A stretch of 64,000 nt of DNA from a virus (taxonomy: Duplodnaviria; Caudoviricetes), in IMG/VR virus record IMGVR_UViG_3300023105_003457, positions 1-64,000 of that record, one strand, 5' to 3'. Both the position numbers and the translations under genes were made by a program. Positions 1 to 64,000 of the stretch are shown piece after piece. The notes under the pieces were generated by a model. The model saw only the letters and a list, made by a program, of their open reading frames with translations. It made no database searches and had not been told where the DNA came from. The number at the start of each line of letters is the position of its first letter. Positions within the stretch are counted from its first letter, which is position 1.

Positions 1-204
1 TTACGCTATTTCAAAAGGTTCACTCACCAATTTCTCTGTGGCAAGTTTAGCATCAATTTCTTCTTCAAGACTTTTGATACGCTTATTGAGTGCATTTACA
101 ATACTAACACGGGTAGCACCGTGTTCAATATTATCGTGCGTCATTTCGATACAGTGTTTTACTGCTTCCAGTTCTTCTAACAGTTCTTCTTTGTTGATTT
201 CCAC
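1..204 (-). CDS. hypothetical coiled-coil protein
   Basis: ORF with GTG start after GGAGG; sigma70-like TTGACA-N17-TATAAT on minus strand at ~239-267. Confidence 0.6.
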   Translation of the reverse strand: MEINKEELLEELEAVKHCIEMTHDNIEHGATRVSIVNALNKRIKSLEEEIDAKLATEKLVSEPFEIA

Positions 205-561
205 GTTGCCTCCTCGGCTTTGTTAACTTACACTTACTATTATACTAAAGTATTAGGAGATGTCAAGTCATTTTGGCAAAACGCATTGCCAACTTTAAGT
301 TGACACAGTTATGCAAAAATAGCAACACTGTCTTGCACAAAAAACAGTTGATTTATCTCAAAAAACATAGTATATTATAAAGTATTAATATAAATACAAA
401 TGTTGCAACGCAAGATGCAATATTCACATACAGACACTTGGATAGACAAGGGCGTAATCCACGCCTTACAAGCGATTGACGACTACCAAAGGTAGTTGCA
501 CCGCCGGGGAAGTTCCGGGGTATTGCTTTCCTCAAGCATCCATACATCAAAGGAGAGAACA

Positions 562-762
562 ATGACACGATTAATGCGTGGTCTGATGTCTTGGATGAAA
601 CGCGGCAAATCTACTAGCCGTGATGAACTCTTGACTTGGGCCCAAACTGAGTACAAAAAAGATTGGCGTTTTGCTTATCAATTTATGTTAGACCATAACG
701 GTCGAGCACCATCACTTAGAGAAATAAACGGACCTGCTTATGTCCGTAAGGAGGTGGCTTAA
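562..762 (+). CDS. hypothetical protein (start reassigned to ATG 562)
   Basis: AAGGAG SD at ~549-554 precedes ATG 562; first gene of a coupled small-ORF operon. Confidence 0.65.
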   Translation: MTRLMRGLMSWMKRGKSTSRDELLTWAQTEYKKDWRFAYQFMLDHNGRAPSLREINGPAYVRKEVA

Positions 763-921
763 ATGCTACGCTTCCTTAAAAAACTATTCACTTTTTCACA
801 ACGCGACTGGGACGAAGACTATCTGTCTCGTGCTACTGACCATGCTGACCTTGAACGTCGTATCAGGGAACTTGATAGGCGCCAGGTCATTACCGGACCG
901 TTTGGGTACAAAAGAACTTAA
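763..921 (+). CDS. DUF3563-like small protein (52 aa, not in ORF track)
   Basis: MLRFLKKLFTFSQRDWDEDYLSRATDHADLERRIRELDRR...; EDYL..A.D..DLERR.R.LDR pattern resembles proteobacterial DUF3563; GGAGG SD; abuts previous stop. Confidence 0.6.
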   Translation: MLRFLKKLFTFSQRDWDEDYLSRATDHADLERRIRELDRRQVITGPFGYKRT

Positions 922-947
922 CATATACACACAGAGGAGATTATAAA

Positions 948-1202
948 ATGTTATTATGGGAACGATTTAAAAACGCTTGTACTTCAGCAGGCTATGCTAG
1001 AGCGGCAAGTCAACTTGCTAGCCAAGGACATTATGAAGAAGCAAAGAACCTTATGCTTAATGGTATGAAAGAAACTGTTGAACGTAAGAAGGCTATTCAA
1101 AGACTTGAAAGAGTTAAGAAAGCCAAATGGAATTATGAGCCAGGTGATCATTATATGAAAGGTCACAAGGTTGCATTTTGGAAGGGACACGCAGATGCTT
1201 AA
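948..1202 (+). CDS. hypothetical protein
   Basis: GAGGAG SD; 84-aa ORF in operon. Confidence 0.65.
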   Translation: MLLWERFKNACTSAGYARAASQLASQGHYEEAKNLMLNGMKETVERKKAIQRLERVKKAKWNYEPGDHYMKGHKVAFWKGHADA

Positions 1203-1299
1203 GACTTTTTGGAATGCAGTTGTGCCTATGGCAGTTATGCTATCAGTACTATCAGGCTTTATGATACTAAACGGAATGTTCTGGGGAGGAATGTTATAA
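1195..1299 (+). CDS. small membrane peptide (34 aa)
   Basis: MLKTFWNAVVPMAVMLSVLSGFMILNGMFWGGML; one hydrophobic helix; overlaps neighbours. Confidence 0.5.
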   Translation: MLKTFWNAVVPMAVMLSVLSGFMILNGMFWGGML

Positions 1300-1367
1300 T
1301 GTTAAATTGGATGCCTTACACTGACGAAGAATGGGAATACCAAAGTAAACCTAAACCTTCGAAGTAA
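1299..1367 (+). CDS. 22-aa peptide MLNWMPYTDEEWEYQSKPKPSK
   Basis: TAATG coupling with previous ORF, GGAGG SD, followed by hairpin. Confidence 0.45.
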   Translation: MLNWMPYTDEEWEYQSKPKPSK

Positions 1368-1375
1368 TCAAAAAA

Positions 1376-1409
1376 GTAGGGGAGCCGCCCGTCAAGATGA
1401 CTCCCCTAC
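1376..1409. terminator. hairpin between convergent genes
   Basis: GTAGGGGAG...CTCCCCTAC inverted repeat flanked by A/T runs. Confidence 0.55.
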
Positions 1410-1440
1410 AACTTTGCCTTTTAAGTTGTTTTATATAATT

Positions 1441-1659
1441 TTATTTTTGGAAAATTTTATATAGAACTGCGGCCGCAACTAAACCAACTAAACCTTGAGA
1501 GCCTAGTGTAGCAACGATGCCAGTAATGGTACCGATGATGTCACCGCCAATAAAAGGAACCGTACCACCAAAGATAATTTGTAGCACGATTGCTAATGAG
1601 ATGAGAGCGACTCCTGCTTCAGTTGCCTCTTTCATCCAACCTACGACTTGTTTTAACAT
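1441..1659 (-). CDS. small membrane protein
   Basis: 72 aa, two hydrophobic segments, AGGAG SD. Confidence 0.7.
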   Translation of the reverse strand: MLKQVVGWMKEATEAGVALISLAIVLQIIFGGTVPFIGGDIIGTITGIVATLGSQGLVGLVAAAVLYKIFQK

Positions 1660-1782
1660 ATTAAGTCTCCTTTATTATTAAACAACTGTTGATATTCTCA
1701 ACAGTGTTTTATTTAGGTAATGAGAAATAAAAGTAAAACTACCATAAATGGTTTAAGGTGTCTAAATTAATGATTTTCATTA

Positions 1783-1810
1783 TTGACTTTTACCATTAAC
1801 CGTGTATAAT
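1783..1810 (+). promoter_or_regulatory. sigma70-type promoter for pqqA
   Basis: TTGACT-N16-TATAAT. Confidence 0.6.
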
Positions 1811-1895
1811 TATTATTGTAGACTCAAAGAGGACCTGTTTAACTCTCCTCCGATCTGTTTACATTTTGTTAATACTTTAGAAAAGGAGAAACATT

Positions 1896-1967
1896 ATGTG
1901 GACAAAACCTACATTTACTGAAATGCGTTTTGGCTTTGAAGTCACTATGTACGTGATGAACAAGTAG
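1896..1967 (+). CDS. pqqA: pyrroloquinoline quinone precursor peptide PqqA (23 aa, not in ORF track)
   Basis: MWTKPTFTEMRFGFEVTMYVMNK: MW.KP leader and the E-x-x-x-Y (EVTMY) motif; AAGGAG SD; own promoter and terminator. Confidence 0.93.
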   Translation: MWTKPTFTEMRFGFEVTMYVMNK

Positions 1968-1974
1968 TAAACGC

Positions 1975-2005
1975 TGGGGGGTCTTAGGATCCCCCATTTT
2001 ATTTT
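1975..2005 (+). terminator. intrinsic terminator after pqqA
   Basis: TGGGGGGTC-ttag-GATCCCCCA stem followed by TTTTATTTT. Confidence 0.7.
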
Positions 2006-2017
2006 AAGGAAGATACT

Positions 2018-2239
2018 ATGGAAAAAGCACCAAACCCAAGTGGATGGGGACTTCTTGTCATTGTAGGATTTTTAGTATTAGTAATTTGGCTTGGTCCTAA
2101 CAAACCTATACCAGAGATAAGTGACGATGTGCAACACGGAACAATTGATTGTAGTCAAGGACTTGATCAGTTAACTCCAACTCAAATAGAGTTGTGTATA
2201 GATATACAATCATTTAGCGAAGGATCAGATTATGAATAA
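2018..2239 (+). CDS. single-TM hypothetical protein
   Basis: N-terminal hydrophobic helix; AAGGA SD. Confidence 0.6.
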   Translation: MEKAPNPSGWGLLVIVGFLVLVIWLGPNKPIPEISDDVQHGTIDCSQGLDQLTPTQIELCIDIQSFSEGSDYE

Positions 2240-2342
2240 AATGGAATGGATAGGAGTCTTAGGAATACTAGTAGTAGTTGTAATAATGCTGACTGGATGT
2301 GCAGGATACGACTTAGTTTGGGGATATGATTATCCAAAATAG
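2232..2342 (+). CDS. tiny predicted lipoprotein (36 aa)
   Basis: MNKMEWIGVLGILVVVVIMLTGC-AGYDLVWGYDYPK; lipobox LTGC. Confidence 0.5.
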   Translation: MNKMEWIGVLGILVVVVIMLTGCAGYDLVWGYDYPK

Positions 2343-2440
2343 TAATTTTTTTCATTGACATTACTAAATAAACGTGTTATATTATTAGAGTTATAGTAAT
2401 ATAACAGACACATTAAAACACACACACAGAAGGAGAAAAA

Positions 2441-2755
2441 ATGATGTCATTTGATCAAGTAGAAAAAAGCGTTAAACAAGGCGCTGAATACGTTCAAGAA
2501 AAAGTAAAAGAAGCAATGCCAAAAGTATCGTTCAACAAGAACGGTTATGAAATCCGTACACAAGTATTGGATATGGCAAAACAATTCACAGAGTTCGAAC
2601 ATTCACAAAAGTGGATGGGTTGGGAAATTACGCAGAAGCGTGATGAAAAAACTGGTGAGATTGTTTCAAAAGTAGGTATGCCAGAAGTACCAGGTGTAGA
2701 CCACGTACTTGAGTATGCTGAAAAGTTTTACGACTTCATCAACAAAACAAAATAA
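2441..2755 (+). CDS. hypothetical protein
   Basis: AAGGAG SD; TTGACA promoter at ~2355; terminator downstream. Confidence 0.75.
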   Translation: MMSFDQVEKSVKQGAEYVQEKVKEAMPKVSFNKNGYEIRTQVLDMAKQFTEFEHSQKWMGWEITQKRDEKTGEIVSKVGMPEVPGVDHVLEYAEKFYDFINKTK

Positions 2756-2781
2756 TCAATTACAGTAAGTAAAATTGACTT

Positions 2782-2812
2782 AAAGGGCGGTGCTTCGGTG
2801 TCGCCCTTTTTT
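2782..2812. terminator. bidirectional intrinsic terminator
   Basis: AAAGGGCGGTGC-TTCG-GTGTCGCCCTTTTTT between convergent genes. Confidence 0.75.
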
Positions 2813-3503
2813 AGTAGTGGAAAAAGAATACTTGGTTTCTACGAACCTCGTTGTGCCAACGGTTGCTTTCAATAGCCATACCATGATAAATTAAACTAGG
2901 AAATATAATTGCTCTATTATATTTGCTAGGAATGTTTCCGCCTTTGATCCATCTGTCTTTAGGACTCCAGGGGTCAATATGTTCTGCGTTTCTTTCATGT
3001 CCTGTACGTATAGCACTATCAAATCCATGCTGTGCAATCATCTTTGGAAAACCTTGTCTATGGTAAAGGTTGGTTCCTTCACAGCCACCTTCGTTCAAAT
3101 AGATTAATGCTGTCCAACCATGATCTAAATGTGGCCACCACCAATGTGTTTCATGTTTATCGAACTCTGAATCATAAAACGTAAATGTATTTGTTAGTAT
3201 TGTTGACGGCTCGTTCTTATATTCTTTGGCTCCACAGATAGTTGCCAGTGTTAGAGAAACACCTTCCATTCCAGGGTGTGTGCCCGAGTGTCTTCTATCA
3301 GCAAACTTCTTACCATTAAGGCTTTCTGGATCACCTTCTTTGAATAAAGTATATTTGCATTTGGTATCAAGATATTCGTTTACTCGATCAGGAAATGCAT
3401 AAAAGTCATCTATCTGCCAATAGTGGCGCTCATAATACGGAAGGTCAATCTTCTGAACATCCGCATCGGAATTCATCATAAATGGATTATCAATACTACT
3501 CAT
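2811..3503 (-). CDS. 2OG-Fe(II) oxygenase-like protein (DUF6445-like)
   Basis: PHLD...ALIYLN...GTNLY...YNRAIIF...HG...R facial-triad pattern. Confidence 0.7.
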   Translation of the reverse strand: MSSIDNPFMMNSDADVQKIDLPYYERHYWQIDDFYAFPDRVNEYLDTKCKYTLFKEGDPESLNGKKFADRRHSGTHPGMEGVSLTLATICGAKEYKNEPSTILTNTFTFYDSEFDKHETHWWWPHLDHGWTALIYLNEGGCEGTNLYHRQGFPKMIAQHGFDSAIRTGHERNAEHIDPWSPKDRWIKGGNIPSKYNRAIIFPSLIYHGMAIESNRWHNEVRRNQVFFFHY

Positions 3504-3527
3504 AGCAATATTTAATATCTCAAAAAA

Positions 3528-4805
3528 CTAAATTGACATAAGTTGATATTTTGCTAATAGAGCAGGATCATCTATAGAATGTTTTGGTTTAATATCTAAC
3601 CCTTGTACTATGCATAACCAACTAAACACATCGTACCACTGCCAATTGTTTTGTTTGATATAATCAAAATCATTTTCTACAATTAACTTTTGGTATGTTT
3701 TATCAAACCATTTAGCATTTTTTTGATTAGTCCAAAACTCTGTATTGCTGTTAGGATTATCAATATAATGTAATTTAAGAAAGGTTCTTATTTCGTGTGC
3801 TGATTTGTATAGTTCAGCATTAAACTCGTCAACTGTCATACTAGAAGCAAACACTTTGTCTAATAAATCTAGTTCTGTTATTGTAAATTCTATGTTAGTT
3901 GCTTCCATTGGCTCTACAAAATGTGCTGATAATCCTATTGCTACAATGTTGCCTTTCATTATATTCTTTTGTACACCAACATCAAATTTTATAGTTCTAG
4001 CATCTGGAACACCTATTTCTTGTCGTGCTTGATCTGGATTGATATAACTGCTGTCAAATACATATCCTCTGCCGGCACGATCTTTTGTGTGTATTGTCCA
4101 ACACCAACCATATTCTTTTGCTTCTAAGATAGTATATGGACAAAACTCTTTGAATGGTTCATTCCAAACTACTGCACTATCTACAACTCCTTTATCATTC
4201 CAAGATTCAAAGTCGTCGTTGCCAACTAACACTTTATGAAATCCTGTGCAATCAACAAAATAGTCTGCTGTGATTTCTTGTCCGTTATCTAGTACAACAC
4301 TCTTTATGTTGTTGCCGTTTCTTTTAACATTTGATACTTGCTGTTTAATAATTGTTATTTTATTCTTTAACAGTTTTTCAAGGTATTGTGGTACGAGTCC
4401 TGCTTGCCAATGTATTGCTACACCTTCTAAACTATTGGGTACTTGTTTGTTAACTACAAGATTATAAAAATTTGATAATGGTGCTACTGGTTGATTATTA
4501 GTGTACGCCCAAGTGCTTACATCTAAAAACTCTTGATCATCTCTAATATTAAAAGGATGGCAGTATTCTTTTTTACTAAAGTTTACATGATAGGTTGCAA
4601 GTTTTATTGCACCGTTGACCTCTTTAATGTATTCCTGTAAATCTATGCCCTGCCTTAACAGCCATTCTACTAGTCTGTCTGTAGTAGACTCTCCAACTCC
4701 AACTGTTGGAATGCTACTGTCTATGATAGTTATTTTATGATTCTTGCTTAACGACAATGCAGATAGCCATCCTGCTGTTCCGCCACCTACAATTACTATG
4801 TTCAT
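3528..4805 (-). CDS. tryptophan halogenase-family flavoprotein
   Basis: GGGTAG FAD motif, GVGEST, DCTGF, GWCWTIH (variant WxWxIP), FVEPMEAT. Confidence 0.85.
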   Translation of the reverse strand: MNIVIVGGGTAGWLSALSLSKNHKITIIDSSIPTVGVGESTTDRLVEWLLRQGIDLQEYIKEVNGAIKLATYHVNFSKKEYCHPFNIRDDQEFLDVSTWAYTNNQPVAPLSNFYNLVVNKQVPNSLEGVAIHWQAGLVPQYLEKLLKNKITIIKQQVSNVKRNGNNIKSVVLDNGQEITADYFVDCTGFHKVLVGNDDFESWNDKGVVDSAVVWNEPFKEFCPYTILEAKEYGWCWTIHTKDRAGRGYVFDSSYINPDQARQEIGVPDARTIKFDVGVQKNIMKGNIVAIGLSAHFVEPMEATNIEFTITELDLLDKVFASSMTVDEFNAELYKSAHEIRTFLKLHYIDNPNSNTEFWTNQKNAKWFDKTYQKLIVENDFDYIKQNNWQWYDVFSWLCIVQGLDIKPKHSIDDPALLAKYQLMSI

Positions 4806-5371
4806 ATCTTTTCTAACAACTCGCCTGCCGTGCCTTCTATTACTGGAATATCATATTCGTCAATGATTCTTTTGTAATTGCTATCCCACAAAGGTTGTAG
4901 TTCTTCACTTGCCGCTGGACCTTTTCTAATGTGGTCTTCAATTAGTTTGTGTTCAGGATTATGTCTTACAAAATAAACTTCATTAAATTGTTTTGCTTGT
5001 TCAACAGCAAGTTCAAGATACTGTAAAGGTAGTGTACCTTTGCACATTCCCATAGCATATGCACACTCATTAAACACAACATAGTCTAGTGGTAAACGTT
5101 TTACAATAAAAACATCTGCACTGTATTCGTGTTCAAGCATTTGACTCCAGTGTCTGTGATACAACCAAGCACAACTGTCTAAGTTTCCGCCTATCTCTTT
5201 GGCTAATAGTTCGCTGTCCATAAACATTGTACTGCGAACAGTTTCGGGCATATACGTGACATTAACTCCACGTTTACCCATTTTTTCTCTTTCTAATAAT
5301 TTAATAGCAACTGTGTTTTTGCCTACGCCATGGGCACCTACTACTGCTATTCTTTTGTCTGATACACTCAT
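4802..5371 (-). CDS. P-loop NTPase / nucleotide kinase-like protein
   Basis: N-terminal GAHGVGKN Walker A; NadR/AAA_28-like layout. Confidence 0.65.
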   Translation of the reverse strand: MSVSDKRIAVVGAHGVGKNTVAIKLLEREKMGKRGVNVTYMPETVRSTMFMDSELLAKEIGGNLDSCAWLYHRHWSQMLEHEYSADVFIVKRLPLDYVVFNECAYAMGMCKGTLPLQYLELAVEQAKQFNEVYFVRHNPEHKLIEDHIRKGPAASEELQPLWDSNYKRIIDEYDIPVIEGTAGELLEKI

Positions 5372-5973
5372 TGGTTTAAACTATCCTTTGTATATATGTT
5401 ATCTTTATCTTGTATATCATACTGCGAGATGTGAGTAGGGTTTAGGGTATTAATATTATACTCTAAACCAAATATTGTGTATTTGTATCTTGGTTTTACA
5501 ATTGGCGCATTAAGTTCTGCAAACCATTTTCTAACCCATTCAACATTGTTATGCAAAAAATATATTTTTCTTAGATGATTTACATTATCTCCGTAGTAAA
5601 CTCCAACTCCACTTTTTAAAATATCAATTCTACTTCCAGGTGGCAAAGAAGGTAATGGATGTCTAGGTAAGTTTTGATCGTAAACTTTTAATACTCGTTG
5701 TTGTTTATCTAAGAAACATTCAACAGCATAATAGTCACAGAACACATGATAATTTTCAACAGCAAACTCTTGTTTTATTTCTTCACTAGGGTAAACATCA
5801 AATGTTAGATTAACTTTTTGTTTGTTGACATCATAACTAATCATCTGTAAGCCATCAAAGTTTGTATTAGGCCATACAGCCAATACCATTGCTTTGTATT
5901 CTAACGCCGCATTGCCGTTAGCATCTACAAATACTTCGTTTGCTCCGTCACTACTGTACTTTGTTTCAATCAT
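5368..5973 (-). CDS. hypothetical protein in radical SAM cluster
   Basis: 201-aa ORF overlapping both neighbours. Confidence 0.7.
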   Translation of the reverse strand: MIETKYSSDGANEVFVDANGNAALEYKAMVLAVWPNTNFDGLQMISYDVNKQKVNLTFDVYPSEEIKQEFAVENYHVFCDYYAVECFLDKQQRVLKVYDQNLPRHPLPSLPPGSRIDILKSGVGVYYGDNVNHLRKIYFLHNNVEWVRKWFAELNAPIVKPRYKYTIFGLEYNINTLNPTHISQYDIQDKDNIYTKDSLNQ

Positions 5974-6379
5974 CTAACATCATTTCCTTACGGTAGTAAT
6001 TGTAAACATCAGGCACCATACCTTTCATAGGTATTGGCCAATCAATTATATCAAATAGATAATCATATACCTCTGGACTTTCGTCATAGGTTTTATAATA
6101 TGGATCGTTTCCAGCAAGTAGCATAGGGTCTCTTAAAAGTTTCCAAAAGTCCTCGTCAAAGTCTTGGCTAATCCAATACGCATAACAATATGCTACTACA
6201 TAACTTTTGCTTGGATATATCCATTCATCTACGTATTCAAAAAAGTGTCGAGCGGCATCTTCTTTGACTGCTGTAGACATTTTTATATCAACTTGATTAA
6301 GATCATCAGAGTGTTGAGTATTCAAACGATGGTATACTTCTTGTCTAACTTTCCAGTCCTGCATCGTATCGTTCTCCAT
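5966..6379 (-). CDS. hypothetical protein in radical SAM cluster
   Basis: 137-aa acidic/aromatic ORF coupled to radical SAM gene. Confidence 0.7.
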   Translation of the reverse strand: MENDTMQDWKVRQEVYHRLNTQHSDDLNQVDIKMSTAVKEDAARHFFEYVDEWIYPSKSYVVAYCYAYWISQDFDEDFWKLLRDPMLLAGNDPYYKTYDESPEVYDYLFDIIDWPIPMKGMVPDVYNYYRKEMMLDD

Positions 6380-7274
6380 AGTAATCTAACAATCCTTTAT
6401 AACCATTACAACCGTTATCTAAGTTTTTAACATATCGATAGTGTTCTGTTAAACAGATACCGTAGTAATCGCACTTCTTACAGATATCAGAACAATTTTT
6501 TTCTGGTTCTTGTTCTGCCCACTGCTTATACTCTTTATAAGAATCTAATTCTAAAAAGTATTCTTTATCGTGTTTATCAAATTCTAATACTCCAAACTTT
6601 CCATTTGGCGTAATGTACACATGGTCGTTTGAAAATGCGTTTCGTAGACCAACTAAACTTTCATTTATGTGTTGCTTATTAATAAATTTAAAGTTCTTTT
6701 TTATAGGACTTTCTAACCATTTGATAACAAACTGTTCAAAGTCTTTGTGCGTGACATTATGTGCATTTGCTTGATTAATACTGTAAGGTTTAATTTCTAC
6801 ACTTTCAATTGAACTGCATAGGTTTAACTGTTGTATCATACTATCCACATTCATATCAAGTACTTTAGGACTTGCAAGAATTAAAACAGCAATAGGCACA
6901 GGACTTTGTAGCATATTATAAAATACTTTGTCGTATTTTTCTCTTGCTTCAAAATCATAACTTACACTTAGATAAAAGTCTTTTTCAAAAAATCCATCGT
7001 GAAGCATAGAAAAGTTTGTATTAATGTTTATTGTTCCGCGATAATGTTTTTGTATTACATCACGCATCTCATAAAAATATTCTTTTTTAAGAGCACCAAC
7101 TTCGCCGCCATACAAATCAATATGATCTATTGTATCTTCCATTCTTATTTCCATTAACATATCGTCTAGTCTTTTAAGATCTATTTTATTTTGATCTGCT
7201 AGTTGCTCTTGTGTGAGATAACAAAAGTCACATCTAAAATTACAAAAGTATGTAGGGTTAATGGAAACGTTCAT
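6345..7274 (-). CDS. radical SAM enzyme with C-terminal Cys cluster
   Basis: CNFRCDFC, YGGE, C-terminal CxxCxxxxxC...C. Confidence 0.9.
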   Translation of the reverse strand: MNVSINPTYFCNFRCDFCYLTQEQLADQNKIDLKRLDDMLMEIRMEDTIDHIDLYGGEVGALKKEYFYEMRDVIQKHYRGTININTNFSMLHDGFFEKDFYLSVSYDFEAREKYDKVFYNMLQSPVPIAVLILASPKVLDMNVDSMIQQLNLCSSIESVEIKPYSINQANAHNVTHKDFEQFVIKWLESPIKKNFKFINKQHINESLVGLRNAFSNDHVYITPNGKFGVLEFDKHDKEYFLELDSYKEYKQWAEQEPEKNCSDICKKCDYYGICLTEHYRYVKNLDNGCNGYKGLLDYYGERYDAGLES

Positions 7275-7818
7275 CCGGAAACTCCATTATAATTTTGTTC
7301 AATAATAATTTTTTACTAAATCTAGAAAATAGCAAACGTGTTAGTAGACTACTATTTTTAAATAAACCAATGTAAAGATATTCGTAGTGATTATAGTTTT
7401 TTAAAAATAACTTATTCATATATTCTACTTCTGCTTTTTTATCTTCTAACTCTAATACTTTACGCAATGATTGATTTGTATTGTTAACTTTCTTTCTAGT
7501 TTCAAAATATAAACCAGGTATATGTTGTATACGATGAACAATGTTATGCATCCTAATATCAATATCGTTTCCGCCAAGTGCTAACATAACATACCAATTC
7601 ATATTTTGCTTGTCGTAATAGTGTCCTTCACAACTGCTAATAGGCAAGTATCCTTTGTCTAATAAGGCTTTTATATGAGGTCTAACACCAGGCTCTAATT
7701 CGTCAAAGAATTCTTTATCATAAGGACTTACTGTCAGTGCAACATAGCCTGTTTCGTAAACATCATTAGCATTTTTTGAAGCGTGTATTCTTCCGTTATC
7801 AAAAACTTTATTCTTCAA
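7258..7818 (-). CDS. hypothetical protein with SSCEGH motif
   Basis: ELEPGV...L..KGY.PISSCEGH; coupled in cluster. Confidence 0.65.
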   Translation of the reverse strand: MKNKVFDNGRIHASKNANDVYETGYVALTVSPYDKEFFDELEPGVRPHIKALLDKGYLPISSCEGHYYDKQNMNWYVMLALGGNDIDIRMHNIVHRIQHIPGLYFETRKKVNNTNQSLRKVLELEDKKAEVEYMNKLFLKNYNHYEYLYIGLFKNSSLLTRLLFSRFSKKLLLNKIIMEFPDERFH

Positions 7819-8497
7819 TGTCGTACTCCTTTATCTTGTTGTTTTCCCAAACAGACTTATATCCGCAACTTACAATTACACTGTGACGTAGAGTGTTTGT
7901 TGTATTAACTCTGTGAACAAAACAAGGATTGTAATTGTTTAATACTATTAACTTATTTGTTTCTATTTTTATTTTACCCGTTGTTTCAACATTGCCTTCA
8001 ATATGATTTAGACCTTTTGCTGGTTGCCAATGCGGAAAACTATCAGTATCATTAACTTGAATTTGACTTACCTTTCCTACTTCAAATTCGCCACTATCCT
8101 GTGTTTCCATATAGAATAATAACTGTATTAGTGTTCCGTCAAAACCATCCCAATGCCACACCATATCAGTGCCTGCATTCATTCGATTCACACTTACTTT
8201 AAAGTTATCAAAGGTTCCGTATATTTCATTCCAGTATTTGAAGTACGGCTCTGCTAGAACTTGTTTTATGATATCAACATACTTCTGTTGATTAGCGTAG
8301 AAGTTATCATCTAGATCTAAATAATCTCGATCCCATAAAGGATTTTCAATACCAGGATATGTGCCTTTTCCATATTGTTCAGTAAGAACAAAGCCTGCTA
8401 AATGATTTGTTATTGTATCATCTACGTATAAAGTATCAAATCCTTTTTCAAAGAATGACTGTAGGTTAGGAGAAGTTTTACTTAGATTCATTTTCAT
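7808..8497 (-). CDS. 2OG-Fe(II) oxygenase
   Basis: WHWDG (HxD), FVHRV (distal His), R of RxS; paralog of 9560..10216. Confidence 0.8.
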   Translation of the reverse strand: MKMNLSKTSPNLQSFFEKGFDTLYVDDTITNHLAGFVLTEQYGKGTYPGIENPLWDRDYLDLDDNFYANQQKYVDIIKQVLAEPYFKYWNEIYGTFDNFKVSVNRMNAGTDMVWHWDGFDGTLIQLLFYMETQDSGEFEVGKVSQIQVNDTDSFPHWQPAKGLNHIEGNVETTGKIKIETNKLIVLNNYNPCFVHRVNTTNTLRHSVIVSCGYKSVWENNKIKEYDIEE

Positions 8498-9569
8498 ACG
8501 GAGTGACTTCTACTCCCTCCAACCCGTTTGCTTTTAATATCTTAGGAGCAATCTGTTTCATCAAACGACAATGTGCTTCTACTACATTATGTTGTTTAAA
8601 GTCTTTAACTGTTTTTCTACAACCATTACATATATCAAACATAGGACAAGTATAACATGATTTTTTCATACTTGCAAGTTCAAAACTATCCTGAAGCGGT
8701 GTAAAAAATTCTCCGTTCATTTCACGTTCAAAGTTAATTGGCTTGTCCATATCATCTCCAAACGCACCACAACTGTAATAGTCGCCACCTGGATTCATAG
8801 CACGTATGCCTTCGTCACACTTTCTATTCTGTGGACAACTTGTAGCATTGCCTTTTAGTCTTTGCATCATTTGTTTGGTGTTGAACTCCCATGGAGCAAG
8901 TCCTGCTTCCCATATATCAATATAGGTTTTATACATTTTAGATAGTAAGTAAGGACGATCTTGTTCGCCACTACTCATTGCATAGTTAAGTTTACACTCA
9001 ACGCCTGTCTTATCCTGTCTATCAAAATTATGTAATGTTCCGCCAGGCTCAAGTCCTTCACTCATTTCCATAGCAAGTTCTACATTTTTAATTGCTAGAT
9101 GATCGTTAGTATCTGTGACTACACTAATAAAGTCCGGACGATAACCACAGTGTTCTAACATAGCATCTGATACTTTCCAAAAGTCCTCTACTGTGAATAA
9201 ACTGTAATCACCTTTAAGTCTTCCGTCACCGTAGTTAAAACTTGTTGTAATTCCTACACGTTCATTGTTAAAAAGGTCACGCCATTTTGTAGGCTTTACA
9301 TAAAATGGCCACAAATTTGTAGTAAGAGCAATACTAGTTTTGTAATTATTACTATCTAACCAATCTATTATACGCCAATAGTAATCTGGTTCCATCATTA
9401 ACGGATCACCACCATTAACAATTATTGTGTTTGTATTAGGATATCTTTTTAAAAACTTAAAAATGTGTTCATGATCTAATACAACTTTTCCATGCTCTGC
9501 AATTTTTGTGCTTGAACAAAACGTACATTTAAAATTACAAAGTTCAGTTGGTTTAATAATTAGTTCCAT
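8478..9569 (-). CDS. radical SAM/SPASM-domain enzyme
   Basis: IKPTELCNFKCTFC, GGDP; C-terminal C...YSC...CYTCPMFDICNGC...C. Confidence 0.9.
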   Translation of the reverse strand: MELIIKPTELCNFKCTFCSSTKIAEHGKVVLDHEHIFKFLKRYPNTNTIIVNGGDPLMMEPDYYWRIIDWLDSNNYKTSIALTTNLWPFYVKPTKWRDLFNNERVGITTSFNYGDGRLKGDYSLFTVEDFWKVSDAMLEHCGYRPDFISVVTDTNDHLAIKNVELAMEMSEGLEPGGTLHNFDRQDKTGVECKLNYAMSSGEQDRPYLLSKMYKTYIDIWEAGLAPWEFNTKQMMQRLKGNATSCPQNRKCDEGIRAMNPGGDYYSCGAFGDDMDKPINFEREMNGEFFTPLQDSFELASMKKSCYTCPMFDICNGCRKTVKDFKQHNVVEAHCRLMKQIAPKILKANGLEGVEVTPYENESK

Positions 9570-10216
9570 AAACTTATACCTGCATTAATTGTATATCTAT
9601 TTTTAGTTTTATCTTTTAATGTATCTACACTATGAACAAATCTAGGATTAGCATTGTTTAGTAATACAACAGTTCCGTTTAACGGAATAATATTTTTTAC
9701 ATTAGACACTTCTTCGTTAGGCCAATCACGTTCTCCAATTTTAAGAATACTTCCCCATTCTGTTTTCCATTCAGGCTCTTCAGTAAAATAAATTAAAAAC
9801 CCTACGTCATGATCTTCAACTCCGTCCCAATGCCAGTTTAAACTATCACTACCATTCCAGAGATCTATAAACCTAAGTTCCCAATTATATCCACACGTTT
9901 TTTCAAACCAATTGCTATAATAAGGATCTTTAAATAATTGTGTAATTGCATCAGTATACATCTTAGGAACAACATCTAAACTAGAAGCACTTTTGGCTTT
10001 TTCATATTCTCTATTGTATTCTCTTTCTTCCTTAGGTGGTGTTGTAATATCTGTGTTTATGCTCCATTCAGGTATGCTTTTGTATACCGAATGTGTTTGC
10101 CAATTTTCCATAGATATTTGTGCCCACAACAATGTTGTTAGATGTTGCGGAAGTTGAACAACATCAAACCCGTGTTTGTAAAAATGGTTAACGTCAAACG
10201 TCTTTTGAATCAACAT
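9560..10216 (-). CDS. 2OG-Fe(II) oxygenase
   Basis: WHWDG, LIYF, EWGS, FVHSV, NRYT. Confidence 0.8.
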   Translation of the reverse strand: MLIQKTFDVNHFYKHGFDVVQLPQHLTTLLWAQISMENWQTHSVYKSIPEWSINTDITTPPKEEREYNREYEKAKSASSLDVVPKMYTDAITQLFKDPYYSNWFEKTCGYNWELRFIDLWNGSDSLNWHWDGVEDHDVGFLIYFTEEPEWKTEWGSILKIGERDWPNEEVSNVKNIIPLNGTVVLLNNANPRFVHSVDTLKDKTKNRYTINAGISLWN

Positions 10217-11195
10217 AATCGTATACCTCCGCTAACCAACAAGGCTCTTGTGTTCTAAAACTTTTTAAATGATTACTTAAGAAACAACCCATAGAGCAAC
10301 GTTGAAAATGTGGACATTCTAAACAGTTATAATCTTCAAACCATTTCTGTTCCATTTCTTCCTTAGTTGGCCTATATCCATCTAGGTCTTTAGATAATAA
10401 TACTGTACAACCTCCTGCATCACCACTGGGCATAATAGTAAACGTATCCATACAAGTCATGCGTTTCTTTTGCTTGTTAGGATAATCTTTGAAGGGTAAA
10501 CAGTTAGGATAGTTATCTAACATAAACTTCATAAAGTCACGCAACTGTACATCATTAGGAGTCATACGTTCTCTATTCTTTTCTGGTGTGTAGTAATCAA
10601 AATAGATATCATAGTTGTCGTACAAGTAATCAAAGAAAGGTGTAGCACGTTTTAAGAACTTTTCAATGTTAGGCTTTGTCATAATAACATTAGCACTTTT
10701 GATGTAGTTTTTAAACATTCTTACGTTCTCTTGAAACTTTTCTAACTGTCCAAAACCAAAGCGTCCACTAGGATCATAACTTGTTAGTAGTTTAATCTGT
10801 GGGCATTCATCTAGTAGTTTTTGTAGTCTATCTGTGCGTTCGTAAACAAAGTTTGTGGTAAAACATATTTCAACATCATAGTTGTTTTCCTTGCTCCACT
10901 TATCTAATTCATCTGCTAGATATTTGTAGTCATCAAAGCAACTGTCAGGAACAAGATCACTAAACACTTCACCACCCATAAAGTGTACACTGAACATACC
11001 TCTAGTAGCACTCATATTTTTTATAGCACGTTGCACAACTTCTAGTTTATCTCGTATGGTATCCATACCAACCTTGCTGTTGTGATCTTGATTGCAAAAC
11101 TTACAACTCATATTACACTGTTCAAACAAGGTCACAATGATCTCGCCTAAGATTTGTCTTTTGTTTGTTTTTGTAATAATATTATGTTCTATCAT
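10194..11195 (-). CDS. radical SAM/SPASM-like enzyme
   Basis: CNMSCKFC, MGGE; C-terminal CLECPHFQRCSMGC...C. Confidence 0.9.
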   Translation of the reverse strand: MIEHNIITKTNKRQILGEIIVTLFEQCNMSCKFCNQDHNSKVGMDTIRDKLEVVQRAIKNMSATRGMFSVHFMGGEVFSDLVPDSCFDDYKYLADELDKWSKENNYDVEICFTTNFVYERTDRLQKLLDECPQIKLLTSYDPSGRFGFGQLEKFQENVRMFKNYIKSANVIMTKPNIEKFLKRATPFFDYLYDNYDIYFDYYTPEKNRERMTPNDVQLRDFMKFMLDNYPNCLPFKDYPNKQKKRMTCMDTFTIMPSGDAGGCTVLLSKDLDGYRPTKEEMEQKWFEDYNCLECPHFQRCSMGCFLSNHLKSFRTQEPCWLAEVYDYVDSKDV

Positions 11196-11746
11196 TCAAC
11201 TATCTCATTAAAAGTCATATTGCATACAAGACTTATTCTTTGTTCACTACCTAAGTAAGGAGTGACTTCATGCCAAACATAATACGGTGCCGCAATTAAT
11301 AAACCATCTGTTGGTTCAATTTCTATGTATGGTTTACCTGGCGCAAATGATTTTTTACTTTGCCATCTAGGATCATATAATCTTATTTTGCCGCCTTCAC
11401 TATTTCCTGCATTAATATAAAATACTGCAAACGCATCAATAACATCATGTGAATGTACGCTTTTAAAATCACCAAACTTCATTGGATTGATGATGTTTAG
11501 GTCATCCATATTATAATTTGTGTTGTGACCTGCGTGTTCACAAAGAGTGTCAAATGCGATTTTAAATCGTGAACGTATGTCCGGAAATGCATTAAAGTTT
11601 ACATTTTCGTCTGCTATGTTAACAATGCCACTAGCCTTCATATCTGTTATTTTGGCAATGGCTAGGGTTTCAACTTGCTTTTTCCAATCTTCGTCATCAT
11701 TATACTGACAAGAATAGATTGGCGTAGACCAATATTCATTTATCAT
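11192..11746 (-). CDS. putative 2OG-Fe(II) oxygenase (TIGR02466-like)
   Basis: HSH, VFYI, G.I.LYDPR, WHEV.P, RISL. Confidence 0.75.
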   Translation of the reverse strand: MINEYWSTPIYSCQYNDDEDWKKQVETLAIAKITDMKASGIVNIADENVNFNAFPDIRSRFKIAFDTLCEHAGHNTNYNMDDLNIINPMKFGDFKSVHSHDVIDAFAVFYINAGNSEGGKIRLYDPRWQSKKSFAPGKPYIEIEPTDGLLIAAPYYVWHEVTPYLGSEQRISLVCNMTFNEIVE

Positions 11747-11751
11747 ACTGG

Positions 11752-11759
11752 TATTTATA
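11752..11759 (-). promoter_or_regulatory. T4-type late promoter inside radical SAM cluster
   Basis: exact TATAAATA on minus strand 5 nt upstream of ATG 11746. Confidence 0.6.
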
Positions 11760-11777
11760 GTAGCAGTTTTAGGTAGT

Positions 11778-12860
11778 TTAACCTATTGAAAAGTTAGATA
11801 ATGTTGCTGAGTTTTCTTTTTTAAGTTTATAAAAGAAGTTTAACAATAGTACATTTACTTTTAATCTATCTTCAATTTCAAATGCACTTAGAGCACTATT
11901 GATATCTTTATCAAGAACTGTATCAATTTCACTGCTTGTTAATGTTCCATTTGAATTTTGGACAATCTTAATTACTTCTTTAGACAGTGTTGAATCGTCA
12001 TCACCTGCATCAGTTCCTGAAGCCTCAAACATCTTTTGTCTAAAGTCTGCAACATCAATTTTAATGCTGTCAATTGTTTGATCTTTTAAGATAAAATCTA
12101 ATGTATCATTGGTTCCTTCAAGTGCAAATAAGTCTTGGTCAATTGTATAATCAACACCTACTAGTTTTGAAACCCATGTCTTATTGATGTTTTGAAGCAA
12201 ACTGCTTCTAATAAACAATGCTTCGTCCATTACTTTTTTGCTAAGAATAGCATACATCTTTTTACCTAATGAATCATCGTATGTACTTTTGCCATTAAGT
12301 TTGCCAGCAATCAAAAACTCAATTGGTGCTTTTGCTCTTACTTTTCCAGTTAATGAATTGTTTACTTCTACTGAAACTGTTTTAAATAATCCTTGAAACT
12401 GATCTTTAGTCATGTATCCAAAAGATTCTGCTAGTGTTTTTTGACTATCAACTCCAGCATTGTCTGAACCCCATGTAAAGTCTTGTCTTGTGATTAACTT
12501 TGCTTCTGTTGTGTTTGCATTATAGATTTTAAATGCATCTTCTTTTGTAATGTTAGGGTATAGATATTTTACCCATTTGACAAATAGTGTATTGTATGTT
12601 GTTGCATCTGCAAAAATATCAACAGTGCCTTTTTCTAATAGGAAATCAAAAAACTCTGCGTCGTTTGCAAACTCTTTATCAGCACCAACTAGTTCGTTGT
12701 ATGAGTTAACATTGTAATATGTTTCCCCTAACGATCTAAATCTTGTTTGTATTTCGTCGCCAATTTGTTGTGTTAAATTTGGTGAAATAACGATACGTGG
12801 ACGCTCCATATCCATACGGAACTCTGGCTTTACATACACTTTATCAAATAGTAGAAACAT
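11778..12860 (-). CDS. hypothetical protein in radical SAM cluster
   Basis: 360-aa ORF coupled to neighbour. Confidence 0.75.
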   Translation of the reverse strand: MFLLFDKVYVKPEFRMDMERPRIVISPNLTQQIGDEIQTRFRSLGETYYNVNSYNELVGADKEFANDAEFFDFLLEKGTVDIFADATTYNTLFVKWVKYLYPNITKEDAFKIYNANTTEAKLITRQDFTWGSDNAGVDSQKTLAESFGYMTKDQFQGLFKTVSVEVNNSLTGKVRAKAPIEFLIAGKLNGKSTYDDSLGKKMYAILSKKVMDEALFIRSSLLQNINKTWVSKLVGVDYTIDQDLFALEGTNDTLDFILKDQTIDSIKIDVADFRQKMFEASGTDAGDDDSTLSKEVIKIVQNSNGTLTSSEIDTVLDKDINSALSAFEIEDRLKVNVLLLNFFYKLKKENSATLSNFSIG

Positions 12861-13581
12861 CTTTTAAACTCTCTTCTTTTAACTCTTTGTATTTATTTGA
12901 ATCCCACATTCCTGAAGCCACTGCATTAGTGATAAGTGCTACTGTATTTCCAGGAACAAACCAGTAATTAAATAACGGTTCGCCTTTAAACATAGGATCG
13001 TTAAATTGCTTTACTAAAAACTTTCTATCTGTTAACGGTACGTGAGGAAACAATTCATATACATCTGAATACTTGTATAAATGTACGTAGTTAATTCCGC
13101 AGAATGTATCGTCTTCTACACGATCAAACCCATCAATACTTTGTTGAATAGCATTGTCTTGAATACAGTGCAAATTAAAAATACTACCACTAGCAAGAGC
13201 AACTGTCCATTTATCAACTAGGTCTGCGTTTTCTTCAATAAAATCTTTTGCTTCATTAAAAGAAAATAACTTGTTAACATAGTGTAAGCCTTGGTTTTCT
13301 TTTATACCTGCTAATAGTATTTGAAGTACTGTTAGTTCTAATGATTTTAGTTTTACTAACATTCTTGTTTCCATGTAAACTTTTACAAATTCATTTACTT
13401 CAGAAAACTCTACATCTTTAAAACTAACATCACACGGAACATCTAAATTACTTAGATATGTAAGTAATTTTTCTCCTTTAAGTGTGCTATCTTTATAATC
13501 AATAATAAAAGTAATATCTTTATTTTCAAAGTATTCTTTTAAATTATCAATAGGAATAGGAGCAACTGTATGTTTGTTCAT
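12844..13581 (-). CDS. hypothetical protein in radical SAM cluster
   Basis: 245-aa ORF; TAATG overlap with the Cys/His-tail gene. Confidence 0.75.
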   Translation of the reverse strand: MNKHTVAPIPIDNLKEYFENKDITFIIDYKDSTLKGEKLLTYLSNLDVPCDVSFKDVEFSEVNEFVKVYMETRMLVKLKSLELTVLQILLAGIKENQGLHYVNKLFSFNEAKDFIEENADLVDKWTVALASGSIFNLHCIQDNAIQQSIDGFDRVEDDTFCGINYVHLYKYSDVYELFPHVPLTDRKFLVKQFNDPMFKGEPLFNYWFVPGNTVALITNAVASGMWDSNKYKELKEESLKDVSTI

Positions 13582-14138
13582 TAGCGTCTACCTCTTGAAC
13601 CGTGACAGTTAGAGTGGCAACTACTGTGACATACTGTGACTGGTGTGTCTACAACAATATCACGTTTTTCGTTCATTTCTCGTTGAAGATCCCCTAAGTA
13701 TGCTTCGATACCAGCAACACTTACTAAATCGTCGGGCTCTACTGCACTAGCATCAATACCGTCAAGTGCAACTCTGTTAGCATCTAATAGATGAGCAACT
13801 TGTGTTTGATCAAAATCAACACGAGGATTTGCTTCACCTGTGCCAGATGTTTGCATTAGCAGTCTTGCTCTTTGTTTTCTAATTCTAGTGTATTCAAATG
13901 CTTCGCCTTCAAGTGTTGCAATAAGTTCTGAAGAATCAATTGTTGATCCTGCAATAGATGTTCCTGTAATACCAATTGAACGACCAGCAGTAGTGCCGCC
14001 ATAGTTTCCAGCCGGCATATCATTGAACGGTTTATTGTTTGTTGCCCATAGGATTTGACCATTGTTATGAGTCACAACAAAATCTTCAAATCTATCAACA
14101 ATATTTTGTTTTCTAATAGGGTTTGTTAGCGTAGCCAT
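13581..14138 (-). CDS. protein with C-terminal CHSSCHSNCHGSRGRR tail; candidate modification substrate
   Basis: all 3 Cys lie in the last 16 residues at 4-residue spacing; starts 1 nt after a radical SAM stop codon. Confidence 0.75.
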   Translation of the reverse strand: MATLTNPIRKQNIVDRFEDFVVTHNNGQILWATNNKPFNDMPAGNYGGTTAGRSIGITGTSIAGSTIDSSELIATLEGEAFEYTRIRKQRARLLMQTSGTGEANPRVDFDQTQVAHLLDANRVALDGIDASAVEPDDLVSVAGIEAYLGDLQREMNEKRDIVVDTPVTVCHSSCHSNCHGSRGRR

Positions 14139-15209
14139 CTAGTTATGTACCTTTATTAATTTCTCTGTAAATTTCGCATTTGTACGTATATTTATGTTTT
14201 CTTTTAGTTTCATCATGAGGGTTTTTGGAGACGCACACACATCTCCTTCCCATTCTAATTGGTGACAATCGCTACCGCATACGTCAAATACCGGGCATTC
14301 AAAGCATCTAGGGTCTCTTGCTGTTTCACAGGCTATAATATTGCGTCTTTTTGGGTTAAAAAGCAGTTCAGCAATAGGCATATCTAGGTGTCCATAATGA
14401 TCTACAGGTGCTGAATTTGGGCATCCTGCGATGGTTCCGTCTGCATTAATTGTAAACATCTTTTGCTCACAGTTTCTACACCAAGTACCTGCATCAGGAA
14501 ATCCTAGTTCAAATTTAGCATAGATGTTTTCCATAAACGTATGATAAATTTTGTCACGCAAATCGTGTTCAACAATAGCCTCGTGATAAGCAAGGAACCA
14601 ACTGTCTAGTTCTTTGTTGCTAGGCCATAATGCTAGATTCTTTTTAGCATTACCATCAAAGGTAATACGTTCAAAGTCTATTTCTTGTATTCCTAAATCA
14701 ATAGCATAATCAATAATATGTACAGGATCTAATTCAATTACATCACGACTCATACTTACAAATAATTTAATTGTAAATCCGTCTTTGATAAGAGTGCGGA
14801 CATTTGACTCCCATAGTTTACGTTGTTGCTCGTTTGCAAAACGTATTTTAGGATCCCAACTTGTACCAACACGTTTACCTAATGCTGTACGCATAAAATT
14901 TAGTTTTTCGTCTGTGAGTTTGTAAACAAGATTAGTAGTTGTTCCCCAACTCATTTCAGGATATAGTTTTGAAACAGCATCATACACTTTTTGCATATCA
15001 GCAACAGGTGCAAGAAAAGGTTCACCACCATGAAAATCTACATGGGCAGTTCTAAACTCAGGAAACATTTCTTTTAGTCTTGTAAACCAATCAATAATTT
15101 TATTAGGATCAAAATAAATCTTACGACCGTTGATACCATTTGTAAAACAATGACTGCAATTTAGATTACAAGTTTCTGTTGTTTTAAGATATACCATTAA
15201 ATCTCTCAT
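14139..15209 (-). CDS. radical SAM/SPASM-domain enzyme
   Basis: KTTETCNLNCSHC, FHGGEP; CRNC...TINADG.IAGCPN...CFECPVFDVCGSDC...C. Confidence 0.92.
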   Translation of the reverse strand: MRDLMVYLKTTETCNLNCSHCFTNGINGRKIYFDPNKIIDWFTRLKEMFPEFRTAHVDFHGGEPFLAPVADMQKVYDAVSKLYPEMSWGTTTNLVYKLTDEKLNFMRTALGKRVGTSWDPKIRFANEQQRKLWESNVRTLIKDGFTIKLFVSMSRDVIELDPVHIIDYAIDLGIQEIDFERITFDGNAKKNLALWPSNKELDSWFLAYHEAIVEHDLRDKIYHTFMENIYAKFELGFPDAGTWCRNCEQKMFTINADGTIAGCPNSAPVDHYGHLDMPIAELLFNPKRRNIIACETARDPRCFECPVFDVCGSDCHQLEWEGDVCASPKTLMMKLKENINIRTNAKFTEKLIKVHN

Positions 15210-15721
15210 AGATGTATTCCTATATCTCCAACAGACTTTTCTAAGTAATTGTAAGTTCCAAAACTTAAACTTAAACAGTTTGTAATATTAAATGCTTTGT
15301 GCTGAGTATTTGCTTTAATAAAAATATGTTCGTTTTCTTTTAGTGTATGATCAGTGTCTGCAACTGTGACTGTTTTTGTTCCTTCGCAGATATAAATGCA
15401 AACCTCACACGGGTCACTATGCATATCAAAACTACCATGATCTTCATACCCCCAATAAGCATGACAGTCAACAGGCTTTCCCCAATGTTTAGAAAGTTGA
15501 TTACATTTATCATAGATAACTTTATTAAATGCTTCAAAGCCTTGTATTTTAAATGTAGTTTTGTTTGTAATAAGTGTTGGCAATGATTCTATATACTCGG
15601 AGAAAGACACATAGGTATCATTAACTGGAGTATCTTTCCCGTCAATAATAGTGTAGATCAATCCTTGTGTAAAGAAATCTAAATTTGATAATGCTTGTTC
15701 AAAGTTTTGTTTTGTGATCAT
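15206..15721 (-). CDS. JmjC/cupin-type oxygenase
   Basis: CHAY...SFDMHSD...EGTK...QHKA...SLSFG. Confidence 0.7.
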   Translation of the reverse strand: MITKQNFEQALSNLDFFTQGLIYTIIDGKDTPVNDTYVSFSEYIESLPTLITNKTTFKIQGFEAFNKVIYDKCNQLSKHWGKPVDCHAYWGYEDHGSFDMHSDPCEVCIYICEGTKTVTVADTDHTLKENEHIFIKANTQHKAFNITNCLSLSFGTYNYLEKSVGDIGIHL

Positions 15722-16377
15722 AATCCACTTGTGTTATTGCTAACAACTTTATCACCAATTACAATAGGGGAGCCCGGTGATACTCCGTGGATGTTAAAAC
15801 TAAACACAATTCTTTCTTTGTTAGTAGGATTAGCCGGAACTCTATGAGGCAACCAGCCTGGAAATATCAATGCATCACCTGTTTCACACTTAACTTCTGT
15901 ATAGTAATCATTAATGCCTCCTGGTTGTTCAAACTTAGGAGCATTAGAATTTAGTGGTAAGTTCATATTTCTAAACTGTATATCACCACTGTCCTCGGGT
16001 TTTTCTAAATACATACTTACAGCAAAGTGACTACCACCGTGATCGTGTTCTTCTACATAGCCTTGGTTAGCAGTAATGTTAGTCCAACTTTTAAAAATGC
16101 TTAATTCAATATCAGGTTGATACTGCCACTGCTTCCAAATCTCTTTAACATAAGGACGCAACCAATCAAGTATTGGTTTCATCTCAGACCAACTATGAGG
16201 TGCGGTTGCTTGATTAAGAACACTAGTCTTGCCACCACCTTTCATAACACCAATGTTAGGTTGCACCATTAAATGTTCTGCTCGTACTTTTCTTACAACA
16301 TCTGTAAGGTCGCCTGGATAATGCATTTTATATATCAACGGTGCCCATGGTGTAGCATTTATCAATCCATCAATCAT
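15718..16377 (-). CDS. putative 2OG-Fe(II) oxygenase (TIGR02466-like); start reassigned
   Basis: SWTN, EHDH, SGDIQF, FPGWLPHRV, RIVFSFN. Confidence 0.8.
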   Translation of the reverse strand: MIDGLINATPWAPLIYKMHYPGDLTDVVRKVRAEHLMVQPNIGVMKGGGKTSVLNQATAPHSWSEMKPILDWLRPYVKEIWKQWQYQPDIELSIFKSWTNITANQGYVEEHDHGGSHFAVSMYLEKPEDSGDIQFRNMNLPLNSNAPKFEQPGGINDYYTEVKCETGDALIFPGWLPHRVPANPTNKERIVFSFNIHGVSPGSPIVIGDKVVSNNTSGL

Positions 16378-17050
16378 TATTGGCTCCTGGCATATAATCG
16401 TGTGCGTAAGGTTCAACACTACCTGCGGCTTCAATACTATTAGGGTCTAACTGTTCTCTTACTTTAAAGTTTCCACTAAATGTTGTACGTCTTTTATTTG
16501 ATTTATTAGGGTTTGTAAAGTGATAAGTCCAACTAGGAAATATTACAATAGTTCCTGATTTTACTTTAGGAATATAACATTTTGTATTAAACTGTTTGAA
16601 TACTCTATCAACACCTGTTGCCGCAACTCTATTAAACTCTGTATTCTCTAATACAAGTTCGCCGCCAGTTTCAACATCATCTGGGTATTCAAAGAAATAA
16701 GAACAAGCAAACATTCTATCAGGTACACTATGATCGTGTATCTCTTGGAATCCACCGTTATTGTATATGTTGGCCCAACATTCAATTAGTTCAAATGTGT
16801 ATGGGCGTGTTGGACCAAGTGAATCAAAGTATTCAGTAAAGTTTGGTTGTATAGCGTCCCACCATATTTTCCAAGGCATTTGGTCGTTCTTTTCGTGACC
16901 ACAACTGCTTGTACATCTTGATAGTGTCCAAGTATCTTTAAAATACTCTTTCTCTTTCAAAATGTAAGGCATAAATGCTTCAACAACTTTATCGTGATCT
17001 TTTACTTCACCTACGTAAAAGTGTGTTGGCCAAGCAGGGATAGTACTCAT
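16370..17050 (-). CDS. putative 2OG-Fe(II) oxygenase (TIGR02466-like)
   Basis: WANIY..GGFQEIHDH, FPSW..H, R.T.SGN. Confidence 0.8.
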   Translation of the reverse strand: MSTIPAWPTHFYVGEVKDHDKVVEAFMPYILKEKEYFKDTWTLSRCTSSCGHEKNDQMPWKIWWDAIQPNFTEYFDSLGPTRPYTFELIECWANIYNNGGFQEIHDHSVPDRMFACSYFFEYPDDVETGGELVLENTEFNRVAATGVDRVFKQFNTKCYIPKVKSGTIVIFPSWTYHFTNPNKSNKRRTTFSGNFKVREQLDPNSIEAAGSVEPYAHDYMPGANND

Positions 17051-17688
17051 GAATTCTCCTTTACTTTGTAAACACAGTTTACAATAATTCTTTTGCTATA
17101 ATCTATAGGAGGACTGCTAGTATGATATCTTGTACTGTGAAACATTACTAGTCTACCACGTTTAGGTGATAGTGTTGTTTCTGTACGCATATCAGTTAAA
17201 TCTTCTCCCCAAAATTTGTTAAAGAAGTAAGTGTCTCCATCTGCATCGTCAACATAGTAGATTACACTAATCCACGGTTCGTCATCTTTGCCTTCTAGAT
17301 GTTTATCACAATGTGGCATATTATACCAACCACGTTGCCAATTTGCTTGTTTGTGTAGATAGTTAACTTTAATTCTGTCTACGGCTTCAATTTCCATTTC
17401 AAGGTTATTCATTAGACTGTTGCTAATAATATCTGAAACATACGTAAATGGTGAAAAGACCGGACCTCTGCTGTCAACTAAAGGATGGACAAACTGATTG
17501 CAATCGTGAATATTGTCTTTAATTATTTCAGATGTTTTTTCTAATTGCCCTGCTGTGACTTTATTGTAGGCCCAATTAAAGTTTGGATCTAAAACAGCAT
17601 CTAATATTTTTTGCTGATCATCTGGATGTACACAATTATCATACATTATAAATGGATGATTTTTCTTTTCAACTACTTCAACTTGCAT
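17047..17688 (-). CDS. 2OG-Fe(II) oxygenase
   Basis: PHCD, IYYV.DADGDT.FF, PKRGR..F....YHTSS.P, RI..N. Confidence 0.8.
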   Translation of the reverse strand: MQVEVVEKKNHPFIMYDNCVHPDDQQKILDAVLDPNFNWAYNKVTAGQLEKTSEIIKDNIHDCNQFVHPLVDSRGPVFSPFTYVSDIISNSLMNNLEMEIEAVDRIKVNYLHKQANWQRGWYNMPHCDKHLEGKDDEPWISVIYYVDDADGDTYFFNKFWGEDLTDMRTETTLSPKRGRLVMFHSTRYHTSSPPIDYSKRIIVNCVYKVKENS

Positions 17689-17690
17689 TC

Positions 17691-19268
17691 TTACTCCTTA
17701 TATACAGTGCTATTTAAGTAGTCATACATTGTTTGACAATGCTTTACGGCTTTACTCCATGTTTCTTTATTTGAATCCAAACGTCTAATAATTTCTTCTA
17801 GTTGTCTATTTGATAGTTTATTATGTGCAGGTTCAATACCTTCTGTGACAATATCAACAGGATTGTATCCCATACCACTAGCAATTGGAGGAAATCCAAA
17901 TCCTGTAAGATTTTTAAGAACTAATCTATCAAAAGCATAACTCTTTCCTGATACAGTTAATGGTTGTGTTTCATCTAGCATATTTGGATCATAAGATCTT
18001 TTATAGCAGTCTTTCCAATATTGTGTATCATTCCTCTGTGTCATTGCATAATGCATTGATACAAAATTAGCGAAGTCTTTAAACATCTTTTTGCATACTG
18101 CATTATATCCGTCAATATCAAATTGACTTGCTACTTGCTTACCATTTGTTCCATAACTTCTAAGAAGTGTTCTTGCAAGTTCAATTAAAAACTTATGAAC
18201 TGTATATAATCCGTTTGACTCTAACGGTTCAATGAACCCTGCACTTAGTCCTATTGCTACAACATTTTTAACCCAAAGTCTCTCGTGTAAGCCTACACGC
18301 ATTCTTAAATCTTTAAATTCTAATTCATTAACATCAACGTCATTAGCACTCAAATACATTTTAAATTCATTTAATGCCTGTTCAGGTGTTGCGTGATCAT
18401 CTGAATATACATATCCTGTACCAATTCTACTCCACAAAGGAATATTCCACACCCAACCATTACCTAATGCTGTACAATTTGTAAACGGTTCCATTTGTGC
18501 TTTTTTATCTGTGTATGGAACTCGTGTTGCCCATGCTCTATTATTAGGCAACATATATCTATAACTATCAAATGGCTCTTTCATTGTTTTGTCTAACAAC
18601 AAACTTTTGAACCCTGTACAATCAATGTATAGGTCGCCAGTAATTAACAAACTGTCATCAAGTTGTAAACCAAGCAAACCGTTTTTGTCATCACTTCTTA
18701 CTTCTTGTACATCACTTTGTATGTGTTCAACACCATTAGGAATACAAATATTATTCTTTAACCACTGTCCAAACTTAACAGCATCAAAATGATACGCACT
18801 ATCAACTCCGTAAGTATATCCTGGAAGTTTATTATCGGTATTTTTATCAAACTTGTTTTCGTTAACCAACGCCATTACACTATGAAAACTTTCTGCGTAA
18901 TTGCTGTTAGGTGTTTCAGGCTTATACATCTTTTTATAGTGCCAATCATTTGTTCCGTAGACTGTATTATCTAAATGCGGCCTTGTAAACGGATAATGGA
19001 ATCCACCGTCGTTTTGTTTATAGAAGTTATTAAACTTAATGCTCAATTTATATGTTGCATCAGTTTCTTTCATAAACTTCTTTTCATCAATCCCTAATAG
19101 ATTAATCCATTCATGAATGCCAGCAATAGTACTTTCGCCAACCCCTACAATCGGTGTGTTAGGTGATTCAATTAGTGTGACTTGGTATGTTGGAAATACT
19201 TTACAGATAGTTGCCGCAGTCATCCACCCGGCACTTCCTCCACCCACGATTACAATTTTCTTATGCAT
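17691..19268 (-). CDS. tryptophan halogenase-family flavin-dependent halogenase
   Basis: GGGSAG, GVGEST, ATYKLSIKF (catalytic Lys), GWVWNIP, FIEPLES. Confidence 0.9.
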   Translation of the reverse strand: MHKKIVIVGGGSAGWMTAATICKVFPTYQVTLIESPNTPIVGVGESTIAGIHEWINLLGIDEKKFMKETDATYKLSIKFNNFYKQNDGGFHYPFTRPHLDNTVYGTNDWHYKKMYKPETPNSNYAESFHSVMALVNENKFDKNTDNKLPGYTYGVDSAYHFDAVKFGQWLKNNICIPNGVEHIQSDVQEVRSDDKNGLLGLQLDDSLLITGDLYIDCTGFKSLLLDKTMKEPFDSYRYMLPNNRAWATRVPYTDKKAQMEPFTNCTALGNGWVWNIPLWSRIGTGYVYSDDHATPEQALNEFKMYLSANDVDVNELEFKDLRMRVGLHERLWVKNVVAIGLSAGFIEPLESNGLYTVHKFLIELARTLLRSYGTNGKQVASQFDIDGYNAVCKKMFKDFANFVSMHYAMTQRNDTQYWKDCYKRSYDPNMLDETQPLTVSGKSYAFDRLVLKNLTGFGFPPIASGMGYNPVDIVTEGIEPAHNKLSNRQLEEIIRRLDSNKETWSKAVKHCQTMYDYLNSTVYKE

Positions 19269-20829
19269 TGTCTCTGTATATTGTCCTTTTTAAATACTCA
19301 TAAAGAGTATTACAATTTGCTACTGCGTGTTTCCATTCTTCTTTTCTAGATTCTAAATGCTCTACAATATCATCTATTTCTTCTTCTGTTAAAGGATCTA
19401 TATCTAGTTTTTCTGTAATGCGATCAATTGGATTCCAATTCAAACCAACTGCAATACAATGCGGACCACCTGCAGGTTGAAACTCGTTGTTGCTCATTCT
19501 ATCCATTGCAAGATATCTCATACCCGAACTAACAGTAATGTGAGGATTGAGCAACTCCCAATCATAATCTTTGTTAACAAGGTCACGCCAATACTTTGTA
19601 TCATTCCTTGCTGAAAGAGCATAATGTAATATAACAAAGTGTGTAAACTCTGTAAACATTTTAGTAGTTCGTAAATTAAACACACCTTTATCAAACTCAG
19701 TTGCTACAATGTCTGTGTTTTCTTCGCGTTGTAGAATACGCATAAGTTCAATAAGATATTCGTGAACAGCAAACAATCCATTAGATTCTAAAGGTTCAAT
19801 AAACCCTGCACTTAGTCCAATTGCTACAACATTCTTTACCCACATCTTTTCATGTAGGCCTGTTTTCATTTTAATGTCTTTGTAGTTTAATGTTTCTGGA
19901 TCGTATCCTAGTTCTTTAAGATGTTCTTTAACTTCTTGTAGTGCTTCTTCTGGTGTTGCGTGTTTATCACTATAAACATAGCCTTTGCCAATCCTACTCC
20001 ATAGAGGCGTGTCCCATACCCAACCATTGCCTAATGCTGTACAAGTTGTATATGGACGCATTTGTTCTTCCTTGTTTAGATAAGGAACTTGAACTGCCCA
20101 CGCTCTGTTATTAGGTAAGTGTTCTTCATATGAATGAAACGGAACATCAAACTCGCTTAACAGTCTACTTCTAAATCCTGTACAATCTACAAACAAATCT
20201 GCTTCAACAAGACTATTGTTTTCTAATACTAGATGTTTAATACCGTTATTGTCTTTTACAATTTCTTTTACTTCTTGTTGTACGTGTTTCACTCCGTCAG
20301 GTAGACAGATGTTGTCACGCAACCAAATACCAAATTTAACAGCATCAAAATGATAGGCTGTATTTTTTCCGTAGCGATAACTTGGCAACCGTAAGTCTGT
20401 ATTCTTATCAAACTTGTTTTCATTTATGAGTGCCATTACACTAAAGAAACTATCTGCGTAATCACTTGTTGGAGATTTATCTCTATAGATTTGTTTGATG
20501 TGCCAGTCGTTAAGACCAAAACGTGTTCCGTTTAAATCAGGATCGCTAAAAGGATAATGAAAGCCATTGTCGCCTTTCTTATAAAAGTTTTCAAACTTAA
20601 TACTTAACTTGTAGGTTGCATCTGTATCACGCATAAAGTCTTTATCTTTAATACCAATAAGACGCATCCAAGTGTTAATAGATTGTAATGTACTTTCACC
20701 CACACCACTAATAGGAATGTTTGGTGATTCAATCAAGGTGATATCCCATGATGGGAAACATCTAATAAAGGTAGAGGCGGTCATCCATCCTGCGGAACCG
20801 CCTCCTACTATTACAACCTTTTTACTCAC
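19261..20829 (-). CDS. tryptophan halogenase-family flavin-dependent halogenase
   Basis: GGGSAG, GVGEST, ATYKLSIKF, GWVWDTP, FIEPLES; tandem paralog of 17691..19268. Confidence 0.9.
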   Translation of the reverse strand: MSKKVVIVGGGSAGWMTASTFIRCFPSWDITLIESPNIPISGVGESTLQSINTWMRLIGIKDKDFMRDTDATYKLSIKFENFYKKGDNGFHYPFSDPDLNGTRFGLNDWHIKQIYRDKSPTSDYADSFFSVMALINENKFDKNTDLRLPSYRYGKNTAYHFDAVKFGIWLRDNICLPDGVKHVQQEVKEIVKDNNGIKHLVLENNSLVEADLFVDCTGFRSRLLSEFDVPFHSYEEHLPNNRAWAVQVPYLNKEEQMRPYTTCTALGNGWVWDTPLWSRIGKGYVYSDKHATPEEALQEVKEHLKELGYDPETLNYKDIKMKTGLHEKMWVKNVVAIGLSAGFIEPLESNGLFAVHEYLIELMRILQREENTDIVATEFDKGVFNLRTTKMFTEFTHFVILHYALSARNDTKYWRDLVNKDYDWELLNPHITVSSGMRYLAMDRMSNNEFQPAGGPHCIAVGLNWNPIDRITEKLDIDPLTEEEIDDIVEHLESRKEEWKHAVANCNTLYEYLKRTIYRDNA

Positions 20830-21137
20830 TACTCGTCCCCTAGAAAGAAGTACTTAATCTTTTTCCAGTTGTTGGCTGTTTGGTCTTTTCCTTTTGCCCA
20901 CTGTTCTGCTTGGTACTCTTTTGTTTCTTCTACAAAAGTGTTTATCGCATCGGGCCTTGAAGCAATCCATTCTTGAACGGAATTTGCTTTAGACTTTAAC
21001 TGTAAACTAAAAGGTTTTTCTTTTGGTACAATTTGATTAGTACCATTTGCTAATACTCCTGTTGTTGATACTGCTATTGCAAACAATAGTGTAATTACTA
21101 TAAGAGCATAAAACATTAGTTTATTGCTATTCATCAT
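20829..21137 (-). CDS. exported hypothetical protein
   Basis: N-terminal signal-like hydrophobic stretch ending VLA. Confidence 0.65.
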   Translation of the reverse strand: MMNSNKLMFYALIVITLLFAIAVSTTGVLANGTNQIVPKEKPFSLQLKSKANSVQEWIASRPDAINTFVEETKEYQAEQWAKGKDQTANNWKKIKYFFLGDE

Positions 21138-21339
21138 CTTTACCTCCTTCCAACTTGGTATATGAACTTTTATCTCGTGAAATCAAAAAACAATCTGCTT
21201 GTATTTGATCTATGAGTGCTTGTATTTCTAAATCTCTACCTTTTGATTTAGGTGTGTCGTATTTTAATGCTCTAAGTTTATCAGCATCTGTTTTAATGCT
21301 GTCTATCTTATCACAAAACTCACTTATCCTATGAAGCAT
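21127..21339 (-). CDS. hypothetical protein
   Basis: coupled ORF downstream of ligase. Confidence 0.65.
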   Translation of the reverse strand: MLHRISEFCDKIDSIKTDADKLRALKYDTPKSKGRDLEIQALIDQIQADCFLISRDKSSYTKLEGGKDDE

Positions 21340-22673
21340 TATATCTTCTCTCCTTCCTCAAATCCTCTAAATGTTTTAAATCTAGGAAAACGTAAACTGT
21401 AAGTTCCGTCCTGATTTTGTGTAATAGCATCTGCTCTTACTTCAACAATGTTCCCAGGAATCCTGCTACGATCATTCCAAAAATTATCACGATCGCTGTC
21501 GCTAAACCCACTACCAACATTAACCTTGATAGCCTTCCCATCATCGACGCCTTCACAAATGAATGCACCCAAACGTCCTTCATTTCGTCCTGTTCCTTCT
21601 TCAACATCTTTTACCTCTAGTGAAACCTCAATAAATGGTTTCTGTTTTAACCAAGCGGTCGAACGTTTGCATTCGTACTTGGCTTTAGGATCTTTGATCA
21701 TAATGCCCTCATAGCCTTGATCAATAGCCTCTTTGTTAAACTGTTTAAATTGTTCTTGTCCTTCTTGAGTGTCTAGGTCAACTTCAGTTTTAGGAATGAC
21801 TTGAATATTTTCAAAACCATCAAACATCTTGCAATATTCTTGTAGAAACACATGGCGCTGACGTTGGTTGAGAACTGACTTGCCCTGTTTGAATTCACTC
21901 AACGGTATTATATCAAACAGTTGCAGTACGGCATCGTCGGCTTGCACATCACTCTTTCTATGTACTTGTTTCATCAAGTCTTGGAAAGAGTTAGATACTA
22001 TTTCGCCATCAAGCACCATTGCTCTAGAGCCAAAGTCTATGGCTCTTTGTTTTATAAATTGGGTTATCTTGGTGAAGTTCTGCAACGTCTTGCCGTTTCT
22101 AGTATACTGCGACACGACCTCTCCCATACCACAGTCTACGACTGTGAGAACTCTAACACCATCAAGTTTTTTATCCAGGCATACTGTCCCACTCACTTTC
22201 TTTTGATGTTTTGCTGAATCATGTGCCAACATACACTCAAATACGGGCACCTTGTATTCGTCTTTGTTTTGTTTCTTTGCTACATTGTTTACGGTCTTTT
22301 CACTTACTCCACAACGTAGATCCTTAATAAGAATACGTCTGTACCAATCATTCCATTGTTCTTCTGTTGCTGTCTGCATTGCTAAAGTGATAGCATCTTG
22401 AGCGGCATGACCAGTTAACTCTCTAGAGTTTAATTGTTGTGCTAGTTGAGTGAATACCGGCCATGCCAAACCTTGTCCTACTTTGCCTTCTAAGTCTTCG
22501 CGAACAGGAACTTGTTTAACACCAAACGTATAAAGTTTGTCTAATGCCATGCGAACACCTTCAAAGAACTCGTCGAGTCCTTCGTCCATTGCTTGTGCAA
22601 GGATTGCTTCTTTGTCTAAGCGACCATTGTGTAATTCTAATGATCTAATAATTGCGTCTGGTTGTGTTCTCAT
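21339..22673 (-). CDS. lig: ATP-dependent DNA ligase
   Basis: KLDGVR (motif I), LDGEI, EGIMIK, WLKQK, OB domain VGSGFSD, SLRFPRF. Confidence 0.95.
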   Translation of the reverse strand: MRTQPDAIIRSLELHNGRLDKEAILAQAMDEGLDEFFEGVRMALDKLYTFGVKQVPVREDLEGKVGQGLAWPVFTQLAQQLNSRELTGHAAQDAITLAMQTATEEQWNDWYRRILIKDLRCGVSEKTVNNVAKKQNKDEYKVPVFECMLAHDSAKHQKKVSGTVCLDKKLDGVRVLTVVDCGMGEVVSQYTRNGKTLQNFTKITQFIKQRAIDFGSRAMVLDGEIVSNSFQDLMKQVHRKSDVQADDAVLQLFDIIPLSEFKQGKSVLNQRQRHVFLQEYCKMFDGFENIQVIPKTEVDLDTQEGQEQFKQFNKEAIDQGYEGIMIKDPKAKYECKRSTAWLKQKPFIEVSLEVKDVEEGTGRNEGRLGAFICEGVDDGKAIKVNVGSGFSDSDRDNFWNDRSRIPGNIVEVRADAITQNQDGTYSLRFPRFKTFRGFEEGEKI

Positions 22674-22861
22674 ACATCTTCCTCGTCATATTCTAAAAAT
22701 TCTATTTCACCATCATCACGTTCTCGCACTCTAATATATCTTCGTGCAATAAGATCGTCTAGTGTTGCTGTCACAATTTTTACAGTTGATACCTTTGCTC
22801 CTACAAATAAACCAAATAACGTTCCAACAACATATGATAATAAAATAAAAGTATTTTCCAT
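22670..22861 (-). CDS. small membrane protein
   Basis: N-terminal TM, coupled ORF. Confidence 0.6.
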   Translation of the reverse strand: MENTFILLSYVVGTLFGLFVGAKVSTVKIVTATLDDLIARRYIRVRERDDGEIEFLEYDEEDV

Positions 22862-23176
22862 TTAAATTCCTTTGTAGTGTTCAATAACAGTATTCAAATC
22901 AGTATAACTTACAACAGCACTCTTGTCACCTAAGTTCTTTAGTGTCACAGGATGTGCGGTGTTAATAAACATTGGACCATCAAGTTCATGTGTATTAATA
23001 AGTTTTTCAGGATCTAGTTTATCAAACCAATATACAACAACACGTTCATCTGTTATGTTTTCAACAAATGCACAACTACCTTCACTAAGATCTTTTTGAT
23101 CTATAAATGAAAGTTTAGTTTCTAATTCTATTTCGTCAGGTTGAATAAATTCTTTAGATCCTTTACACCAAAACAT
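22862..23176 (-). CDS. hypothetical protein
   Basis: coupled ORF. Confidence 0.65.
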   Translation of the reverse strand: MFWCKGSKEFIQPDEIELETKLSFIDQKDLSEGSCAFVENITDERVVVYWFDKLDPEKLINTHELDGPMFINTAHPVTLKNLGDKSAVVSYTDLNTVIEHYKGI

Positions 23177-23466
23177 TATGCTACTACCTCTGGTGTAAAT
23201 GTGTTGTCTTTATAAAACGGTTTAGGTACAACATCAAATGCATATTGGTCCCAAGGTTCACTGTCTGTTGCATCAAGTTTAGAAATTTTAACTTCGAAGT
23301 CATTGTTAATAACTTCTTCAACACCTTCTTTAATAAGTCTAACATCATTAAGATCGTTTGTGTCTGCCCACAGTGTACCATATTCCCACCAAATAGTTGG
23401 CTTTTGAATATCAGCCTGTGTAAATTTAACGTCAATGTTATTAAGTGTTCTAGTTTCTAAACCCAT
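23176..23466 (-). CDS. hypothetical protein
   Basis: AAGGAGG SD. Confidence 0.7.
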   Translation of the reverse strand: MGLETRTLNNIDVKFTQADIQKPTIWWEYGTLWADTNDLNDVRLIKEGVEEVINNDFEVKISKLDATDSEPWDQYAFDVVPKPFYKDNTFTPEVVA

Positions 23467-23649
23467 AATGTGTGCCTCCTTGGTGCCTGTATATTAGTGC
23501 TAGTTTTTCTTTTTGGAGTTTAAAACTAGCAAAACATTAACTCGCGGCATTTTAGGCCTCTCTTATAAAGCGATAGATCTAAGATCCGTTGCCAAGGACG
23601 CAAATGTCCTTCTCGCTATATATACTTGTTTATAACAAATATAATATTA

Positions 23650-23678
23650 GTATAGCAGGTTTTACCTATTTGTCAAGT
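23650..23678 (-). promoter_or_regulatory. sigma70-type promoter for ligase operon
   Basis: minus strand TTGACA-N16-TATACT. Confidence 0.6.
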
Positions 23679-23689
23679 ATCTTTTTAAA

Positions 23690-24259
23690 TTATTTTTGCT
23701 CAATTTGTCCAAAATCTTCTTGGTCTCCAAACACATCAAAAGGCATTATAACTCGTGGTTCTTTACTTAGGTTATTCGACACCTCATGCTGTAAAAAACT
23801 AGGAAATAATAGTAGGTCTCCTGTTTTTGGTTTGTATGTTTTTGGACTAAAGTATCTCTGCAATTCGTTTGGATAACCTCGTTGAGCATTTACACGAGGA
23901 TCATGAAATCGTATTTCACCTGAATTACAATAGACATAGAATACACCACTTAGCAAACTGCCTTGGTGTTGATGTATTCCTATGTTTTGATGATTAGTTG
24001 CAAATGCTTTTATAAAATGTTTTGGAAAACATCCAAATGTTTGTCCAAACATTGTGCTTACATTTTGTTTTATAAAAATATTTGCTCTTGTGAATAATGG
24101 GTTTTTGTGTTCTGGATCTGTAAAAATATCTTTTTGAGCAAAACTGTTAGGCCACTCATCACTATATGTTGAAATTAGATATTGGAATAATTCTTCGCAA
24201 TAGTAATTGTCATCAATATTTGTATGAAGTATATGAGTAGGCCATACAGTTTCAATCAT
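23690..24259 (-). CDS. putative 2OG-Fe(II) oxygenase (TIGR02466-like)
   Basis: HQH...SGVFYV...SGEI.F.DPR...FPSFLQHEV...R. Confidence 0.8.
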   Translation of the reverse strand: MIETVWPTHILHTNIDDNYYCEELFQYLISTYSDEWPNSFAQKDIFTDPEHKNPLFTRANIFIKQNVSTMFGQTFGCFPKHFIKAFATNHQNIGIHQHQGSLLSGVFYVYCNSGEIRFHDPRVNAQRGYPNELQRYFSPKTYKPKTGDLLLFPSFLQHEVSNNLSKEPRVIMPFDVFGDQEDFGQIEQK

Positions 24260-24260
24260 A

Positions 24261-24437
24261 TTACATAGAGTTTTTCTTGTCTTGGATCTCTTTACGTCTT
24301 ACTTTTGTAAGTTTACCAAGGTCGTTTAACGCCGCTCTTGCTCTAGTTGCCGCCGCTTTAACACCCTTAGTTTCAAATGCTTCTGATTCTGCTAGGTATT
24401 TGTCTACTGCCGCTTTGATTTCATCATGTGTTGCCAT
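24261..24437 (-). CDS. histone H1-like Hc1-family small basic protein (58 aa, not in ORF track)
   Basis: MATHDEIKAAVDKYLAESEAFETKGVKAAATRARAALNDLGKLTKVRRKE; KG.KAA.TRAR..L pattern; AAGGAG SD. Confidence 0.7.
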   Translation of the reverse strand: MATHDEIKAAVDKYLAESEAFETKGVKAAATRARAALNDLGKLTKVRRKEIQDKKNSM

Positions 24438-24472
24438 GTTGTTTTTCTCCTTTGTTTAAAGTAGTTGTATTT

Positions 24473-24498
24473 AGGCCCCATAGTGTTTACGGGGCCTT
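24473..24498 (-). terminator. hairpin after porin gene
   Basis: AGGCCCC...GGGGCCT inverted repeat. Confidence 0.5.
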
Positions 24499-24507
24499 AA
24501 ATGTGGT

Positions 24508-25596
24508 TTAGAACTTGTATCGAATTGATCCAATTACTTGCTGTCCATAATCAGTATGGGCACCAGTATAAACGGATGTTTGTTCTTTGTCATGCAAATA
24601 TAATCCTAATTCCAAACCGTCTTGTTTATCTGGACGTTTAGTAGGATCATAGTTGTTATAAATGTTATGAACAATTCCATAATAGTTTCCATCATAACCT
24701 AAGTCATCATTCTCAGTTCTGTGTGCTGTGACATAAGTTGCTTTGTTAATGTTATACATTACTCCGTAATCAATTCTATCGTCACTTGCTAGGCCTGTGT
24801 TTTTGTCGTCCCAAATTTCAACACCCCAAAGCATTGGGATATTAAATCTGTGTAAACTTCCACCAATTGCCCAACCTTCTTGGTCTTCTTTAGCAGTTTC
24901 TTCAGGACCTGAAATACGCATATATGATAAGTCTGCATAACCCATTAGGCTAACTGTACCTGTTGCGTAGCCAACATTGCCGTCATTATCATAACCAAGG
25001 GCAACACCCCATGGCATTTCTTTTTTTAGTCTATAAGAATCAAAATCAAATTCGTTATCGTATTGCCAGCCACCAAATGCTAACACAGTTTTTTCTCTGT
25101 GATCAATACGATAGTTTGTTTCTGTAAAAATAAGTGGAGCACTAATTTTAGGAGTCTTTGCAAATCCCATTCTTTGTGCATCTGTTTCACCAATGTACCA
25201 TCTTGCTACATCATTACCAAAACCTATTTGTTTTTCTACAAGTGTATTGTCTTGTGTATGATCTAATTCATAATAAGAATCATATACACCAGAAGCACCA
25301 ATCCAATCTATACCTAACACTTCTTGCTTTAGATTTGTTGATAGACCAAATTGTAATTCGCCTCTTGAATCCCAACCGGAGTCGTAAGTCTTATCATCAT
25401 ATCGCCCCTCAACTTCACCGTTAATAAAGAAGCCTTCTGGAATGTCATATGATGACGTTTTGTTTTCTAAGTTTGAAACTCGTTGCTCCAAAGTTAGATC
25501 TTCTGCATTTGCTTTTGTTGTTAATATTAAAAGTGCGAAAGCAATTAAAACAATAAACAATCCTCCAAACGCAGTTTTAGTATGATTTATTTTCAT
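24508..25596 (-). CDS. porin-like outer-membrane beta-barrel protein
   Basis: signal peptide (ANA-E), short coiled coil LEQRVSNLE, Gly/aromatic-rich strands, C-terminal IGSIRYKF (BamA signal). Confidence 0.75.
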   Translation of the reverse strand: MKINHTKTAFGGLFIVLIAFALLILTTKANAEDLTLEQRVSNLENKTSSYDIPEGFFINGEVEGRYDDKTYDSGWDSRGELQFGLSTNLKQEVLGIDWIGASGVYDSYYELDHTQDNTLVEKQIGFGNDVARWYIGETDAQRMGFAKTPKISAPLIFTETNYRIDHREKTVLAFGGWQYDNEFDFDSYRLKKEMPWGVALGYDNDGNVGYATGTVSLMGYADLSYMRISGPEETAKEDQEGWAIGGSLHRFNIPMLWGVEIWDDKNTGLASDDRIDYGVMYNINKATYVTAHRTENDDLGYDGNYYGIVHNIYNNYDPTKRPDKQDGLELGLYLHDKEQTSVYTGAHTDYGQQVIGSIRYKF

Positions 25597-25691
25597 TCAT
25601 TTTTCCTTTATTCTAAATACGAAAAAAGACCCGGAGGCCTTTTTACTAAGAATATTTATTGTGTTGCACTATAAGAGTGCATTAAACGTGG

Positions 25692-26354
25692 TTATGCAAA
25701 CTCAAACCAACTGGTGATGATAAACTTGTTGTTTGATAAAGGCGGATTGCCTCTGTGAGTATGTGTAAACTCACTTGGCCAAATAATTGCTGTTCCTTTG
25801 GTAGGTTTGTATCTTAAACTTTGATATAAGAATTCTGTTTCGCCACCATTTTGAACATCATTAAGATAGACCATGCATACCAATTTACGATAGCAAGTAA
25901 GGTTGCTACCACTTTCTAAATGCCAAGTATGAAATCCTCCACCCACTTTAGTTTCTTGAATCCTTGTACTCATGATCTTCATAGGTTGAACAGTTTGAAG
26001 TATACTGTATTTGGTCATATAGTCATTAAGACAATGATCCATGCCCATATTAAAACCATTGTTTACGAAACTATTTCTAGTTCTTGCAGAGTGGTCCCAT
26101 TCTTCAGTTGGAAGATAACTTTCGTCGTCTTGTGAATGTTTTGCGTGTTGTTGAAACTGCCTATTAAACGTAAGACCGTTTGCTTTTAGATAACTGAAGT
26201 GATCAACAACAGCATCACACCAATCATTATCAAACACACCTGTGTATGTTCCTATAAAATCCTGATACTCACTTGCAAAGTTTGGAAAAGGATTTTGCGG
26301 ATTACGCATATCAGCGCCAGATTGATGTCCTAGTGGTAAGTTGTTTTCTTGCAT
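25692..26354 (-). CDS. 2OG-Fe(II) oxygenase (prolyl 4-hydroxylase-like)
   Basis: FHTWHLE, YLNDV..GGETEFLYQ, FTHTHRGNPP, K.I.TSW. Confidence 0.88.
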   Translation of the reverse strand: MQENNLPLGHQSGADMRNPQNPFPNFASEYQDFIGTYTGVFDNDWCDAVVDHFSYLKANGLTFNRQFQQHAKHSQDDESYLPTEEWDHSARTRNSFVNNGFNMGMDHCLNDYMTKYSILQTVQPMKIMSTRIQETKVGGGFHTWHLESGSNLTCYRKLVCMVYLNDVQNGGETEFLYQSLRYKPTKGTAIIWPSEFTHTHRGNPPLSNNKFIITSWFEFA

Positions 26355-26362
26355 AAGTGTAT

Positions 26363-26596
26363 TTAATGATAGCGTTGATCTATGATTTCGTAATCTGAAT
26401 AGTCAGGATGATCATAAAAATAATTTAATCCTCCTTCGGCTTCATTAACACAGACTGCATCGAACGTGCCGGTTTGATGTTGTAGACTGACTTCGCTAGC
26501 CATACAACTATCTAATGTTTCGTGATAATCGTTGGTCACAACCATTATAGGATTGCTATTGAACGACATAACGAAGTAAACTAATATCCATTTCAT
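26363..26596 (-). CDS. small exported hypothetical protein
   Basis: MKWILVYFV.. hydrophobic start and Cys pair; promoter-like TTGACA upstream. Confidence 0.5.
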   Translation of the reverse strand: MKWILVYFVMSFNSNPIMVVTNDYHETLDSCMASEVSLQHQTGTFDAVCVNEAEGGLNYFYDHPDYSDYEIIDQRYH

Positions 26597-26630
26597 ACTA
26601 CTAATATAGCACAAATAGATTATTTGTCAA

Positions 26631-27560
26631 CTAATTTAATTTAAGTTGTTGTCCAATTTGAATATTGTTTGAAGCAAGGTTGTTTAAAGATTTAATTGAA
26701 TCTACATCTGTTTTATACTGTTGAGCAATGCTGTAAAGAGTTTCACCTTTTGCAACAGTGTGCATTTTTGGTTCTTCTTTTGTAGGCGTTGCCTTTGCAG
26801 TTCTAAATGCTTTTGAAGGTATTTTTGGATTGCCTGCTGTAATACTGTCTGCTTTGTGAAACTTTTTATGGTTCCAAGCATCAGCAAAATCTCTAAGTCC
26901 GGAACCAGGCTCTATAATTTGTAGTTTTCGTTTAATAGTATCAGTCATTGCTTTTGTAAGCATATCAATTGACGTGACGTGTTCCCACTTTTTAAAGTCA
27001 AAGTTAGCACCAGACACATATTTCTTTACATCTTTGACATAGGTGTTTGGCTCTACTTGTCCTGGACCAATACCAAAATCTAAACCACCTGTGTAGTTCC
27101 AATAAGAAGCATAAGCACTAGACCATTCGCCACCAGTACTTGCATTCTCTATCATTCTTACAACATCATAAAGTTGTTTAGGAAGTGTAGGATCATAGTT
27201 GCTTTTTACTCTTGAAGAAATGTATGCGTCATTAAACTTGTCTTGGTTCTGTTGGAACAGTCTAACAGTTGCTACATCAAATATTCCTGTAGGTCTTGCA
27301 CCACATTCTCTTTGCATTATTCCTACAAATGTTAAGAAAGCAATTCTACTAGAACCAATATTAGATCTTAATATACCTGCACGATATCCTGCCATTTGCT
27401 GTTTCATTTTAGTATGAAAAAGGCTACGTGCTGTTTTGTGATGACCACCTGGATCGTTTCTAAATTGTTTTCTAGGATCAGTAATCTTAGGAGATTGTTT
27501 TAGATGAGCAATGATGCTATCAAACACATCTTCAGTAATCATTACTTCATTAATCTTCAT
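26631..27560 (-). CDS. LysM-domain protein, putative murein hydrolase / internal virion protein
   Basis: C-terminal LysM (HTVAKGETLYSIAQQY...LNNL....IQIGQQL); PTGIFD..T peptidoglycan-binding-like segment. Confidence 0.75.
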   Translation of the reverse strand: MKINEVMITEDVFDSIIAHLKQSPKITDPRKQFRNDPGGHHKTARSLFHTKMKQQMAGYRAGILRSNIGSSRIAFLTFVGIMQRECGARPTGIFDVATVRLFQQNQDKFNDAYISSRVKSNYDPTLPKQLYDVVRMIENASTGGEWSSAYASYWNYTGGLDFGIGPGQVEPNTYVKDVKKYVSGANFDFKKWEHVTSIDMLTKAMTDTIKRKLQIIEPGSGLRDFADAWNHKKFHKADSITAGNPKIPSKAFRTAKATPTKEEPKMHTVAKGETLYSIAQQYKTDVDSIKSLNNLASNNIQIGQQLKLN

Positions 27561-28435
27561 GCAGTCATTGTTCCTTTATTGCTATTAGGATTATAATTAT
27601 CTATGTCTTGTATAGTACCAATTCTGACACCATATACTCTTTTGATTACATCTTGTAAACTCTTTGGCAAATCATCTGGAACAGGATGTGACCTTATCCA
27701 TTTATAAACTTTTGCATCTACTGCTTGATATCTTTTGTGAAAATATTGAGGACCTTTTCCTAAGAACCAACGTTTAATCCATATTTCGGTTGCTGTCGGA
27801 GATGTTTTATTTGTATACTCTTTACCATCTTCATCTTTTATACGAGTAAATTCAATTGTTTTTCCAATCTTATCTGCTTGATATTGTTGTGAGTAAATTA
27901 ATGCGTGTTCAACTTCTTTAGAAAACTTTGGAAGAATTCCTAGTTTGGCCGCAATGTTAAATCCTCTATGTCTGTATTCATGTGCAATAGTCACAAATTT
28001 TTCTAGTTCATTTATATTAGAATCTGAAATCTCTTCTGCAACATTCATTAGATCCTGTGAGTAATCGTCTGCGTTAATATAAATCCTTGCTTCATCGTAT
28101 TCTTGTGTTGATGACGGCATACTCTTATACCAACCTTCATCATCTTTTTCTGTACTAAACACAACACCTGCCATCTTGTTATAACTTTTCTTAGCAGGAA
28201 GTTCAACACCCGACAACGTCACAGGTACTGGTAGTCTTCTTGGATCTCCCATGATACCTAAAAGCACAATACCATCAACTGCTTTTTCAATACTTTGATT
28301 TGTCCAACACCAACGTGCTAACCATAACTTGTTCCAAGCAATCTTATCACCAGGTACTTCGGTTTCAGTACTAGGCCCTGTTGGCGGTGGAATAAACTGT
28401 ACACCCATTCTTTCTGTAAGTTCTTGAATCTTCAT
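27557..28435 (-). CDS. putative zinc metallopeptidase-like internal protein
   Basis: TIAHEYRH (HExxH) with downstream EH; MKIQELTE N-terminus. Confidence 0.55.
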   Translation of the reverse strand: MKIQELTERMGVQFIPPPTGPSTETEVPGDKIAWNKLWLARWCWTNQSIEKAVDGIVLLGIMGDPRRLPVPVTLSGVELPAKKSYNKMAGVVFSTEKDDEGWYKSMPSSTQEYDEARIYINADDYSQDLMNVAEEISDSNINELEKFVTIAHEYRHRGFNIAAKLGILPKFSKEVEHALIYSQQYQADKIGKTIEFTRIKDEDGKEYTNKTSPTATEIWIKRWFLGKGPQYFHKRYQAVDAKVYKWIRSHPVPDDLPKSLQDVIKRVYGVRIGTIQDIDNYNPNSNKGTMTA

Positions 28436-28438
28436 GTT

Positions 28439-28894
28439 TTAAAATCCGGGGCCATATCCTTGTTGTTCGTTCTTGCTATACCTGTCTCTTGTTCTCTCTG
28501 ACATTTGATCCCAAAGTGCTTTTATTTTTTCTGCGTCTTGTAAACTTAAACGTTTTATAAAAGGATCGTCTGGCGCCATATTATTTTGTAGAGTACGCAA
28601 AAAGTTTTGTGCACCATTTTCGCCGTCTAATTCTTTTCCTAGTCTATTATCATAGGCTGTAATAAATCTTTGTACAAATAACTTTGTAGGGAAATCATTA
28701 AAAAATATCAAATCGTTTTGTCCGGGGCTTGATTGTAAATTAAACTTTGCAATTTTTGGTTCCTTAGGACTAACTCCTACTTGTGTAAAGGCTTTAAGTT
28801 TTAATGCTTTAAGAGCATCTACAAATCTTGTAATTTCTTGTTCAGAAGTATCTGATTTTCGAAATTTATTTTCTGTGAGTTCAATAATTTTCAT
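28439..28894 (-). CDS. hypothetical protein, putative internal head protein
   Basis: MKIIELTE N-terminus shared with neighbours. Confidence 0.6.
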   Translation of the reverse strand: MKIIELTENKFRKSDTSEQEITRFVDALKALKLKAFTQVGVSPKEPKIAKFNLQSSPGQNDLIFFNDFPTKLFVQRFITAYDNRLGKELDGENGAQNFLRTLQNNMAPDDPFIKRLSLQDAEKIKALWDQMSERTRDRYSKNEQQGYGPGF

Positions 28895-28895
28895 C

Positions 28896-29906
28896 TTATA
28901 ACCTTATAGTTCCTTGATACCATGGATTATCTTTTCTAATATTTGCAACATATGATTTTGCTGACAAAGTGTCAATACCTGCTTTATTACCTAGCACGTC
29001 ACCTGCGAAGTGACTCATGTCTGTGTCAGGATCAGGAATACTTGCCCATGTTGTCGAAAGACGTTTTAAGAATTGCTTGTCGCTTATTTGTCCTTTAAGC
29101 CATTCTTCCATTTGGTGACTGTGCTTCAAATGAAATATAGCAATCTTATCTTGTGTTTCAGGATCAAACTTGTCTTTGTCAAAGTCTAGTCCCATTTTTT
29201 GTGCAACTTCTTTAAGTGTTTGTCTAACGTATTGATAACGACCCATTGCACTGCTTCCCCAATACTCTCCTTTTTTCTTATTGTAAAAAAGTTTTCTTCT
29301 GATTTGATCTCTCACACGTTCGCCGCCATCTGCTAGTACTTCGTTGATAGTCATATCTAGTATCTCAGGCCTACGTGAACTAGGAAACACACTGTCATAG
29401 TGTCCATTAACGCTTTCAAACTGTGCAATAAAGTCTAACAATCTACCATACACACCAATTTCAAGTGATGACTGTTGTAGTTTCTGTGGAGCCTTTTTAG
29501 GACGTTTTAATTTCTCTCTTGGGTTAGAAATAATCTCAGGAGCCTTTGCTTTGGTTCTACCCATTATAAGATCATCGACCTTACGCATAGTTCTTGGACC
29601 TGGGTCACCGTCAACACTTAGACCATATGTCTTTTGAAAGTTCTGTGTTGCTTTTGCTGTGGAAGGTCCCCACTTGCCGTCAGCACCTGTTGGTCCTACA
29701 TCAAAGCCTAGTGTAATCAACATTTGTTGAAACTTACGCATATCGTCTCTGTTGCGTTTAGGTTTGCGATTAGCAAAAGGTTCAAATTTTTGTAGATTAC
29801 TTTGAGCAGTTTTCCAATTCTGTGAAACATTGCCAAGCATAGTAGCAATCTTATCTTGTACGCTTTGCCAATCTTTATATTCTACAATTACTTCACTGAT
29901 CTTCAT
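28896..29906 (-). CDS. peptidoglycan-binding lysozyme-like hydrolase
   Basis: PG_binding_1 (Q..L..LGF..G..GADGKWGP.T..A...FQ...GL.VDG..GP.T) plus lambda-lysozyme-like (FES, SSAMGRYQ, F.PETQD, WASIP). Confidence 0.85.
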   Translation of the reverse strand: MKISEVIVEYKDWQSVQDKIATMLGNVSQNWKTAQSNLQKFEPFANRKPKRNRDDMRKFQQMLITLGFDVGPTGADGKWGPSTAKATQNFQKTYGLSVDGDPGPRTMRKVDDLIMGRTKAKAPEIISNPREKLKRPKKAPQKLQQSSLEIGVYGRLLDFIAQFESVNGHYDSVFPSSRRPEILDMTINEVLADGGERVRDQIRRKLFYNKKKGEYWGSSAMGRYQYVRQTLKEVAQKMGLDFDKDKFDPETQDKIAIFHLKHSHQMEEWLKGQISDKQFLKRLSTTWASIPDPDTDMSHFAGDVLGNKAGIDTLSAKSYVANIRKDNPWYQGTIRL

Positions 29907-29910
29907 TGTG

Positions 29911-30798
29911 TTATCCTAATCTATTTCTATAATATTGAAGTATTAACTTATCTAGATGTTCTGTTGGTATATTGTTTGCTTCTTTTGCTACTCTAAGTAG
30001 GTATTGTTCTACACCACGACCAATTACATTAAAGATAGCAACGGCTTTTTCAAAAGCATCTTCAATTGTTTTCATATCTTCAAACCCTGGAACACTTTGC
30101 CACATCGTTGGCTCTGATTGATAGTTTCCATTTGCATCTAGTGTAGGGTGAATTCCACCTTTGCTGTCTTTGTGTAGTTTAACATAATTGCTCTTTTTAT
30201 TCATATAACCGTAAAGCATTAGATGTTCAAGAGTAGCAAACTGTGTGCCACTAAATCGTTTCATTGAAGCAAGTGTTTGTTTGGCATGATCCGGATGGGC
30301 TCCCCATGCATGATATGGTGGAGTATACGGAAGTTTGCTTACTTGTTTTACAGTGTTAAAAATTGCTGGAATAGTGTTGGCCATGTTTAATCCTTTGTGA
30401 CCAAACTCATGAGCAGTTATTCTTGCTATTACTTGATTTGCTCCTGCCTGTGCTAGAGTGTCTGCAATAGAAACTTCTTTTGTATTAGGATCAAATGTTC
30501 CTTGAACATTAGGATTGTCATACTTTTTAGTTTTTATTGTTAACTGAACATCAGGGTCAGTTAATAACTTTTCAATAGTTTCTTCTGAGCCTAAATACCC
30601 TAACATTATTACTGGATTAACATTGCTAGTTCTTGCTTTCATATATTTTCTATGAGCAATGATACCTAAAGCAAGTTTACTGGCAGTGGTTCTATATACT
30701 CCAACATCAGTATCAACTTTGATTATGTTATTGTTGCGAAACAATCCCATTAGTTCGCCTTTGCTAGGAGTGTTTCTTAATAGTTCATCAATACGCAT
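29911..30798 (-). CDS. putative zinc metallopeptidase-like internal protein
   Basis: ITAHEFGH (HExxH), later LEH; MRIDELL N-terminus. Confidence 0.55.
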   Translation of the reverse strand: MRIDELLRNTPSKGELMGLFRNNNIIKVDTDVGVYRTTASKLALGIIAHRKYMKARTSNVNPVIMLGYLGSEETIEKLLTDPDVQLTIKTKKYDNPNVQGTFDPNTKEVSIADTLAQAGANQVIARITAHEFGHKGLNMANTIPAIFNTVKQVSKLPYTPPYHAWGAHPDHAKQTLASMKRFSGTQFATLEHLMLYGYMNKKSNYVKLHKDSKGGIHPTLDANGNYQSEPTMWQSVPGFEDMKTIEDAFEKAVAIFNVIGRGVEQYLLRVAKEANNIPTEHLDKLILQYYRNRLG

Positions 30799-31025
30799 TA
30801 CGAATAGTCCTTTAGTGGACCACCGTACTTGGCGGCCTTAACTCTACGACCACGTAGGCTTTTGCCGTCGTGTTTTTTTCCTGAATTTCTTGCACGTAGA
30901 CCTTGTGCAACACAACTGGATTGGTCACTGTTGCCAAGTTTTCTGCCGCTTTTGCACAATGCTTTGGAAGCCTTGCCTCTGTTGCGTGTTTTTTTCTTTT
31001 CGGTTAAAAATTCTCGTGCTCTCAT
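30798..31025 (-). CDS. very basic small protein, putative DNA-binding internal protein
   Basis: MRAREFLTEKKK..., K/R rich; CATAAATA late-type promoter directly upstream. Confidence 0.65.
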   Translation of the reverse strand: MRAREFLTEKKKTRNRGKASKALCKSGRKLGNSDQSSCVAQGLRARNSGKKHDGKSLRGRRVKAAKYGGPLKDYS

Positions 31026-31055
31026 AATGATATTTATGTTAAAATGCATCTAGTA

Positions 31056-31063
31056 TATAAATA
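31056..31063 (+). promoter_or_regulatory. T4-type late promoter
   Basis: TATAAATA just upstream of speD. Confidence 0.5.
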
Positions 31064-31069
31064 GATCTG

Positions 31070-31498
31070 GTGACTCCGCTTGTACACAAGCACATCATCA
31101 TAAGATCGGAAGTGCTCAATCCGCCCGTGGATGAAAAAATAGTGAGCGAACAAGTAAAAGATCTGATTGAACGTATAGGCATGAAACTGCTTATGGGTCC
31201 ATATGCAAAGTATGTGACCATGCCAGGCAACAGAGGACTCACAGTAGCCGCAATTATAGAAACAAGTCATATAGTAATGCATACCTGGGATGAATGCAAT
31301 CCTGCTATGATACAACTTGATGTTTACACTTGCGGACCTTTTAATCCTCGCAGTGTGCTTGAATGGTTAGAACAATACAGTCCACAACGTACAGTCTATA
31401 GATATATTGATAGAGAACACGGACTAAAAGAGATTCCACTAGAACCACAGTATACTACACAAGAACTAGTTGAAGCAACTAACGACTTTTTAATCTAA
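31070..31498 (+). CDS. speD: S-adenosylmethionine decarboxylase proenzyme
   Basis: IIETSHIVMHTWDE self-cleavage/pyruvoyl motif, LDVYTCG. Confidence 0.88.
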   Translation: MTPLVHKHIIIRSEVLNPPVDEKIVSEQVKDLIERIGMKLLMGPYAKYVTMPGNRGLTVAAIIETSHIVMHTWDECNPAMIQLDVYTCGPFNPRSVLEWLEQYSPQRTVYRYIDREHGLKEIPLEPQYTTQELVEATNDFLI

Positions 31499-31716
31499 CG
31501 GTATTTGTCCGCAGGATTACGCCCATCATCGAATTCTTCACTTACTTTTCTATAGGTAAGTGCATTGCGTTCACCTTTGGTTGTTTTGAGAACTACATCG
31601 CCTGAACTGGCTACTTCTATTTTTGTGATCTTTGCTCTGCTATTACGGAATTTGCCAACGAGTATTTCATCGCCAACGTTTATTTGAATACTTACGCTCT
31701 TTACAGTTTGTGTCAT
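31495..31716 (-). CDS. small SH3/KOW-like hypothetical protein
   Basis: INVGDEILVGKFRN; GGAG SD. Confidence 0.6.
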   Translation of the reverse strand: MTQTVKSVSIQINVGDEILVGKFRNSRAKITKIEVASSGDVVLKTTKGERNALTYRKVSEEFDDGRNPADKYR

Positions 31717-31739
31717 AGGTTTATCTCCTATGCAAATAT

Positions 31740-32008
31740 TTATTCTTTGAAATGGACCTTCTTCATGGTAGCATTGTTAGGTACTTTGCTTTTGGTATAC
31801 TTGAGCATTCGTACGTGTTCTTCTAGTAGGCTCCAACCGTATAGGAAAGGTAGGAATGCGTGTATCACACTTTTAATAGCCAACCAGAACAGCATGACTG
31901 CTTCTTTCATAGCAAATCCCCAATGCCATAGATATTTGTGTAGTCCATTGCGGTAGGTTTGTTTACTTGCTGTTGTGCTTTTTTCTAGGTGTTTAAAATC
32001 AATTATCA
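31740..32008 (-). CDS. DUF6356-like hypothetical protein (start approximate)
   Basis: Y.WH..FA........L....IHAFLPF pattern. Confidence 0.45.
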
Positions 32009-32217
32009 TTTGCTGGATCCTTTGGTGTATCAAAATCTGGGTCAAGTGCTTGACTTAACCACTCTACATCATCATCGTCCCCGTGTGTAAGCAACCAGTC
32101 TACGAACTCTCTATCTGCTAGTTTGCCTTCATACCACATCTGTCTTTGTTGATGCTTCTTGGCAGATATGAATCTTGCTCTTGAAATTATGTTGTTATTA
32201 TCTTCTTGTGTCATCAT
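31999..32217 (-). CDS. hypothetical protein
   Basis: 72-aa ORF with TAAATA upstream. Confidence 0.5.
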   Translation of the reverse strand: MMTQEDNNNIISRARFISAKKHQQRQMWYEGKLADREFVDWLLTHGDDDDVEWLSQALDPDFDTPKDPANDN

Positions 32218-32474
32218 AGTGCATATTGTAATACATTTATTTACACCTTGTCAACCTCACATCTTAAATACTGTTATGAAATTAAACCATTATGACTATG
32301 TTGTGGTCACTGACCCTGAAACTTTTAGTGTGTGGAGTAGTAGTGTTGATGTTGCTCTCATACGTGAACTGTGGGTATTTGGCGATACAACACCATATGA
32401 ATCACAGGGCATTAACACTCGTAGATGGAGTGATGCAAGTGAACCGCCCTATCACAAACACCGAAAGCATTTGT

Positions 32475-33230
32475 TTATTGGTCCTCTTCCCGATTGTGTT
32501 GATTCCACTCATGAGCACGTTTAACTAGACTGTGTTCGTAGTCGTAGAGTAGAGCCTGTACGTCTTTAGGAAAACAAGCACCACCATATCCACCCGCTTC
32601 GCTTACGTGTGAGTGACTATCACCAATGCGACTGTCACCTGCTACACCCTTGCGAACACTTTCCCAATCACACCCTTCCTGTTCCGCAATACGTTTTGCT
32701 TCATTGAACCATATGACCTTTGTGGCCAGGAAACTGTTGCGAAAGTATTTGATAAGGATTGCTTCTTCAACGCTCACGTGATGATAGTTGCAGTTTGGAA
32801 ATACCGGTAAAAATATTCTATCAATCCAAAACTCTACACAACGACCACTACCCCCAAAGTACATATCACGACTGTTAGCAAAGTCTTCAATGCTTGTATC
32901 CTGTCGCAGAAACTCTGGTGAAAATGTCAATTCGTGTCGTGGAAACTGTCTTACGATACTGGTCCATCCTGATATACTTGTTGTGCTTTTGATTAACGTG
33001 GGTGTGTTATCCTGTACTGTGTCTAGTACTTGTGCAATATAACTCACATCACACTCGCCTTTAGGTCCTTGTGGAGTAGGAACACACACTATCACACAGT
33101 CAACATCCTCTATATCTCGTACTGTTTGACTGCCTAGTTTAGGATCTATACCCACTAGATCGTGAAAGTGTTTAAGTGAGGCACTGACCGCACGACCTAC
33201 AAATCCCTGTCCACATACGGCGATTTTCAT
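32475..33230 (-). CDS. UDP-glucose/GDP-mannose dehydrogenase family (short form)
   Basis: GQGFVG, CVPTP, IKST, PEFLR, KYFRNSFLATK, D.RIG, GYGGACFPKD; lacks C-terminal UDP-binding domain. Confidence 0.85.
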   Translation of the reverse strand: MKIAVCGQGFVGRAVSASLKHFHDLVGIDPKLGSQTVRDIEDVDCVIVCVPTPQGPKGECDVSYIAQVLDTVQDNTPTLIKSTTSISGWTSIVRQFPRHELTFSPEFLRQDTSIEDFANSRDMYFGGSGRCVEFWIDRIFLPVFPNCNYHHVSVEEAILIKYFRNSFLATKVIWFNEAKRIAEQEGCDWESVRKGVAGDSRIGDSHSHVSEAGGYGGACFPKDVQALLYDYEHSLVKRAHEWNQHNREEDQ

Positions 33231-33544
33231 GATTGTTTTCCTTATAGTATAACGATACTCTTAGTTATAACACATTTCAGGCTCAGGGAAACGAATTTGG
33301 TAAAGCGTAGCACAACTACTAGGTAGACGTGTTGTTATAGTGCATATCCAACCCCCATCCATGCTACCATCATGATCTAGATCATAACTTAATGGAGGAA
33401 ACTGACTGCCCGTTAACTGCTTACAGTACTTCCAACGCTCACTAGAGTTTGCCCATTCACCCACGTGTAGTCGTACGGCAAGTTCGGGATCCTCTACATC
33501 AGCAACACCAAAACAGTACAGTGTGATCTCAGTCATAGGCCCTA

Positions 33545-33606
33545 CAAGCACGAAGTGCGGTCCGCGAAATTTTACGGCCTATAGCCGCGAAGCGGTAGCG
33601 GTAGCG
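33545..33606 (+). repeat. GAA-triloop hairpin element, left copy
   Basis: GCAC-GAA-GTGC, GTCCGCG, AAATTTT, CCGC-GAA-GCGG, TAGCGGTAG; imperfect inverted copy at 46705-46756. Confidence 0.7.
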
Positions 33607-34019
33607 ATTTATAGTATGTTCTCCTCTAACAAGCCAAAACAGTCCAATCCTACGTAGGCTAGAAAGAGTAGTGCGACCCATATGATGAACACTCTCCATA
33701 ACAGACTATACCATTTCACGCTAGTACTCCTAGTACACACGCAACGCACACAATCACAATCCACAGGATGCTGGACCTTATACACCTAAAGAAATCAAGC
33801 ACCTTGACTCTCTTTCCACAATCGCTTTAGATAATAACGGTTAGCACGAAAGTAATCCTTTTGACCAAAGTACTTGCATTTTATCTTGTACCATGCACAC
33901 TCGTCACGATGCTCATAGTATTTGTCATTTACGAACTGACGAAATTGACTGTTTTTCATTTGACTGCTCCTGTTGTTCTAACGGTGTATCTACTGTCTCT
34001 GGAGGCGACTCTAAGTGCA

Positions 34020-34460
34020 TACTATACAGTAGTAAACACATAAACAGATACGTGCATAATACATATAGTATAGCAAGAAACAGTTCTAACATAACACTAT
34101 ACAGTATACACTATAACAGTGCATAGTCAATACTGTGATTAGCCAAAGTGAACTTACAGTATAGGAGTCAACAGAGTTGACTCGTACTTCGTACACTATA
34201 CACTATACAGTAAGACCCCGCTGTAAGGATATATAGACCCCGCTGTAAGGATTGTGCTCGTATGCGTGTAGGAGTATTTTTTGGTTATCTCTCGTCGCCA
34301 TAACCATTTCCGGTAAAATCACCCTTATCAACCACCGTAAATCCACGATTATGAACCGTAATACCACTTTTACCAGTTTTACCACTATTACCACCCCACC
34401 GTAGACCACCGTAAGAACATGGTTTTTCACCCTAGATCCACAATGGCCCCTTCGGGGCCC
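34020..34460. repeat. low-coding repeat/hairpin-rich segment
   Basis: ACTATACAGT x3, AGACCCCGCTGTAAGGAT x2 (~34213, ~34234), GAGTCAAC-aga-GTTGACTC, GGCCCC-ttc-GGGGCC, ACCAC/ACCGTA runs. Confidence 0.6.
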
Positions 34461-34597
34461 CACTCTGCTCACTATGCTTACTACTCTCATATAGTGTGTA
34501 TAGGTCTTTGAGCGGATCCTACTGTATATACACTATAGGGGTTGACAATACTGCATATGATGCTATACTGTATAGTATGTTAAGAAAGGCTGAATCA

Positions 34598-34831
34598 ATG
34601 ACCATCAATAGGCTTCTATCAATATCAATACTATCAATATCAATACTGGCATCAACAGGCTGTTCATCAATAACTGATCAACGAGGGCGGGATGTCAATA
34701 GTCAATGGCTTTATCAAGGGGCCTATCAATGGAGGGGTGTCAATGATGCTCCGGATTATGGGGCGAGGTTGCCGAACAATGTGGGAGATTATGACAGATT
34801 TTGCAGAGAGAGGCCGTGGAAGTGTCGCTAG
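34598..34831 (+). CDS. putative lipoprotein
   Basis: MTINRLLSISILSISILASTGC lipobox; downstream of promoter 34542. Confidence 0.5.
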   Translation: MTINRLLSISILSISILASTGCSSITDQRGRDVNSQWLYQGAYQWRGVNDAPDYGARLPNNVGDYDRFCRERPWKCR

Positions 34832-35214
34832 ACCAAAAACTCTAATAGAATCAAAGACTTATCCTGTTTGAACAGAGGAGGGGCTGTGTCTGACGTGGTC
34901 GTTCGTTCGTTCGCGTTCTTTTCCGAAAAAACCGGTTGACAAGAGTTGATTTGATGCTATACTATATGTATAGTGAGAGATCTGGCCGGCCCCGCGTAGA
35001 AATTGCAGGCATCGGCAGTGTATTGGACTCCGGTATCTGGCTTTCGCTTAACGTTCCCGGCGGTGGAGTTTTTTGGCTTACCCCTCGCTCTCTTATTGTT
35101 CTTATAGTATAACAAATAAAACCGGTTTTGTCAACCACTTTTTTGCAAATAAAATAGTTGACAATTTGGATATAGGTGCTATACTGTGTATAGTTAAAAA
35201 GAGGAGCGAAAACT

Positions 35215-35352
35215 ATGTATGTACTACACGTTTTAAATGACGCAGGCGAATGGGAATTTATTACACGCAAATTCCGCACACCGTTTAATGCTGTTAAATT
35301 TTTCCACAGCAAATTGTCTATGTTTGCAGATTACACTATAACAAAAATTTAA
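35215..35352 (+). CDS. early small protein (45 aa, not in ORF track)
   Basis: promoter plus GAGGAGCGA RBS; MYVLHVLNDAGEWEFITRKFRTP... Confidence 0.6.
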   Translation: MYVLHVLNDAGEWEFITRKFRTPFNAVKFFHSKLSMFADYTITKI

Positions 35353-35435
35353 AAAAAATGTGCATTTTGGACTTGACAAGTGTGTAAAAGAGCATATAAT
35401 AGTATATGTAAGTTAACAAAAGCGAGAGGTAAATT

Positions 35436-35909
35436 ATGCAAAAATTACAAAACTTTTTAAAAACACTAAAAGCAAACTGCAACAACATTGCACACATTAG
35501 CGATGAGGGCAACACAGCACAGGTGACTATTAGTTTAGGTACAGGCTGGGCTGGTGACTATGCAGGTGGTTATTGGGGTGACTGTGCTATTACAGACGAC
35601 GAACTGCAAATTACATTTACAGTAGGCGACGTATACGACGATGGGGACTTTACTATAGGTGAAGGCATTGTGCAATTAACATACAAAGGCGGTGTTGAGA
35701 ACAACGGACTTGCTTACACGGGCGAACTTGATAAAGAGGTGGGCAACGTGCTACAACACGTGACAGGTGGTATGTTATATTGTAGCGGTAGCGAACAGGG
35801 TATGCAGGGGCACTACGACGAAGACGAAAGTTATTTGAGCGTAGATATGGAGATTGTGGATAACACAAAACAAAAGGCAGTTGTTGCGAACGTTGTTAGT
35901 ATAGGTTAA
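35436..35909 (+). CDS. early hypothetical protein
   Basis: own promoter, GAGGT SD; acidic, SEQGMQG motif. Confidence 0.7.
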   Translation: MQKLQNFLKTLKANCNNIAHISDEGNTAQVTISLGTGWAGDYAGGYWGDCAITDDELQITFTVGDVYDDGDFTIGEGIVQLTYKGGVENNGLAYTGELDKEVGNVLQHVTGGMLYCSGSEQGMQGHYDEDESYLSVDMEIVDNTKQKAVVANVVSIG

Positions 35910-35978
35910 ACAAATTGGTTGACAGTATAGCATTTCGGTGCTATACTGTATATACAGTTTAAAAAATAAGGAGCGAAT

Positions 35979-36350
35979 ATGACATTTTACGTTTATCACA
36001 AAACAGATTCACGCATTGAGACTGGTAAGGGCAATACGCATTACGGTCAGCACGAATACAACACAGAGGGTCAAGCAAAAGCGGCGATCACTCGTATTGT
36101 AAAGAAGGCTCAAGCAAAGCACGATCGTCTAAAGGCAAGCAAATACAGTTGGGATAATGAAAGAGCACAAGAGGCTCTAGATCGTGTGGCGGATCTTGCT
36201 ATTGCTGAGCATGATGATTATCACGCTAATATTGAACAGTTCGAAACAGTTTATTCAATCTTTGATAGTAAAAAAGAGAAACCTGTAGTACAGAGCGTGA
36301 ACACACCTCATTTTATGAGTGTATCAAGCGAAAGTTATTGGTGTATGTAA
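35979..36350 (+). CDS. early hypothetical protein
   Basis: promoter plus AAGGAGCGA; C-terminal NTP.FMS.SSESYWCM. Confidence 0.75.
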   Translation: MTFYVYHKTDSRIETGKGNTHYGQHEYNTEGQAKAAITRIVKKAQAKHDRLKASKYSWDNERAQEALDRVADLAIAEHDDYHANIEQFETVYSIFDSKKEKPVVQSVNTPHFMSVSSESYWCM

Positions 36351-36527
36351 ATGAAGACTCTAGTCGAAACAACGGTTTGGGGTGACAATACCCCAAATCA
36401 TACCTACTTCTTAGAGAACGATCGCTGTGTAGGCTACATCAAAGCAGGCACAAGCGAGAAGATTATGTTCAAAAAGCCTATGCGTTTTGATAAAAGACGT
36501 AGAACTTTTAAGGAAATTAGGGGTTGA
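36351..36527 (+). CDS. early small protein (58 aa, not in ORF track)
   Basis: MKTLVETTVWGDNTPNHTY...FDKRRRTF; stop TGA lies inside next TTGACA. Confidence 0.6.
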   Translation: MKTLVETTVWGDNTPNHTYFLENDRCVGYIKAGTSEKIMFKKPMRFDKRRRTFKEIRG

Positions 36528-36575
36528 CAAAACCGGTAATGCCGTATATAATATAAAAATAATGAAAGGAATGGT

Positions 36576-36821
36576 ATGGAAAAACTCAACTCAATAGTAT
36601 TAGCGATCACTGTAGGCATTGTGGCTTACTTGTTCGTTGAAGTGCAGGACTTGAAAGAGACAGATTCATTCTTCACCGAGTCTCAACCGGTGGTGACATC
36701 ATGTGGTGAGAAACCGGATATGGTGGTGAGAGATGTATTTGCTGAATTCAAAAATCTAGTCATCGAACTTAAGAAGTTGGAAGACGAAACCTTGCCCGAC
36801 GTTAAATTGGAGGACAAATGA
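36576..36821 (+). CDS. early single-TM protein
   Basis: promoter, AAGGA SD, N-terminal TM. Confidence 0.65.
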   Translation: MEKLNSIVLAITVGIVAYLFVEVQDLKETDSFFTESQPVVTSCGEKPDMVVRDVFAEFKNLVIELKKLEDETLPDVKLEDK

Positions 36822-36999
36822 GAATTCTAATTGGTATTGCAATTGGTGTCTTTGGAACTTTATTCTATGTGGATCCCTCGATGATCGATCCACTGTTGAC
36901 CCAAGCCCAAGAAGTAGTTAGAGCAATTGGACAATTTCTGGTTGACAAAACCGGTTAATCCAGTTATAATATAGTTATTGTTTAATTAAGGAGCGACCT

Positions 37000-37278
37000 A
37001 TGGAAAACAAGACTTATATCTTTCACACTGATCCCGGACACGGCTGGTTGGCTGTTCCGTTCAAAGATCTTATCGCATTCAACATCACAGATAAGATCTC
37101 AGGCTATTCATACATCAAAGGCAAGACTGCATACCTCGAAGAAGATTGTGATGCAGGAGTGTTCATTGATGCATTCAAACAACGCTTTGGTAAGATGTTT
37201 GAATACCGTACATCATATCAAGAGCGTACACAGATTCGCTATTTCGAAAACTATACAGCAGACAAGGTGGCGGCGTAA
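37000..37278 (+). CDS. early hypothetical protein
   Basis: DPGHGWLAV...YLEEDCD motif; AAGGAGCGA; ends KVAA. Confidence 0.75.
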   Translation: MENKTYIFHTDPGHGWLAVPFKDLIAFNITDKISGYSYIKGKTAYLEEDCDAGVFIDAFKQRFGKMFEYRTSYQERTQIRYFENYTADKVAA

Positions 37279-37525
37279 TGTTTAAACTATATTGGAAAGG
37301 TGAGTGTATTGATCAGTTCGATACACTCGATGAGGCTCAAAAGATGCAAGCCGAATACAATATGGCATATGGTGGAGGAGTCATTATAGACGATGGCTCT
37401 AACGATGCTGAGTATGAACTAGCAATGGCTGAGTTTCACGGTAGTTGATCACTGAAAAATAATGGTTGACAATACCGGTTTTGTCTGTTATAATTATTAT
37501 ATAATTTAACAATAAGGAGCGATAT

Positions 37526-37795
37526 ATGAAACTATCAACAATCATTGCAGAGATCCACTCTATGAACAGAGACGATCTTAACAAGGTAGTCGAGGCTGTG
37601 AAGTATGCGAGATCGCAGGCACACAGACAAGCGGCGAACTCACTCAAGGCAGGTGACACAGTATTCTTCGACGGTAGGTATGGTAAGACCGTTAAGGGCA
37701 CGGTGATCAAGACTGCCATCAAGTATGTACAGGTTGACTGTGGCATAGATGGTCGTTGGAGAGTACCGGCGGCACATTTGAGGTTGGCGGCATAA
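37526..37795 (+). CDS. early SH3-like protein
   Basis: LKAGDTV.F...G.V.K...K...V......WRVPA..L; ends RLAA. Confidence 0.75.
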   Translation: MKLSTIIAEIHSMNRDDLNKVVEAVKYARSQAHRQAANSLKAGDTVFFDGRYGKTVKGTVIKTAIKYVQVDCGIDGRWRVPAAHLRLAA

Positions 37796-38001
37796 TGTTA
37801 AACGTATTGAAGTGGGTGGCTACGGCCACCCTAATCATCGGCTTTGGTTTGATGAGTTCCGGCAACACAGATGGCTGGTACTTACAGATCACCGGTGGTA
37901 TCCTATGGTTGATTGCGGCTGTGATGATGAAGGACAAACCCCTCATTGCCACAAATGCAACCATGACAATCGTAGGGATAATAGGCAGACTTTTCGGTTG
38001 A
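37795..38001 (+). CDS. small membrane protein
   Basis: LKWVAT...G..LW..AA....DKPLI.TN; TAATG coupling. Confidence 0.7.
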   Translation: MLNVLKWVATATLIIGFGLMSSGNTDGWYLQITGGILWLIAAVMMKDKPLIATNATMTIVGIIGRLFG

Positions 38002-38058
38002 CAAAACCGGTTTTGTCTGTTATAATGTAATTACAAAATAAAAAAATAGGAGCGAGAT

Positions 38059-38238
38059 ATGTCAGATAATTTTAAAGAAAACGTATTCGAATTTTTAGAC
38101 GACTTACGTGAGAGCGGCGCTGTTAATATGTTTGGCGCAGGACAATTTGTACAAGAAGCATTCGACGTTGATAGACGTGAAGCAAGAACGCTGGTAGGAG
38201 AGTGGATGGACACTTTCTCTGAGAGGCACTCTGTATGA
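38059..38238 (+). CDS. early small protein (59 aa, not in ORF track)
   Basis: FLDDLRESGAVNMFGA motif common in phage early proteins; AGGAGCGA RBS. Confidence 0.65.
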   Translation: MSDNFKENVFEFLDDLRESGAVNMFGAGQFVQEAFDVDRREARTLVGEWMDTFSERHSV

Positions 38239-38735
38239 AGAAGGTTGGTTTAGACTTCTTCTTTAATAGAGAAGATGATTGGGGAGCCAACTACAACAAC
38301 ATGGACTTCTATATGTACAATGTCCAAAGGCTTAGATGGCTTTTGGTCGATGCGGACTACCTAGAAGGCAACCCATTTGCTAAATGCGTGGACCTAGACA
38401 CATTAGAGATCAAGGACCAAGCAAGGTTCCAAAGCCTGCAGGAGAGGGATCACGATGCCCTAGTTGAAATGGTCGAGGACAAAGGTTGGGATTGGTTAGG
38501 CGATGACTTTGATCACATGGAAGCCTATCTATCCTTTATCATGCAACATGATAGAGCATTCTGTTATAGTGTAAAGGGTGAAGGATACAAATGCGACAGC
38601 GATTACCTACACATCGAGACTTGGAGCATACCAGAGAAGTTCCTCGAGAGTGATGCTCTGCGTGATGCCTACATTGCTGGATCCTCTAATGAAAGTGGCG
38701 ACTACCATATGGATTCCGAGAGTCACGGCTGGTAA
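38235..38735 (+). CDS. early acidic hypothetical protein
   Basis: ATGA overlap; 166 aa. Confidence 0.7.
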   Translation: MKKVGLDFFFNREDDWGANYNNMDFYMYNVQRLRWLLVDADYLEGNPFAKCVDLDTLEIKDQARFQSLQERDHDALVEMVEDKGWDWLGDDFDHMEAYLSFIMQHDRAFCYSVKGEGYKCDSDYLHIETWSIPEKFLESDALRDAYIAGSSNESGDYHMDSESHGW

Positions 38736-38795
38736 TTTTTTGGTTGACAACTGGTAAAACCGGTGCTATACTGTAAGCATAATAAGGAGAGCGAA

Positions 38796-38990
38796 ATGAA
38801 ACAATTGAAAACATATTTGGGATTCTTTTTTATCGTAGCAGGAATCATTATGATGGCTGGCTCAGCAGGCGACTGTGATGGTGCTTGTATGGAGAACGCT
38901 AATACGATAGGCGAGATGCTAATGATTGCATTCATTGGTCTATGCTTGTTTGGCACAGGCGCATTCATAGCCATTTCAAGTGAAAAATAA
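38796..38990 (+). CDS. small two-TM protein
   Basis: promoter, AAGGAG SD; GSAGDCDGAC loop. Confidence 0.65.
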   Translation: MKQLKTYLGFFFIVAGIIMMAGSAGDCDGACMENANTIGEMLMIAFIGLCLFGTGAFIAISSEK

Positions 38991-39054
38991 TGGTTGACAA
39001 TACCGGTAATTCCGTGTATACTGTATATATAAATTGAAACAAAAGGAGCGATAA

Positions 39055-39567
39055 ATGGCTACAAGAGCACGAATTGGTCTACAGCAAGACAACGGCACAA
39101 TCATTGCCGCATATCAACATTGGGATGGTTATCCGGGTGGCTTAGGTTATACCCTATGCGAACACTGGGAAGATCCTGCAAAGGTAGAAGAAGGCATCCG
39201 ACTAGGCGATGCTTCTAATTGGAAATACATCGTAGGCACGAAGGTAGACTTCGACGATAGGAATGATCCTATGCACGATGTCCAAAATGTCTACTACGGC
39301 AGAGACAGAGGCGAAAAGAATGTAGGCTTCCGTACTTACAAAGACGAAGCAGAGTTCATTGCTGAAGGCTTTAACACAGGTGAAGAATACATTTACCTAA
39401 TGAAGAACACAGGTAAGAAGGATTACTTAGGCAAAGCAATAGGCGAATGGTTCTATTGTGCATACGACAAAAAGTTCTTTATCGAACTAGAGGAGGTTGC
39501 TATTAACGAGCATATCGAAATGCTCAAGCGACACCTAGAGTTGATGAAGCAACAGAAGGCGGCGTAA
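39055..39567 (+). CDS. early hypothetical protein
   Basis: MATRARIG...YQHWDGYP..LG..L motif; ends QKAA. Confidence 0.75.
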   Translation: MATRARIGLQQDNGTIIAAYQHWDGYPGGLGYTLCEHWEDPAKVEEGIRLGDASNWKYIVGTKVDFDDRNDPMHDVQNVYYGRDRGEKNVGFRTYKDEAEFIAEGFNTGEEYIYLMKNTGKKDYLGKAIGEWFYCAYDKKFFIELEEVAINEHIEMLKRHLELMKQQKAA

Positions 39568-39636
39568 ACCGAAATTATCAGCAAAGGCTTCGGGGTATAG
39601 TTAAATAATAGCACACTATACCCCGGAGGATAACAA

Positions 39637-39984
39637 ATGACAACAGAGTTTCAACATCAGCGAATTCAAGTGCCAACAGGCATTGAAACAAATGAAAACG
39701 GTATCGTTGAGGCTGTGTGGGAAAGTCGTTTGGTGACCAGTTTGGAAGAATTGAAACAGGCCAATGCTGATATTAAGGCATTCCAGGAAAAGCATGGCGC
39801 TCGTAAGTTCAAGAACGCTACGAAGATCTTGGATAAGTTTGGATTGTCTGTAAAGGTGGCGAACACTGATCTTCCAGATGTGAAAGAACACAAACGGAAT
39901 CACCCGCACACCAAACCAAGAGCATTCATGGGCCCGAACTATGTTCCGGAAGACACTCATGATAATCATTTGGACAAGAAGTAA
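39637..39984 (+). CDS. hypothetical protein, probably late-expressed
   Basis: GGAGG SD partly inside an upstream hairpin whose loop holds TAAATA. Confidence 0.65.
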   Translation: MTTEFQHQRIQVPTGIETNENGIVEAVWESRLVTSLEELKQANADIKAFQEKHGARKFKNATKILDKFGLSVKVANTDLPDVKEHKRNHPHTKPRAFMGPNYVPEDTHDNHLDKK

Positions 39985-40088
39985 TTTTGGACAAAGTTTT
40001 TGGTTGACAGATTGGCCAAACTGTGCTATTATATAATCACAATGAGAGATCATTGTATTTTTAATAACTCAAAATAGGAAAGGCAGTT

Positions 40089-40388
40089 ATGACAAACAAG
40101 ACGTTCAAATATGCAGGTGTATCAACCAGCAATGGCAAAACTAAAATTAGGTTTGCAAACGATATCATGAGAATCAAAGTTCTGGATAAGAATGGTCACG
40201 AAGGCGTGAACATCAAAGAACTTCCTACAGAGATGTTGAAAGGTGATGCTGTTAAGCACTTATCTTCAATCGGATTTGCAGGCGAAGATTCAAACATCAA
40301 AGCGGCTCTAGATAAAGCGGCTAAGAAGTATGGTGTAAGTCTTACACAACCTGCAGTTGAAACAGAATCAACTGTAAATGTTGCGTAA
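40089..40388 (+). CDS. hypothetical protein
   Basis: F.YAGVS...G..KIRFAND..R.KVL.K.GH motif; own promoter. Confidence 0.7.
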   Translation: MTNKTFKYAGVSTSNGKTKIRFANDIMRIKVLDKNGHEGVNIKELPTEMLKGDAVKHLSSIGFAGEDSNIKAALDKAAKKYGVSLTQPAVETESTVNVA

Positions 40389-40605
40389 TTACATCACAGC
40401 ACTTGTGGTAGTGGGGGCATTGATTGTCCCCACCCACGCTTATTCATTTGATTTGCTCACTGTAATTAAGAGGGCAATTCAAATCAATAACATCAACAAC
40501 AACCTCGATCGGTTGAACCTCCCACAGGAACTAGAAAAGATAGCCATAAAAACTGTGGAAAATTATCCTAAGCAAAGAGAAAGAAATAAGGTTGACAATA
40601 GGTAA
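40378..40605 (+). CDS. exported small protein
   Basis: signal peptide ending AYS. Confidence 0.55.
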   Translation: MLRNYITALVVVGALIVPTHAYSFDLLTVIKRAIQINNINNNLDRLNLPQELEKIAIKTVENYPKQRERNKVDNR

Positions 40606-40654
40606 AACCGGTGCTATAATATAAGAACAATTAAACAAAGCAAAGGAGCGAGCG

Positions 40655-41257
40655 ATGCCAAATTGGTGCAACAACACAATCAGGCTAACAGGGCCTAAAG
40701 AAAAGATCAAATCAATATTCGACAAAGCAAAAGAGTCGAATCAATTTCTACAACAACTACATCCTATGCCTGCAGAACTAGAAGGCACAACTTCACCAGC
40801 GCCTAAAGACGGAGAGCCACAACCGTTGGTAGATGGACACGACAACTGGTATGACTGGAGAGTTGACAACTGGGCAACCAAGTGGGATGTTGATATGGAC
40901 GGATTGGAACTTGTGGAGAACGATGACTCCGCAACCATCCAGGGTTGGTTCGATAGTGCATGGTCACCACCAACAGGTGCTTACGGGTATTTCCTAGCAA
41001 AGAATGAGGATTGCAGTATTCACTCTTACTTCTACGAAGGTGGTATGGACTTTGCAGGTGAATGGGATGACGGTTGTGATACAACGATCAATCCTAGCGA
41101 GTATAACGCGGACCAGATGGAAGATCCTAACGCTGGACTCATCTATGAACTCAACGAACACTTTGGTTTCTCGGATTGGGTGCGTGAGTATGAAGAAGAA
41201 CAGAAAACAGATACAGAGAAGTTCATTGTAGACAAGGAGCCAGTCAATGTCGGATAA
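40655..41257 (+). CDS. DUF1281/YubB ferredoxin-like domain protein
   Basis: MPNWCNN, WYDWR..NW.TKW, FDSAWSPP, YEGGMDFAG. Confidence 0.8.
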   Translation: MPNWCNNTIRLTGPKEKIKSIFDKAKESNQFLQQLHPMPAELEGTTSPAPKDGEPQPLVDGHDNWYDWRVDNWATKWDVDMDGLELVENDDSATIQGWFDSAWSPPTGAYGYFLAKNEDCSIHSYFYEGGMDFAGEWDDGCDTTINPSEYNADQMEDPNAGLIYELNEHFGFSDWVREYEEEQKTDTEKFIVDKEPVNVG

Positions 41258-41645
41258 CCTACCTAAGGATTTCAAAGACATGGAAGATGACGCAATCGTT
41301 GGAGAGGACAGTCGTTCTCTCCAACTGACCCACTATGTGTTGGCTGAGCGTTTGATGCAATGTGAATACGCTATCATCGCCAAAGAGATCGTAGAGCAAC
41401 CATGCAGTGACACGCTCATCTATATCTTAGAAGGCGGCCTCCGAGGCTACCACAAATGCACAGCAGGTGAACTGTGGAGTGAATGGAAGGATGGTGCCGA
41501 GGACAAGTGGTACGAGATGTATGAAGATGGCACCCTGCCATGGGAGGTCTTCGAAGACGATCCTATTCTCTCACTAGAAGAAGATGAGAATGGTGAAGTT
41601 GCAACCTACGGTAAGCGTTTGACTGATGCTTTTGGGCACGAATAA
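41247..41645 (+). CDS. acidic hypothetical protein
   Basis: AAGGAG SD; coupled. Confidence 0.65.
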   Translation: MSDNLPKDFKDMEDDAIVGEDSRSLQLTHYVLAERLMQCEYAIIAKEIVEQPCSDTLIYILEGGLRGYHKCTAGELWSEWKDGAEDKWYEMYEDGTLPWEVFEDDPILSLEEDENGEVATYGKRLTDAFGHE

Positions 41646-41870
41646 AAACGGTTGACAAAACCGGTATTGTCTGTTATACTGTAAGTATAAACAATAAAGA
41701 AAGCGAGGCAATATGAAGTTTGAATTTGATTACAGCAAAATGTCGGACGAAGAAGTAGTGATGACATATAACGCAGTGATGGCTAACGCTTACTTAGGTG
41801 ACGAATGTGCGTTAGAAGATGAAATGGAAAAGCGTGGCTTAGACGCAGACAGTTTTAGCGGAGAGTACTA

Positions 41871-42086
41871 ATGGCGACGAATTTGGAAAGCAGAACACAG
41901 GGTGTAGCATTGACACGCTTTTGGGGCGGTGCAGAACGCGGAACCTGTGTGCAAGTTAATGCTCGAAAATGGCAAGGTCATGTGCAGTTGACACGCGAAC
42001 AAGCGGCTGAATTGGCACATGATTTGATGGCTTTTGCTGACGGTTTGGAAACTGAAGAGTGGTGCAGAGGCGCAGAAAAATATTAA
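41871..42086 (+). CDS. hypothetical protein
   Basis: TRFWGG..RG.CVQ motif; GGAG SD. Confidence 0.65.
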   Translation: MATNLESRTQGVALTRFWGGAERGTCVQVNARKWQGHVQLTREQAAELAHDLMAFADGLETEEWCRGAEKY

Positions 42087-42165
42087 AAAAAGTTGAAAAA
42101 AATGGTTGACATTTTGGACAGCGATGCTATACTATATGTATAGTAAGAAATAAGGAGCGAACAAT

Positions 42166-42501
42166 ATGAACACTTTTATCGTCACTACACAGGGTTTAGA
42201 AAACTACGGCGCACACGCAGAGAGCGGTAAGTTCTCCGATGGGCAGAACTATTGGAAGTTCAAGTCGGGCACTGACTACATGGTCACTGGCCTCGAGCGT
42301 CCTGCGGATGCTATGGCGTTCGTTGCCGCAATTGGCATCGAGAACGGCATTGGTTGGAAAGAGTTCCCAAGCCATGTGCAGACTCTTGAGGACTTCGAGA
42401 GTGAGTTCGATATGACCGATGAGTTCGATAAAGAGCACTTCGAGTTCAAGATGAAGTATATGCAGAAGGTCGACCCTCGAACCTACAAGAAGGCAGCCTA
42501 A
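42166..42501 (+). CDS. early hypothetical protein
   Basis: TQ.LENYGAH...YWKFK.G motif; ends KKAA. Confidence 0.75.
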   Translation: MNTFIVTTQGLENYGAHAESGKFSDGQNYWKFKSGTDYMVTGLERPADAMAFVAAIGIENGIGWKEFPSHVQTLEDFESEFDMTDEFDKEHFEFKMKYMQKVDPRTYKKAA

Positions 42502-42719
42502 TGGAGTATCGTGGATACACCTACGTGGAGGACCTGCAGGAGGAGGATGACAACCGTAAGATCTTCCACGAGATCGAGAGAGAGGATGGCTCCCGTGTTG
42601 AGTGGAGTCGAATCCCTCAGGAGTTCATCCAAATATCTCCATATCGATCAGCAACACGCGAAGAGTTCGAACGTGCTGTGGACCATGTATTTTTTATGGA
42701 TTTAACGGTTGACAAGTAA
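42501..42719 (+). CDS. hypothetical protein
   Basis: TAATG coupling; EEDDNRKIFH. Confidence 0.65.
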   Translation: MEYRGYTYVEDLQEEDDNRKIFHEIEREDGSRVEWSRIPQEFIQISPYRSATREEFERAVDHVFFMDLTVDK

Positions 42720-42760
42720 GCATAAGATGCTATACTATATAGATAATGAAGGAGCGAACA

Positions 42761-42991
42761 ATGTTAAAATTAGCGTATTGCGATAAGATTGCTGACAGCA
42801 TTCAAAAGGCTTTAAAGCAAACTGATCCGGATGGTATAATTAAAGAAGTGAGCAAGATCGAATGGGACTTGCATCCAACAGAGGGTTATTTCATTTCACC
42901 TAAGAAAATGATGACTGTGCATGACATGAACGGTAAGGCTTATGTTGTCACAATTGAAGAAGCACCAGTGCTTGATAAGGAGACGTTGTAA
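42761..42991 (+). CDS. early hypothetical protein
   Basis: promoter plus AAGGAGCGA RBS. Confidence 0.65.
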   Translation: MLKLAYCDKIADSIQKALKQTDPDGIIKEVSKIEWDLHPTEGYFISPKKMMTVHDMNGKAYVVTIEEAPVLDKETL

Positions 42992-43200
42992 TGATTGATC
43001 CGTTTGAAAAGGTAAAGACGTTCGAAGACCTGATTGATGAAATCGAACAGAACGATACTTCAGATGATGTGTTCTCTGATATGGACAGCATTGAAGAAAT
43101 GCAGGACGAAGAATTTGGAGAATTTTCAGGCGTCGAAGGTATTGACAATTACGACGACTGGAATTAAAATAATAATATAAACTGTTAACAAGGAGCGAAA

Positions 43201-44241
43201 ATGAAAACAGCACTAATTCAATTTAATGAGGGTACGTACAAGATCCGAGGCAACGACATGAGTGTGTCAGGTCTTAAGTTTCCTCTAATCCAACATTTCA
43301 AAGATGGCAAGAACGGCGCCTACGTCACAGTTGACGGCGCGGCACAGCCAGGCTTTCCAGAGCGTAGTATACGTATCAAAGTAGAGAGCCCACAGAGTTA
43401 TGAAATCGTTGACAGCAACTTTGATCAGGTCAAGCAGGATGCATTAAAAGCAAGTGTCAAGGACACAGAAACTGATGAGCAGATCATGGAACGTATTGGT
43501 AAACGTTTTGAAATTCTAGACGAGATGACTCGTGCCAGTAAGGAAGGTAATGTACGTGCAATGATCGTAAGTGGCCCTCCAGGAGTTGGTAAGTCATACG
43601 GTGTTGAACAGCAACTTGAAAAGGATTCACTGTTTGATGATGTATCAGGACACAAGAGACGATATGAGATCGTTAAGGGTGCAATGTCAGCAATTGGACT
43701 CTATGCTAAGTTGTTCAAGTACAGCGATCCAAAGAACGTAGTTGTGTTTGATGACTGTGACTCGATCCTACTAGATGACATCAGTCTGAACATTCTTAAG
43801 GCCGCACTGGACACTAGTAAGAAACGATACATTAGTTGGAACACTGATTCGCGTTTACTGCGTTCAGAAGGTATTCCAGATCGTTTTGAATTCAAAGGTT
43901 CAGCGATCTTTATTACAAACATCAAGTTTGAAAACGTGCGATCCAAGAAACTTAAAGATCACTTGGAAGCACTTGAATCACGTTGTCATTATGTTGACCT
44001 AACAATTGACACAGAACGTGAGAAGATGTTGCGTATCAAGCAGATTGTGCGTGACGGTATGCTCGAAGAGTATGATATGCCTCAAGAGCGTAAAGACGAC
44101 GTGGTAGAGTTCATTGATGAGAACAGAACTCGACTACGTGAATTGAGTTTGCGAACAGTACTTAAATGTGCTGACCTCGCTAAAAGTTTCCCTTCAAATT
44201 GGAGGGATTACGCGGCGACCACTGTGTTAAGAGCCTCTTAA
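43201..44241 (+). CDS. AAA+ family ATPase
   Basis: Walker A GPPGVGKS, Walker B VVVFDDCD, FITN, ALESR arginine finger. Confidence 0.85.
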   Translation: MKTALIQFNEGTYKIRGNDMSVSGLKFPLIQHFKDGKNGAYVTVDGAAQPGFPERSIRIKVESPQSYEIVDSNFDQVKQDALKASVKDTETDEQIMERIGKRFEILDEMTRASKEGNVRAMIVSGPPGVGKSYGVEQQLEKDSLFDDVSGHKRRYEIVKGAMSAIGLYAKLFKYSDPKNVVVFDDCDSILLDDISLNILKAALDTSKKRYISWNTDSRLLRSEGIPDRFEFKGSAIFITNIKFENVRSKKLKDHLEALESRCHYVDLTIDTEREKMLRIKQIVRDGMLEEYDMPQERKDDVVEFIDENRTRLRELSLRTVLKCADLAKSFPSNWRDYAATTVLRAS

Positions 44242-44281
44242 TCTCTTACCCTCGCTCAAAGGGGCTCAGTCGCGTTAACTT

Positions 44282-44325
44282 AGGGCAGTACTGGAATTCG
44301 CTCCTCTGGTACTGCCCTTCCTTTT
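44282..44325 (+). terminator. terminator-like hairpin with anti-RBS loop
   Basis: AGGGCAGTAC/GTACTGCCCT stem then TCCTTTT; loop region carries TTCGCTCCT. Confidence 0.65.
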
Positions 44326-44425
44326 GGCCACAAAATCAGTGACAAATTAATTGGAAAAACCGGTTGACAAACATCCAAAGTGAGCCTATAATATATGTAT
44401 AAGTTAAACAAAAGGAGCGAAACTT

Positions 44426-44767
44426 ATGACACAGGTAGCAGTAATTCATTCAGCATTTTCGGACAAGCACAATCCACACGTGGTAGCATTTGTAGAGGCT
44501 GGTGAGCGTACGGGCACTGAAGCATTGGAGTACGCATATCGCGTGACACAGAACATTGAGGGTTCATGGAGCAAGGGTCCTACATTTGAATGGGAAGGTG
44601 AAACACACACCAACCCAGACTTCAACCCAGACATCACAGTAATGGTTCCACTTACACTTACTCCGGAAGGCAAGGAGTACGGATTGCGTTCAACTTCAAT
44701 GGGCGACCAGATGCTGTTGGGCACAGACAAATATGAAGTAGCCGCATTTGGCTTTGACAAACTATAA
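44426..44767 (+). CDS. early hypothetical protein
   Basis: LEYAYR.TQNI.GSWS...GLRSTSMGD; promoter plus AAGGAGCGA. Confidence 0.75.
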   Translation: MTQVAVIHSAFSDKHNPHVVAFVEAGERTGTEALEYAYRVTQNIEGSWSKGPTFEWEGETHTNPDFNPDITVMVPLTLTPEGKEYGLRSTSMGDQMLLGTDKYEVAAFGFDKL

Positions 44768-44776
44768 GGAGCGAAC

Positions 44777-45046
44777 GTGAAATTATCCAAAAAGAAACTA
44801 TTCAAAGCACTGGATCTATTCTTCAACACTGAAGCATATAGCACAGATGGATTGAATGCAAAGGGCATTGGTGATGAGACCTACGGTCGAGACAGTCGTA
44901 TATACGTAGACACTAAAGGCAAACGAGGCGAATTGGAACGCTTCTTGCGTGGCTTAGGCTTTACTGTCAACACCAATTACAGCAAGGGCAGTGACTTCAC
45001 AGAAGTCTGTGTATCCTATTTCAAGGGCCGACACTGGGACGAATAA
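44777..45046 (+). CDS. early hypothetical protein
   Basis: AAGGAGCGA-GTG start. Confidence 0.65.
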   Translation: MKLSKKKLFKALDLFFNTEAYSTDGLNAKGIGDETYGRDSRIYVDTKGKRGELERFLRGLGFTVNTNYSKGSDFTEVCVSYFKGRHWDE

Positions 45047-45111
45047 GGGGTTGACACAAACCCAAAGTGACTGTATTATATACTTACAAACTACAAAACA
45101 AGGAGCGATAT

Positions 45112-45519
45112 ATGTTAAATTCAGCAACAGGTACAATGGCAACAGTAGCACAAGACATCAAGCAGTATACAGCAGATGACATACGTGCTATCAAAGCAGA
45201 AGCAGTAAGCGAAGCAAAGAAAGCAGTAGCCAAGTTCCTAGCAGAGTGGACAGAGAGCACAGGTGGCAATGAGTATGGTGAGCCTATGTATTGTGGCTTT
45301 GCTTGGACTAACATCTACAACATCAAAGGCAATACTCGACTAGGTAAAGCATTCAAAGCCGCTGGCATTGAAAAGGATTACAGTGGTGCGTATAGCATTT
45401 GGGATCCTGCAGAGCACAGAGGACAGAGCATGGATGCTAAAGAAGTAGGTGCACAGGCTTGTGCAGATGTGTTCCGCAAGTATGGCTTTACTGCGTATAT
45501 GGGTAGCAGAGCAGACTAA
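45112..45519 (+). CDS. early hypothetical protein
   Basis: CGFAW...QS.D.KE.GA.A.A.V...G.....SR.D motif; last gene of island. Confidence 0.75.
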   Translation: MLNSATGTMATVAQDIKQYTADDIRAIKAEAVSEAKKAVAKFLAEWTESTGGNEYGEPMYCGFAWTNIYNIKGNTRLGKAFKAAGIEKDYSGAYSIWDPAEHRGQSMDAKEVGAQACADVFRKYGFTAYMGSRAD

Positions 45520-45547
45520 TCGCAAACGGTTCGCGAACGTTTGGAAA

Positions 45548-45577
45548 TGAGCGGCAGAGATGTCGCTCATTTTTTTT
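45548..45577 (+). terminator. intrinsic terminator ending early island
   Basis: TGAGCGGCA-gaga-TGTCGCTCA followed by T8. Confidence 0.75.
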
Positions 45578-46006
45578 GGCTGAAGAATCTTTTTTGAAAA
45601 TAAAAAAGGCGAGGGGCTTTATATATAAAACCATGGTGATGCAGAATCACCAGGCAGGAGAAAAAATGAAATTTAAAAAAATTGTAGCAGAAAATTTTAC
45701 ATACTATATACCCCTCTCTAAACAAGGTATTTGAATCGTTTGTATAACTAGTATTTTGGAATGCGTAAACAGTGTACATACTATCCAAAACTTCCTCTAA
45801 CACAGTATCTACTGCGTACAGGCGCTATATTACCTCTTAAACAGTCTCGGGCAGTCAAACATACTCGTAAGGCTAGTAAGACCCGTGTATGACGCTTATA
45901 TAGCGTTTAAGACACCACTACGCACACACTGTAAAAGCAACCACCCCCCTGTAGAGTAGTGTATTCAAATTTTTTTTGCACAGATTTTTTTTGATTAACT
46001 ATACGT

Positions 46007-46252
46007 ATGGCTGAAGAATACTGCATATACACAAGAGACTTTGATCAAGCACAAGGCTTTATAACAGCACTAAGCAACATGGGTATTAGCATAGAACCAC
46101 ACGCTAATCGTACACGTTTTTGGCTAGACTCAAAAGAGAAAGAACACTACTTGTTTTATCTGCGTTATAGTCACGTGCTACACCGTGTAAAGGAAGTCAC
46201 TGCAAGTACTATAACTGCTATACACGAAAATACTGTTAAATTCAAAGGTTAG
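46007..46252 (+). CDS. hypothetical protein
   Basis: 81-aa ORF, EPHANRTRFW. Confidence 0.55.
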   Translation: MAEEYCIYTRDFDQAQGFITALSNMGISIEPHANRTRFWLDSKEKEHYLFYLRYSHVLHRVKEVTASTITAIHENTVKFKG

Positions 46253-46643
46253 GTGTGTGTACAGCGTATGTTATAAAGTCACGCACAGTGTATATATAAC
46301 GTTCCAAATCAACAAACAGATCCCTATTGTATAGTCGTTCAGTTGTTAAACGACTGTAGGCCATACGTCCAATCTCTGTCTTGTAGTTGCGTTGTGCTAC
46401 ACCTGGATATACACCTGTAAGCCAAAGAGCACTGTCACCCAACAGTTTAGCACCTGTACTGCCTTCCATTTCCATTATGCTTTCTGCATAGGTTTTGCGT
46501 GGTTGGAGGCCGTCTGTCATGCGTTCTGCTAGGATCATTACAGTGTATGCTTTAAGGTGATATGGCAGTGTTAAACCTGTACGATTTTCCGTGTCTTGCA
46601 CGAGATTGGTGAAAGCATCGATGTAGTGTGCATCGGTTCCCAT
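46242..46643 (-). CDS. hypothetical protein
   Basis: 133 aa; LGD.AL.LTGVYP; CATAAATA upstream. Confidence 0.65.
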   Translation of the reverse strand: MGTDAHYIDAFTNLVQDTENRTGLTLPYHLKAYTVMILAERMTDGLQPRKTYAESIMEMEGSTGAKLLGDSALWLTGVYPGVAQRNYKTEIGRMAYSRLTTERLYNRDLFVDLERYIYTVRDFITYAVHTPNL

Positions 46644-46704
46644 AACAGTATTTATGGTGGGAGTAAAACTTTTGACCGCTAACCGCTACGCGGATTGCGT
46701 TGCT

Positions 46705-46756
46705 CTACCGCTACTGCTTCGCAGTCTAGAAAAAATTTCCGCGGACGCTTCGCTTG
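46705..46756 (-). repeat. GAA-triloop hairpin element, right (inverted) copy
   Basis: minus strand CAAGCGAAGC-GTCCGCG-GAAATTTT...CTGC-GAA-GCAG-TAGCGGTAG. Confidence 0.7.
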
Positions 46757-47011
46757 TTTTTGGCTGTTTTGAGCCTATTTCACGGTGTATATGCTTCAGT
46801 GTTTTAAATACTTGTACGAGTTGTTTATTTGAGAGATCAACACACACTCAGTATGTACGTTGCGGTGACACCGTTAAATAGAATTAGGTTGTATAAAACT
46901 TCAATAAACAACTCGATCTACATACACTAGGCTAAATACAGTCTATAAGTTAAACAGTCTGTTTACTATACACCCGCACTAGATTAAATAATTATATAGG
47001 AGGGTGTTATT

Positions 47012-47272
47012 ATGAAAACCCTAATCATACTATTCATAAGCGTTTGTGTTAACACAGACTGCGTATGGTTTGAAATACAAGATCCAGTGTTTGAATCACC
47101 TGAACAGTGCATAGAAGCAGGTGGTAGAACAGCACAAGAGTTGCAAGAAGCAATGCCTTACTCTAGTGGTGAAATACACTGTGTACCTGAAAATAGTATA
47201 GATGATTTTAAAGAATATCTTGAACAACGAGGATATAGATTAAACCCCAAAGAGACCGGCATTAAAGTATAA
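47012..47272 (+). CDS. small exported Cys-containing protein
   Basis: AGGAGG SD, hydrophobic N-terminus, C.....C...F.S.EQC...C. Confidence 0.65.
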   Translation: MKTLIILFISVCVNTDCVWFEIQDPVFESPEQCIEAGGRTAQELQEAMPYSSGEIHCVPENSIDDFKEYLEQRGYRLNPKETGIKV

Positions 47273-47425
47273 TAATAAAAACCGGTTTTATCAATTTAAT
47301 GAAGAATAAAAAACGTACCAATCCGCGTGAACGCATACGTGTTCTACAAGAACAAATACGCAAAACACTCGACACATATGACCGAGAAAGACTAGAACAA
47401 GAACTGTTCCACTGGCAACAGGTTG

Positions 47426-47647
47426 TTAATCGTAAACCTCAATCGGACTCGTGACCCAAATATAATTGTGTTCAAAACCCTGTGGTAGCATCACATAGTC
47501 TTGGTGTAGGCAACTCATGCCACCGTACTGTTCGCTTAACACAAGATCGTAATAGGTTTGTGCTTGTTCGCAGTTGCGGAATGTTCCTATATAGGTATCG
47601 CAACACTGCTCCCATGCCAGGCTCACTGTGAGTATAAACTCCAGCAT
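47426..47647 (-). CDS. small exported hypothetical protein
   Basis: GGAG SD; YIGTF.NC motif. Confidence 0.6.
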   Translation of the reverse strand: MLEFILTVSLAWEQCCDTYIGTFRNCEQAQTYYDLVLSEQYGGMSCLHQDYVMLPQGFEHNYIWVTSPIEVYD

Positions 47648-47714
47648 GGCTGTTCTCCATAATGGTTATTGGTGTGTTTATTTATTTTGTGCATACCACC
47701 TATGCTAAATACGT

Positions 47715-47765
47715 ATACGTTCAGCCACAAGGCCGGAAGTAGCATAATGCGAAGGAACGCACCTA
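47715..47765 (+). ncRNA. glutamine riboswitch (glnA-type RNA motif)
   Basis: CGTTC(P1)-a-GCC-acaa-GGC(P2)-cGGAAGTA-GCA-taa-TGC(P3)-GAAG-GAACG(P1): three-way junction with GGAAGUA and GAAG junctions; ~25 nt upstream of a start codon. Confidence 0.85.
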
Positions 47766-47787
47766 AACTTTAACCGGGGAGGGTGAC

Positions 47788-47982
47788 ATGAATAGATTCG
47801 ATCATTTACATCGAATGTACCGCGAAGAAAAACAGCGTGAACGTAAACGTAAGATCCTAAATCATTCTAGATCTGAAGTTGATATAAACGCAAATGGTAC
47901 ATCAGGATATGTTGTAAAGCACGGACCTAATGTGGGTAAGATACTCGCACATCGCAGTCCAAAGTCTACTAACAACTGGTAG
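47788..47982 (+). CDS. small basic protein under glutamine riboswitch
   Basis: GGGAGG SD; 64 aa, R/K rich. Confidence 0.7.
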   Translation: MNRFDHLHRMYREEKQRERKRKILNHSRSEVDINANGTSGYVVKHGPNVGKILAHRSPKSTNNW

Positions 47983-48025
47983 TCAAAACACAGCGTCATG
48001 CAAGTCACAGATTTTAAATACTTGT

Positions 48026-48796
48026 ATGACGCAGTTAACAGCCACACAGATTCCTATTACACAAGACCTTGACACCAATGTTGAAACATTAATTTCTCTT
48101 ATTGACAACAGTCAGGGTTTTGTGTTAACGGGTGAAGGTAGTCTAAGTGGATACTTTGCTCCTCCTGTAATTAATCAATGCAACAACTTTACAGAACTAA
48201 GCAGTGCAGAAAGATATGTAGTAGGTCACGCAACCACACAAGGTGTACATCTATTACTAGGAACTGGTTGGATGGAACCAGATGGTATGCCCTACAATCA
48301 AGTAAGGATATATCACAATGGGTTTCAAGGTGCTTATTCAAAACGTCTACTCACAACTACTCTACAAGGTGGTGGAGAACGTAATGCTTACATACCTGGT
48401 TTTTCAAATAGTGTGTTTCCTCTAAACGACAGCACACTTGCAGGAGTATTGATCTGCAACGACATATGGGCAACACCTAGTGTGAGTCCAAATGGTAATC
48501 CCTATTATGTAAATGAATATGCACAGCAAGGTGTTCGTGTATTGTTTTGTAGTGTTAACTGTAATGTAGGTGGGCGTGTTAGTTGGGATCCTGTAATCTA
48601 TACGTGGCATGAAAATCATCTACAGATGTATGCTAAAACATTTGGAATGTACATTGTGGTAAGTGGTAGCAGTTTATCAATGACTGGTGAGCCTATAGAA
48701 AAACTACAATGTCCATTAGGTATCATTGGTCCTGACGGCGAGTGGATAGAAAAACTAGAACTTGGTCAAACGTCTTGTACCACTAAAATTCAATAA
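48026..48796 (+). CDS. carbon-nitrogen hydrolase (nitrilase superfamily)
   Basis: E (GEGSLSGY), K (YSKRLL), C (LICNDIW) triad; IIGPDG; start reassigned. Confidence 0.8.
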   Translation: MTQLTATQIPITQDLDTNVETLISLIDNSQGFVLTGEGSLSGYFAPPVINQCNNFTELSSAERYVVGHATTQGVHLLLGTGWMEPDGMPYNQVRIYHNGFQGAYSKRLLTTTLQGGGERNAYIPGFSNSVFPLNDSTLAGVLICNDIWATPSVSPNGNPYYVNEYAQQGVRVLFCSVNCNVGGRVSWDPVIYTWHENHLQMYAKTFGMYIVVSGSSLSMTGEPIEKLQCPLGIIGPDGEWIEKLELGQTSCTTKIQ

Positions 48797-48804
48797 ATAT
48801 TACT

Positions 48805-49350
48805 ATGGACATGACTGGAAGACTACTAGTATCACAACCCACGAGTAAATCGGAATTCTTTAAAGAAAGCGTTATACTCTTAGTGCAACACGACGAACGT
48901 GGGGCATGGGGTATACAGATTAATAAACCTTTAGATACGTTGTCAATTAAAGATGTAATTACAGATCCTGAGGTGGGTATTACAAACGATACCAAATGTT
49001 ATCTTGGCGGACCTGTAGAGCAACAGGCAATACATCTATTGCATTCAAGTGATTGCGTTATGAGTAATAGTTTGCCTATTACAGATACGCTTACAATTAC
49101 AAGCAATGCTACAATGTTTAAAGAAATGGAAATGGGCAGAGGCCCTAGTAAATGGATTTGTACACTAGGTATGTGTACGTGGGCACCAGGACAACTAGAT
49201 GGTGAAATGAGAGGTGAACATCCTTGGACACCTCAGCATCAATGGTTAGACACTGCTATACCAAAGGATTTACTTGATAGAAATCCTCGTATGCTATGGA
49301 AAGAGTGTGTTAAAACCTGTGTAGAAAATGCTACATCAACCTTCTTTTAA
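48805..49350 (+). CDS. YqgE/AlgH (UPF0301) family protein
   Basis: G.LLVS.P....F..SVILL..HD..GA.G..INKP, GGPVE, LG...W.PGQL..E. Confidence 0.88.
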   Translation: MDMTGRLLVSQPTSKSEFFKESVILLVQHDERGAWGIQINKPLDTLSIKDVITDPEVGITNDTKCYLGGPVEQQAIHLLHSSDCVMSNSLPITDTLTITSNATMFKEMEMGRGPSKWICTLGMCTWAPGQLDGEMRGEHPWTPQHQWLDTAIPKDLLDRNPRMLWKECVKTCVENATSTFF

Positions 49351-49574
49351 CAATAAATAATAGCACAGGAGAAACCAAGTTGTATACACTAACAAGAGAT
49401 AAATCACCGCAAGGCATAATCTATTATTATGTCACCGGTCGTGCGAGTAATAAAGATCTAGAAGAATACTGGAAGACGCAGTATCCTAGTATTAAAACGT
49501 ATGCGTATACGACTGAAATTTTAGAAAACGGAGATACTAGAATTAAAGTATTTCAAACAAGATAGGAATAGACA

Positions 49575-49814
49575 ATGGCGGCAAATGGTATATCAACACT
49601 AACAACTAAGAGAGCAAGACAAGATGCTAAACTTGCTCTAGCAGAAACAGACAGAACAAATCGTAATGCTGTTGAGCCAGGACGTTATGCTGATACAACA
49701 GCAGATGCAACACAACTTCCAACTCGCTATGCTGTTGGTGATAACGACACAAACAATGTAGTTGACAATGCAAATACTGGCGGATTAAAAACTGGTAGGC
49801 CTTGGGCAACTTAA
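49575..49814 (+). CDS. hypothetical protein, possibly virion-associated
   Basis: MAANGISTL..K..RQ..KL.LA...LPT.Y...GL..GRPW. Confidence 0.65.
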   Translation: MAANGISTLTTKRARQDAKLALAETDRTNRNAVEPGRYADTTADATQLPTRYAVGDNDTNNVVDNANTGGLKTGRPWAT

Positions 49815-49817
49815 TAG

Positions 49818-50576
49818 ATGGCTAATAGAAAGCACTACGATCTAAAACAAATGGTAGCATCAGGCTACTCATCAGATCACACATTCAATCACAAGTTTGG
49901 TGCTGTACCGCAGTTAAGCATCAACACCACAGGCACAATCTGGGACGTATCTAACACACTGTATCCTTGGACGGCATTGGACACACCAGCAGTAGTAAAT
50001 GTAGAACGCAACGATGCCGCAGATAACGGATTGGTTGTCACAGTACAAGGATTAGATGCCGACTGGAACTTCCAAAGCGAAGACATCACAATCACAGGTG
50101 CAGACCAAGTAGGCACCAAACTATGGCGTAGGGTGAATAGAGCCTACGTCAGTTCAGGCACAGCCGTAGTGAACGTAGGCAACATTGACATCGAAGCAGG
50201 AGCCGCAGGCGGCACCACAGTTGCTCGTATCACAGCCGACCTTGGACAGACACTGATGGCTGTCTATACTATACCAGCAGGATACATTGGATACTTGTAT
50301 CACGGAACTATGACTGTACAGGCCAACGCAGATGCCACAGGCTTTATGTTTATTCGCAGAAACACAGTAGGCACAACCTTCCGTGTTGCTCATACCTTTG
50401 AAGTTGCTGGCGGATCACAGTATATGTACGATTTTGCTTTTCCGCCACCAATACCAGAGAAAAGCGATATTGATGTAAGAGCCACAGTTAGAAGTAATAA
50501 TGCTAGGGTCACAGCCGCTTTTGATATCTTGCTTGTCGAGAACGATCCAGAAGCACCAATTACTGATTTAATCTGA
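49818..50576 (+). CDS. hypothetical beta-rich protein, possibly structural
   Basis: KFG...TIWD...QGLD..W...MAVYTIPAG...IPEKSDI. Confidence 0.65.
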   Translation: MANRKHYDLKQMVASGYSSDHTFNHKFGAVPQLSINTTGTIWDVSNTLYPWTALDTPAVVNVERNDAADNGLVVTVQGLDADWNFQSEDITITGADQVGTKLWRRVNRAYVSSGTAVVNVGNIDIEAGAAGGTTVARITADLGQTLMAVYTIPAGYIGYLYHGTMTVQANADATGFMFIRRNTVGTTFRVAHTFEVAGGSQYMYDFAFPPPIPEKSDIDVRATVRSNNARVTAAFDILLVENDPEAPITDLI

Positions 50577-51995
50577 TTCAGTATTAATTGATTTAATAAG
50601 ATCTCTAAGTTTAGTTGATTGTGTTTTACCACTAACTTTACCTACTGTTGATCCTTCTGTTGGATCACTTCTAGTAGTTTCTTCACTGTTATCAACTGTA
50701 CTTTGTTTTTTGATGTTATTGTATATTGAAGAGCCTGTACTTGTATATGTTGATGATTGCGAATCTTCTTCTGCAAGATCACTAATACGTAAAGTATCAA
50801 TATTAAAATCTAAATCTACTTTTTGTCCTACACCACTTGAACTACGTGTTTTCATAAACTGTATTTGATAACGTCCACGTTCTTTCATTGCTCGTGATGT
50901 AAAGATACCAATCACGTTATCAGCAGTTTGAATCTTACTCAAACCACCTGAGATATGCGAATGATCAAATTCAATTTCTTCAACAGCCGCTCTGTTTAAC
51001 TGCGATGCTGTCACAAATACTGTTTGTGTTTCCATTGCTAAGTTTCTTAGTTCTTCAGATACATACTTGTCTTTAATAAACAAGTCACTCGGTGAAACTT
51101 TTCTACTCATAGGCATCAACAAGTCTAAGTAATCAATTAGTAATACATCTGCTTGTACACCGTTTTTAATTTGCCACTCTTTAACATAAGAACGTAAGTC
51201 ATTTGCAGTCTTACCACTTGGCATATATTTGATTTGAATCTTTCCTGCTTTCTTACCTTGCACTTTAACTTTCATTTCAACATCGTCAATATTTTTAAAT
51301 ATGTCACGTGTTGCCATTCCTGTTAACATTGCATCAACACGCATTGCTACAAGTTCTTCACTAAGTTCTAATGATATGTACAATACGTTCATGCCGTCAA
51401 GTGCAAAGTTAACAGCCATATTTTGTAGGAACAACGATTTACCTGCACCTGAACCACCTGCCCAAATGTTTAGTTCACCTCTGTTGAATCCACCAAACAA
51501 CTTCTTATCTAAACTTGGCCATCCTGTGCTTACTTGTCCGTTGTTGTCTTTTAGTTTCATTAGTCTTGCTCTTGGGTCTAAGAAATAATCAGTACCCATG
51601 TCTTTTGCAAGACCAATTTGGATTGCGTCTTTAATTAAACCTTCTACTGGACCATACTCACCTTTTTCAAGTAAGTCAGCACTTTGTAAAATTGCACGTT
51701 CAAGTGCTTTCTTTCTACTAAACTTTTCAAATGTATCTAATAGCCAATCGTGATGCTCTTCTCCAACATTACTTGCATCTTGTAAACCAACACCACAACT
51801 TTTGTTAACAATATCAAGTTCAGGCATAACTTTATATTCATCAACATATGTTTTAATAAATGTTGCTGTGTCTTTTAGTTTTTGGTCAAAGTTATCTGGA
51901 TCAAATATTCCTTGACAACGCACATAACTTTCTGCATTGCTTAGAAACATTTCTAAAAACAGTTTTTGTATATCTTCTTTAAATTCTTCAGCCAC
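50568..51995 (-). CDS. replicative DNA helicase (DnaB / T4 gp41-like)
   Basis: STGW..LD..L.GG, GGSGAGKS, SLELSE, IDYLDL, TASQLNR, KTRSS. Confidence 0.93.
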   Translation of the reverse strand: MAEEFKEDIQKLFLEMFLSNAESYVRCQGIFDPDNFDQKLKDTATFIKTYVDEYKVMPELDIVNKSCGVGLQDASNVGEEHHDWLLDTFEKFSRKKALERAILQSADLLEKGEYGPVEGLIKDAIQIGLAKDMGTDYFLDPRARLMKLKDNNGQVSTGWPSLDKKLFGGFNRGELNIWAGGSGAGKSLFLQNMAVNFALDGMNVLYISLELSEELVAMRVDAMLTGMATRDIFKNIDDVEMKVKVQGKKAGKIQIKYMPSGKTANDLRSYVKEWQIKNGVQADVLLIDYLDLLMPMSRKVSPSDLFIKDKYVSEELRNLAMETQTVFVTASQLNRAAVEEIEFDHSHISGGLSKIQTADNVIGIFTSRAMKERGRYQIQFMKTRSSSGVGQKVDLDFNIDTLRISDLAEEDSQSSTYTSTGSSIYNNIKKQSTVDNSEETTRSDPTEGSTVGKVSGKTQSTKLRDLIKSINTESD

Positions 51996-52007
51996 TAATT
52001 CTTTACC

Positions 52008-52991
52008 TTATTTGTTTGTATTATTATACCATAAATCTTGCGGAATGTCAACCTGTGTTTTTGTTTTGGCGAAAACAGCACCTAAACAACTGCCGGGATC
52101 GCCTGGATGTTTTGGAACGTGTATTTTCTCAAACATACCGGCTTCACGTACTTTGTCAATAGCAGGTTTGTTTAATGCACACCCGCCCATAAAACATACT
52201 TGATCATATAGGTGTTTTTCTTTTAACCAAACACTAATGCCCATAATTAATTCTTCAAATTTCTTTTGTACACTTGCCGCTAAATCTCTTACGTTAGCAT
52301 CTGGAAGCCAAGCATTTAATCCTCTATGCATATTAACATTGAATTTAATGCTAGGATATTTTATATCAAACAGTTCGTTAATCTCTTTCATATAACGATC
52401 TGGATCTCCTTCTTTAGCCATTTCAGCAATAATGTATTCATCTCTATTTGCTTTTAATCCAATGCGTTGAGTCATTGCACTGTACCACAATCCAATTGAG
52501 TGAGGATAGCCTTGACTGTGAATACGTTTGATGCGTCCACCTAGTCCGTCCCATATAGTATACGTTTCAAACTCGCCAATACTATCTAGTACAACTATAC
52601 CCCAACGAGTATTTCCTTTTGGTGCAGAGTAATATCCATATGCCGCATGACTCTCGTGATGTTTTGTAAAAGATAGTTTACAATCCTTGCTTATTCCGTA
52701 GTTTTGTAAATAATAGTTTACATTTGTATCACTGTAAGGAATACCTTGTCCTGCCCATAATTGACGCAACCATTTTAGTTTTGGATACTCGTACCATACT
52801 ATCTCATCTGGCATACCGTAAGATTCTTTTGCTACACTTACCATTGTGTAATTTAAATGAGGATCATTTTCAACGCCAGTGAAGTCTTTTGCTAAACAGG
52901 CCCATACAGGGTGTATACCTTTAAACACAGCCAAACTAGCATCGTGACTGTTTGCTACTATACCCCAACGTGTTTTATAATCGTTTATCAT
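52008..52991 (-). CDS. carbamoyltransferase (NodU/CmcH) N-terminal domain
   Basis: SHDAS, HHESHAA, DSIGEFET, PHSIGLWYSA.T, GGCALN, PGDPGS..GA. Confidence 0.85.
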   Translation of the reverse strand: MINDYKTRWGIVANSHDASLAVFKGIHPVWACLAKDFTGVENDPHLNYTMVSVAKESYGMPDEIVWYEYPKLKWLRQLWAGQGIPYSDTNVNYYLQNYGISKDCKLSFTKHHESHAAYGYYSAPKGNTRWGIVVLDSIGEFETYTIWDGLGGRIKRIHSQGYPHSIGLWYSAMTQRIGLKANRDEYIIAEMAKEGDPDRYMKEINELFDIKYPSIKFNVNMHRGLNAWLPDANVRDLAASVQKKFEELIMGISVWLKEKHLYDQVCFMGGCALNKPAIDKVREAGMFEKIHVPKHPGDPGSCLGAVFAKTKTQVDIPQDLWYNNTNK

Positions 52992-53233
52992 GATATACCC
53001 TTATACTTTTTCCAAAACGAGTGTAGTACATAAAACCATACGCCGTTAATGATAGGTTCAACAACAGCATCAACAGCCGCTAATTCAAAAGAAGCACCTG
53101 TAATTACATTATTGCTAATCATTGCAATAACAATATGTCCAAGTGTATAGATAACAGCAAGTGTAAAACTACTACCACCTATAAGTCTTTTTAGTAAATT
53201 AAAAATACCTTCTTTAAATTCTGTCATAAACAT
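52988..53233 (-). CDS. DUF2061-like membrane protein
   Basis: YTLGHIVIAM...VEPIINGVWFYVLH. Confidence 0.7.
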   Translation of the reverse strand: MFMTEFKEGIFNLLKRLIGGSSFTLAVIYTLGHIVIAMISNNVITGASFELAAVDAVVEPIINGVWFYVLHSFWKKYKGIS

Positions 53234-53347
53234 CTACTTGTATATAAAAGGATCCTTCTCCTGTAATTTTTTAAGTTTCTTTTTTAATGCTCTCTTTGAT
53301 TGCCATGTCACGTACCAAAGTTTAATTTTTATCCAATAGTGTTTCAT
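53234..53347 (-). CDS. 37-aa basic peptide ending KDPFIYK (not in ORF track)
   Basis: ATGA overlap with upstream gene; GAGG SD. Confidence 0.55.
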   Translation of the reverse strand: MKHYWIKIKLWYVTWQSKRALKKKLKKLQEKDPFIYK

Positions 53348-54108
53348 AAGTTTTCCTCGATATATTTTACGAGCAAACGACTATAATCACCGTGTGCTTT
53401 TTCTACAGGATGATGTAAAGCCATTCTATTATAATTGTTTGTTGTTGCCCATTCGTTAAAACTTTCGCCGGTTGGGTCGTAATAGTTAACAGTATCATAC
53501 ACATCACTACGTACTTCACAAGGATGTATATTATTATGAAACAAAAAGTTGCCTACATTGTTTTGTAAGTAGTTTCTTAACAATAAAATGTTTGTATACC
53601 ACTTTTCGTATTCAAGTTCATAGTCCCACATATACTTACCAAAAAAGTTTCTTGCTTGCCAGTAAGTGTCAATAAAAATTTCACCATCACCTTTTGTCTT
53701 ATTAGGAGTCACATTAGGGTTAATAAACAGTGTATCAAAGTGATTCATTTCAGCACACACTATATCAGATGTAAATTCTAATTTAAGATCTTGATCGTGC
53801 TGTACACTGTCTTTGATAGATCTAATACTAATTTCTCCTCTATTAATACTACTCCAACCTACTATAACAAAATAGTTTTTTAAATCTTCTCCTGCACGTT
53901 TAAATTCTTCTAAATCTTGAACACAACGTCTAGCAATCCATTCATTGTTTGCACCCGGCAATGCTCTATTAATACATTCGTCGTAGTTTAATTTGTTAGC
54001 AACGTACATAGGATAAGCATGGCGTTTGTTTGCTTCTGACATATCGCTGTCAGCAATACATTCGGCACCTGCTGTTAAACTGTCTCCTATTGCATATATT
54101 TTTTTCAT
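53344..54108 (-). CDS. SGNH/GDSL-hydrolase-like protein
   Basis: GDSLTAG, N.ALPG.NNEWI, GWS..R, HP...AH. Confidence 0.7.
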   Translation of the reverse strand: MKKIYAIGDSLTAGAECIADSDMSEANKRHAYPMYVANKLNYDECINRALPGANNEWIARRCVQDLEEFKRAGEDLKNYFVIVGWSSINRGEISIRSIKDSVQHDQDLKLEFTSDIVCAEMNHFDTLFINPNVTPNKTKGDGEIFIDTYWQARNFFGKYMWDYELEYEKWYTNILLLRNYLQNNVGNFLFHNNIHPCEVRSDVYDTVNYYDPTGESFNEWATTNNYNRMALHHPVEKAHGDYSRLLVKYIEENL

Positions 54109-54893
54109 AGACAGTGTTCCTTTATGTATGGCAATATTAGGTTTTTAAATTCTGTATGCACTTGCTTGTTAAAGTGTCCTTCGCGACGCATACCATAGTT
54201 GTGATGTTGTTTTGCCCATTGACTAAAACTAAACGTATCGAACTTATAGTAATGTTCGTCAAATGCTTTATCTATTAAAATGTTAGGTCTAATTTTAAGT
54301 CCTCTGTTCCATTCATGAACGTTATTATGCATAAAGTATTTGATGTTATTTGATTCACAAAAGTTCTTTACAAGCATTATATAACCAAACCATTTTTCGT
54401 GTTCTAGGTCTTCGTCCCAAAGAAACTGAGCACAAAACATTTGTGCATCGTCACCAAAATTACAAACTAGTTCACCGTTGCCGTCTTTCATCCATTTAGT
54501 AGTATTCGGGTTAACAAAGTTGGTTCCAAACATTTCAATTTCAGTTGATAGCATACCAAGTGGAGGCCATGCTCCAATCTTTTTTAAATTTTTAATTTCT
54601 TCTTTTGCTGTAATTTCTAATCTGTTAATACCACTCCAACCTACTATAACAAATACTTTAGAAAGATCTTGTCCTTCCTGTTGAAGTTTCATTAAATCTA
54701 ATACAGTTGTACGTGCAATCCATTCATTAGGCGCACCAGGCAATGCACTGTTCATATTATTTGCAATACCTAGATCATCTGTAATTTGCATTGGATAAGC
54801 ATGGTATTTGTTTTCTTCGCTAACGTTAGCATCACCTAAAATTTCCATTCCGTGTGTAAAACTATCACCACAAGCATAAACTAAATCAAACAT
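54105..54893 (-). CDS. SGNH/GDSL-hydrolase-like protein (paralog)
   Basis: GDSFTHG, NSALPGA.NEWIAR, GWS..R, GHF...H. Confidence 0.7.
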   Translation of the reverse strand: MFDLVYACGDSFTHGMEILGDANVSEENKYHAYPMQITDDLGIANNMNSALPGAPNEWIARTTVLDLMKLQQEGQDLSKVFVIVGWSGINRLEITAKEEIKNLKKIGAWPPLGMLSTEIEMFGTNFVNPNTTKWMKDGNGELVCNFGDDAQMFCAQFLWDEDLEHEKWFGYIMLVKNFCESNNIKYFMHNNVHEWNRGLKIRPNILIDKAFDEHYYKFDTFSFSQWAKQHHNYGMRREGHFNKQVHTEFKNLILPYIKEHCL

Positions 54894-54897
54894 TTTT

Positions 54898-55422
54898 TCA
54901 CCTATAATTAAACGTTATTACAAACCTATATCCAGGCTGTCTTGGACTGCTACTGCTATGATATTGTAGTCCGTTAAATGTAATTAGCGTATTTTCTTGT
55001 GGCTTAACAGTGTTTTGAACTGTGTAGTTTTTAGCCGTTGTAGGGTAAAACTCGTTGTAAAACACAGTTGGAGCATCGCTATTGTTTACGTAAAATAAAC
55101 TAGTTGTATGTTCAGTTTCAAAGTCAACGTGCGGAGAATGATATTCATTTTCTTTTTGTCCTGAATAAAATATAAATCCTACACGACAACGTATAAGTTG
55201 CTTATTATTTAAATGTTCTAAAATAGGATTTAACAAATATGCTAGACTTGGATTTTCTAATTTATTATCGTCAAACACAGTTGTACTAAACCCATATTCC
55301 ATATTTCCGCTTCCGTAAGCAACGTTATGATTAAACGTCCACGGAATAAGATTGCTAGTTAAATTTTGTTGTAGCAATAACAGATCTGTTTTTTCTAGTA
55401 CGTTTTCCTTAATATCAATCAT
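54898..55422 (-). CDS. 2OG-Fe(II) oxygenase
   Basis: PHVD, FYVNNSD..T.FY, YHSSSSP, R.VI.FN. Confidence 0.8.
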   Translation of the reverse strand: MIDIKENVLEKTDLLLLQQNLTSNLIPWTFNHNVAYGSGNMEYGFSTTVFDDNKLENPSLAYLLNPILEHLNNKQLIRCRVGFIFYSGQKENEYHSPHVDFETEHTTSLFYVNNSDAPTVFYNEFYPTTAKNYTVQNTVKPQENTLITFNGLQYHSSSSPRQPGYRFVITFNYR

Positions 55423-56419
55423 TGAAATATGTCTTTGCTACTACTTCTATTTTAAGTTTATTTGTTTCAATACTGTTTATAATTTGTTTTAGTGTATATA
55501 TTCTACCATACTTTCTAACAGCATCATTAACATCTTTTATGTCTTTATCCCACGGCGGAAAACTAACACACCAACCATAGTGCAATGCACTTTCTACAAG
55601 ATCCTGTCCTGCTTTATCTCTATCAGGAACAACAACTACTTGCCGTTGTAAACTGTTAATTAACATTGCTTGTTGATCGCTGATGTCATTACGTAGTACA
55701 GCAACACCGTCAATTGAAATAGCATCAATTGGTCCTTCAACAACAAAACAATAACGTCTATAATAGTTTTGTCTATCTAAATTAAAAACATACCCCGGTT
55801 GGCTATCTGTAATATATTTGGGGGAGCCGTCTCCTATCTTTCGAGCAGTGTATCCGACTATGTCCCCTTGATAATAGAATGGTATAATCAGCCTTGACTT
55901 ATATGAACCCTCTGGAGTCCACATAAAATCATAATCATCTACCATCAGGCCTCTGCCTAAAATATATTCAACGGCTCCTATGAATTCTGATTCTAAGTCT
56001 TCAGGTTTAACATCATCTCGTCTTAACCTGTCTGCTATTAGACTAGCCCCTGACGCAAGTTTCTTAGTTTCAAATGTTGGTGTAATAATTACGTGTTCAT
56101 CATTTGAATTCTCTTTTAATTTTAAAGCCTCAAGACTGATTCTTGTAATCTCAGAATCTGGCATACCTAACCATCCTAATAGTTTACGCATCTTATAAGA
56201 TATGTTTCTACCAGGAACATAACTGGTTGTATACCCGCAGTTAAAGCAATGATAACTTATAGTACCATCACCATTAAACATCATACCACCACGCTTACGC
56301 TTGTCTGCACCTTCGCCATTGTGTATACAGCAAGGTGCATCAAAAGAAATCCACCCACTAGGAGTTTGTTTTCTTTTCGAAGGTAATGCGGCGGTGACAC
56401 TAGATTGAATCGAATTCAT
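55415..56419 (-). CDS. DNA primase (T4 gp61-like)
   Basis: Zn-binding PCC...YHCFNCG, RLIIPF, TOPRIM VEGPIDA, PDRD.AG, KDVND. Confidence 0.9.
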   Translation of the reverse strand: MNSIQSSVTAALPSKRKQTPSGWISFDAPCCIHNGEGADKRKRGGMMFNGDGTISYHCFNCGYTTSYVPGRNISYKMRKLLGWLGMPDSEITRISLEALKLKENSNDEHVIITPTFETKKLASGASLIADRLRRDDVKPEDLESEFIGAVEYILGRGLMVDDYDFMWTPEGSYKSRLIIPFYYQGDIVGYTARKIGDGSPKYITDSQPGYVFNLDRQNYYRRYCFVVEGPIDAISIDGVAVLRNDISDQQAMLINSLQRQVVVVPDRDKAGQDLVESALHYGWCVSFPPWDKDIKDVNDAVRKYGRIYTLKQIINSIETNKLKIEVVAKTYFND

Positions 56420-56428
56420 ACTAGTATT

Positions 56429-57235
56429 TTACGATCTTACGAGGACTTTGTCAAGTGTTCCGGTGTTCGAAATGGAAGGAATATGTTTAATTCTTAGCCA
56501 ACTATATACTCCATTTACATTTATATAATTGGTTTCTGTAGAATTAGATAGTGCTACACTTTTAACTTCAACCCAATCTGTTCCATTACTAGGTTGTACA
56601 TCAAGTGTTGCTTCAACGTATAAAGTTCCGTCATATCCAGTAGTTTCATATTGGATAGTATGCAATGGGTTTGCTCTTTTAAATCTTGCATTTGCATCAA
56701 TATGACTGCTTGTGTATGTTGTTATATTTGTATCATAATCTGTAATACCACTAAACGTTGTAATACTATCGCTTTCAGTGTGCGTAGTAAAGCAGTTGTC
56801 TACAATAGCAATTCTACCACAAGCATCATGATATGTGTTCGTATATGTAGGTTTCTGAACATTATTTACTGTACGTTTGATAGAAAATCTATAAGTTTGT
56901 GATACTAGATCAACAGTATCGCTTTCGCTTAAATCTATTGTAATAACACCTTTAGTAGAACGTGTACTTCCGTCATCGACAACAGTCATCGACTTATTTA
57001 AAAACGTTGATCCTGTTTCCTTGTCTAGCAACATAAATGTGAATGTGTTTCCTGAACTAATGTCAATAGGTTTTTGGTCTTGATTTTTGACCGTAAATTT
57101 AAGGGTATTTGACACCCCCTTAAACACTTTTAAATCGCTTTGATACATAGGTGCATATCCTTGTTCTACTCCGGAGTCCAAATCACTGTAAATGGTACTA
57201 CCGGTTTCATAAATATATATTGGTACTTTGAGCAT
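56429..57235 (-). CDS. hypothetical beta-rich protein (baseplate/BppU-like)
   Basis: KGVSN.L.F.VKNQDQKP.D; Thr/Ser rich; late-type ATAAATA upstream. Confidence 0.55.
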   Translation of the reverse strand: MLKVPIYIYETGSTIYSDLDSGVEQGYAPMYQSDLKVFKGVSNTLKFTVKNQDQKPIDISSGNTFTFMLLDKETGSTFLNKSMTVVDDGSTRSTKGVITIDLSESDTVDLVSQTYRFSIKRTVNNVQKPTYTNTYHDACGRIAIVDNCFTTHTESDSITTFSGITDYDTNITTYTSSHIDANARFKRANPLHTIQYETTGYDGTLYVEATLDVQPSNGTDWVEVKSVALSNSTETNYINVNGVYSWLRIKHIPSISNTGTLDKVLVRS

Positions 57236-57273
57236 ATCATTGTGTCATCCTACTTGTATTTATATGAAAGACT

Positions 57274-57645
57274 ATGGCAATTAGAAACGAAGAATTAGAA
57301 CAATCAATACCGTTTATTAGCGGTATCAAACACGCAAACAACGAGTACGTTGGGATCATTATTAATCAAGATCACAGCGTCACAAGTATTTACGATCTTG
57401 CGAATTGCACTGACGAAGAAAAAACATTAATCTTACAGTGCGGTGAAGTATGGTGGTGGGAATCAAACAGAAAACTTCCTATTAACATTTTCCTTAAAAG
57501 AGAAATGCAGTTGTTCAAACACATGATTAAAAGTTTCAATACAAAAGATGTTGAGATACTTTTTGGTCCTGTTGTTAGATTACACGATATTGCACAAAAA
57601 CGTGTTAAACGCAAAAGCATTCAACTAGTTCGTAAATTAAAGTAA
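57274..57645 (+). CDS. conserved phage hypothetical protein
   Basis: EYVGII.NQD...GE.WWWESNR..PINIFL. Confidence 0.7.
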   Translation: MAIRNEELEQSIPFISGIKHANNEYVGIIINQDHSVTSIYDLANCTDEEKTLILQCGEVWWWESNRKLPINIFLKREMQLFKHMIKSFNTKDVEILFGPVVRLHDIAQKRVKRKSIQLVRKLK

Positions 57646-57903
57646 TTAGTTAAACTTTTCGTGTAGGTTAGCACAGTCTACACACAGTTCCACTCCCGGT
57701 ACTACTTTTCTTCTTGCTTCAGGAATTTCATTTCCACACTCAATACATTCTTCTAAACTTGGTTTAGATTGCTTTTCACTCATCATATCTCTATGCTTTC
57801 GTAATGCGGCTTCGTTTTCAAATAGTGCGGCAACTTGTGCTACTTCTGCCTCTTCTTCGTTATTGTATTCAAAAATAAAATGTTCTTCGTTGTTATTATT
57901 CAT
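57646..57903 (-). CDS. DksA/TraR C4 zinc-finger protein
   Basis: CIECGNEIPEARR..VPGV.LCVDC. Confidence 0.88.
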   Translation of the reverse strand: MNNNNEEHFIFEYNNEEEAEVAQVAALFENEAALRKHRDMMSEKQSKPSLEECIECGNEIPEARRKVVPGVELCVDCANLHEKFN

Positions 57904-58465
57904 ATAGTTCTTCGCAAATTAAATTCATATGTACCACAATCGCATGAGCATATGCTACTGCGTGTGCTTTTTTAAAATAATAGGATCCGTCTTCAGGTTT
58001 CGTCCAAACGTTCTTCATCACCGTATCCCACGGTTGTCCAAGCAAACTCCTCTTCGCGGGACGTATAATCGCTAGTACCGCCGCCAGTTGCTCTATGCTC
58101 GTTGGTTTCATTTCTTTTAGAATGTCGCTGTGTTCTGCGACGTGAAATAAGTTGTTGCTGAAGTCTGGCTCGGTAAGTAATTCCCATAACGGTTCCTTTT
58201 GTAATAGTGTATTTAAATGATTTTCGTCTTTTACTTTCTCATAGATATGAACATTTAACATATCTATTTTAAAATATCCTCTTTCGTCTGCTTCTTTGTG
58301 ATCGATAGTACAGATATCTGTAAAAGGATTGACAGGTGCATTATGAAAATAAATTCCTGTGTTGTGCTTTTTAAGAGTTCCTTTTTCTATTCGCGAGGCC
58401 TTAATGTGCTTGAAATTTTCTAGCACTTTTTCACGATCAAAAAAATCTAAATCAACATCAGGCAA
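57896..58465 (-). CDS. miniature DNA polymerase III alpha (DnaE)-like protein
   Basis: PDVDLDF, KHNTGIY, YFKIDML, LA.VLA.IRP, YYFKKAHAVAYA in 189 aa. Confidence 0.75.
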   Translation of the reverse strand: MPDVDLDFFDREKVLENFKHIKASRIEKGTLKKHNTGIYFHNAPVNPFTDICTIDHKEADERGYFKIDMLNVHIYEKVKDENHLNTLLQKEPLWELLTEPDFSNNLFHVAEHSDILKEMKPTSIEQLAAVLAIIRPAKRSLLGQPWDTVMKNVWTKPEDGSYYFKKAHAVAYAHAIVVHMNLICEELYE

Positions 58466-59141
58466 TGTTTGCTTCCTTTATTATTTCTTTTACTAGTTTA
58501 ACATCATCTTTGTTATTTGTAAAGTGTTTTTTCCAATATATAATATCTAAAACAGGTTCAATAATATTCAAGTGTTCGTCGTTAAAACTTTCTAAAAGTT
58601 GAACACCTTCTGCAGAATTTAATAACATCCATGGACTAATACGACCATATCTAATATCATTAACTGCTCTATTATGATTTACATATTTGAAATAATCGTT
58701 ATATGGTGCTTGGTTTTTATCTCCCCAATCCATCATAGTTTCTAACGAACGTTTAACTGCACCCTCTACAGGTTCTACTTTGATCATCTCAAATAGATAT
58801 GTGTCATACAATTCATCACGACACCAATGATCTAATTTAACTCCGCTTTTAATTACAAAGTCAATAAATTTCTCTGGGTATATACAACTTACGTTTGTCA
58901 CAAAACTACCAAATTTAACAAACGCATTATAGTAAGAACTTTTACAAAATTCTTCGTATGTTTTAGGTTTACTCTTTTGTACAGTTTGATAGAACTTATT
59001 AAATGTTAAAAAGCCAACTTGTACACGCTTTTCATCTTTTTGCAAATGTCGTCTCTTTGGTTCGCACAAGTGAGCAACAAGGGTCTTTTCTTTTTGAAAC
59101 CCTTTGCCACAATGTACACACTCAAAGTCACGTTTATTCAT
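58458..59141 (-). CDS. zinc-finger-containing hypothetical protein
   Basis: FECVHCGK.F..E.TL..H.C; start reassigned. Confidence 0.7.
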   Translation of the reverse strand: MNKRDFECVHCGKGFQKEKTLVAHLCEPKRRHLQKDEKRVQVGFLTFNKFYQTVQKSKPKTYEEFCKSSYYNAFVKFGSFVTNVSCIYPEKFIDFVIKSGVKLDHWCRDELYDTYLFEMIKVEPVEGAVKRSLETMMDWGDKNQAPYNDYFKYVNHNRAVNDIRYGRISPWMLLNSAEGVQLLESFNDEHLNIIEPVLDIIYWKKHFTNNKDDVKLVKEIIKEANIA

Positions 59142-59583
59142 TTGGATCACGTTCTTCCATATATTCTTTTTGTTCGCTTTTTGACATAATAGTTGATAAG
59201 GCTGTTGCATCGTCTACCTTCATATTAGGATTTTTATCTAGTACGTATTGTTCAAATTTATTCTTTGCTTGTTTCTTTGGAGCCGCAACATACTGATGGA
59301 AAAAGTTTTCATAAGCACCACACATTGCCATTAGTTTCCATAGCAGTCCTTTGTGATTTTTGCTTAATGTCCAATGATGCTTATTGACAAATTCGTTTGT
59401 CATTTCTAAATAATGTTCTTGGAAAAACTGATCGCCTTTTACATTGCTTACATAACGCATTGCAATAAACGGTGCAAATAACTTTTTATCGTCATCACTA
59501 AGTTTATTATACCAGTCTTTGTCTCTACGATCAACTGCTCGTAGCATTGCTTTTAAATCAAGAAACTTTTTCTTTTCAGCCAT
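59134..59583 (-). CDS. hypothetical protein, possibly clamp-loader small subunit (gp62-like)
   Basis: helical 149 aa in replication block with F.PF...RY.S segment; weak resemblance only. Confidence 0.35.
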   Translation of the reverse strand: MAEKKKFLDLKAMLRAVDRRDKDWYNKLSDDDKKLFAPFIAMRYVSNVKGDQFFQEHYLEMTNEFVNKHHWTLSKNHKGLLWKLMAMCGAYENFFHQYVAAPKKQAKNKFEQYVLDKNPNMKVDDATALSTIMSKSEQKEYMEERDPNE

Positions 59584-60172
59584 GCTTTACTCCTACAATA
59601 TTCATACTCATTACAATTCTATTTTCACTTACAGTGTTTTCCTGTACTCTATGTGATAACCAAGCAGGAAATAATAATATATCGTTAGTATTACATTTTA
59701 CTTCCTGCCAGAAGTCTTGTCTACTGAAATCTGCATGACTTCTTGGCATATATGTCCAACTTGAATGCAATGGATTTCTAAATTCAATATTTCCACTGTT
59801 TTGGGGTTTTTCTAAGTAGATACTTGCCGCCATATGTGCAGGACTATGATCGTGTTCAATTACGTATCCACCTTTATTAGTTATATTTGTCCAACTGTTC
59901 ATTACTTCTAACGGAATATCTTGCATATCCCATTCTTTCCAAACTGATTCTACAACTGGTTGAAGCCATACCATAAAGTCGTGTAGTTCTTCCCACATAT
60001 GTGGATCTTGGTCGTTATGATTAGCGTTTGTTTTTCCACCACCACGCATACTACCTGCATCTGATGGCATAAGCATTGTTTGTTTAGTAGCACGAACAAC
60101 CGCAGATGAGAAATCTCCTGGATAAGTTGCTTTCCATACTAGCGTTGGTGTTGTGCTAATTGGTTGAATCAT
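59576..60172 (-). CDS. putative 2OG-Fe(II) oxygenase (TIGR02466-like)
   Basis: SWTN, EHDH, SGNIEF.NP, FPAWLSHRV, RIVMS.N; close paralog of 15718..16377. Confidence 0.8.
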   Translation of the reverse strand: MIQPISTTPTLVWKATYPGDFSSAVVRATKQTMLMPSDAGSMRGGGKTNANHNDQDPHMWEELHDFMVWLQPVVESVWKEWDMQDIPLEVMNSWTNITNKGGYVIEHDHSPAHMAASIYLEKPQNSGNIEFRNPLHSSWTYMPRSHADFSRQDFWQEVKCNTNDILLFPAWLSHRVQENTVSENRIVMSMNIVGVKHG

Positions 60173-60389
60173 TTTCTTTACTCAAATCATAAACTGTTTT
60201 AATTTGTTTGAACATTTTTTGCAATGTTCTATTACCTTCGTTTGCCATTTCTTGCATTTCAATAAATTCGTAATTATCAATATGCCATTCAGGACAATGT
60301 GGTTCGCAAACAAGTACACGAGTCCCGGTATCAGTGTCACGTTCATAAACAGTTTCACCACCATCCGGAGACTCGTATATCTTGACCAT
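60156..60389 (-). CDS. hypothetical protein
   Basis: IYESPDGGETVYER motif. Confidence 0.7.
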   Translation of the reverse strand: MVKIYESPDGGETVYERDTDTGTRVLVCEPHCPEWHIDNYEFIEMQEMANEGNRTLQKMFKQIKTVYDLSKENDSTN

Positions 60390-60390
60390 A

Positions 60391-61011
60391 TTATCCTTGT
60401 TCTTTATCTGCTAACTTGCCCTTAAGGTAGTTAAGTAGAACACCGTATGCTGGTAAGAAAATAATCAAACCAACTACAATTTTAAGAACAACTTGTGAGC
60501 CTGCAATTTCAACCCAATGTGTTGCCATATATTCATCAGCACTGTTATTAAATGCAACAGCGAAGAATGTATACGTGTCAATTACGTTAGCAACAATAGT
60601 TGATAATGCCGGTGCCGCCCACCATGCTTTTGTATATGCTTCTCTGATATATTGAAAAACATAAACGTCTAAAAATGTACCAATAGCATAAGCAGTTGCT
60701 GATGCAAAGCCAATACGTAGTGCTACACTTTCAGGTGCACCTTCAGCAAGTACTACTGCAATAGATCCAATAATGGCTAAAGGATATGCCGCCGCAATAG
60801 TTGCTCGTGCAATTGATTTACCTAACAATCTAACTGTTAAGTCAGTTGCTAAGATTACTAACGGGAACGTAAATGCCGCCCAAGTTAGTTTAACGCCTGC
60901 GATCTCAACTGGAATGTTGACTAGGGCGTTTGAGATTGTGATAACAACAACATGAAGAAATGCTAATTTCAACATCATTGCTTTATCAACGTCTTTAAAA
61001 AGTCCAAACAT
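60391..61011 (-). CDS. yhhQ: 7-deazaguanine (preQ0/preQ1) transporter, YhhQ/VUT family
   Basis: H...I..SN.LV..P.......TW.AFTFP...LATDLTVR..G...AR; RI..AS..AY..G..LD..VF; WW.AP; DT..FF..AF. Confidence 0.88.
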   Translation of the reverse strand: MFGLFKDVDKAMMLKLAFLHVVVITISNALVNIPVEIAGVKLTWAAFTFPLVILATDLTVRLLGKSIARATIAAAYPLAIIGSIAVVLAEGAPESVALRIGFASATAYAIGTFLDVYVFQYIREAYTKAWWAAPALSTIVANVIDTYTFFAVAFNNSADEYMATHWVEIAGSQVVLKIVVGLIIFLPAYGVLLNYLKGKLADKEQG

Positions 61012-61012
61012 A

Positions 61013-61378
61013 TTACTTCTTTCCTTTTACTATGGAGCCGACTGTTCGACGAACAATATCGTCATGATTAAATTCTGCCCAGTATAGTTCAAAAGCGACT
61101 CCATCTTCCAAACCTTCAAACTGGTGAATTTTGCCGGGTTTCACTTGCGTGAACTCCCCTGGACCAAGTATAGTTTCATCAACTAATCCATCTTGGTCAT
61201 CCTGCCAAACACGGACAATCATCTTGCCCGATTCAACAAAGAATCCGTTCCATTTATATTTGTGTTCATGTTCTGAACATTTATACCCTGCCTTATATTC
61301 AATGCGATGAAACTCTAGTACACCATTTGCATGAATAAGTTCTGTTTGTCCCCATATCTTACCTGCCTTCATAGTCAT
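61013..61378 (-). CDS. cupin-domain protein
   Basis: K.WG.TE, CSEH.H..K.N.F.VESG, V.PG..HQF. Confidence 0.8.
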   Translation of the reverse strand: MTMKAGKIWGQTELIHANGVLEFHRIEYKAGYKCSEHEHKYKWNGFFVESGKMIVRVWQDDQDGLVDETILGPGEFTQVKPGKIHQFEGLEDGVAFELYWAEFNHDDIVRRTVGSIVKGKK

Positions 61379-62085
61379 TACCCTTTCTCCTTCTGTAATC
61401 GTAGACGTTCTTTAAAGTTATTAATTCTCCATCCTTTGTAGTTGTCTAGGCGATGAAGTTCCTCTGTTGTAATTAAATGATGATTAATTTTAATAGGTCT
61501 ATTGCTTAAAGGAATTAGTTGAGCAACAGGTTCTCCTGGTTTAATTGATAATCTACTTCCTTGCGGTAAAAAGAAATTAAACTCAGCAACGTGTGTATAT
61601 TTAAAATCAATTGTTCCAGGACTTGACCAATGACTTAAAGGATTTGATTGATGCCATGTTGGTTGTGTCCACAGCCATTCAATACTCTCGCTTGTTTTAA
61701 TTCTCCAAGGTAGCGGAAACTTAATATGATGAAAACCTGGTTTGTGATCAGCATAGTCATCAGATGTATGACTGCTAGGTTGTTTGAATTTTTCAGGTAA
61801 GACATCAAAAGCAATTTTTCCGTCCATAAATCTTTGAACAACAAAACTTGCTGGACTAGGCATAATAATACCTTGTTTCATATAACCAATAATTGCTGGA
61901 CAGGTTTTCATACCTGCAACATCTAGGTCCTGTACATGAACGTGTGGGTGATTGTCTTCTCTACTAGTAGGAAGTTTTTTCCACCACTCAGGAATAAACT
62001 TTTTTGATAAGTCTGGTTTAAACAAATCAAAAGAATGTTGATCGTCAGTATAAAAATCTACTGTTATTGGTTTTTTAAAAAACAT
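61378..62085 (-). CDS. hypothetical protein (dUTPase-like fold possible)
   Basis: PEWWK.LP, MKTCPA, K...PW, PG..D, I..GEP.AQLIP. Confidence 0.6.
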   Translation of the reverse strand: MFFKKPITVDFYTDDQHSFDLFKPDLSKKFIPEWWKKLPTSREDNHPHVHVQDLDVAGMKTCPAIIGYMKQGIIMPSPASFVVQRFMDGKIAFDVLPEKFKQPSSHTSDDYADHKPGFHHIKFPLPWRIKTSESIEWLWTQPTWHQSNPLSHWSSPGTIDFKYTHVAEFNFFLPQGSRLSIKPGEPVAQLIPLSNRPIKINHHLITTEELHRLDNYKGWRINNFKERLRLQKEKG

Positions 62086-62086
62086 A

Positions 62087-62590
62087 TTAAAACAATAAAC
62101 TGTAATCCAATGTTTCGCAAGACCTTGAAACTTCTTTTACAAAGAAAACACATTCAGGATTTTCTCCGTCATGTAAAGGCGTAGTTAGTAGTTGTCCTGC
62201 TTTAAGTTTAGGAAAATACCATTTTACATCTTGATAAACATTAACAACGTCTACTGGTGTAAAGTCTGGTCTAAAGCCTGTTAACGGATTAAAAGTATAT
62301 GCTTCAAACCCTCTATCATTTAAACTTGTTAAAGGCAATACTTCTAAATCATTTCCTTCACTGCCACCAATTAGCATTGACCATTCTAACGGCATTTGTA
62401 CTTGATGTTTACCTATTTGTAAAACAACTGCTGGCGATGAAAAACTTTCTAAATAGATCAACGGCATAAAGAAATAGTCTGGTTCTTTAGGATCACTGTT
62501 GTCTAAGACACTGTACCTAATATCTTCATTTATTTCTTTAGGAAGATTATTTAGATTAAACATTTTATTTTCTAGTGTTAGTATATTCAT
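62087..62590 (-). CDS. conserved phage hypothetical protein
   Basis: VLDNSDP..PDYFF.PLI.LESF..PA; KWYFPKLK. Confidence 0.7.
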   Translation of the reverse strand: MNILTLENKMFNLNNLPKEINEDIRYSVLDNSDPKEPDYFFMPLIYLESFSSPAVVLQIGKHQVQMPLEWSMLIGGSEGNDLEVLPLTSLNDRGFEAYTFNPLTGFRPDFTPVDVVNVYQDVKWYFPKLKAGQLLTTPLHDGENPECVFFVKEVSRSCETLDYSLLF

Positions 62591-64000
62591 TTAATCAATT
62601 TCAATCCTTTCTATTGTAAAGGGGTAATTAGCCTCTTTATAAAACTTTTTACGTTGTGTAAGATGTCGTTTGGCATACTTACATCTGCTTGTAATGTCCC
62701 AAATTTGGACATGGTCTTTGTCCTCAGCCTTTCTAATTCCGCGGCCAATTGACTGAATAACACGTACAAAAGACTTACCAGGCTCAATAAGAATAAGGTT
62801 AAAAATGCGAGGAATATTAATGCCAACTGCGGCAACACCGTAAGTTGCAATAATAACTTTTTTATCAGCAGTTTTAACTTCATCATAATGTTCTTTCCTT
62901 GTGTCTGCTTTTGTTTCTCCACTAATGAAGACACTGTCATTAATATATGATTGTAGCATATTACCTGCAGAAAGTCTATCAACAAGTACCAAAGTATTGC
63001 CATTTTCGCTTATTTTGGCAATTAATTTTGAAACCCATTCCATTCTTTTTTCGTTTGTTGTTAAATATTTTAATTCTTCTTGGTATGATCTAAACTCTTG
63101 TACATCTTCAGTTTGAATAATGTTTACATCACATTGTGCAAGTACACCCTTTGCTTGTAGATCACTTGCACTAATGTTATTAATAACATCACCTAAACTT
63201 GCTCTAATGCCTTGAAACTCAAATTGCTCTTTAGGTATAGTACCTGTTAGTCCCCAGCGAATAGGAACGTGTGCAAAGTTTTGTGTAAGCAAGTTTTTAA
63301 GTACATCTGCTTTTGCTTGGTGTACTTCGTCAACAATAATACAACGAACATCTTCCATTGCTTCTTGGAAAGTCACTGCCGCTTCGTGATTCTTAGTTTT
63401 CTTGCTAAGAATGTTTAAACTTTGCCAAGTACAAATTGTATGAGTGTGACCCAACTCTTTTCTATCACCAAAGTACACACCTACGTCTAGGCCGCAATTG
63501 ACATAGTCTTCTTCTGTCTGCGTCACCAACGATTTGTTAGGAACAATAACTAGGCTACGCCCATATGGTTCACATAAACGCGAAAGTGTAGCAGTGATAA
63601 TAGTTTTACCTGCACCAGTTGCAACTTCTTGTAGTGCTTGTGGATTAGATAAAAAGTTATTAATAACTTCAAGTTGGTAGTCACGTAAACGAATAGGTTG
63701 TCCTTCTGCAGGATGTCCTTTAGGCCAACAAGTGTCACCCCAAAACTCTTCATCAATTGTTGCAAAGTTAAGTTGTGTTGGTTCACGCAAATCTTCTACT
63801 TCTACATATACTCCTTTGCTATCTAGTTCAACAAGAACTTCTTCAAGCATACTAATATATGTTGTACCACCTAGTCCAAAGAAACTTACAGTACCGTCCC
63901 ATCGTCCTAGTTTATATGCAGGCAAATATCTTGCATACGGAATCTCATATTTAAATTTGTTTACAAGATGTTTACGCATTTGAAGATCAAGACCTTCAAA
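62591..64000 (-). CDS. uvsW: SF2 DNA helicase (UvsW-like), 5' end likely beyond window
   Basis: LRDYQ, ATGAGKT, DEVH, GLTGT, QSIGRGIR. Confidence 0.88.
   Translation of the reverse strand, partial: FEGLDLQMRKHLVNKFKYEIPYARYLPAYKLGRWDGTVSFFGLGGTTYISMLEEVLVELDSKGVYVEVEDLREPTQLNFATIDEEFWGDTCWPKGHPAEGQPIRLRDYQLEVINNFLSNPQALQEVATGAGKTIITATLSRLCEPYGRSLVIVPNKSLVTQTEEDYVNCGLDVGVYFGDRKELGHTHTICTWQSLNILSKKTKNHEAAVTFQEAMEDVRCIIVDEVHQAKADVLKNLLTQNFAHVPIRWGLTGTIPKEQFEFQGIRASLGDVINNISASDLQAKGVLAQCDVNIIQTEDVQEFRSYQEELKYLTTNEKRMEWVSKLIAKISENGNTLVLVDRLSAGNMLQSYINDSVFISGETKADTRKEHYDEVKTADKKVIIATYGVAAVGINIPRIFNLILIEPGKSFVRVIQSIGRGIRKAEDKDHVQIWDITSRCKYAKRHLTQRKKFYKEANYPFTIERIEID

What the first reader, a model, noticed from the sequence alone, without database searches (positions are those of the whole stretch)
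2811..20829. Phage-encoded radical SAM / oxygenase / halogenase assembly line around a Cys-His-tailed protein: candidate undescribed RiPP-like or virion-modification system
Seen: 22 consecutive minus-strand genes, mostly overlapping or abutting. They include 4 radical SAM enzymes (CxxxCxxC plus C-terminal SPASM-like Cys clusters), 8 2OG-Fe(II)/JmjC oxygenases, 3 tryptophan-halogenase-family enzymes, a P-loop kinase-like protein and 5 unknowns, and no transporter or protease. Known: radical SAM/SPASM enzymes typically modify peptides or proteins (thioether and C-C crosslinks), and 2OG oxygenases and flavin halogenases are common RiPP tailoring enzymes. Inference: this is a dedicated post-translational modification pathway acting on 13581..14138 and/or other virion proteins. 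An alternative is DNA-base or cofactor modification.
Basis: partly seen in the sequence, partly recalled or inferred. Interest (0 to 1): 0.92.

Follow-up and report, generated by a model that had tools for sequence, protein, structure and literature searches.

The report
Radical-SAM kit for Cys-His-tailed protein
A large marine phage carries a widespread but unstudied set of four iron-sulfur "radical SAM" enzymes and an iron oxygenase that always travels with one small protein ending in an almost unchanging Cys-His repeat, which the enzymes most likely modify chemically; the halogenases and most other oxygenases beside it are local add-ons.

Summary
In detail: 22 intact, mostly overlapping minus-strand genes at 2811-20829, with the stated enzyme classes. 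The array is two things joined. (1) A conserved core: cupin-type iron oxygenase, four radical SAM enzymes with auxiliary Cys clusters, two to three unknowns, and a 185-aa protein ending in (Cys-His-x-Ser/Asn)x3-Arg-x-Arg-Arg. One-to-one orthologues of the core occur in four groups of cultured jumbo phages and in chromosomes of predatory Bdellovibrionota; 381 viral contigs encode a relative of radical SAM enzyme A. Of the 81 viral loci I examined, 77 carry a tail gene and the other four are short fragments. Conservation is at the protein level. (2) Lineage-specific neighbours: two VirX1-like halogenases and three 2OG oxygenases, of a kind described for cyanophages in 2010.

Best reading (0.62): the core modifies the tail post-translationally while it stays on its folded carrier. 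The chemistry is unknown. A virion role is unproven and does not fit this window's context.

The closest studied analogue is the bacterial HXS antiphage system, but membership tests fail. My searches of the held papers found only annotation-level mentions. Other agents of this scan noted the same cassette on other DNA many times.

The parts
15206..15721 (-). Core 1: cupin-type Fe(II) oxygenase (171 aa), first gene of the conserved cassette
   Evidence: Pfam Cupin_2 30.7 bits, cut-off 27.2. Orthologues at 31-35% identity sit directly upstream of radical SAM A in Atu_ph07, Phosso, RSL2 and DT01. H101-x-D103...H141 conserved in 23 sequences. Found in 54 of 81 viral loci.
14139..15209 (-). Core 2: radical SAM/SPASM enzyme A (356 aa)
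   Evidence: CX3CX2C at C14/C18/C21 plus 8 invariant C-terminal Cys in 66 sequences. 38-51% identity to jumbo-phage orthologues. Best NCBIfam hits are DarE, CbpB, PapB, DynA, the CXXX-repeat maturase and anSME, all far below cut-off. The profile hits anSME 4K37, 8VPO, CteB 5WGG and ChlB 9GM3.
13581..14138 (-). Core 3: carrier protein (185 aa) with the C-terminal tail (C-H-x-S/N)x3-R-x-R-R; the presumed substrate. The tail is encoded at 13581-13631.
   Evidence: Sequence. The same tail is found in 5 of 5 phage lineages and in 74 strict plus 2 variant of 81 viral loci. The family has 868 representatives, and 137 of the best 150 end in the strict motif. AF2 pLDDT 87.9 for the alpha/beta carrier, about 55 for the tail. 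Synonymous codons are used freely at invariant residues.
12844..13581 (-). Core 4: unknown 1 (245 aa), follows the tail gene nearly everywhere
   Evidence: 29-33% identity in all four jumbo-phage loci. Found in 75 of 81 viral loci. phrog_20767, unknown function, E 6e-59. AF2 pLDDT 90.3, no convincing fold match.
11778..12860 (-). Frequent accessory: unknown (360 aa)
   Evidence: No Pfam, NCBIfam or PHROG hit. Found in 23 of 81 viral loci. Weak match to DT01 only.
11192..11746 (-). Accessory 2OG-Fe(II) oxygenase inside the cassette
   Evidence: Pfam 2OG-FeII_Oxy_5 32.3 bits. Found in 23 of 81 loci.
10194..11195 (-). Core 5: radical SAM/SPASM enzyme B (333 aa)
   Evidence: CX3CX2C plus 7 conserved C-terminal Cys in 53 sequences. 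29-44% identity to jumbo-phage orthologues. Found in 66 of 81 loci.
9560..10216 (-). Accessory 2OG-Fe(II) oxygenase inside the cassette
   Evidence: Pfam 2OG-FeII_Oxy_4 35.5 bits. Found in 20 of 81 loci.
8478..9569 (-). Core 6: radical SAM/SPASM enzyme C (363 aa), the most conserved member
   Evidence: 52-65% identity to jumbo-phage orthologues. CX3CX2C plus 9 conserved further Cys in 49 sequences. NCBIfam anSME TIGR03942 44.4 bits (cut-off 349) and DynA 44.6 bits. Found in 59 of 81 loci.
7808..8497 (-). Accessory oxygenase-like paralogue of 9560-10216
   Evidence: No Pfam hit. blastp E 2e-10 to 9560-10216. Found in 12 of 81 loci.
7258..7818 (-). Accessory unknown (186 aa)
   Evidence: No family hit. 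Found in 8 of 81 loci.
6345..7274 (-). Core 7: radical SAM enzyme D (309 aa) with one auxiliary Cys cluster
   Evidence: Pfam Radical_SAM 30.8 bits. CX3CX2C plus 4 conserved C-terminal Cys in 44 sequences. 43-54% identity to jumbo-phage orthologues. Found in 48 of 81 loci.
5966..6379 (-). Core 8: unknown 2 (137 aa)
   Evidence: 35-41% identity in Phosso, RSL2 and DT01. phrog_20737, unknown function, E 1e-36. Found in 40 of 81 loci. No usable Atlas hit.
2811..5973 (-). Lineage-specific tail end of the array: unknown (5368-5973), weak P-loop protein (4802-5371), short divergent flavin halogenase Hal3 (3528-4805), DUF6445 oxygenase-like protein (2811-3503)
   Evidence: Found in 3, 2, 8 and 0 of 81 loci respectively. 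Hal3's nearest solved chain is 6FRL. In a sister clade Hal3 sits between radical SAM D and unknown 2, and there the tails carry Tyr.
15718..20829 (-). Lineage-specific head of the array: three 2OG-Fe(II) oxygenases (15718-16434, 16370-17050, 17047-17688) and two VirX1-like flavin halogenases (17691-19268, 19261-20829)
   Evidence: Hal1 against VirX1 6QGM, E 1e-104 over residues 4-523. Found beside the core only in L006, partly in L095. No homologues in the jumbo-phage loci. This kind of array was described in cyanophages in PMC2938197.

Best explanation
The core of the array is a protein-maturation cassette. It comprises the cupin 15206-15721, radical SAM enzymes A-D, unknowns 12844-13581 and 5966-6379, and interleaved 2OG oxygenases. 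Its substrate is the last 16 residues of the 185-aa protein at 13581-14138, (Cys-His-x-Ser/Asn)x3-Arg-x-Arg-Arg-COOH.

Inferred mechanism. Each radical SAM enzyme cleaves SAM at its CX3CX2C cluster, and the 5'-deoxyadenosyl radical abstracts a hydrogen from a tail residue. The auxiliary clusters help oxidise the intermediate. The result would be covalent changes within the C-H-x-S units. Candidates are thioether links from Cys, C-C links from the His ring to the beta-carbon two residues on, or oxidation of the last Cys (which lies in a C-x-x-S-R context) to an aldehyde. The cupin and 2OG enzymes would add hydroxyl groups.

The product stays attached to its folded carrier domain, because no protease or exporter travels with the cassette. 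An invariant core on a variable carrier is the pattern of peptide-derived cofactors rather than of variable antibiotics. The finished tail is therefore probably a fixed chemical device, either a metal- or redox-active group or a rigid cross-linked knob.

Shown: gene content, catalytic motifs, strict co-occurrence and protein-level constraint. Inferred: that the tail is the substrate, which bonds form, and what the product does.

The VirX1-like halogenases and the 2OG trio upstream are a separate module joined to the cassette in this lineage only. The short halogenase Hal3 may be a lineage-specific tailoring enzyme.
For: 1. One-to-one orthology of cupin, radical SAM A-D, unknown 1 and the tail protein with all four jumbo-phage loci (Atu_ph07, Phosso, RSL2, DT01); unknown 2 matched in three of them, not in Atu_ph07. 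Order is the same throughout; radical SAM identities 29-65%.
2. 381 viral contigs encode a relative of radical SAM A, and the best 80 plus L007 were examined. The strict tail motif followed by a stop codon is in 74 of 81. Two more have a variant. L067's contig has two tail motifs about 11 kb away. The remaining four are short fragments.
3. The tail family has 868 representatives at E <= 1e-3, and 137 of the best 150 end in the strict motif.
4. Invariant C, H and R residues use synonymous codons about evenly, and Ser uses both codon families, across 91 distinct coding tails. The constraint is therefore on the protein.
5. All four enzymes keep CX3CX2C plus 4-9 further conserved Cys. The cupin keeps H-x-D...H.
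6. The nearest families are peptide and protein maturases: DarE, DynA, PapB, anSME, the CXXX-repeat maturase and cyclophane synthases; anSME, CteB and ChlB among solved structures.
7. The carrier is a confident fold (pLDDT 87.9), and the tail is a low-confidence appendage directly after the last strand.
8. Precedents read: HxsB and HxsC mature the HxS-repeat protein HxsA, with +8 Da on an S-H-R-S-S motif (PMC13128918, sections 9 and 10). The SPASM enzyme CrpC cross-links a protein substrate (PMC13692751, abstract). The radical SAM enzyme HtkB links His-C2 to Lys-C-beta (PMC11499958, abstract).
9. In Bdellovibrionota the number of C-H units varies from 2 to 4, but the last unit plus R-x-R-R is kept.
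Against: - No chemistry has been observed. Co-occurrence does not prove an enzyme-substrate relation.
- The tail alone (three Cys-His pairs) could bind a metal or an Fe-S cluster without being modified.
- All family scores are far below the curated cut-offs. Radical SAM B, C and D have no sequence match to any solved structure.
- None of the radical SAM enzymes has an N-terminal recognition domain, since CX3CX2C starts at residues 11-27. No RRE/PqqD family was hit in the unknowns.
- Four to six radical SAM enzymes for 16 residues is more than any studied maturation system needs. Some of them may act elsewhere.
- In 15 of the 44 cassette-bearing genome-contig loci my tail pattern found nothing. 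Seven of these proved to have variant tails on inspection, two inspected loci (L121, L122) showed none in the stretch I read, and six were not inspected.
Confidence: 0.62

Rival explanations
1. The whole 22-gene array is one pathway. The halogenases and all eight oxygenases would tailor the same tail or the same protein, giving a halogenated, hydroxylated and cross-linked product.
For: All 22 genes are co-directional and mostly overlap. The close relatives L006 and L007 keep the same order. Hal3-type halogenases sit inside the cassette (between radical SAM D and unknown 2) in 7 loci whose tails carry Tyr. Among the 46 loci that reach radical SAM D, Hal3 is present in 7 of 7 with an aromatic residue in the tail, against 1 of 39 without.
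Against: Hal1 and Hal2 are found beside the core in 1 of 81 loci and the 2OG trio in 1-4 of 81. None is in the jumbo-phage loci, and Hal1 and one trio oxygenase appear in a single genome contigs locus, L095, which is probably a mis-binned phage contig. This window's tail has no Tyr or Trp. The Tyr-tail loci form one clade (SH-aLRT 99, quick tree), so the Hal3-Tyr link is a single evolutionary event. Dioxygenase and halogenase arrays exist in cyanophages; the passages read describe such an array in Syn9 and list no radical SAM gene in it (PMC2938197). Hal1 is a close relative of VirX1, which from recall acts on small aromatic molecules.
Confidence: 0.15
2. The tail is not a substrate but a ligand set. 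Three Cys-His pairs, possibly in an oligomer, would hold a metal or Fe-S centre. The protein would then be a scaffold, carrier or redox partner for radical SAM enzymes that make a small-molecule cofactor or modify another target.
For: Cys and His are classic metal ligands, and the tail holds the protein's only Cys (no Cys outside the tail in 90 of 137 homologues). No recognition domain, protease or exporter is present. An earlier first-reader note of this scan raised the same idea (e1-5888989).
Against: The Ser/Asn at the fourth position of each unit and the R-x-R-R end are as conserved as Cys and His, which ligand duty alone does not explain. The enzymes' nearest families are peptide and protein maturases, not cofactor synthases. 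The closest analogue, HXS, does modify its H-x-S motif.
Confidence: 0.13
3. The matured protein is an HXS-like effector. Like HxsA, which binds DNA and blocks genome entry, it would let the phage exclude competing phages, or serve predatory bacteria inside the prey periplasm. It would not be a virion part.
For: Parallels with HXS are several radical SAM enzymes, H-x-S repeats rich in basic residues, and a small helper protein (PMC13128918). In this window the cassette lies among replication and auxiliary genes, not structural genes. Bdellovibrionota carry it among housekeeping genes.
Against: No HxsA, HxsB, HxsC or HxsD membership. No peptidoglycan-binding domain in the tail protein. I ran no signal-peptide predictor. 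In the four cultured-phage loci the cassette follows virion or baseplate genes. Tail-fibre PHROGs were hit by upstream neighbours in other loci.
Confidence: 0.08
4. The cassette acts on DNA bases or a nucleotide cofactor.
For: Phages often modify DNA, and radical SAM enzymes include QueE and MoaA. Weak MoaA, QueE and viperin hits appear in the NCBIfam lists. A Vut_1 transporter lies at 60391-61011; from recall, this family takes up queuosine precursors.
Against: Those hits cover only the common N-terminal radical SAM core and score below the maturase hits. Full SPASM Cys sets are typical of peptide and protein maturases. The strict linkage to the tail protein has no place in a nucleotide pathway.
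Confidence: 0.03

Closest known systems
HXS antiphage system (HxsA/B/C/D; Li et al., Nat Commun 2026, PMC13128918; outline and sections 9 and 10 read)
   Same: Several radical SAM enzymes mature a folded protein, not a short peptide, at His-x-Ser repeats rich in basic residues. The modification maps to an S-H-R-S-S motif (+8 Da). A small helper protein binds one of the enzymes.
   Different: No sequence membership: HxsB 15.6 bits against 370, HxsC 26.2 against 267.9, and no HxsA or HxsD hit. Here each His is preceded by an invariant Cys. The repeats sit at the extreme C-terminus and end in R-x-R-R. There are four to six enzymes plus an iron oxygenase. No peptidoglycan-binding domain is present. 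The carriers are phages and predatory bacteria, not Enterobacteria defending themselves.
Anaerobic sulfatase-maturating enzyme (anSME; TIGR03942; PDB 4K36-4K39)
   Same: A leaderless radical SAM/SPASM enzyme acting on a Cys or Ser of a folded protein. It is the best solved-structure hit of the radical SAM A profile (E 1e-7) and a top NCBIfam hit of radical SAM C (44.4 bits). The last tail unit, C-H-x-S-R, resembles the sulfatase motif C-x-P/A-x-R (motif recalled, not from a call).
   Different: Scores are far below the cut-off of 349. The +2 position is G, S or N, not P or A. Three repeats and four enzymes are present. No sulfatase domain.
Protein and peptide thioether or cyclophane maturases: CrpC/CrpA (PMC13692751, abstract), PapB, QhpD, and three-residue cyclophane synthases such as HtkB and HaaB (PMC11499958, abstract)
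   Same: SPASM enzymes that cross-link Cys or aromatic and His side chains to neighbouring carbons in short repeated motifs. CXXX-repeat, PapB, YhhB, XyeB and GrrM models all give weak hits.
   Different: None reaches a cut-off. Those systems use one enzyme per motif class, and as I recall they often have a recognition domain and variable cores. Here the core is invariant and four enzymes are conserved together.
Cyanophage tandem dioxygenase and tryptophan-halogenase arrays (Iyer et al., NAR 2010, PMC2938197, passages read) and the viral halogenase VirX1 (PDB 6QGM)
   Same: The head of the array (15718-20829), with three 2OG oxygenases and two halogenases, is of this kind. Hal1 matches VirX1 at E 1e-104 over its full length.
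   Different: In the passages read, radical SAM enzymes are named only for bacterial gene neighbourhoods, and the Syn9 cyanophage array is listed without any; no Cys-His-tailed protein is mentioned. The fusion with the cassette is specific to this lineage (L006, L007 and the window).

Membership tests
Radical SAM superfamily | CX3CX2C motif for the SAM-binding 4Fe-4S cluster near the N-terminus | tested here: met
   Present in all four proteins and 100% conserved in 44-66 homologues each. Pfam PF04055 scores are 30.8, 29.4, 24.9 and 27.7 bits against a cut-off of 29.5.
SPASM/twitch subclass of radical SAM enzymes | C-terminal Cys set for one (twitch) or two (SPASM, 7-8 Cys) auxiliary 4Fe-4S clusters | tested here: met
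   Conserved further Cys: A 8, B 7, C 9, D 4. The SPASM domain model TIGR04085 gives 26.4 bits (A) and 23.1 bits (C) against a cut-off of 27, so the HMM alone is borderline.
HXS system (TIGR03976-03979) | HxsA, HxsB, HxsC and HxsD family membership by the curated models | tested here: not met
   HxsB 15.6 bits (cut-off 370), HxsC 26.2 bits (cut-off 267.9). No HxsA or HxsD hit for the tail protein or the unknowns.
HXS system | Effector with tandem His-x-Ser repeats | tested here: inconclusive
   Three H-x-S/N units are present, each preceded by Cys. HxsA has five HxS repeats without this Cys context (PMC13128918).
HXS system | Effector with a peptidoglycan-binding domain | tested here: not met
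   No Pfam family in the tail protein.
Anaerobic sulfatase maturase (TIGR03942) | Equivalog score, and a substrate motif C/S-x-P/A-x-R in a sulfatase | tested here: not met
   44.4 bits (C) and 30.0 bits (A) against 349.45. The last tail unit is C-H-[G/S/N]-S-R. There is no sulfatase domain. The sulfatase motif itself is recalled.
RiPP biosynthetic cluster | Short precursor with a conserved leader and a variable core, a leader protease, and usually an exporter or RRE | tested here: not met
   The carrier is a folded domain of about 170 aa that varies (19% mean column identity), while the core is invariant. No protease, transporter or RRE/PqqD family is among the 22 genes.
Three-residue cyclophane synthases (triceptides: XyeB, GrrM, FxsB, YhhB) | Family membership, and an aromatic-x-x motif in the substrate | tested here: inconclusive
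   H-x-S/N fits the motif form. Model scores are 16-33 bits against cut-offs of 310-450. No chemistry was tested.
Fe(II)/2OG (cupin-fold) oxygenase | H-x-D/E...H facial triad in a double-stranded beta-helix | tested here: met
   Cupin 15206-15721: Cupin_2 30.7 bits against 27.2, with H101, D103 and H141 conserved in 23 sequences. Five other genes pass 2OG-FeII cut-offs.
Flavin-dependent (tryptophan-type) halogenase, VirX1-like | Trp_halogenase family membership and full-length similarity to VirX1 | tested here: met
   PF04820 359 and 345 bits for Hal1 and Hal2. Hal1 against 6QGM E 1e-104, residues 4-523. Hal3 scores 250 bits but is nearest to 6FRL. Catalytic residues were not checked.
Virion structural protein | Detection in purified particles, or a structural-gene context | not testable with these tools
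   Here the cassette lies beside DNA ligase and replication genes, and the tail sheath and terminase are 65-80 kb away. Cultured-phage records call the homologues 'hypothetical protein'. The Atu_ph07 paper says that most virion proteins are encoded in clusters including 'CDS 170-215', and the RefSeq tag of the tail gene is gp170. The table naming the detected proteins is a supplement, which was closed (PMC6102473).

The most novel reading that the evidence does not exclude
The four radical SAM enzymes and the cupin rebuild the (Cys-His-x-Ser)n-Arg tail into a new protein-bound prosthetic group. This would be a cross-linked sulfur-imidazole, metal- or redox-active device kept on a swappable carrier domain. 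Phages and predatory Bdellovibrionota would both use it when attacking Gram-negative cells. In this marine lineage, added flavin halogenases would decorate it further, giving a halogenated, enzyme-built cofactor on a viral protein.
Probability: 0.12. Interest if true: 0.95.

Novelty: new variant of a known kind. Interest (0 to 1): 0.78.

Why it matters
Radical SAM maturation of whole proteins is known from only a handful of cases, such as sulfatases, the QHNDH gamma subunit, CrpA and HxsA. Here a 16-residue motif under very strong protein-level constraint is tied to four such enzymes. The tail-protein family has 868 representative clusters, and 381 viral contigs encode radical SAM enzyme A. 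The cassette is in cultured jumbo phages of Ralstonia, Burkholderia, Agrobacterium, Sinorhizobium and Pseudomonas, and in chromosomes of predatory bacteria. No function or chemistry appears in any paper I could search.

Solving it would probably reveal new radical chemistry on Cys-His units, and a shared tool of two very different kinds of bacterial predator. The system can be tested directly, because cultured phages and E. coli co-expression are at hand.

For this window in particular, it separates a conserved cassette from the already described halogenase and dioxygenase arrays. It also gives a concrete lead that Hal3-type halogenases co-occur with Tyr-bearing tails.

Tried and rejected
- **tblastn of the tail protein against phage records.** No match. 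The carrier domain is too divergent and the tail too short, so I reached the homologues through radical SAM A instead.
- **megablast of the whole region.** It gave only a 61-nt match to cyanophage P-RSM6.
- **Fold of the carrier.** No PDB match by Foldseek (best E 0.2). The best VIA Z was 5.5 to a designed protein (rmsd 5.1, 131 aligned). BFVD returned only uncharacterised members of its own family.
- **Fold of unknown 1.** Best Foldseek E was 0.2. Best VIA Z was 4.7 over 54 residues. No fold assignment is made; absence of a match shows nothing.
- **ESM Atlas for unknown 2.** No usable hit.
- **Complex prediction of unknown 1 with the tail protein.** No verdict (score 0.00, controls not run). 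This is not evidence either way.
- **Promoter and terminator scans of 2000-21500.** At chance level: 89 found against 88.4 expected, and 10 against 9.4.
- **T4-type late motif TATAAATA.** 4 in the window against 7.3 expected, so not enriched.
- **Hal3-Tyr correlation as independent evidence.** Rejected, because all Tyr-tail loci form one clade. That tree is the quick one, since the careful search did not finish. It has 66 rows: unique sequences covering at least 80% of the query, with duplicates and shorter hits dropped.
- **'T4-like cyanophage' identity.** Not supported. The replicative helicase is closest to Atu_ph07 and the PA5oct group, and there are no tRNAs. The host is unknown.
- **Tail-less clade L060/L067/L068.** Resolved for L067, whose contig has two tail motifs outside the fetched stretch. 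L060 and L068 are fragments of 15.0 and 8.8 kb.
- **Literature.** Searches found only annotation-level mentions of these genes (PMC11898562, PMC8066314, PMC5468394; passages read). Subscription journals and supplements were not searchable.
- **Earlier scan notes.** One states that part of a like claim 'fell' on checking. I could not learn which part, so I make no virion claim.
- **Correction.** My note says 73 of 81; the correct count is 74.

Full report
**1. What is there**

Searches show 22 intact minus-strand ORFs between 2811 and 20829. Eighteen of the 21 junctions overlap, one abuts and one has a 2-nt gap. Only two gaps are longer, at 24 and 31 nt. The co-directional block continues upstream through a DNA ligase (21339-22673) to about 33 kb.

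Pfam gives the following:
- three tryptophan-halogenase-family proteins;
- four Radical_SAM proteins, with scores near the cut-off;
- five 2OG-Fe(II) oxygenases;
- a cupin;
- a borderline DUF6445;
- a weak P-loop protein.

A further oxygenase-like gene, 7808-8497, is recognisable only as a paralogue of 9560-10216. No protease or transporter family was hit. The 185-aa protein at 13581-14138 ends in three Cys-His-x-x units followed by Ser-Arg-Gly-Arg-Arg and has no other Cys.

**2. The genome**

The window is the first 64 kb of a single 116,336-base contig. The contig also encodes a 1115-aa tail sheath, a terminase, UvsX and a 1952-aa virion structural protein at 79-106 kb. The replicative helicase is closest to Atu_ph07 and the PA5oct group of jumbo phages (52-54% identity). 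There are no tRNAs in the window.

It is therefore a large marine-type myovirus of unknown host. A cyanophage identity is suggested only by a 61-nt DNA match to P-RSM6 and by VirX1-like halogenases. The cassette's neighbours here are replication and auxiliary genes, not structural genes.

**3. A conserved core inside the array**

Radical SAM A (14139-15209) has homologues of 38-51% identity in 15 phage records, which come from four groups of cultured jumbo phages. In Atu_ph07, RSL2, Phosso and DT01 the neighbourhood reads cupin, radical SAM A, a protein with the same tail, unknown 1, then further radical SAM genes.

An all-against-all blastp shows one-to-one orthologues:

| Gene | Identity to jumbo-phage orthologues |
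|---|---|
| Cupin | 31-35% |
| Radical SAM A | 38-51% |
| Radical SAM B | 29-44% |
| Radical SAM C | 52-65% |
| Radical SAM D | 43-54% |
| Unknown 1 | 29-33% |
| Unknown 2 | 35-41%, in three of the four |

The tail protein also matches, although its carrier domain is barely alignable. The three halogenases, the 2OG trio at 15718-17688, the P-loop protein and DUF6445 have no counterpart in those loci.

**4. How tight is the link to the tail?**

A pattern scan of IMG/VR with an alignment of radical SAM A found 381 contigs encoding a relative. The best 80 were kept, and L007 came. A six-frame scan of these 81 loci gave:
- the strict motif (CHxx three times, then RxRR and a stop codon) in 74;
- a variant in 2 (L016, L017);
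- nothing in 5.

Of those five, L010 and L021 end within 150 nt of radical SAM A. L060 and L068 are fragments of 15.0 and 8.8 kb. L067's contig carries two tail motifs about 11 kb away, just outside the fetched stretch. So there is no informative counter-example.

Gene counts by blastp in the same 81 loci are lower bounds, because many loci are cut:

| Gene | Loci of 81 |
|---|---|
| Unknown 1 | 75 |
| Radical SAM B | 66 |
| Radical SAM C | 59 |
| Cupin | 54 |
| Radical SAM D | 48 |
| Unknown 2 | 40 |
| Oxygenase 11192 | 23 |
| Unknown 11778 | 23 |
| Oxygenase 9560 | 20 |
| Oxygenase 7808 | 12 |
| Hal3 | 8 |
| Unknown 7258 | 8 |
| Oxygenase 16370 | 4 |
| Unknown 5368 | 3 |
| P-loop protein | 2 |
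| Oxygenase 17047 | 2 |
| Hal1, Hal2, oxygenase 15718 | 1 each |
| DUF6445 | 0 |

A profile of 53 tail proteins finds 868 representative proteins (50% clusters) at E <= 1e-3 and 602 at E <= 1e-10. Of the best 150, 137 end in the strict motif, one ends in the variant, and 12 end otherwise, mostly in truncated or slightly altered forms.

**5. The constraint is on the protein**

Across 91 distinct tail-coding sequences, Cys uses TGT and TGC about equally and His uses CAT and CAC about equally. Arg uses five or six codons, and the conserved Ser uses both the TCN and AGY families. Positions 3, 7, 11 and 14 vary. Position 4, 8 and 12 is Ser, or less often Asn, Ala or Asp.

The carrier varies widely. 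Mean column identity is 19% and lengths run from 125 to 309 aa. Several loci carry two tandem tail genes with different carriers: L049, L064-066, L097, L098, L103, L129 and L067's contig.

**6. The enzymes**

All four radical SAM proteins keep CX3CX2C, starting at residues 11-27, so there is no room for an N-terminal recognition domain. They keep 8, 7, 9 and 4 further conserved Cys (A, B, C, D). That means full SPASM sets in A-C and a single auxiliary cluster in D.

The NCBIfam hits are all far below cut-off. They are dominated by peptide and protein maturases: DarE, DynA, PapB, CbpB, the CXXX-repeat maturase, anSME, cyclophane synthases and HxsC. The radical SAM A profile hits anSME 4K37, 8VPO, CteB 5WGG and ChlB 9GM3. 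Radical SAM B, C and D hit no solved chain. The cupin keeps H-x-D...H.

**7. The unknowns**

The carrier folds confidently (AF2 pLDDT 87.9, pTM 0.81). It has three helices packed on a four-stranded sheet, and the tail follows directly after the last strand at pLDDT about 55. Unknown 1 also folds confidently (pLDDT 90.3).

Neither has a convincing relative in the PDB. BFVD returns only uncharacterised phage proteins of the same family, including Atu_ph07's. PHROGs lists unknown 1, unknown 2 and the tail protein under families of unknown function.

**8. Not only phages**

The same alignment found 48 loci in species-representative genomes. Most are Bdellovibrionota MAGs (Bacteriovoracaceae, Bdellovibrionaceae, Halobacteriovoraceae, Pseudobdellovibrionaceae, Oligoflexia). 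Three sit on contigs of 1.3-2.8 Mb.

Their flanks are housekeeping genes: YchF, an Mrp/NUBPL ATPase, an SLT transglycosylase, RecF/RecN-like, a DinG-like helicase, FabH and an acyl-CoA ligase. These are chromosomal copies, not evident prophages.

My tail pattern found a tail in 29 of the 44 cassette-bearing loci. On inspection of nine of the other 15, seven have variant tails with two to four C-H units that always end in C-H-x-S-R-x-R-R, and two (L121, L122) showed none in the stretch I read. Six were not inspected. The last unit plus the basic end is therefore the most constant element. This agrees with earlier notes of this scan (e1-6111466) and was tested here.

**9. Virion link**

In the four cultured-phage loci the cassette follows virion structural, baseplate or spike genes. 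I took the largest ORF within 5 kb upstream of radical SAM A in 33 viral loci. Tail-fibre PHROGs were hit by 2-4 members each, and structural, baseplate and sheath families by 1-2 each. The output does not give a union count.

[quoted passage not shown] The RefSeq tag of the tail gene is gp170. The table of detected proteins is a supplement, which was closed.

Against a structural role:
- the records call the homologues 'hypothetical protein';
- this window's cassette lies far from structural genes;
- predatory bacteria carry it in their chromosomes.

I therefore leave the virion role open.

**10. The lineage-specific parts**

Hal1 matches VirX1 (6QGM) at E 1e-104 over its full length. Hal2 is 54% identical to Hal1. 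Together with the three 2OG oxygenases they form the kind of array that Iyer et al. described in cyanophages such as Syn9 and read as secondary-metabolite tailoring (PMC2938197). Beside the cassette they occur only in L006, with Hal1 and one oxygenase about 8 kb away on the other strand in L095.

Hal3 is different. It is short and nearest to 6FRL. In seven loci of a sister clade it sits inside the cassette, between radical SAM D and unknown 2, and those tails carry Tyr at the x positions. Among the 46 loci that reach radical SAM D, Hal3 is present in 7 of 7 with an aromatic tail residue and in 1 of 39 without. All seven lie in one clade (SH-aLRT 99, quick tree), and two pairs are near-duplicates. 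This is one evolutionary event, so it is a lead and not a test. The window's own tail has no aromatic residue.

**11. Mechanism**

The best-supported reading is that the cassette modifies the tail covalently while it remains on its carrier. The grounds are the strict co-occurrence, the maturase-like enzymes, the protein-level constraint on every second residue, and the lack of a protease or exporter.

An invariant core on a variable carrier is the opposite of a classical RiPP. From recall, it is the pattern of peptide-derived cofactors such as PQQ and mycofactocin, and of cross-linked subunits such as QhpC. Which bonds form cannot be told from sequence.

Precedents exist for:
- thioethers on proteins (CrpC, PMC13692751, abstract);
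- His-C2 to C-beta links (HtkB, PMC11499958, abstract);
- Cys to formylglycine in a C-x-x-x-R context (anSME; motif recalled);
- a +8 Da change on S-H-R-S-S (HXS, PMC13128918, section 9).

**12. Comparison and novelty**

The closest studied system in logic is HXS, but every membership test against it fails. The nearest enzyme by sequence is anSME, also far below cut-off.

Eight literature searches found only annotation lists naming these genes in jumbo-phage papers. Other agents of this scan have reported the same cassette on other DNA many times. One note says that part of a like claim failed a later check, without saying which part.

I rate it a new variant of a known kind, namely radical SAM maturation of a protein, with high interest.

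Noticed in passing
window 11752-11759 (minus strand): A T4-type late-promoter-like TATAAATA lies in the only sizeable intergenic gap inside the cassette (11746-11778), just upstream of oxygenase 11192 and radical SAM B. The motif is not enriched in the window (4 found, 7.3 expected).
   Followed up: partly
window 23690-24259, 25692-26354, 26631-27560, 28896-29906: Upstream on the same strand lie two more 2OG-Fe(II) oxygenases, a LysM protein and a PG_binding_1 protein. This phage therefore carries at least ten oxygenase-like genes and two peptidoglycan-binding proteins within 30 kb.
   Followed up: no
window 32000-48000: A stretch with G+C of 0.40-0.43 (0.34-0.35 elsewhere) and positive GC skew is filled with short plus-strand ORFs that have hardly any family hits. 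It has no tRNAs. It may be an early-gene block or a segment of other origin.
   Followed up: no
window 32475-33230: A 251-aa ORF matches only parts of the N-terminal and central domains of UDP-glucose/GDP-mannose dehydrogenases. It may be a truncated gene.
   Followed up: no
window 52008-52991, 53344-54893, 60391-61011: These are a carbamoyltransferase N-terminal-domain ORF, a tandem pair of DUF6071 paralogues and a Vut_1 transporter. A full Nol-like carbamoyltransferase lies at 109288-111105 of the contig.
   Followed up: no
window 15933-15993: The only megablast match of the region (88.5% over 61 nt, cyanophage P-RSM6) falls in the 2OG oxygenase gene 15718-16434, yet the P-RSM6 feature under it is annotated 'tryptophan halogenase'.
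   Followed up: no
L023, L036, L050, L086 (viral); L099, L100, L103-L107, L109, L114, L126 (Bdellovibrionota): A second, deeply diverged paralogue of radical SAM A sits between the tail gene and unknown 1. In the quick tree the viral copies form their own clade on a very long branch.
   Followed up: partly
L101, L102, L116, L118, L132, L096, L120, L115: Bdellovibrionota tails vary in the number of Cys-His units (two to four, some with a Pro-rich spacer), whereas phage tails almost always have three. The last unit plus R-x-R-R is always kept.
   Followed up: partly
P0042 (453 aa), P0110 (276 aa): One family member carries an N-terminal Gly_rich_2 domain (PF21722) before the carrier and tail. 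Another shows a Peripla_BP_3 piece, which may be a gene-call artefact. BFVD also lists proteins of 504-660 aa with this domain in one uncultured myovirus.
   Followed up: no
L111 12016-19083: In one Bacteriovoracaceae chromosome a 2355-aa RCC1-repeat/Big_2 protein lies directly beside the tail gene and unknown 1. It may be a surface or adhesin-like partner.
   Followed up: no

Follow-up and report, generated by a model that had tools for sequence, protein, structure and literature searches.

A conserved Cys-His tail on a phage protein encoded beside radical SAM enzymes: a candidate substrate for protein modification

A protein of 185 amino acids encoded by a phage, here termed tail185, ends in a tail of three Cys-His units and is likely to be the target of a protein-modifying pathway that has gone unstudied. 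The protein was found in the window, the whole 64-kb stretch of viral DNA analysed here, where its gene directly follows that of a radical SAM/SPASM enzyme, rSAM_A. On balance, the probable reading is that tail185 is associated with the virion and that the radical SAM enzymes encoded alongside it modify its tail. The evidence comprises the tail motif and its invariance, the predicted fold of the remainder of the protein, a fixed gene order and the presence of a homologue in one virion proteome. That the radical SAM enzymes act on the tail is suggested by gene order together with the logic of the motif.

The tail-bearing protein and its gene

The gene and its distinctive 3′ end are located as follows.

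13581..14138, minus strand: tail185 gene, encoding the 185-residue tail-bearing protein; ATG start; predicted alpha/beta domain (residues 1-169) plus the tail
13581..13631, minus strand: C-terminal core CHSSCHSNCHGSRGRR and stop codon; three C-H-x-(S/N) units, then R-x-R-R

The initial annotation of this DNA described a (C-H-x-x)3 repeat at the extreme C-terminus, holding the only cysteines of the protein. Translation of the open reading frame, which ends in ...VTVCHSSCHSNCHGSRGRR, confirms this: the C-terminus is VCHSSCHSNCHGSRGRR, and all of the cysteines, exactly three, sit there, alongside a total of five histidines in the whole protein. The same annotation called the N-terminal part Thr/Gly/Ala-rich, a bias that is real but mild (residues 1-169: A 9.5%, T 9.5%, D 8.3%, G 8.3%). 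Its reading of the gene boundaries is borne out by the coordinates, with the ATG of tail185 (14138) on the base next to the rSAM_A stop codon (14139-14141) and the tail185 stop codon overlapping the ATG of the following gene, p245, by one base (TAATG). At the DNA level, the pattern of three Cys-His pairs with four-codon spacing occurs a single time in the 64-kb window, at 13602-13631 on the minus strand, and in 0/100 dinucleotide-preserving shuffles. Contigs from RNA libraries span the gene in 4/4 runs, and a promoter and terminator scan around it returned nothing exceeding shuffles.

The AF2 model of tail185 has a pLDDT of 92.4 and contains an alpha/beta domain, with the tail drawn as a short helix at residues 176-182 (pLDDT about 58). 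A Foldseek search of the PDB with this model gave no match at E <= 0.001, and the best match in a wide VIA-align search, at Z 5.2, was to a designed protein. The fold of the N-terminal part does recur in distant phages in BFVD, Atu_ph07 included. Searches of the ESM Atlas with tail185 and p245 produced no usable match. tail185 belongs to no described family: it matched 0 Pfam and NCBIfam families at E <= 0.01, and phrog_35144 matches it in the tail only. As modelled, the N-terminal 169 residues are a folded domain without a solved relative, and not a leader.

Conservation of the tail

The tail185 family is confined to phages; 525 homologues were found, and 253 clusters at 50% identity. The pattern CH..CH..CH..R.RR forms the C-terminus of 250/271 family proteins, 201 of which have no Cys outside the tail; a further 4/271 stop after the third CHGS unit and lack R-x-R-R. 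Alignment of 128 diverse sequences gave the outcome that the initial annotation had proposed to look for, an invariant tail on a varying N-terminal domain, with a mean column identity of 0.81 in the tail vs 0.28 in residues 1-169 and no variation at the C, H and R positions of the tail. Across 63 distinct tail DNAs, every synonymous codon is in use for Cys, for His and for Arg. Ser occupies the fourth position of the successive units in 63/63, 53/63 and 58/63 of these DNAs, encoded by both AGY and TCN codons, and position three of the final unit holds Gly in 37, Ser in 22, Ala in 2 and Asn in 2, and never Pro. At the level of sequence, the invariance of the tail reflects purifying selection.

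Each of 80 viral loci contains exactly one motif-bearing open reading frame. In contig L085 (4.3 kb), the downstream genes are the same and the tail has 13 CH units, which matches the behaviour of repeated modification motifs. A glycine-rich domain (PF21722) is joined to one homologue; when 1294 candidates were searched for longer fused forms (325-2000 aa), no match reached E <= 0.001, a negative that carries little weight. The tails of Atu_ph07, RSL2, pPa_SNUABM_DT01 and Phosso are near-identical despite N-terminal parts too diverged for tblastn. Indeed, tblastn with tail185 from the window gave no match in 50,697 phage records, and the homologues in isolate phages were reached via neighbouring genes. 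Cultured phages carrying a homologue infect Agrobacterium, Sinorhizobium, Pseudomonas, Ralstonia and Burkholderia. Bacterial and archaeal genomes yielded just three loci, two of them MAG contigs that carry the phage module and the third a contig of 4.3 kb, and the idea of a bacterial RiPP cluster was dropped on this count.

Organisation of the gene module

The tail185 gene lies in a module with the order cupin, rSAM_A/SPASM, tail185, p245, p360 and then three more radical SAM genes. The features surrounding it, in the direction of the genes, are listed below.

15718..17688, minus strand: three genes for 2OG-Fe(II) oxygenases, upstream of the cupin (PF13759, PF13640)
15206..15721, minus strand: 171-aa protein with a cupin domain, opening the conserved module (Cupin_2, 2.6e-07)
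14139..15209, minus strand: rSAM_A, radical SAM/SPASM protein, 356 aa, candidate tail maturase (phrog_1802, 8.6e-62; Radical_SAM, Fer4_12 and SPASM matches)
12844..13581, minus strand: p245, conserved, translationally coupled to the tail185 gene (phrog_20767, 6.2e-59)
11778..12860, minus strand: p360, module member in many phages (no family matched in Pfam, PHROG or NCBIfam)
9560..11746, minus strand: two more 2OG-Fe(II) oxygenase genes, at 11192-11746 and 9560-10216 (the span also covers rSAM_B; PF13759, PF13661)
10194..11195, minus strand: rSAM_B, second radical SAM paralogue (phrog_1802, 1.4e-35)
8478..9569, minus strand: rSAM_C, third radical SAM/SPASM paralogue (phrog_1802, 1.7e-57; SPASM match)
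6345..7274, minus strand: rSAM_D, fourth radical SAM paralogue (phrog_1802, 2e-33)
5966..6379, minus strand: p137, small conserved protein that closes the module (phrog_20737, 1e-36)

The radical SAM/SPASM neighbour noticed in the window proves to be near-universal: rSAM_A is directly upstream of the tail185 gene in 77/80 viral loci, and of the three misses, two are loci that end at the tail gene and the third has a radical SAM gene 2.2 kb upstream. p245 is directly downstream in 79/80 loci, the lone miss being an incomplete locus. By blastp, a cupin gene precedes rSAM_A in 56/80 loci and homologues of p360, a divergent protein, are found downstream in 26/80. Also downstream are rSAM_B (73/80), rSAM_C (66/80), rSAM_D (59/80) and, within the flank examined, p137 (37/80). 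The oxygenase genes are less regular. Those at 11192-11746 and 9560-10216 each lie just upstream of a radical SAM gene and vary in presence among related loci, and the three upstream of the cupin gene are accessory, absent from most related loci and found together only in a close relative (L072).

The smaller conserved proteins offer few clues from similarity. The AF2 model of p245 has a pLDDT of 89.2, with no Foldseek match and a best Z of 4.6 over 54 residues only, and no NCBIfam family was matched by p137, p245 or p360. p360 contains neither Cys nor His, a feature that is not conserved in its homologues.

The same arrangement spans unrelated jumbo phages. An rSAM_A homologue is present in 15 records of isolate phages (11 RSL2-like records, two records of Atu_ph07, pPa_SNUABM_DT01 and Phosso); in every one a tail-bearing protein is encoded directly after it, and p245 is found in the same 15 records. 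A gene stands directly before the radical SAM gene in RSL2, Atu_ph07 and pPa_SNUABM_DT01, and is annotated as a cupin only in the last of these. In RSL2, ORF069 adjoins the tail gene and has an N-terminus that resembles p360 by eye.

Features of the radical SAM enzymes

rSAM_A has the composition expected of a radical SAM/SPASM protein, namely a CX3CX2C motif (C14/C18/C21) plus a C-terminal seven/eight-Cys pattern (C244/C247/C263/C302/C305/C311/C315/C325), both invariant in 37 sequences. Its scores fall just under the cut-offs of Pfam Radical_SAM (27.7; cut-off 29.5) and TIGR04085 (26.4 bits; cut-off 27). The cluster motif begins at residue 14, leaving no N-terminal recognition domain, and the lack of a leader-recognition extension fits an enzyme that acts on a whole protein. 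Against characterised maturase families, all four radical SAM proteins score far below the curated cut-offs and mostly match in the N-terminal core only, so that no chemistry can be read from these scores. A phmmer search of PDB sequences with rSAM_A found only weak core matches (E 0.002-0.004). Complex prediction for rSAM_A (alignment A4) with tail185 (A2), run without controls, scored 0.01 and 0.01, where the mark is 0.32, and speaks neither for nor against binding.

Probable association with the virion

In the published virion proteome of Atu_ph07, Gp170 is represented by 8 unique peptides and 35% coverage; its mass, 31.89 kDa, is that of the tail-bearing homologue of this phage, and the products of the neighbouring radical SAM, cupin and p245 genes are absent from the list (PMC6102473 Table S5). 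Gp170 was recovered from gel bands 1-9 and was most abundant in the first of these, although the majority of the other proteins near 30 kDa have their maximum in bands 7-8 (PMC6102473). Such anomalously high migration could be due to plain disulfides, since the gel loading buffer is described with no reductant named (PMC6102473). The particles were PEG-purified only, and the list includes non-structural proteins such as ribonucleotide reductase, topoisomerase and terminase (PMC6102473).

A model for modification of the tail

In the model that is put forward here, tail185 would belong to the virion structure of large phages, or would at least be associated with the virion, and would consist of a compact alpha/beta domain and a flexible 16-residue tail. 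The tail, (C-H-x-S/N)x3-R-x-R-R, would be the substrate of rSAM_A, encoded immediately upstream, and the three other radical SAM paralogues, the cupin and the 2OG oxygenases of the module would probably act on it too, in a RiPP-like modification performed on the whole protein. Three types of chemistry can be proposed, in descending order of preference: thioether crosslinks from Cys, of the sacti- or ranthipeptide type; three-residue cyclophanes joining His-C2 to Ser-C-beta on the three H-x-S units; and conversion of Cys to formylglycine. The mature tail may then serve in the particle as a covalent staple, or as a metal- or DNA-binding tip.

Comparison with known systems

The closest analogues appear to be HxsA of the HXS defence system, the His triceptides and the ranthipeptide-like crosslinks made on proteins. 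According to passages of the HXS report, HxsA is a whole protein with H-x-S repeats whose maturation involves HxsD and two radical SAM enzymes, HxsB and HxsC, and for which His and Ser in the modified unit are both essential (PMC13128918). Going by those passages, tail185 is similarly a whole protein with tandem His-x-Ser units near basic residues, and the putative maturation in the phage would likewise involve more than one radical SAM enzyme and a small accessory protein. tail185 does have tandem His-x-Ser units with basic residues, but this is a resemblance of motif and not homology, as there is no HxsA-family match or sequence relationship (NCBIfam, Pfam, E <= 0.01). Furthermore, rSAM_B scores 15.6 bits against an HxsB cut-off of 370, rSAM_C scores 26.2 against an HxsC cut-off of 267.9, and no HxsD-type match was found among p137, p245 and p360 in NCBIfam. 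Unlike those of HxsA, the phage units have an invariant Cys before every His and sit at the extreme C-terminus. HxsA also has a peptidoglycan-binding domain and is, in the passages cited, an effector in the bacterial periplasm, whereas tail185 is phage-encoded and putatively virion-associated.

Excerpts from work on the His triceptides describe radical SAM enzymes (HaaB, HtkB, YhhB) that link His-C2 to the C-beta of residue 3 on an aromatic-X2-X3 motif, and precursors with 2-3 Hxx motifs (PMC11499958). The three H-x-S/N units of tail185 conform to the motif as given in those excerpts. However, the triceptide precursors are short peptides with Hxx motifs that lack the invariant Cys, and tail185 is a folded protein of 185 residues. 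The enzymes also score poorly: rSAM_A gives 32.9 bits with YhhB (cut-off 445), 27.0 with FxsB (370) and 20.4 with XyeB (450), GrrM/OscB gives 26.7 for rSAM_D and 19.3 for rSAM_C (310), and overall the phage proteins reach 16-33 bits with the YhhB, XyeB, FxsB, GrrM/OscB and AmcB models, the cut-offs of which are 310-450.

For thioether chemistry, a precedent at the level of a whole protein is found in CrpC, which installs such crosslinks on CrpA (PMC13692751). What tail185 shares with Cys-thioether systems is a Cys at every fourth residue beside a radical SAM/SPASM enzyme. It departs from sacti- and ranthipeptides in having no Asp/Glu acceptor pattern and an invariant His beside each Cys, in not being a short leader-core precursor and in the lack of an N-terminal leader-recognition domain in rSAM_A, and the scores with PapB (37.1 bits; cut-off 340) and the CXXX-repeat maturase TIGR04115 (34.8; cut-off 350) are low.

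Anaerobic sulfatase-maturing enzymes resemble rSAM_A in being radical SAM/SPASM proteins of about 360 aa that have no leader-recognition domain and act on a whole protein. The sulfatase motif is C/S-x-P/A-x-R, and the last unit of the tail, C-H-x-S-R, has the same Cys-to-Arg spacing. Nevertheless, its third position is G/S/N in 61/63 tails, with Ala in 2 and never Pro, and the tail has three Cys, not one; TIGR03942 gives 30.0 bits for rSAM_A and 44.4 for rSAM_C against a cut-off of 349.45.

In the literature, one jumbo-phage study calls eight radical SAM genes in a structural cluster 'highly unusual' (PMC12390700). Several jumbo-phage papers note clusters of radical SAM genes without proposing a substrate. 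A literature search found no description of the tail motif or of a substrate for the phage radical SAM module, though subscription journals and supplements may hold more.

Alternative explanations

The main alternative, though rather unlikely, is a virion protein that ends in an unmodified Cys3His3 site, either redox-active or able to bind metal (Zn, Fe, Cu or Ni), with the neighbouring radical SAM enzymes having some other target. Even if left unmodified, the three Cys and three His could be metal ligands: the invariant residues are classical metal ligands with a spacing of i, i+4, i+8, and the AF2 model places a short helix there, though at low pLDDT. However, metallochaperones usually have metal-binding tails of variable sequence, and in tail185 conservation extends beyond the ligands to the fourth-position Ser/Asn, with both Ser codon families in use, and to the R-x-R-R end. 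Disulfides between free cysteines could explain the migration of Gp170 in the high gel bands as well. Further points against the metal-binding alternative are the coupling to rSAM_A, near-universal over unrelated phage lineages, and the retention of the same enzyme set by the contig with 13 CH units. It is also the case that the enzymes of the module might act on p245, p360, p137 or a small molecule instead; other substrates are conceivable because the module has four radical SAM proteins, several oxygenases and three conserved proteins without an assigned role.

It is improbable that tail185 is a non-structural Fe-S cluster or cofactor scaffold or carrier for the four radical SAM enzymes, or the platform on which their cofactors are built. 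A Cys/His-rich tail beside four Fe-S enzymes would suit such a role, and marine phage genomes with many radical SAM genes reportedly also carry Fe-S assembly genes, according to a portion of one study (PMC5332604). The non-structural proteins in the Atu_ph07 list, too, mean that presence there is compatible with a scaffold; yet Gp170 was detected at 35% coverage and none of the enzymes that it would serve is listed. tail185 matches no Pfam or NCBIfam family, Fe-S scaffolds included, and the fusion of one homologue to a glycine-rich domain is a further point against this role.

Least probable, and very unlikely, is an unusually long RiPP precursor with a 169-residue leader and a modified 16-residue core released as a small peptide. 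In its favour is a core that lies at the extreme C-terminus and, like those of many RiPP clusters, is encoded beside a radical SAM/SPASM gene. Against it are the confident folding of the N-terminal part and the recurrence of that fold in distant phages, the lack of room in rSAM_A for a leader-recognition domain, the lack of any peptidase or exporter family among the block ORFs scanned (14, 7, 35 and 11 ORFs in separate family scans) and the position of the gel bands that yielded peptides of the homologue in Atu_ph07, which is at or above full size. The initial annotation had left the choice between such a leader and a small virion protein with a crosslinked or metal-binding tip; the leader is now disfavoured and the virion protein fits better, because the N-terminal domain folds confidently and the Atu_ph07 homologue is in the virion proteome.

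Implications

Modification of a virion-associated tail185 by its co-encoded enzymes remains the preferred explanation, and it supplies the phage radical SAM modules with a specific candidate substrate, a protein that each genome encodes once, next to the first radical SAM gene, and that carries the invariant motif of 16 residues. If the tail is modified, RiPP-type radical chemistry would be extended to a virion protein, and a new type of crosslink, with adjacent Cys and His, may be added to those known. A more ambitious and so far doubtful proposal is that jumbo phages possess a dedicated pathway, of three to eight radical SAM/SPASM paralogues with a cupin and 2OG oxygenases, that builds a new Cys/His-derived crosslinked C-terminal structure on a virion protein; as a covalent staple or a metal- or DNA-binding tip, this structure would come into play when particles assemble or deliver their DNA. 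If true, this would be the first virion component matured by radical SAM enzymes, and possibly a counterpart, on the phage side, of the HxS-repeat effector with which bacteria block the entry of DNA.

The tail gene and its setting

The minus-strand ORF at 13581..14138 encodes a protein of 185 residues, here termed the tail protein, which ends in VTVCHSSCHSNCHGSRGRR; its C-terminal 16 residues (the tail) comprise three C-H-x-S/N units followed by R-x-R-R. All three of its cysteines lie inside this tail, as the initial annotation had recognized in describing a Cys-His repeat that holds the protein's only cysteines. The placement of the gene between a radical SAM/SPASM stop codon and an overlapping next gene was likewise confirmed: its ATG is directly 3' of the stop codon of rSAM_A, and its own stop codon shares one base with the ATG of the ORF at 12844..13581 (p245). 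At the DNA level, three Cys-His pairs spaced four codons apart are encoded at one place in the window, and 0 of 100 shuffles contained this pattern. The tail gene sits inside a long co-directional block.

Genes of the block, from its upstream end (all minus strand where coordinates are given)
17691-19268 and 19261-20829: two flavin-dependent Trp-halogenase-like genes (Trp_halogenase 5e-107; phrog_2928), with three 2OG oxygenases
15206..15721: cupin, at the module start
14139..15209: radical SAM enzyme rSAM_A, with CX3CX2C at residues 14-21 plus eight further Cys in a SPASM-type pattern
13581..14138: tail gene
12844..13581: p245
11778..12860: p360
10194..11195: radical SAM enzyme rSAM_B, with an oxygenase on either side
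8478..9569: radical SAM enzyme rSAM_C, then two unknowns
6345..7274: radical SAM enzyme rSAM_D
5966..6379: p137, at the module end
3528-4805: third Trp-halogenase-like gene (same matches)

The four radical SAM enzymes are 25-30% identical to one another, and only over their N-terminal cores. The Trp-halogenase-like genes lie on both sides of the module, on the same strand, and by blastp best hits have homologues only in L072, L055, L058 and L074 among the related loci; they appear to be an accessory layer within the block. The 360 residues of p360 (11778-12860) include no Cys or His, as in the closest relative, L001, which is probably not meaningful because more distant homologues have 0-2 Cys and 5-11 His.

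The viral record is 116 kb long and 32% complete by CheckV, implying a genome of about 350 kb. It encodes a DnaB-type helicase, primase, ligase and endonuclease V, and the helicase is nearest to those of Atu_ph07 (53.8%) and PA5oct (52.4%); on these grounds it is probably a jumbo phage. The source classes the record as 'provirus'; the observed gene content, including replication and endolysin-like genes, matches a lytic jumbo phage, and no integrase family was found among 35 large ORFs scanned against PHROGs.

Gene order was compared in 80 related viral loci, drawn from 182 relatives among 337 pattern matches.

Gene order in the related viral loci
rSAM_A directly upstream of the tail gene: 77/80 (misses: two loci truncated at the tail gene and one whose rSAM lies 2.2 kb upstream)
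p245 immediately downstream: 79/80 (the exception is a truncated locus)
rSAM_B further downstream: 73/80
rSAM_C further downstream: 66/80
rSAM_D further downstream: 59/80
Exactly one motif-bearing ORF: 80/80

An invariant tail on a variable domain

A word-index search (664 candidates) retrieved 525 proteins at E <= 0.01; when cluster representatives were searched exhaustively, 253 passed E <= 0.001 and 109 passed E <= 1e-10. The C-terminal pattern CH..CH..CH..R.RR is present in 250 of 271 proteins. The other 21 are of four kinds: fragments or proteins with broken ends, variants with an altered unit or a one-residue insertion ahead of the Arg block, four proteins that terminate directly after the third CHGS unit, and one unrelated RSL2 protein. 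A later, larger set of tail-bearing proteins has exactly three CH units in 252 of 252 cases, and 201 of the 250 lack Cys outside the tail.

Across 128 diverse members the sole invariant columns are C170, H171, C174, H175, C178, H179, R182, R184 and R185, with S173, S181 and R87 kept at >= 90%. Residues 170-185 have a mean pairwise column identity of 0.81, against 0.28 in residues 1-169, so that the tail is indeed kept while the N-terminal part varies. Among 81 tail DNAs (80 viral loci and the window; 63 distinct), Cys is encoded by TGT or TGC, His by CAT or CAC, Arg by AGA, AGG or CGN, and the conserved Ser positions by AGY as well as TCN; this synonymous variation shows that selection acts on the peptide, not the DNA. 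The tail is genuine and under strong selection, and its motif defines a hitherto undescribed family of phage proteins.

An AlphaFold2 model (128-sequence alignment) has a mean pLDDT of 92.4 and a pTM of 0.85, with three helices and a three-stranded sheet; pLDDT drops to about 58 in residues 171-185 only. The proposed 169-residue leader is disfavoured, since as modelled residues 1-169 are a confident domain, not a leader. No solved relative was found: Foldseek gave no match in the PDB at E <= 0.001, and the best Z in an exhaustive VIA-align search was 5.2. Five predicted viral structures match at E <= 0.001, all uncharacterised phage proteins; among them are one of 296 aa from Atu_ph07 and two longer ones from a single uncultured myovirus. 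The tail protein is placed in no known family, and resembles known rSAM-matured proteins in logic.

Some homologues have loop insertions. In P0132 (453 aa) a glycine-rich domain, PF21722 (7e-11), precedes the tail-protein domain. Among fused homologues with a named domain, it alone looks genuine; P0256, with a periplasmic-binding-protein piece attached, may be a chimeric assembly. In the three related loci L069-L071 a 308-aa N-terminal piece (7070-7996) and a 140-aa tail-bearing piece (8016-8438) are consecutive ORFs, which suggests that a longer form has been frameshifted or that the gene is split.

Distribution in isolate phages and bacterial genomes

With the window's tail protein as tblastn query no isolate phage was found; rSAM_A and p245 each retrieve the same 15 isolate records, and in 15/15 a tail-bearing protein directly follows the rSAM (in 10 RSL2-like ones by match to RSL2 ORF068).

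Tail-bearing proteins of isolate phages
RSL2: ORF068, 186 aa, C-terminal end VCHSSCHTSCHGSRGRR; 10 further RSL2-like Ralstonia/Burkholderia records match at 83-100% identity
Atu_ph07 (two records): gp170, 296 aa, C-terminal end FCHSSCHASCHNSRSRR
pPa_SNUABM_DT01: PA10_00065, 178 aa, C-terminal end ICHTSCHTSCHSARGRR
Phosso: unnamed protein, 306 aa, C-terminal end YCHTSCHASCHSSRSRR

These phages are of different lineages, so the module moves or persists as a unit: RSL2 (genus Chiangmaivirus) is described as phiKZ-related, and Atu_ph07 (Polybotosvirus) as close to Rak2-like phages (PMC6102473).

Only three loci were found in 185,579 bacterial and archaeal species genomes, two of them MAG contigs carrying the phage module. 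The third, the 4.3-kb contig L085, is assigned to a Dysosmobacter assembly, and in it p245, p360, rSAM_B and rSAM_C follow the tail. Here the tail (3-362, plus strand) comprises 13 CH units where the others have 3, arranged in blocks that end NV(P)V, and it still ends ARGRR. The contig ends may be artefacts, as reading frames at both start with residues resembling a translated sequencing adapter.

Evidence from particles and transcripts

Attai et al. analysed PEG-purified Atu_ph07 particles by gel LC-MS/MS, and their Table S5 lists Gp170 at 31.89 kDa, exactly the computed mass of the tail-bearing protein, with 8 unique peptides and 35.16% coverage (PMC6102473). Gp170 was detected in bands 1-9 with its peak in band 1, which also holds proteins of 127-139 kDa; the majority of other proteins near 30 kDa are most abundant in bands 7-8 (PMC6102473). 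This supports a particle-associated protein forming SDS-stable high-mass species; the loading buffer as described names no reductant (PMC6102473), so disulfide bonds formed by its three Cys would account for the migration just as well. Gp165-169, 171 and 172 (rSAMs, p245 and cupin) are absent from the table (PMC6102473). The earlier suggestion of a small virion protein thus gains from the detection of Gp170, but the same table includes non-structural proteins (PMC6102473); the tail protein is likely present in particles.

Six metatranscriptome runs contain 34-82% of sampled words from window positions 12800-15300. Four were mapped, and in 4/4 the tail gene is covered by contigs at 100% identity.

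Metatranscriptome contigs over the tail gene
X11: 13476-14059
X12: 13473-14178
X14: 13518-14147
X15: 13478-13860 and 13868-14161

Transcription is only weakly hinted at, because such contigs give neither level nor strand and DNA may occur in RNA libraries. Contig ends fall within about 100 nt of the gene borders in the four runs (13473-14178), with neighbours patchily covered, and could mark a transcript that is separate or more abundant; a scan around the gene showed no conspicuous promoter or terminator consensus.

A candidate radical SAM substrate

On balance the tail would be a substrate of the SPASM enzyme rSAM_A: the C-terminal motif that the folded domain carries is invariant and flexible, its gene is in fixed translational coupling with an rSAM_A that lacks a leader-recognition domain, and the protein is likely present in particles. 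No match of rSAM_A-D to models of characterised maturase families approaches the cut-off, so the chemistry is not readable from homology. Three chemistries fit the motif. One is conversion of Cys to formylglycine, the last unit, C-H-x-S-R, having the Cys-to-Arg spacing of the sulfatase motif; its third residue is never Pro in 63 distinct tails. Cys thioethers also fit; they occur in sacti- and ranthipeptides and, in CrpA/CrpC, on a whole protein (PMC13692751). So do cyclophanes that would join His-C2 to C-beta in each of the three H-x-S units, such as HaaB, HtkB and YhhB form on HAA, HTK and HNR motifs (PMC11499958).

The conserved Cys and His might instead form an unmodified metal site, which is unlikely given this coupling to rSAM_A, or an Fe-S or cofactor scaffold serving the enzymes, which is more doubtful still. 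A long RiPP precursor that releases its core is the least probable, with a modelled domain in place of a leader.

If the tail is an rSAM_A substrate, its closest functional parallel, by analogy and not homology, is the HXS defence system, in which two rSAM enzymes, together with a small partner, mature a whole protein bearing five H-x-S repeats with many basic residues, and the mature protein then stops phage DNA entry (PMC13128918). Eight rSAM genes within a structural cluster have been termed highly unusual (PMC12390700), and other jumbo-phage papers list cupin and rSAM genes, giving no function where they are listed. The tail protein is the best candidate substrate for these unexplained radical SAM modules of jumbo phages.

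Follow-up and report, generated by a model that had tools for sequence, protein, structure and literature searches.

Does the pair of short inverted elements that brackets a block of small genes in an uncultured giant phage represent a true signal, and if so, at which level might it be read? Both elements are located in the window, i.e. the whole stretch of 64,000 nucleotides analysed here, for which the initial annotation had proposed that inverted copies of about 60 bp, built from GAA-triloop hairpins, delimit an early island as paired DNA-structure signals. The two copies, designated A and B, are a real pair of structured signals at the island borders.

Elements A and B and the island between them

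A and B share the blocks CAAGC, GAAG, GTCCGCG, AAATTTT and GCGAAGC(G/A)GTAGCGGTAG, and their common order in 33545-33606 (plus strand) and 46705-46756 (minus strand), as first described, was borne out by the read-out and by alignment. For B this span was correct as far as it went, but the element reaches to about 46670 and includes a third hairpin and two TAGCGGT boxes. The further GNA hairpins reported on the minus strand (34184-34194, 34445-34459, and 46683-46693) are all present. The features are as follows.

33545..33606, plus: element A, from sequence and profile search; ortholog at the same position in G002 (L097)
33548-33558, plus: hairpin GCAC-GAA-GTGC of A
33560-33566, plus: GTCCGCG of A
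33567-33573, plus: AAATTTT of A
33585-33595, plus: main hairpin CCGC-GAA-GCGG of A
33595-33606, plus: GTAGCGGTAGCG of A
34103..34130, minus: outward-facing sigma70-like promoter, TTGACT-16-TATACT, 10 of 12 consensus positions
34542..45079, plus: island of small ORFs, from ORFs, promoters and GC content
45549..45577, plus: canonical intrinsic-terminator-like site read from the sequence, GAGCG-(10 nt)-CGCTC, then A and T8
46242..46643, minus: 133-aa ORF belonging to no known family, immediately downstream of B and on its strand
46670..46756, minus: element B, from sequence and profile search; orthologs in G001, L091 and G002
46747-46753, minus: mini-hairpin GC-GAA-GC of B
46740-46746, minus: GTCCGCG of B, followed by an A/T run
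46713-46725, minus: main hairpin (A)CTGC-GAA-GCAG(T) of B
46705-46714, minus: GTAGCGGTAG of B
46683-46693, minus: third hairpin CCGC-GTA-GCGG of B
46675-46688, minus: two extra TAGCGGT boxes of B
50568..51995, minus: DnaB-like replicative helicase gene, the anchor for position and strand of B-type elements
55415..56419, minus: ORF with a Toprim_2 domain, a primase candidate, in the replication module adjoining the B side

The repeated unit is composed of a stem of strictly four Watson-Crick pairs (4 bp) capped by a triloop that is GAA or, rarely, GTA, a following AGCGG-like box, which is GC-rich and varies as AGCGG(T)A, and an A-run or T-run as third part; the whole genomic element comprises about 40-90 nt. 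GCGAAGC or GCGTAGC is present in nearly every copy. GAA and GTA loops both occur in the secondary hairpins, some of which are bare 2-bp GC-GNA-GC structures, and AGCGGTA-like boxes recur inside single elements. There is one element per border, and neither carries a promoter. A is located between two minus-strand ORFs and antisense to both, the start codon of a 91-aa ORF (33536) being 9 nt away. Homologs of the 133-aa ORF next to B follow the element in G001 and L072 and are found elsewhere in L087, L074, and L077.

The island has a GC content of about 42%, compared with about 35% outside, and contains 19 plus-strand sigma70-type promoters, each matching 11-12 of 12 consensus positions. In a Pfam scan, 31 of its 32 ORFs had no match to any family. 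From these near-consensus promoters and Pfam-less ORFs we infer that the block may be early and serve host takeover. The island is hypervariable. At its A side, the minus-strand promoter at 34103..34130 would drive short ORFs (33959-33609) ahead of A, and matching outward promoters are present at the A-side edge of G002, G010, and G006. At the other end, the terminator-like site directly follows the last promoter-driven island ORF (45067-45519), 1.1 kb before B.

Taken by itself, the pairwise similarity of A and B (46 columns in the gapped alignment, 78% identity, 30.1-31.1 bits) is within the range of chance: self-comparison of the genome gave 180 matches scoring 30 bits or more, and 10 shuffles of matched composition still yielded 39-54. 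Folding energies, calculated with the ViennaRNA DNA parameters, which may hold no special term for d(GCGNAGC), are ordinary (z +0.10, +0.31, -0.93, and -0.52). Rfam covariance models did not match A or B at E values up to 1, nor did a scan of the whole window at gathering score give a match at either element. A and B are each other's best non-self match, and profile searches recovered them as the only copies in the genome (two per genome), so that the motif is not scattered along it. The number of GC-rich C-GNA-G hairpins of the 116-kb contig that fall in the two elements (4 of 11) is beyond chance. Two of the three GTCCGCG occurrences in G000, the present genome, are in A and B, each of the two G002 elements holds one of the only two copies of AGCGGTAGCG in that genome, and CGCGCAAAAA occurs three times in 37.5 kb of G010, both elements included. 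Genome-specific spacers common to both copies suggest either one reader for both or gene conversion between them.

Conservation, covariation and polarity

As judged by sequence comparison, the element is conserved in related uncultured jumbo-phage contigs. The carriers form a clade of jumbo myoviruses, all uncultured and distantly related to Pseudomonas phage PA5oct, and the helicases of element-bearing contigs are only 61-83% identical in protein. Nine of the 13 viral contigs with the 18-mer have the full architecture in common, and additional helicase loci also gave profile matches.

The difference between CCGC-GAA-GCGG in A and CTGC-GAA-GCAG in B, noted at the outset as a compensatory change, is one case of a wide covariation of the stem, which grows rather than disappears in the homologs. 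The outermost pair of the 26 distinct copies is GC in 9, AU in 6, CG in 6, and other in 5; the second is CG in 22, GC in 1, UA in 1, and other in 2; the third is GC in 24 and AU in 2; and the fourth is CG in all 26, whereas a fifth pair is unpaired in 23. The covariation score of 0.295 (shuffle mean 0.108) was reached by none of 500 shuffles, slid controls scored at most 0.117, and this helix is the sole one predicted by RNAalifold, as expected of a single-strand-initiation hairpin conserved by pairing. The first hairpins of all 26 copies combine the GAA loop with the C-G closing pair, which is the defining sequence of d(GCGNAGC). No G-U pair is present in the 104 stem cells; in a 4-bp stem, missing wobble pairs hint weakly at DNA rather than RNA.

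The polarity of the elements was surveyed in 80 helicase loci (1.055 Mb), counting strict units only. With a single exception, the 29 strict units are located downstream of the DnaB-like helicase gene and on its strand, at distances of 0.5-8.4 kb, and the ORF pairs around the units (n = 25) occur in all arrangements: (-,-) 8, (+,-) 7, (+,+) 7, and (-,+) 3. Orientation thus tracks the genome frame and not the neighbouring genes, which favours a strand-specific signal at the DNA level. An inverted pair stands at both borders of a sigma70-promoter-rich island in G000, G002, and G010, the copies being 13.2, 12.5, and 16.1 kb apart. The complete genome G006 offers a weak bracket candidate (14.6 kb), whose A-side copy is a hairpin-level candidate only, with an estimated chance probability of about 0.04, and is missed by the unit profile search. 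The orientation of the island relative to its flanks is identical in G000, G001, G002, and G010. Anatomy, conservation, covariation, polarity, and bracket are thereby established. The initial proposal is partly supported: its delimiting pair stands and extends to G002, G010 and, weakly, G006.

Possible signals on single-stranded DNA or possible transcription boundaries

In RSF1010, ssiA and ssiB are located on opposite strands, side by side in one origin beside iterons; the cognate primases are RepB' for RSF1010 and DnaG for G4. Our preferred reading, offered tentatively and at somewhat less than an even chance, is that A and B are single-strand initiation or processing signals comparable to those of G4 and to RSF1010 ssi, with a possible link to a terminal repeat. 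We infer that the element would act as DNA, not as RNA: when the hairpin-bearing strand becomes single-stranded, a very stable, SSB-resistant mini-hairpin would form, and a phage enzyme to which it presents the neighbouring box and A/T tract would start or cut a strand at this site. This enzyme might be a primase or a nicking or processing enzyme, although both its identity and the process acting at A and B are speculative. A and B are on opposite strands, and each reads 5'→3' toward the island interior. If the hairpin strands served as templates, synthesis would accordingly proceed outward at both borders, and if they were nicked, extension of the resulting 3'-OH would proceed inward over the island; the geometry would fit bidirectional replication from the island or its duplication as a long terminal repeat.

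According to a review, d(GCGNAGC)-type DNA mini-hairpins, a motif defined physically on oligonucleotides by Hirao and co-workers, are extraordinarily stable, their RNA versions much less so, bind SSB poorly, and occur at the G4 primase origin, RSF1010 ssiA, and N4 promoters (PMC13037366). The phage elements have this core, a GNA triloop closed by two G-C pairs; in contrast to the oligonucleotides, they place it within a conserved genomic stretch of 40-90 nt that comprises the 4-bp stem, the AGCGG box and the A/T run. The likeness to the G4 origin and to ssiA-ssiB consists in the use of mini-hairpins as signals, presumably read on single-stranded DNA. As in RSF1010, there are two signals on opposite strands, and the primase candidate with a Toprim domain and the DnaB-like helicase encoded beside the B side count in favour of initiation or processing. 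Against it counts the spacing: in contrast to the compact RSF1010 origin with its adjacent ssi sites, the two copies enclose a transcription-dense gene block and are separated by 12-16 kb. A search for a RepB'-type primase (PF16793), run without a positive control, gave no match.

Terminal repeats holding early genes are found in T5 and SPO1. PA5oct carries its early genes inside a 39-kb terminal repeat (PMC7318152 and record annotation), the long terminal repeats of Twort-like phages (Kayvirus) are flanked by inverted repeats, and those of phage K contain early genes (PMC7596081, PMC11598898). The borders of Twort-like phages, PA5oct, and phage K resemble the present ones in that a short inverted pair surrounds an early, host-takeover-type block of about 8-40 kb (PMC7596081, PMC11598898, PMC7318152). 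The Twort-like repeats are plain 12-mers, whereas A and B are covarying hairpins and show no step in contig depth. A motif tried at the PA5oct repeat borders proved non-specific.

Depth is known here from assembled contigs only. Among contigs from four metagenome runs, those bridging A have depths of 13.7, 16.4, and 15.7 and those bridging B depths of 15.7, 18.4, 13, and 7.9, similar to pure-flank contigs (13.5, 21.5, 16.8, and 8.2); this speaks against a change in copy number precisely at either element. Contigs from the island interior are 1.3-1.9 times deeper, an excess that starts about 1.35 kb inward of A and 0.8 kb inward of B. Since many promoter-repeat joints were seen, this excess can equally reflect co-occurring strains with common island modules, and a strain mixture is a likely cause.

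The observed polarity is compatible with a role in transcription too, because outward early transcription is also symmetric about the island. In this rather unlikely alternative, the elements would stop, pause or insulate host RNA polymerase leaving the island, or act as RNA processing or stability hairpins, and so separate early genes from later modules. Early transcription exits both ways, the main plus-strand promoters pointing toward B and an outward promoter with one to three small ORFs preceding A, and this pattern holds in G000, G002, G010, and G006; A and B therefore meet outward polymerases in equal relative orientation. A is situated between a short outward operon and larger genes, B past the last island gene, and the first B hairpin, on the plus strand, is followed by TTGTTTTTGG and was flagged as terminator-like, the only hairpin of the elements to be so flagged. 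However, hairpins of the outward transcripts would have UUC loops, stems of 2-4 bp and rarely an adjacent U-run, the T-run begins 8-20 nt past the stem in sense orientation, the island already ends in the canonical terminator at 45549-45577, and neither folding energies, no better than those of shuffles, nor Rfam lend support. The invariant GAA loop, specially stable in DNA but not in RNA, is left unexplained by a transcription boundary. Classification as intrinsic terminators was rejected: over all elements, stems have 2-5 bp and the T-run is 8-20 nt off in sense and mostly absent in antisense orientation.

Improbable alternatives: protein-bridged borders, hairpin promoters and chance

A third explanation, which we consider improbable, is that a phage protein binds the AGCGG(T)A boxes and hairpin palindromes and loops or silences the island, or that the borders anchor swaps of early cassettes between co-infecting relatives. 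The genome-specific spacers common to both copies, the repeated AGCGGTA-like boxes and the island's hypervariability would fit, as would the many contig joints connecting different promoter repeats in four metagenomes and the contig ends 0.4-4.4 kb past the B-type element in 15 of 25 element-bearing helicase loci. A further resemblance is that of the island interior to the shuffling promoter/stem-loop (PeSL) cassettes of T4-type hyperplastic regions, likewise with many small ORFs, a strong early promoter for each, and promoter repeats that recombine; unlike these cassettes, which stand between every ORF, A and B lack promoters, occur once at each border, and take their orientation from the genome frame. 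Against this explanation, the stem positions covary freely, which speaks for selection on pairing and not on one fixed protein-binding sequence. Among the 15 joints listed of 37, none starts or ends at A or B, none changes strand, and none is an inversion or excision joint at either element, so that the suggested check for inversion or excision found no such event among them. The Pfam scan of the 32 island ORFs revealed no transposase, invertase or recombinase family, and no flanking duplication was seen on reading the border sequence; with one orientation in four genomes, ends of a transposon or invertible segment were rejected.

It is very improbable that the elements are N4-type promoters, in which a template-strand hairpin recruits a phage single-subunit RNA polymerase that would here transcribe outward from both borders. 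The review gives N4 promoters as hairpins with a 5-bp stem and a 3-base GGA or GAA loop (PMC13037366). In agreement with this, the would-be template strand of outward genes has a GNA triloop closed by a C-G pair, but the stem has 4 bp, the island genes have ordinary sigma70 promoters, and the next outward gene is at a varying distance, from 9 nt in the case of A to about 250 nt in that of B, local genes often not being outward. A search of G006 (complete), G000 and G010 for the T7/N4-type RNA polymerase domain PF00940 gave no match; it had no positive control, the control genomes likewise giving none, and the N4 enzyme diverges strongly. PA5oct relies on host RNA polymerase (PMC7318152). That the elements have no function, being chance similarities of GC-rich intergenic hairpins or a decaying small mobile repeat, is scarcely credible: pairwise similarity and folding energies would allow it, but conserved position and strand, covariation across contigs with such divergent helicases, and the restriction to two copies per genome contradict it.

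The initiation or processing signal thus remains our tentative preference, and whichever process is served, A and B look like a new kind of genome punctuation in an uncultured giant phage and its relatives.

Source contig and layout of the island

The source contig, whose first 64 kb make up the window, has a total length of 116,336 bp, is classed as a provirus in IMG/VR with a CheckV completeness of 32%, and encodes large proteins of the myovirus type (tail sheath, large terminase, UvsX-like recombinase, SSB, DnaB-like helicase, and ATP-dependent ligase). Its closest cultured kin is the group of the Pseudomonas jumbo phage PA5oct (protein identity 56% for the terminase and 52% for the helicase), and the completeness ratings of related contigs (9-100% at lengths of 33-364 kb) imply genomes of about 350 kb. 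Three tryptophan-halogenase-like ORFs, one radical-SAM ORF, and two carbamoyltransferase-like ORFs (3528-4805, 17691-19268, 19261-20829, 14139-15209, 52008-52991, and contig positions 109288-111105) form a sizeable modification and auxiliary-metabolism gene set, which may be the reason for the provirus label.

Minus-strand genes span positions 1 to ~33,960 of the window, and small plus-strand ORFs with a GC content of ~42% (vs ~35% outside) fill 34.5-46.25 kb. This island contains 19 plus-strand promoters, each with 11-12 of 12 matches to TTGACA-N16-18-TATAAT/TATACT, and 31 of the 32 island ORFs scanned have no Pfam family; on the basis of this promoter density and of the family-less ORFs, it is reasonable to regard the island as a block of early genes. 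The same Pfam scan of 32 ORFs revealed no recombinase or transposase. The early promoters of 34.5-45.1 kb constitute the strongest repeat family of the genome, several of them have their TTGACA within a hairpin loop (37994-38010 and 41649-41663 are examples), and different promoter copies are joined in metagenome contigs (e.g. 34974 to 42289 and 35950 to 40655), the same pattern as the PeSL-mediated shuffling described for T4-type phages. Further features in and around the island are as follows; the left-edge repeats at 34213-34420 could be operator or iteron-like sites.

Features of the island and its borders
33545-33606 (+): element A, with hairpin CCGC-GAA-GCGG
34213-34252: pair of 18-nt direct repeats AGACCCCGCTGTAAGGAT separated by 4 nt, located in the divergent promoter region of the left island edge
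34300-34420: run of ACGGTGG / TACGGT-like repeats in the same promoter region
34445-34459: 6-bp hairpin GGCCCC-TTC-GGGGCC beside the left-edge repeats
45549-45577: canonical terminator, which already closes the island
45580-46006: ~430 nt without ORF after this terminator, including hairpin TGGTGATGCAGAATCACCA and long runs of A and of T; in all four metagenome runs, contigs break at 45884-45887
46670-46756 (-): element B, with hairpin (A)CTGC-GAA-GCAG(T) and, towards ~46670, hairpin CCGC-GTA-GCGG and two further TAGCGGT boxes
46800-46915 (-): non-coding block just upstream of B, strongly conserved between the source contig and its relative G001, with an 11-bp inverted repeat GAGTTGTTTAT ... 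ATAAACAACTC, ~70 nt apart
47716-47763 (+): glutamine riboswitch aptamer RF01739 (50.1 bits vs a gathering score of 35)
47788-47982: 64-aa ORF directly downstream of the aptamer, kept in relatives

A conserved family of mini-hairpin elements

The initial annotation had described A and B as inverted elements with common sequence blocks in the same order, and both a read-out of the sequence and an alignment bear this out (33545-33606, plus strand; 46756-46705, minus strand). Taken alone, the likeness is weak: the gapless core of 18 nt with one mismatch has an E value of 0.054, the gapped match covers 46 columns (78% identity, 30 bits, reciprocal best match), and comparison of the genome with itself gave 180 matches of at least 30 bits, vs 39-54 in ten composition-matched random genomes. 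Single-strand DNA folding energies of the elements are not better than those of shuffled sequences. The clustering of hairpins is unusual, with 4 of the 11 GC-rich C-GNA-G hairpins of the 116 kb lying within A and B, and the motif is not scattered over the genome, as profile searches of the contig returned only these two elements. ORFs overlapping A (33529-33699, minus strand) and B (46654-46881, plus strand) were rejected as genes; their products are arginine-rich nonsense and their frames differ across the common blocks, so that A and B are considered non-coding.

Relatives were searched with nhmmer profiles and strict hairpin scans. An 18-mer of the element, GCGAAGCRGTAGCGGTAG, was found in 13 viral contigs, nine of which have the whole architecture composed of a hairpin, a (T)CAGCGGCAG-like box, AAATTTTTT, a second hairpin, and TAGCGGTAGC; the other four are unrelated G+C-rich matches, about the number estimated for chance. 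By synteny, L092/L093 (contig G001) and L091 carry orthologs of B, and L097 (contig G002) carries one of A. A profile built from six distinct sequences detected further copies in loci fetched by the helicase protein, and a strict scan of 80 such loci (1.055 Mb), in which a unit was defined as a C-GAA-G hairpin of at least 3 bp lying no more than 14 nt from a GCG and no more than 40 nt from a T or A/T run, yielded 29 units in 25 loci. All but one of these (28 of 29) share the strand of the helicase gene and follow it downstream at 0.5-8.4 kb; this zone makes up ~18% of the searched strand length. Profile searches of the related contigs G001, G002, and G003 and of the complete 364-kb genome G006 gave no copies beyond the known elements. 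In metagenomes, the 18-mer occurred in at least 119 stretches, 80 of them listed, and a profile search (E <= 1e-3) gave 66 rows; among the matches listed, only L197 and L214 have the whole architecture, the match in the other rows being confined to the 18-mer region in G+C-rich DNA. L091 is the only true element at which a contig ends exactly.

No cultured phage carrying the element was found in the phage records searched, in PA5oct, or in Vibrio phage 2.275.O. In 50,697 phage records, DNA searches for both near and distant matches to the A region and to B came up empty, a single pattern match in PA5oct (267692) was taken as chance, and the helicase gene of Vibrio phage 2.275.O is followed by co-directional genes, with no island. 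A and B had no match among Rfam families, and such an element was nowhere described in the literature searched. A T4-type late promoter motif, TATAAATA, lies downstream of some copies on the helicase side; its count is only 6 in the 116-kb contig.

The 26 distinct copies of alignment A3, aligned on the first hairpin, all have the loop GAA, and the base pairs of its stem vary in a compensatory manner.

Base pairs of the first hairpin in alignment A3 (number of copies)
Closing pair: CG 26
Second pair: GC 24, AU 2
Third pair: CG 22, GC 1, UA 1, other 2
Outer pair: GC 9, AU 6, CG 6, other 5
Fifth pair: absent in 23/26 copies

Two-sided changes were observed in 17 stem cells and one-sided (wobble) changes in none, the covariation score is 0.295 vs 0.108 in shuffles (reached in 0 of 500) and at most 0.117 in slid controls, and RNAalifold predicts the helix of the first hairpin and no other. 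The compensatory difference between A and B pointed out in the initial annotation is thus one instance of a general rule. The second and third hairpins range from bare GC-GNA-GC to stems of 6 bp, with GAA or GTA loops, longer examples being GCTAC-GAA-GTAGC and TGCTGC-GAA-GCAGCA.

The inverted bracket also recurs, in contigs G002 and G010 besides the source contig, and G006 has a mere candidate on its A side. In G002 (helicase 79% identical), the helicase-side copy lies at 17,411-17,462 (+) and the inverted copy at 29,990-29,930 (-); 15 of the 18 strong minus-strand promoters are located between them and one just outside the helicase-side copy. In G010 (helicase 66%), the corresponding copies are at 64,379 (+), with a further copy of this type at 66.3 kb, and at 80,458 (-), and they enclose 23 of 24 strong minus-strand promoters. 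Contig G001 stops at the start of the island, short of the A side. The complete G006 has a clear helicase-side copy at 4450 (-) and, as A-side candidate, CTGC-GTA-GCAG at 354,383 (+), but the 364 kb contain 14 hairpins of this type, from which a chance probability of ~0.04 is estimated, and the unit profile does not pick the candidate up. The last 126 nt of the G006 contig (L087, L112) correspond to positions 46-171 of its start, and the genome thus closes on itself inside the island; its first 77 nt are an inverted copy that apparently arose in assembly. In all four genomes (on the A side of G006, for the candidate), the GAA strands read 5' to 3' into the island, and the A side is preceded by an outward-facing consensus promoter and one to three small ORFs. 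Spacers specific to each genome are common to its two copies: A and B account for two of the three occurrences of GTCCGCG in the source contig, each of the two elements of G002 has one of the only two copies of AGCGGTAGCG in that contig, and CGCGCAAAAA is present three times in 37.5 kb of G010, both elements included. The finding is real, and stronger than at first sight: covarying GAA mini-hairpins constitute a conserved element family in this uncultured jumbo-phage clade, present as a single inverted pair that borders the early module.

Level of action and candidate functions

The strand of the elements is constant with respect to the helicase gene and the island and variable with respect to the neighbouring genes: in 25 loci, a crude ORF caller assigned the flanking ORFs to the strand pair (-,-) 8 times, (+,-) 7 times, (+,+) 7 times, and (-,+) 3 times, and A is antisense to both neighbouring ORFs, which argues against a promoter, terminator, or leader of a particular gene. 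In neither orientation do the elements resemble an intrinsic terminator (stem of 2-5 bp, T-run 8-20 nt off). According to the review PMC13037366, the GNA mini-hairpin has a far greater stability in its DNA than in its RNA form, is poorly bound by SSB, and is present in the G4 primase origin, in RSF1010 ssiA, and in the N4 virion-polymerase promoters. The elements fit the DNA mini-hairpin of Hirao and co-workers in their invariant GAA loop, C-G closing pair, Watson-Crick-only stems, and bare GC-GNA-GC forms. Owing to this fit, the gene-independent strand, and the lack of terminator or Rfam likeness, we favour the view that the elements act as a strand-specific signal at the DNA level, although early transcription out of the island is equally symmetric about it, which makes a role in transcription conceivable.

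As to the process served, initiation or processing of DNA is the foremost candidate, held tentatively and at somewhat less than an even chance. If the hairpins served for priming or loading, RNA or DNA synthesis on the hairpin-strand templates would leave the island across both borders. The B side has the helicase gene and a candidate Toprim primase (55415-56419) beside it, and a search for a RepB' primase domain in G006, the source contig, and G010, run without positive control, found none. Alternatively, the elements could mark the borders of a terminal repeat, in which case the 3' ends of nicked hairpin strands would be extended inward over the island. PA5oct has a 39-kb repeat full of early genes, as stated in PMC7318152 and in the record annotation. 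That the island is a long terminal repeat created through the paired inverted elements as cis signals is a rather unlikely proposal. A phage enzyme would bind the extruded or exposed hairpin together with the AGCGG box, and at each border the A/T run would be the place where it nicks the hairpin strand; the resulting staggered nicks on opposite strands would provide two 3'-OH ends from which displacement synthesis would copy the island inward, and early genes would come to lie at both ends of every packaged genome. A motif at the PA5oct repeat borders, TTCGGTGAA, appeared enriched by eye and was discarded because its genome-wide frequency equals that of the control (counts of 41+23 vs 30+21).

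Assembled contigs of public metagenome runs were inspected for depth and joints. Contigs of four runs span A and B without rearrangement, at the same depth as contigs lying wholly in the flanks. In contigs from inside the island the depth is 1.3-1.9 times higher, and the excess begins ~1.35 kb inside A and ~0.8 kb inside B; consequently, the depth data show no copy-number step at A or B in the four runs and lend no support to one. Along with the excess come numerous alternative joints that link promoter repeats, a pattern to be expected of co-occurring strains with common island modules. A joint from 31295 to 47731, which skips 16.4 kb, is present in a contig of all four runs at a depth of 23-36, more than this strain has in its flanks; the shorter side measures 44 nt, and no repeat in the source genome accounts for it. 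The cumulative GC skew of the complete G006, a check suggested in the initial annotation, tracks gene orientation and does not set the elements apart.

Among the other explanations, a boundary for outward early transcription fits the geometry as do the priming and terminal-repeat readings, lacks terminator likeness and a fixed relation to neighbouring genes, and is considered improbable, if worth keeping in mind. Borders for protein bridging or recombination appear decidedly doubtful, with unrearranged contigs across A and B in four runs and no Pfam-detectable recombinase among the 32 island ORFs scanned. N4-like promoters, for which a hairpin precedent exists, are very unlikely; a search of G006, the source contig, and G010 for a T7/N4-type polymerase domain, likewise without positive control, found none. 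A lack of any function is the least credible of all in view of the stem covariation. A residual share of the probability is assigned to none of these explanations.

Meaning for uncultured jumbo phages

Uncultured jumbo phages are known nearly only as contigs, and to our knowledge their origins, ends, and regulatory punctuation are unknown. The compact element described here can be read from sequence alone and occurs at both borders of the early module across the clade, so that it can serve to delimit the module and to orient contigs; it also indicates where to seek signals for replication or end formation. It further provides a natural, evolutionarily validated case of GNA mini-hairpin DNA, backed by the covariation of 26 copies, and lengthens the short list of mini-hairpin signals (G4 origin, RSF1010 ssiA, N4 promoters). 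If it is a priming or nicking signal, it would open a way to study the starting or cutting of giant phage genomes; if the terminal-repeat reading is true, no sequence signal for the formation of such repeats would have been defined earlier in a jumbo phage, and GNA mini-hairpin DNA would gain a new biological role.
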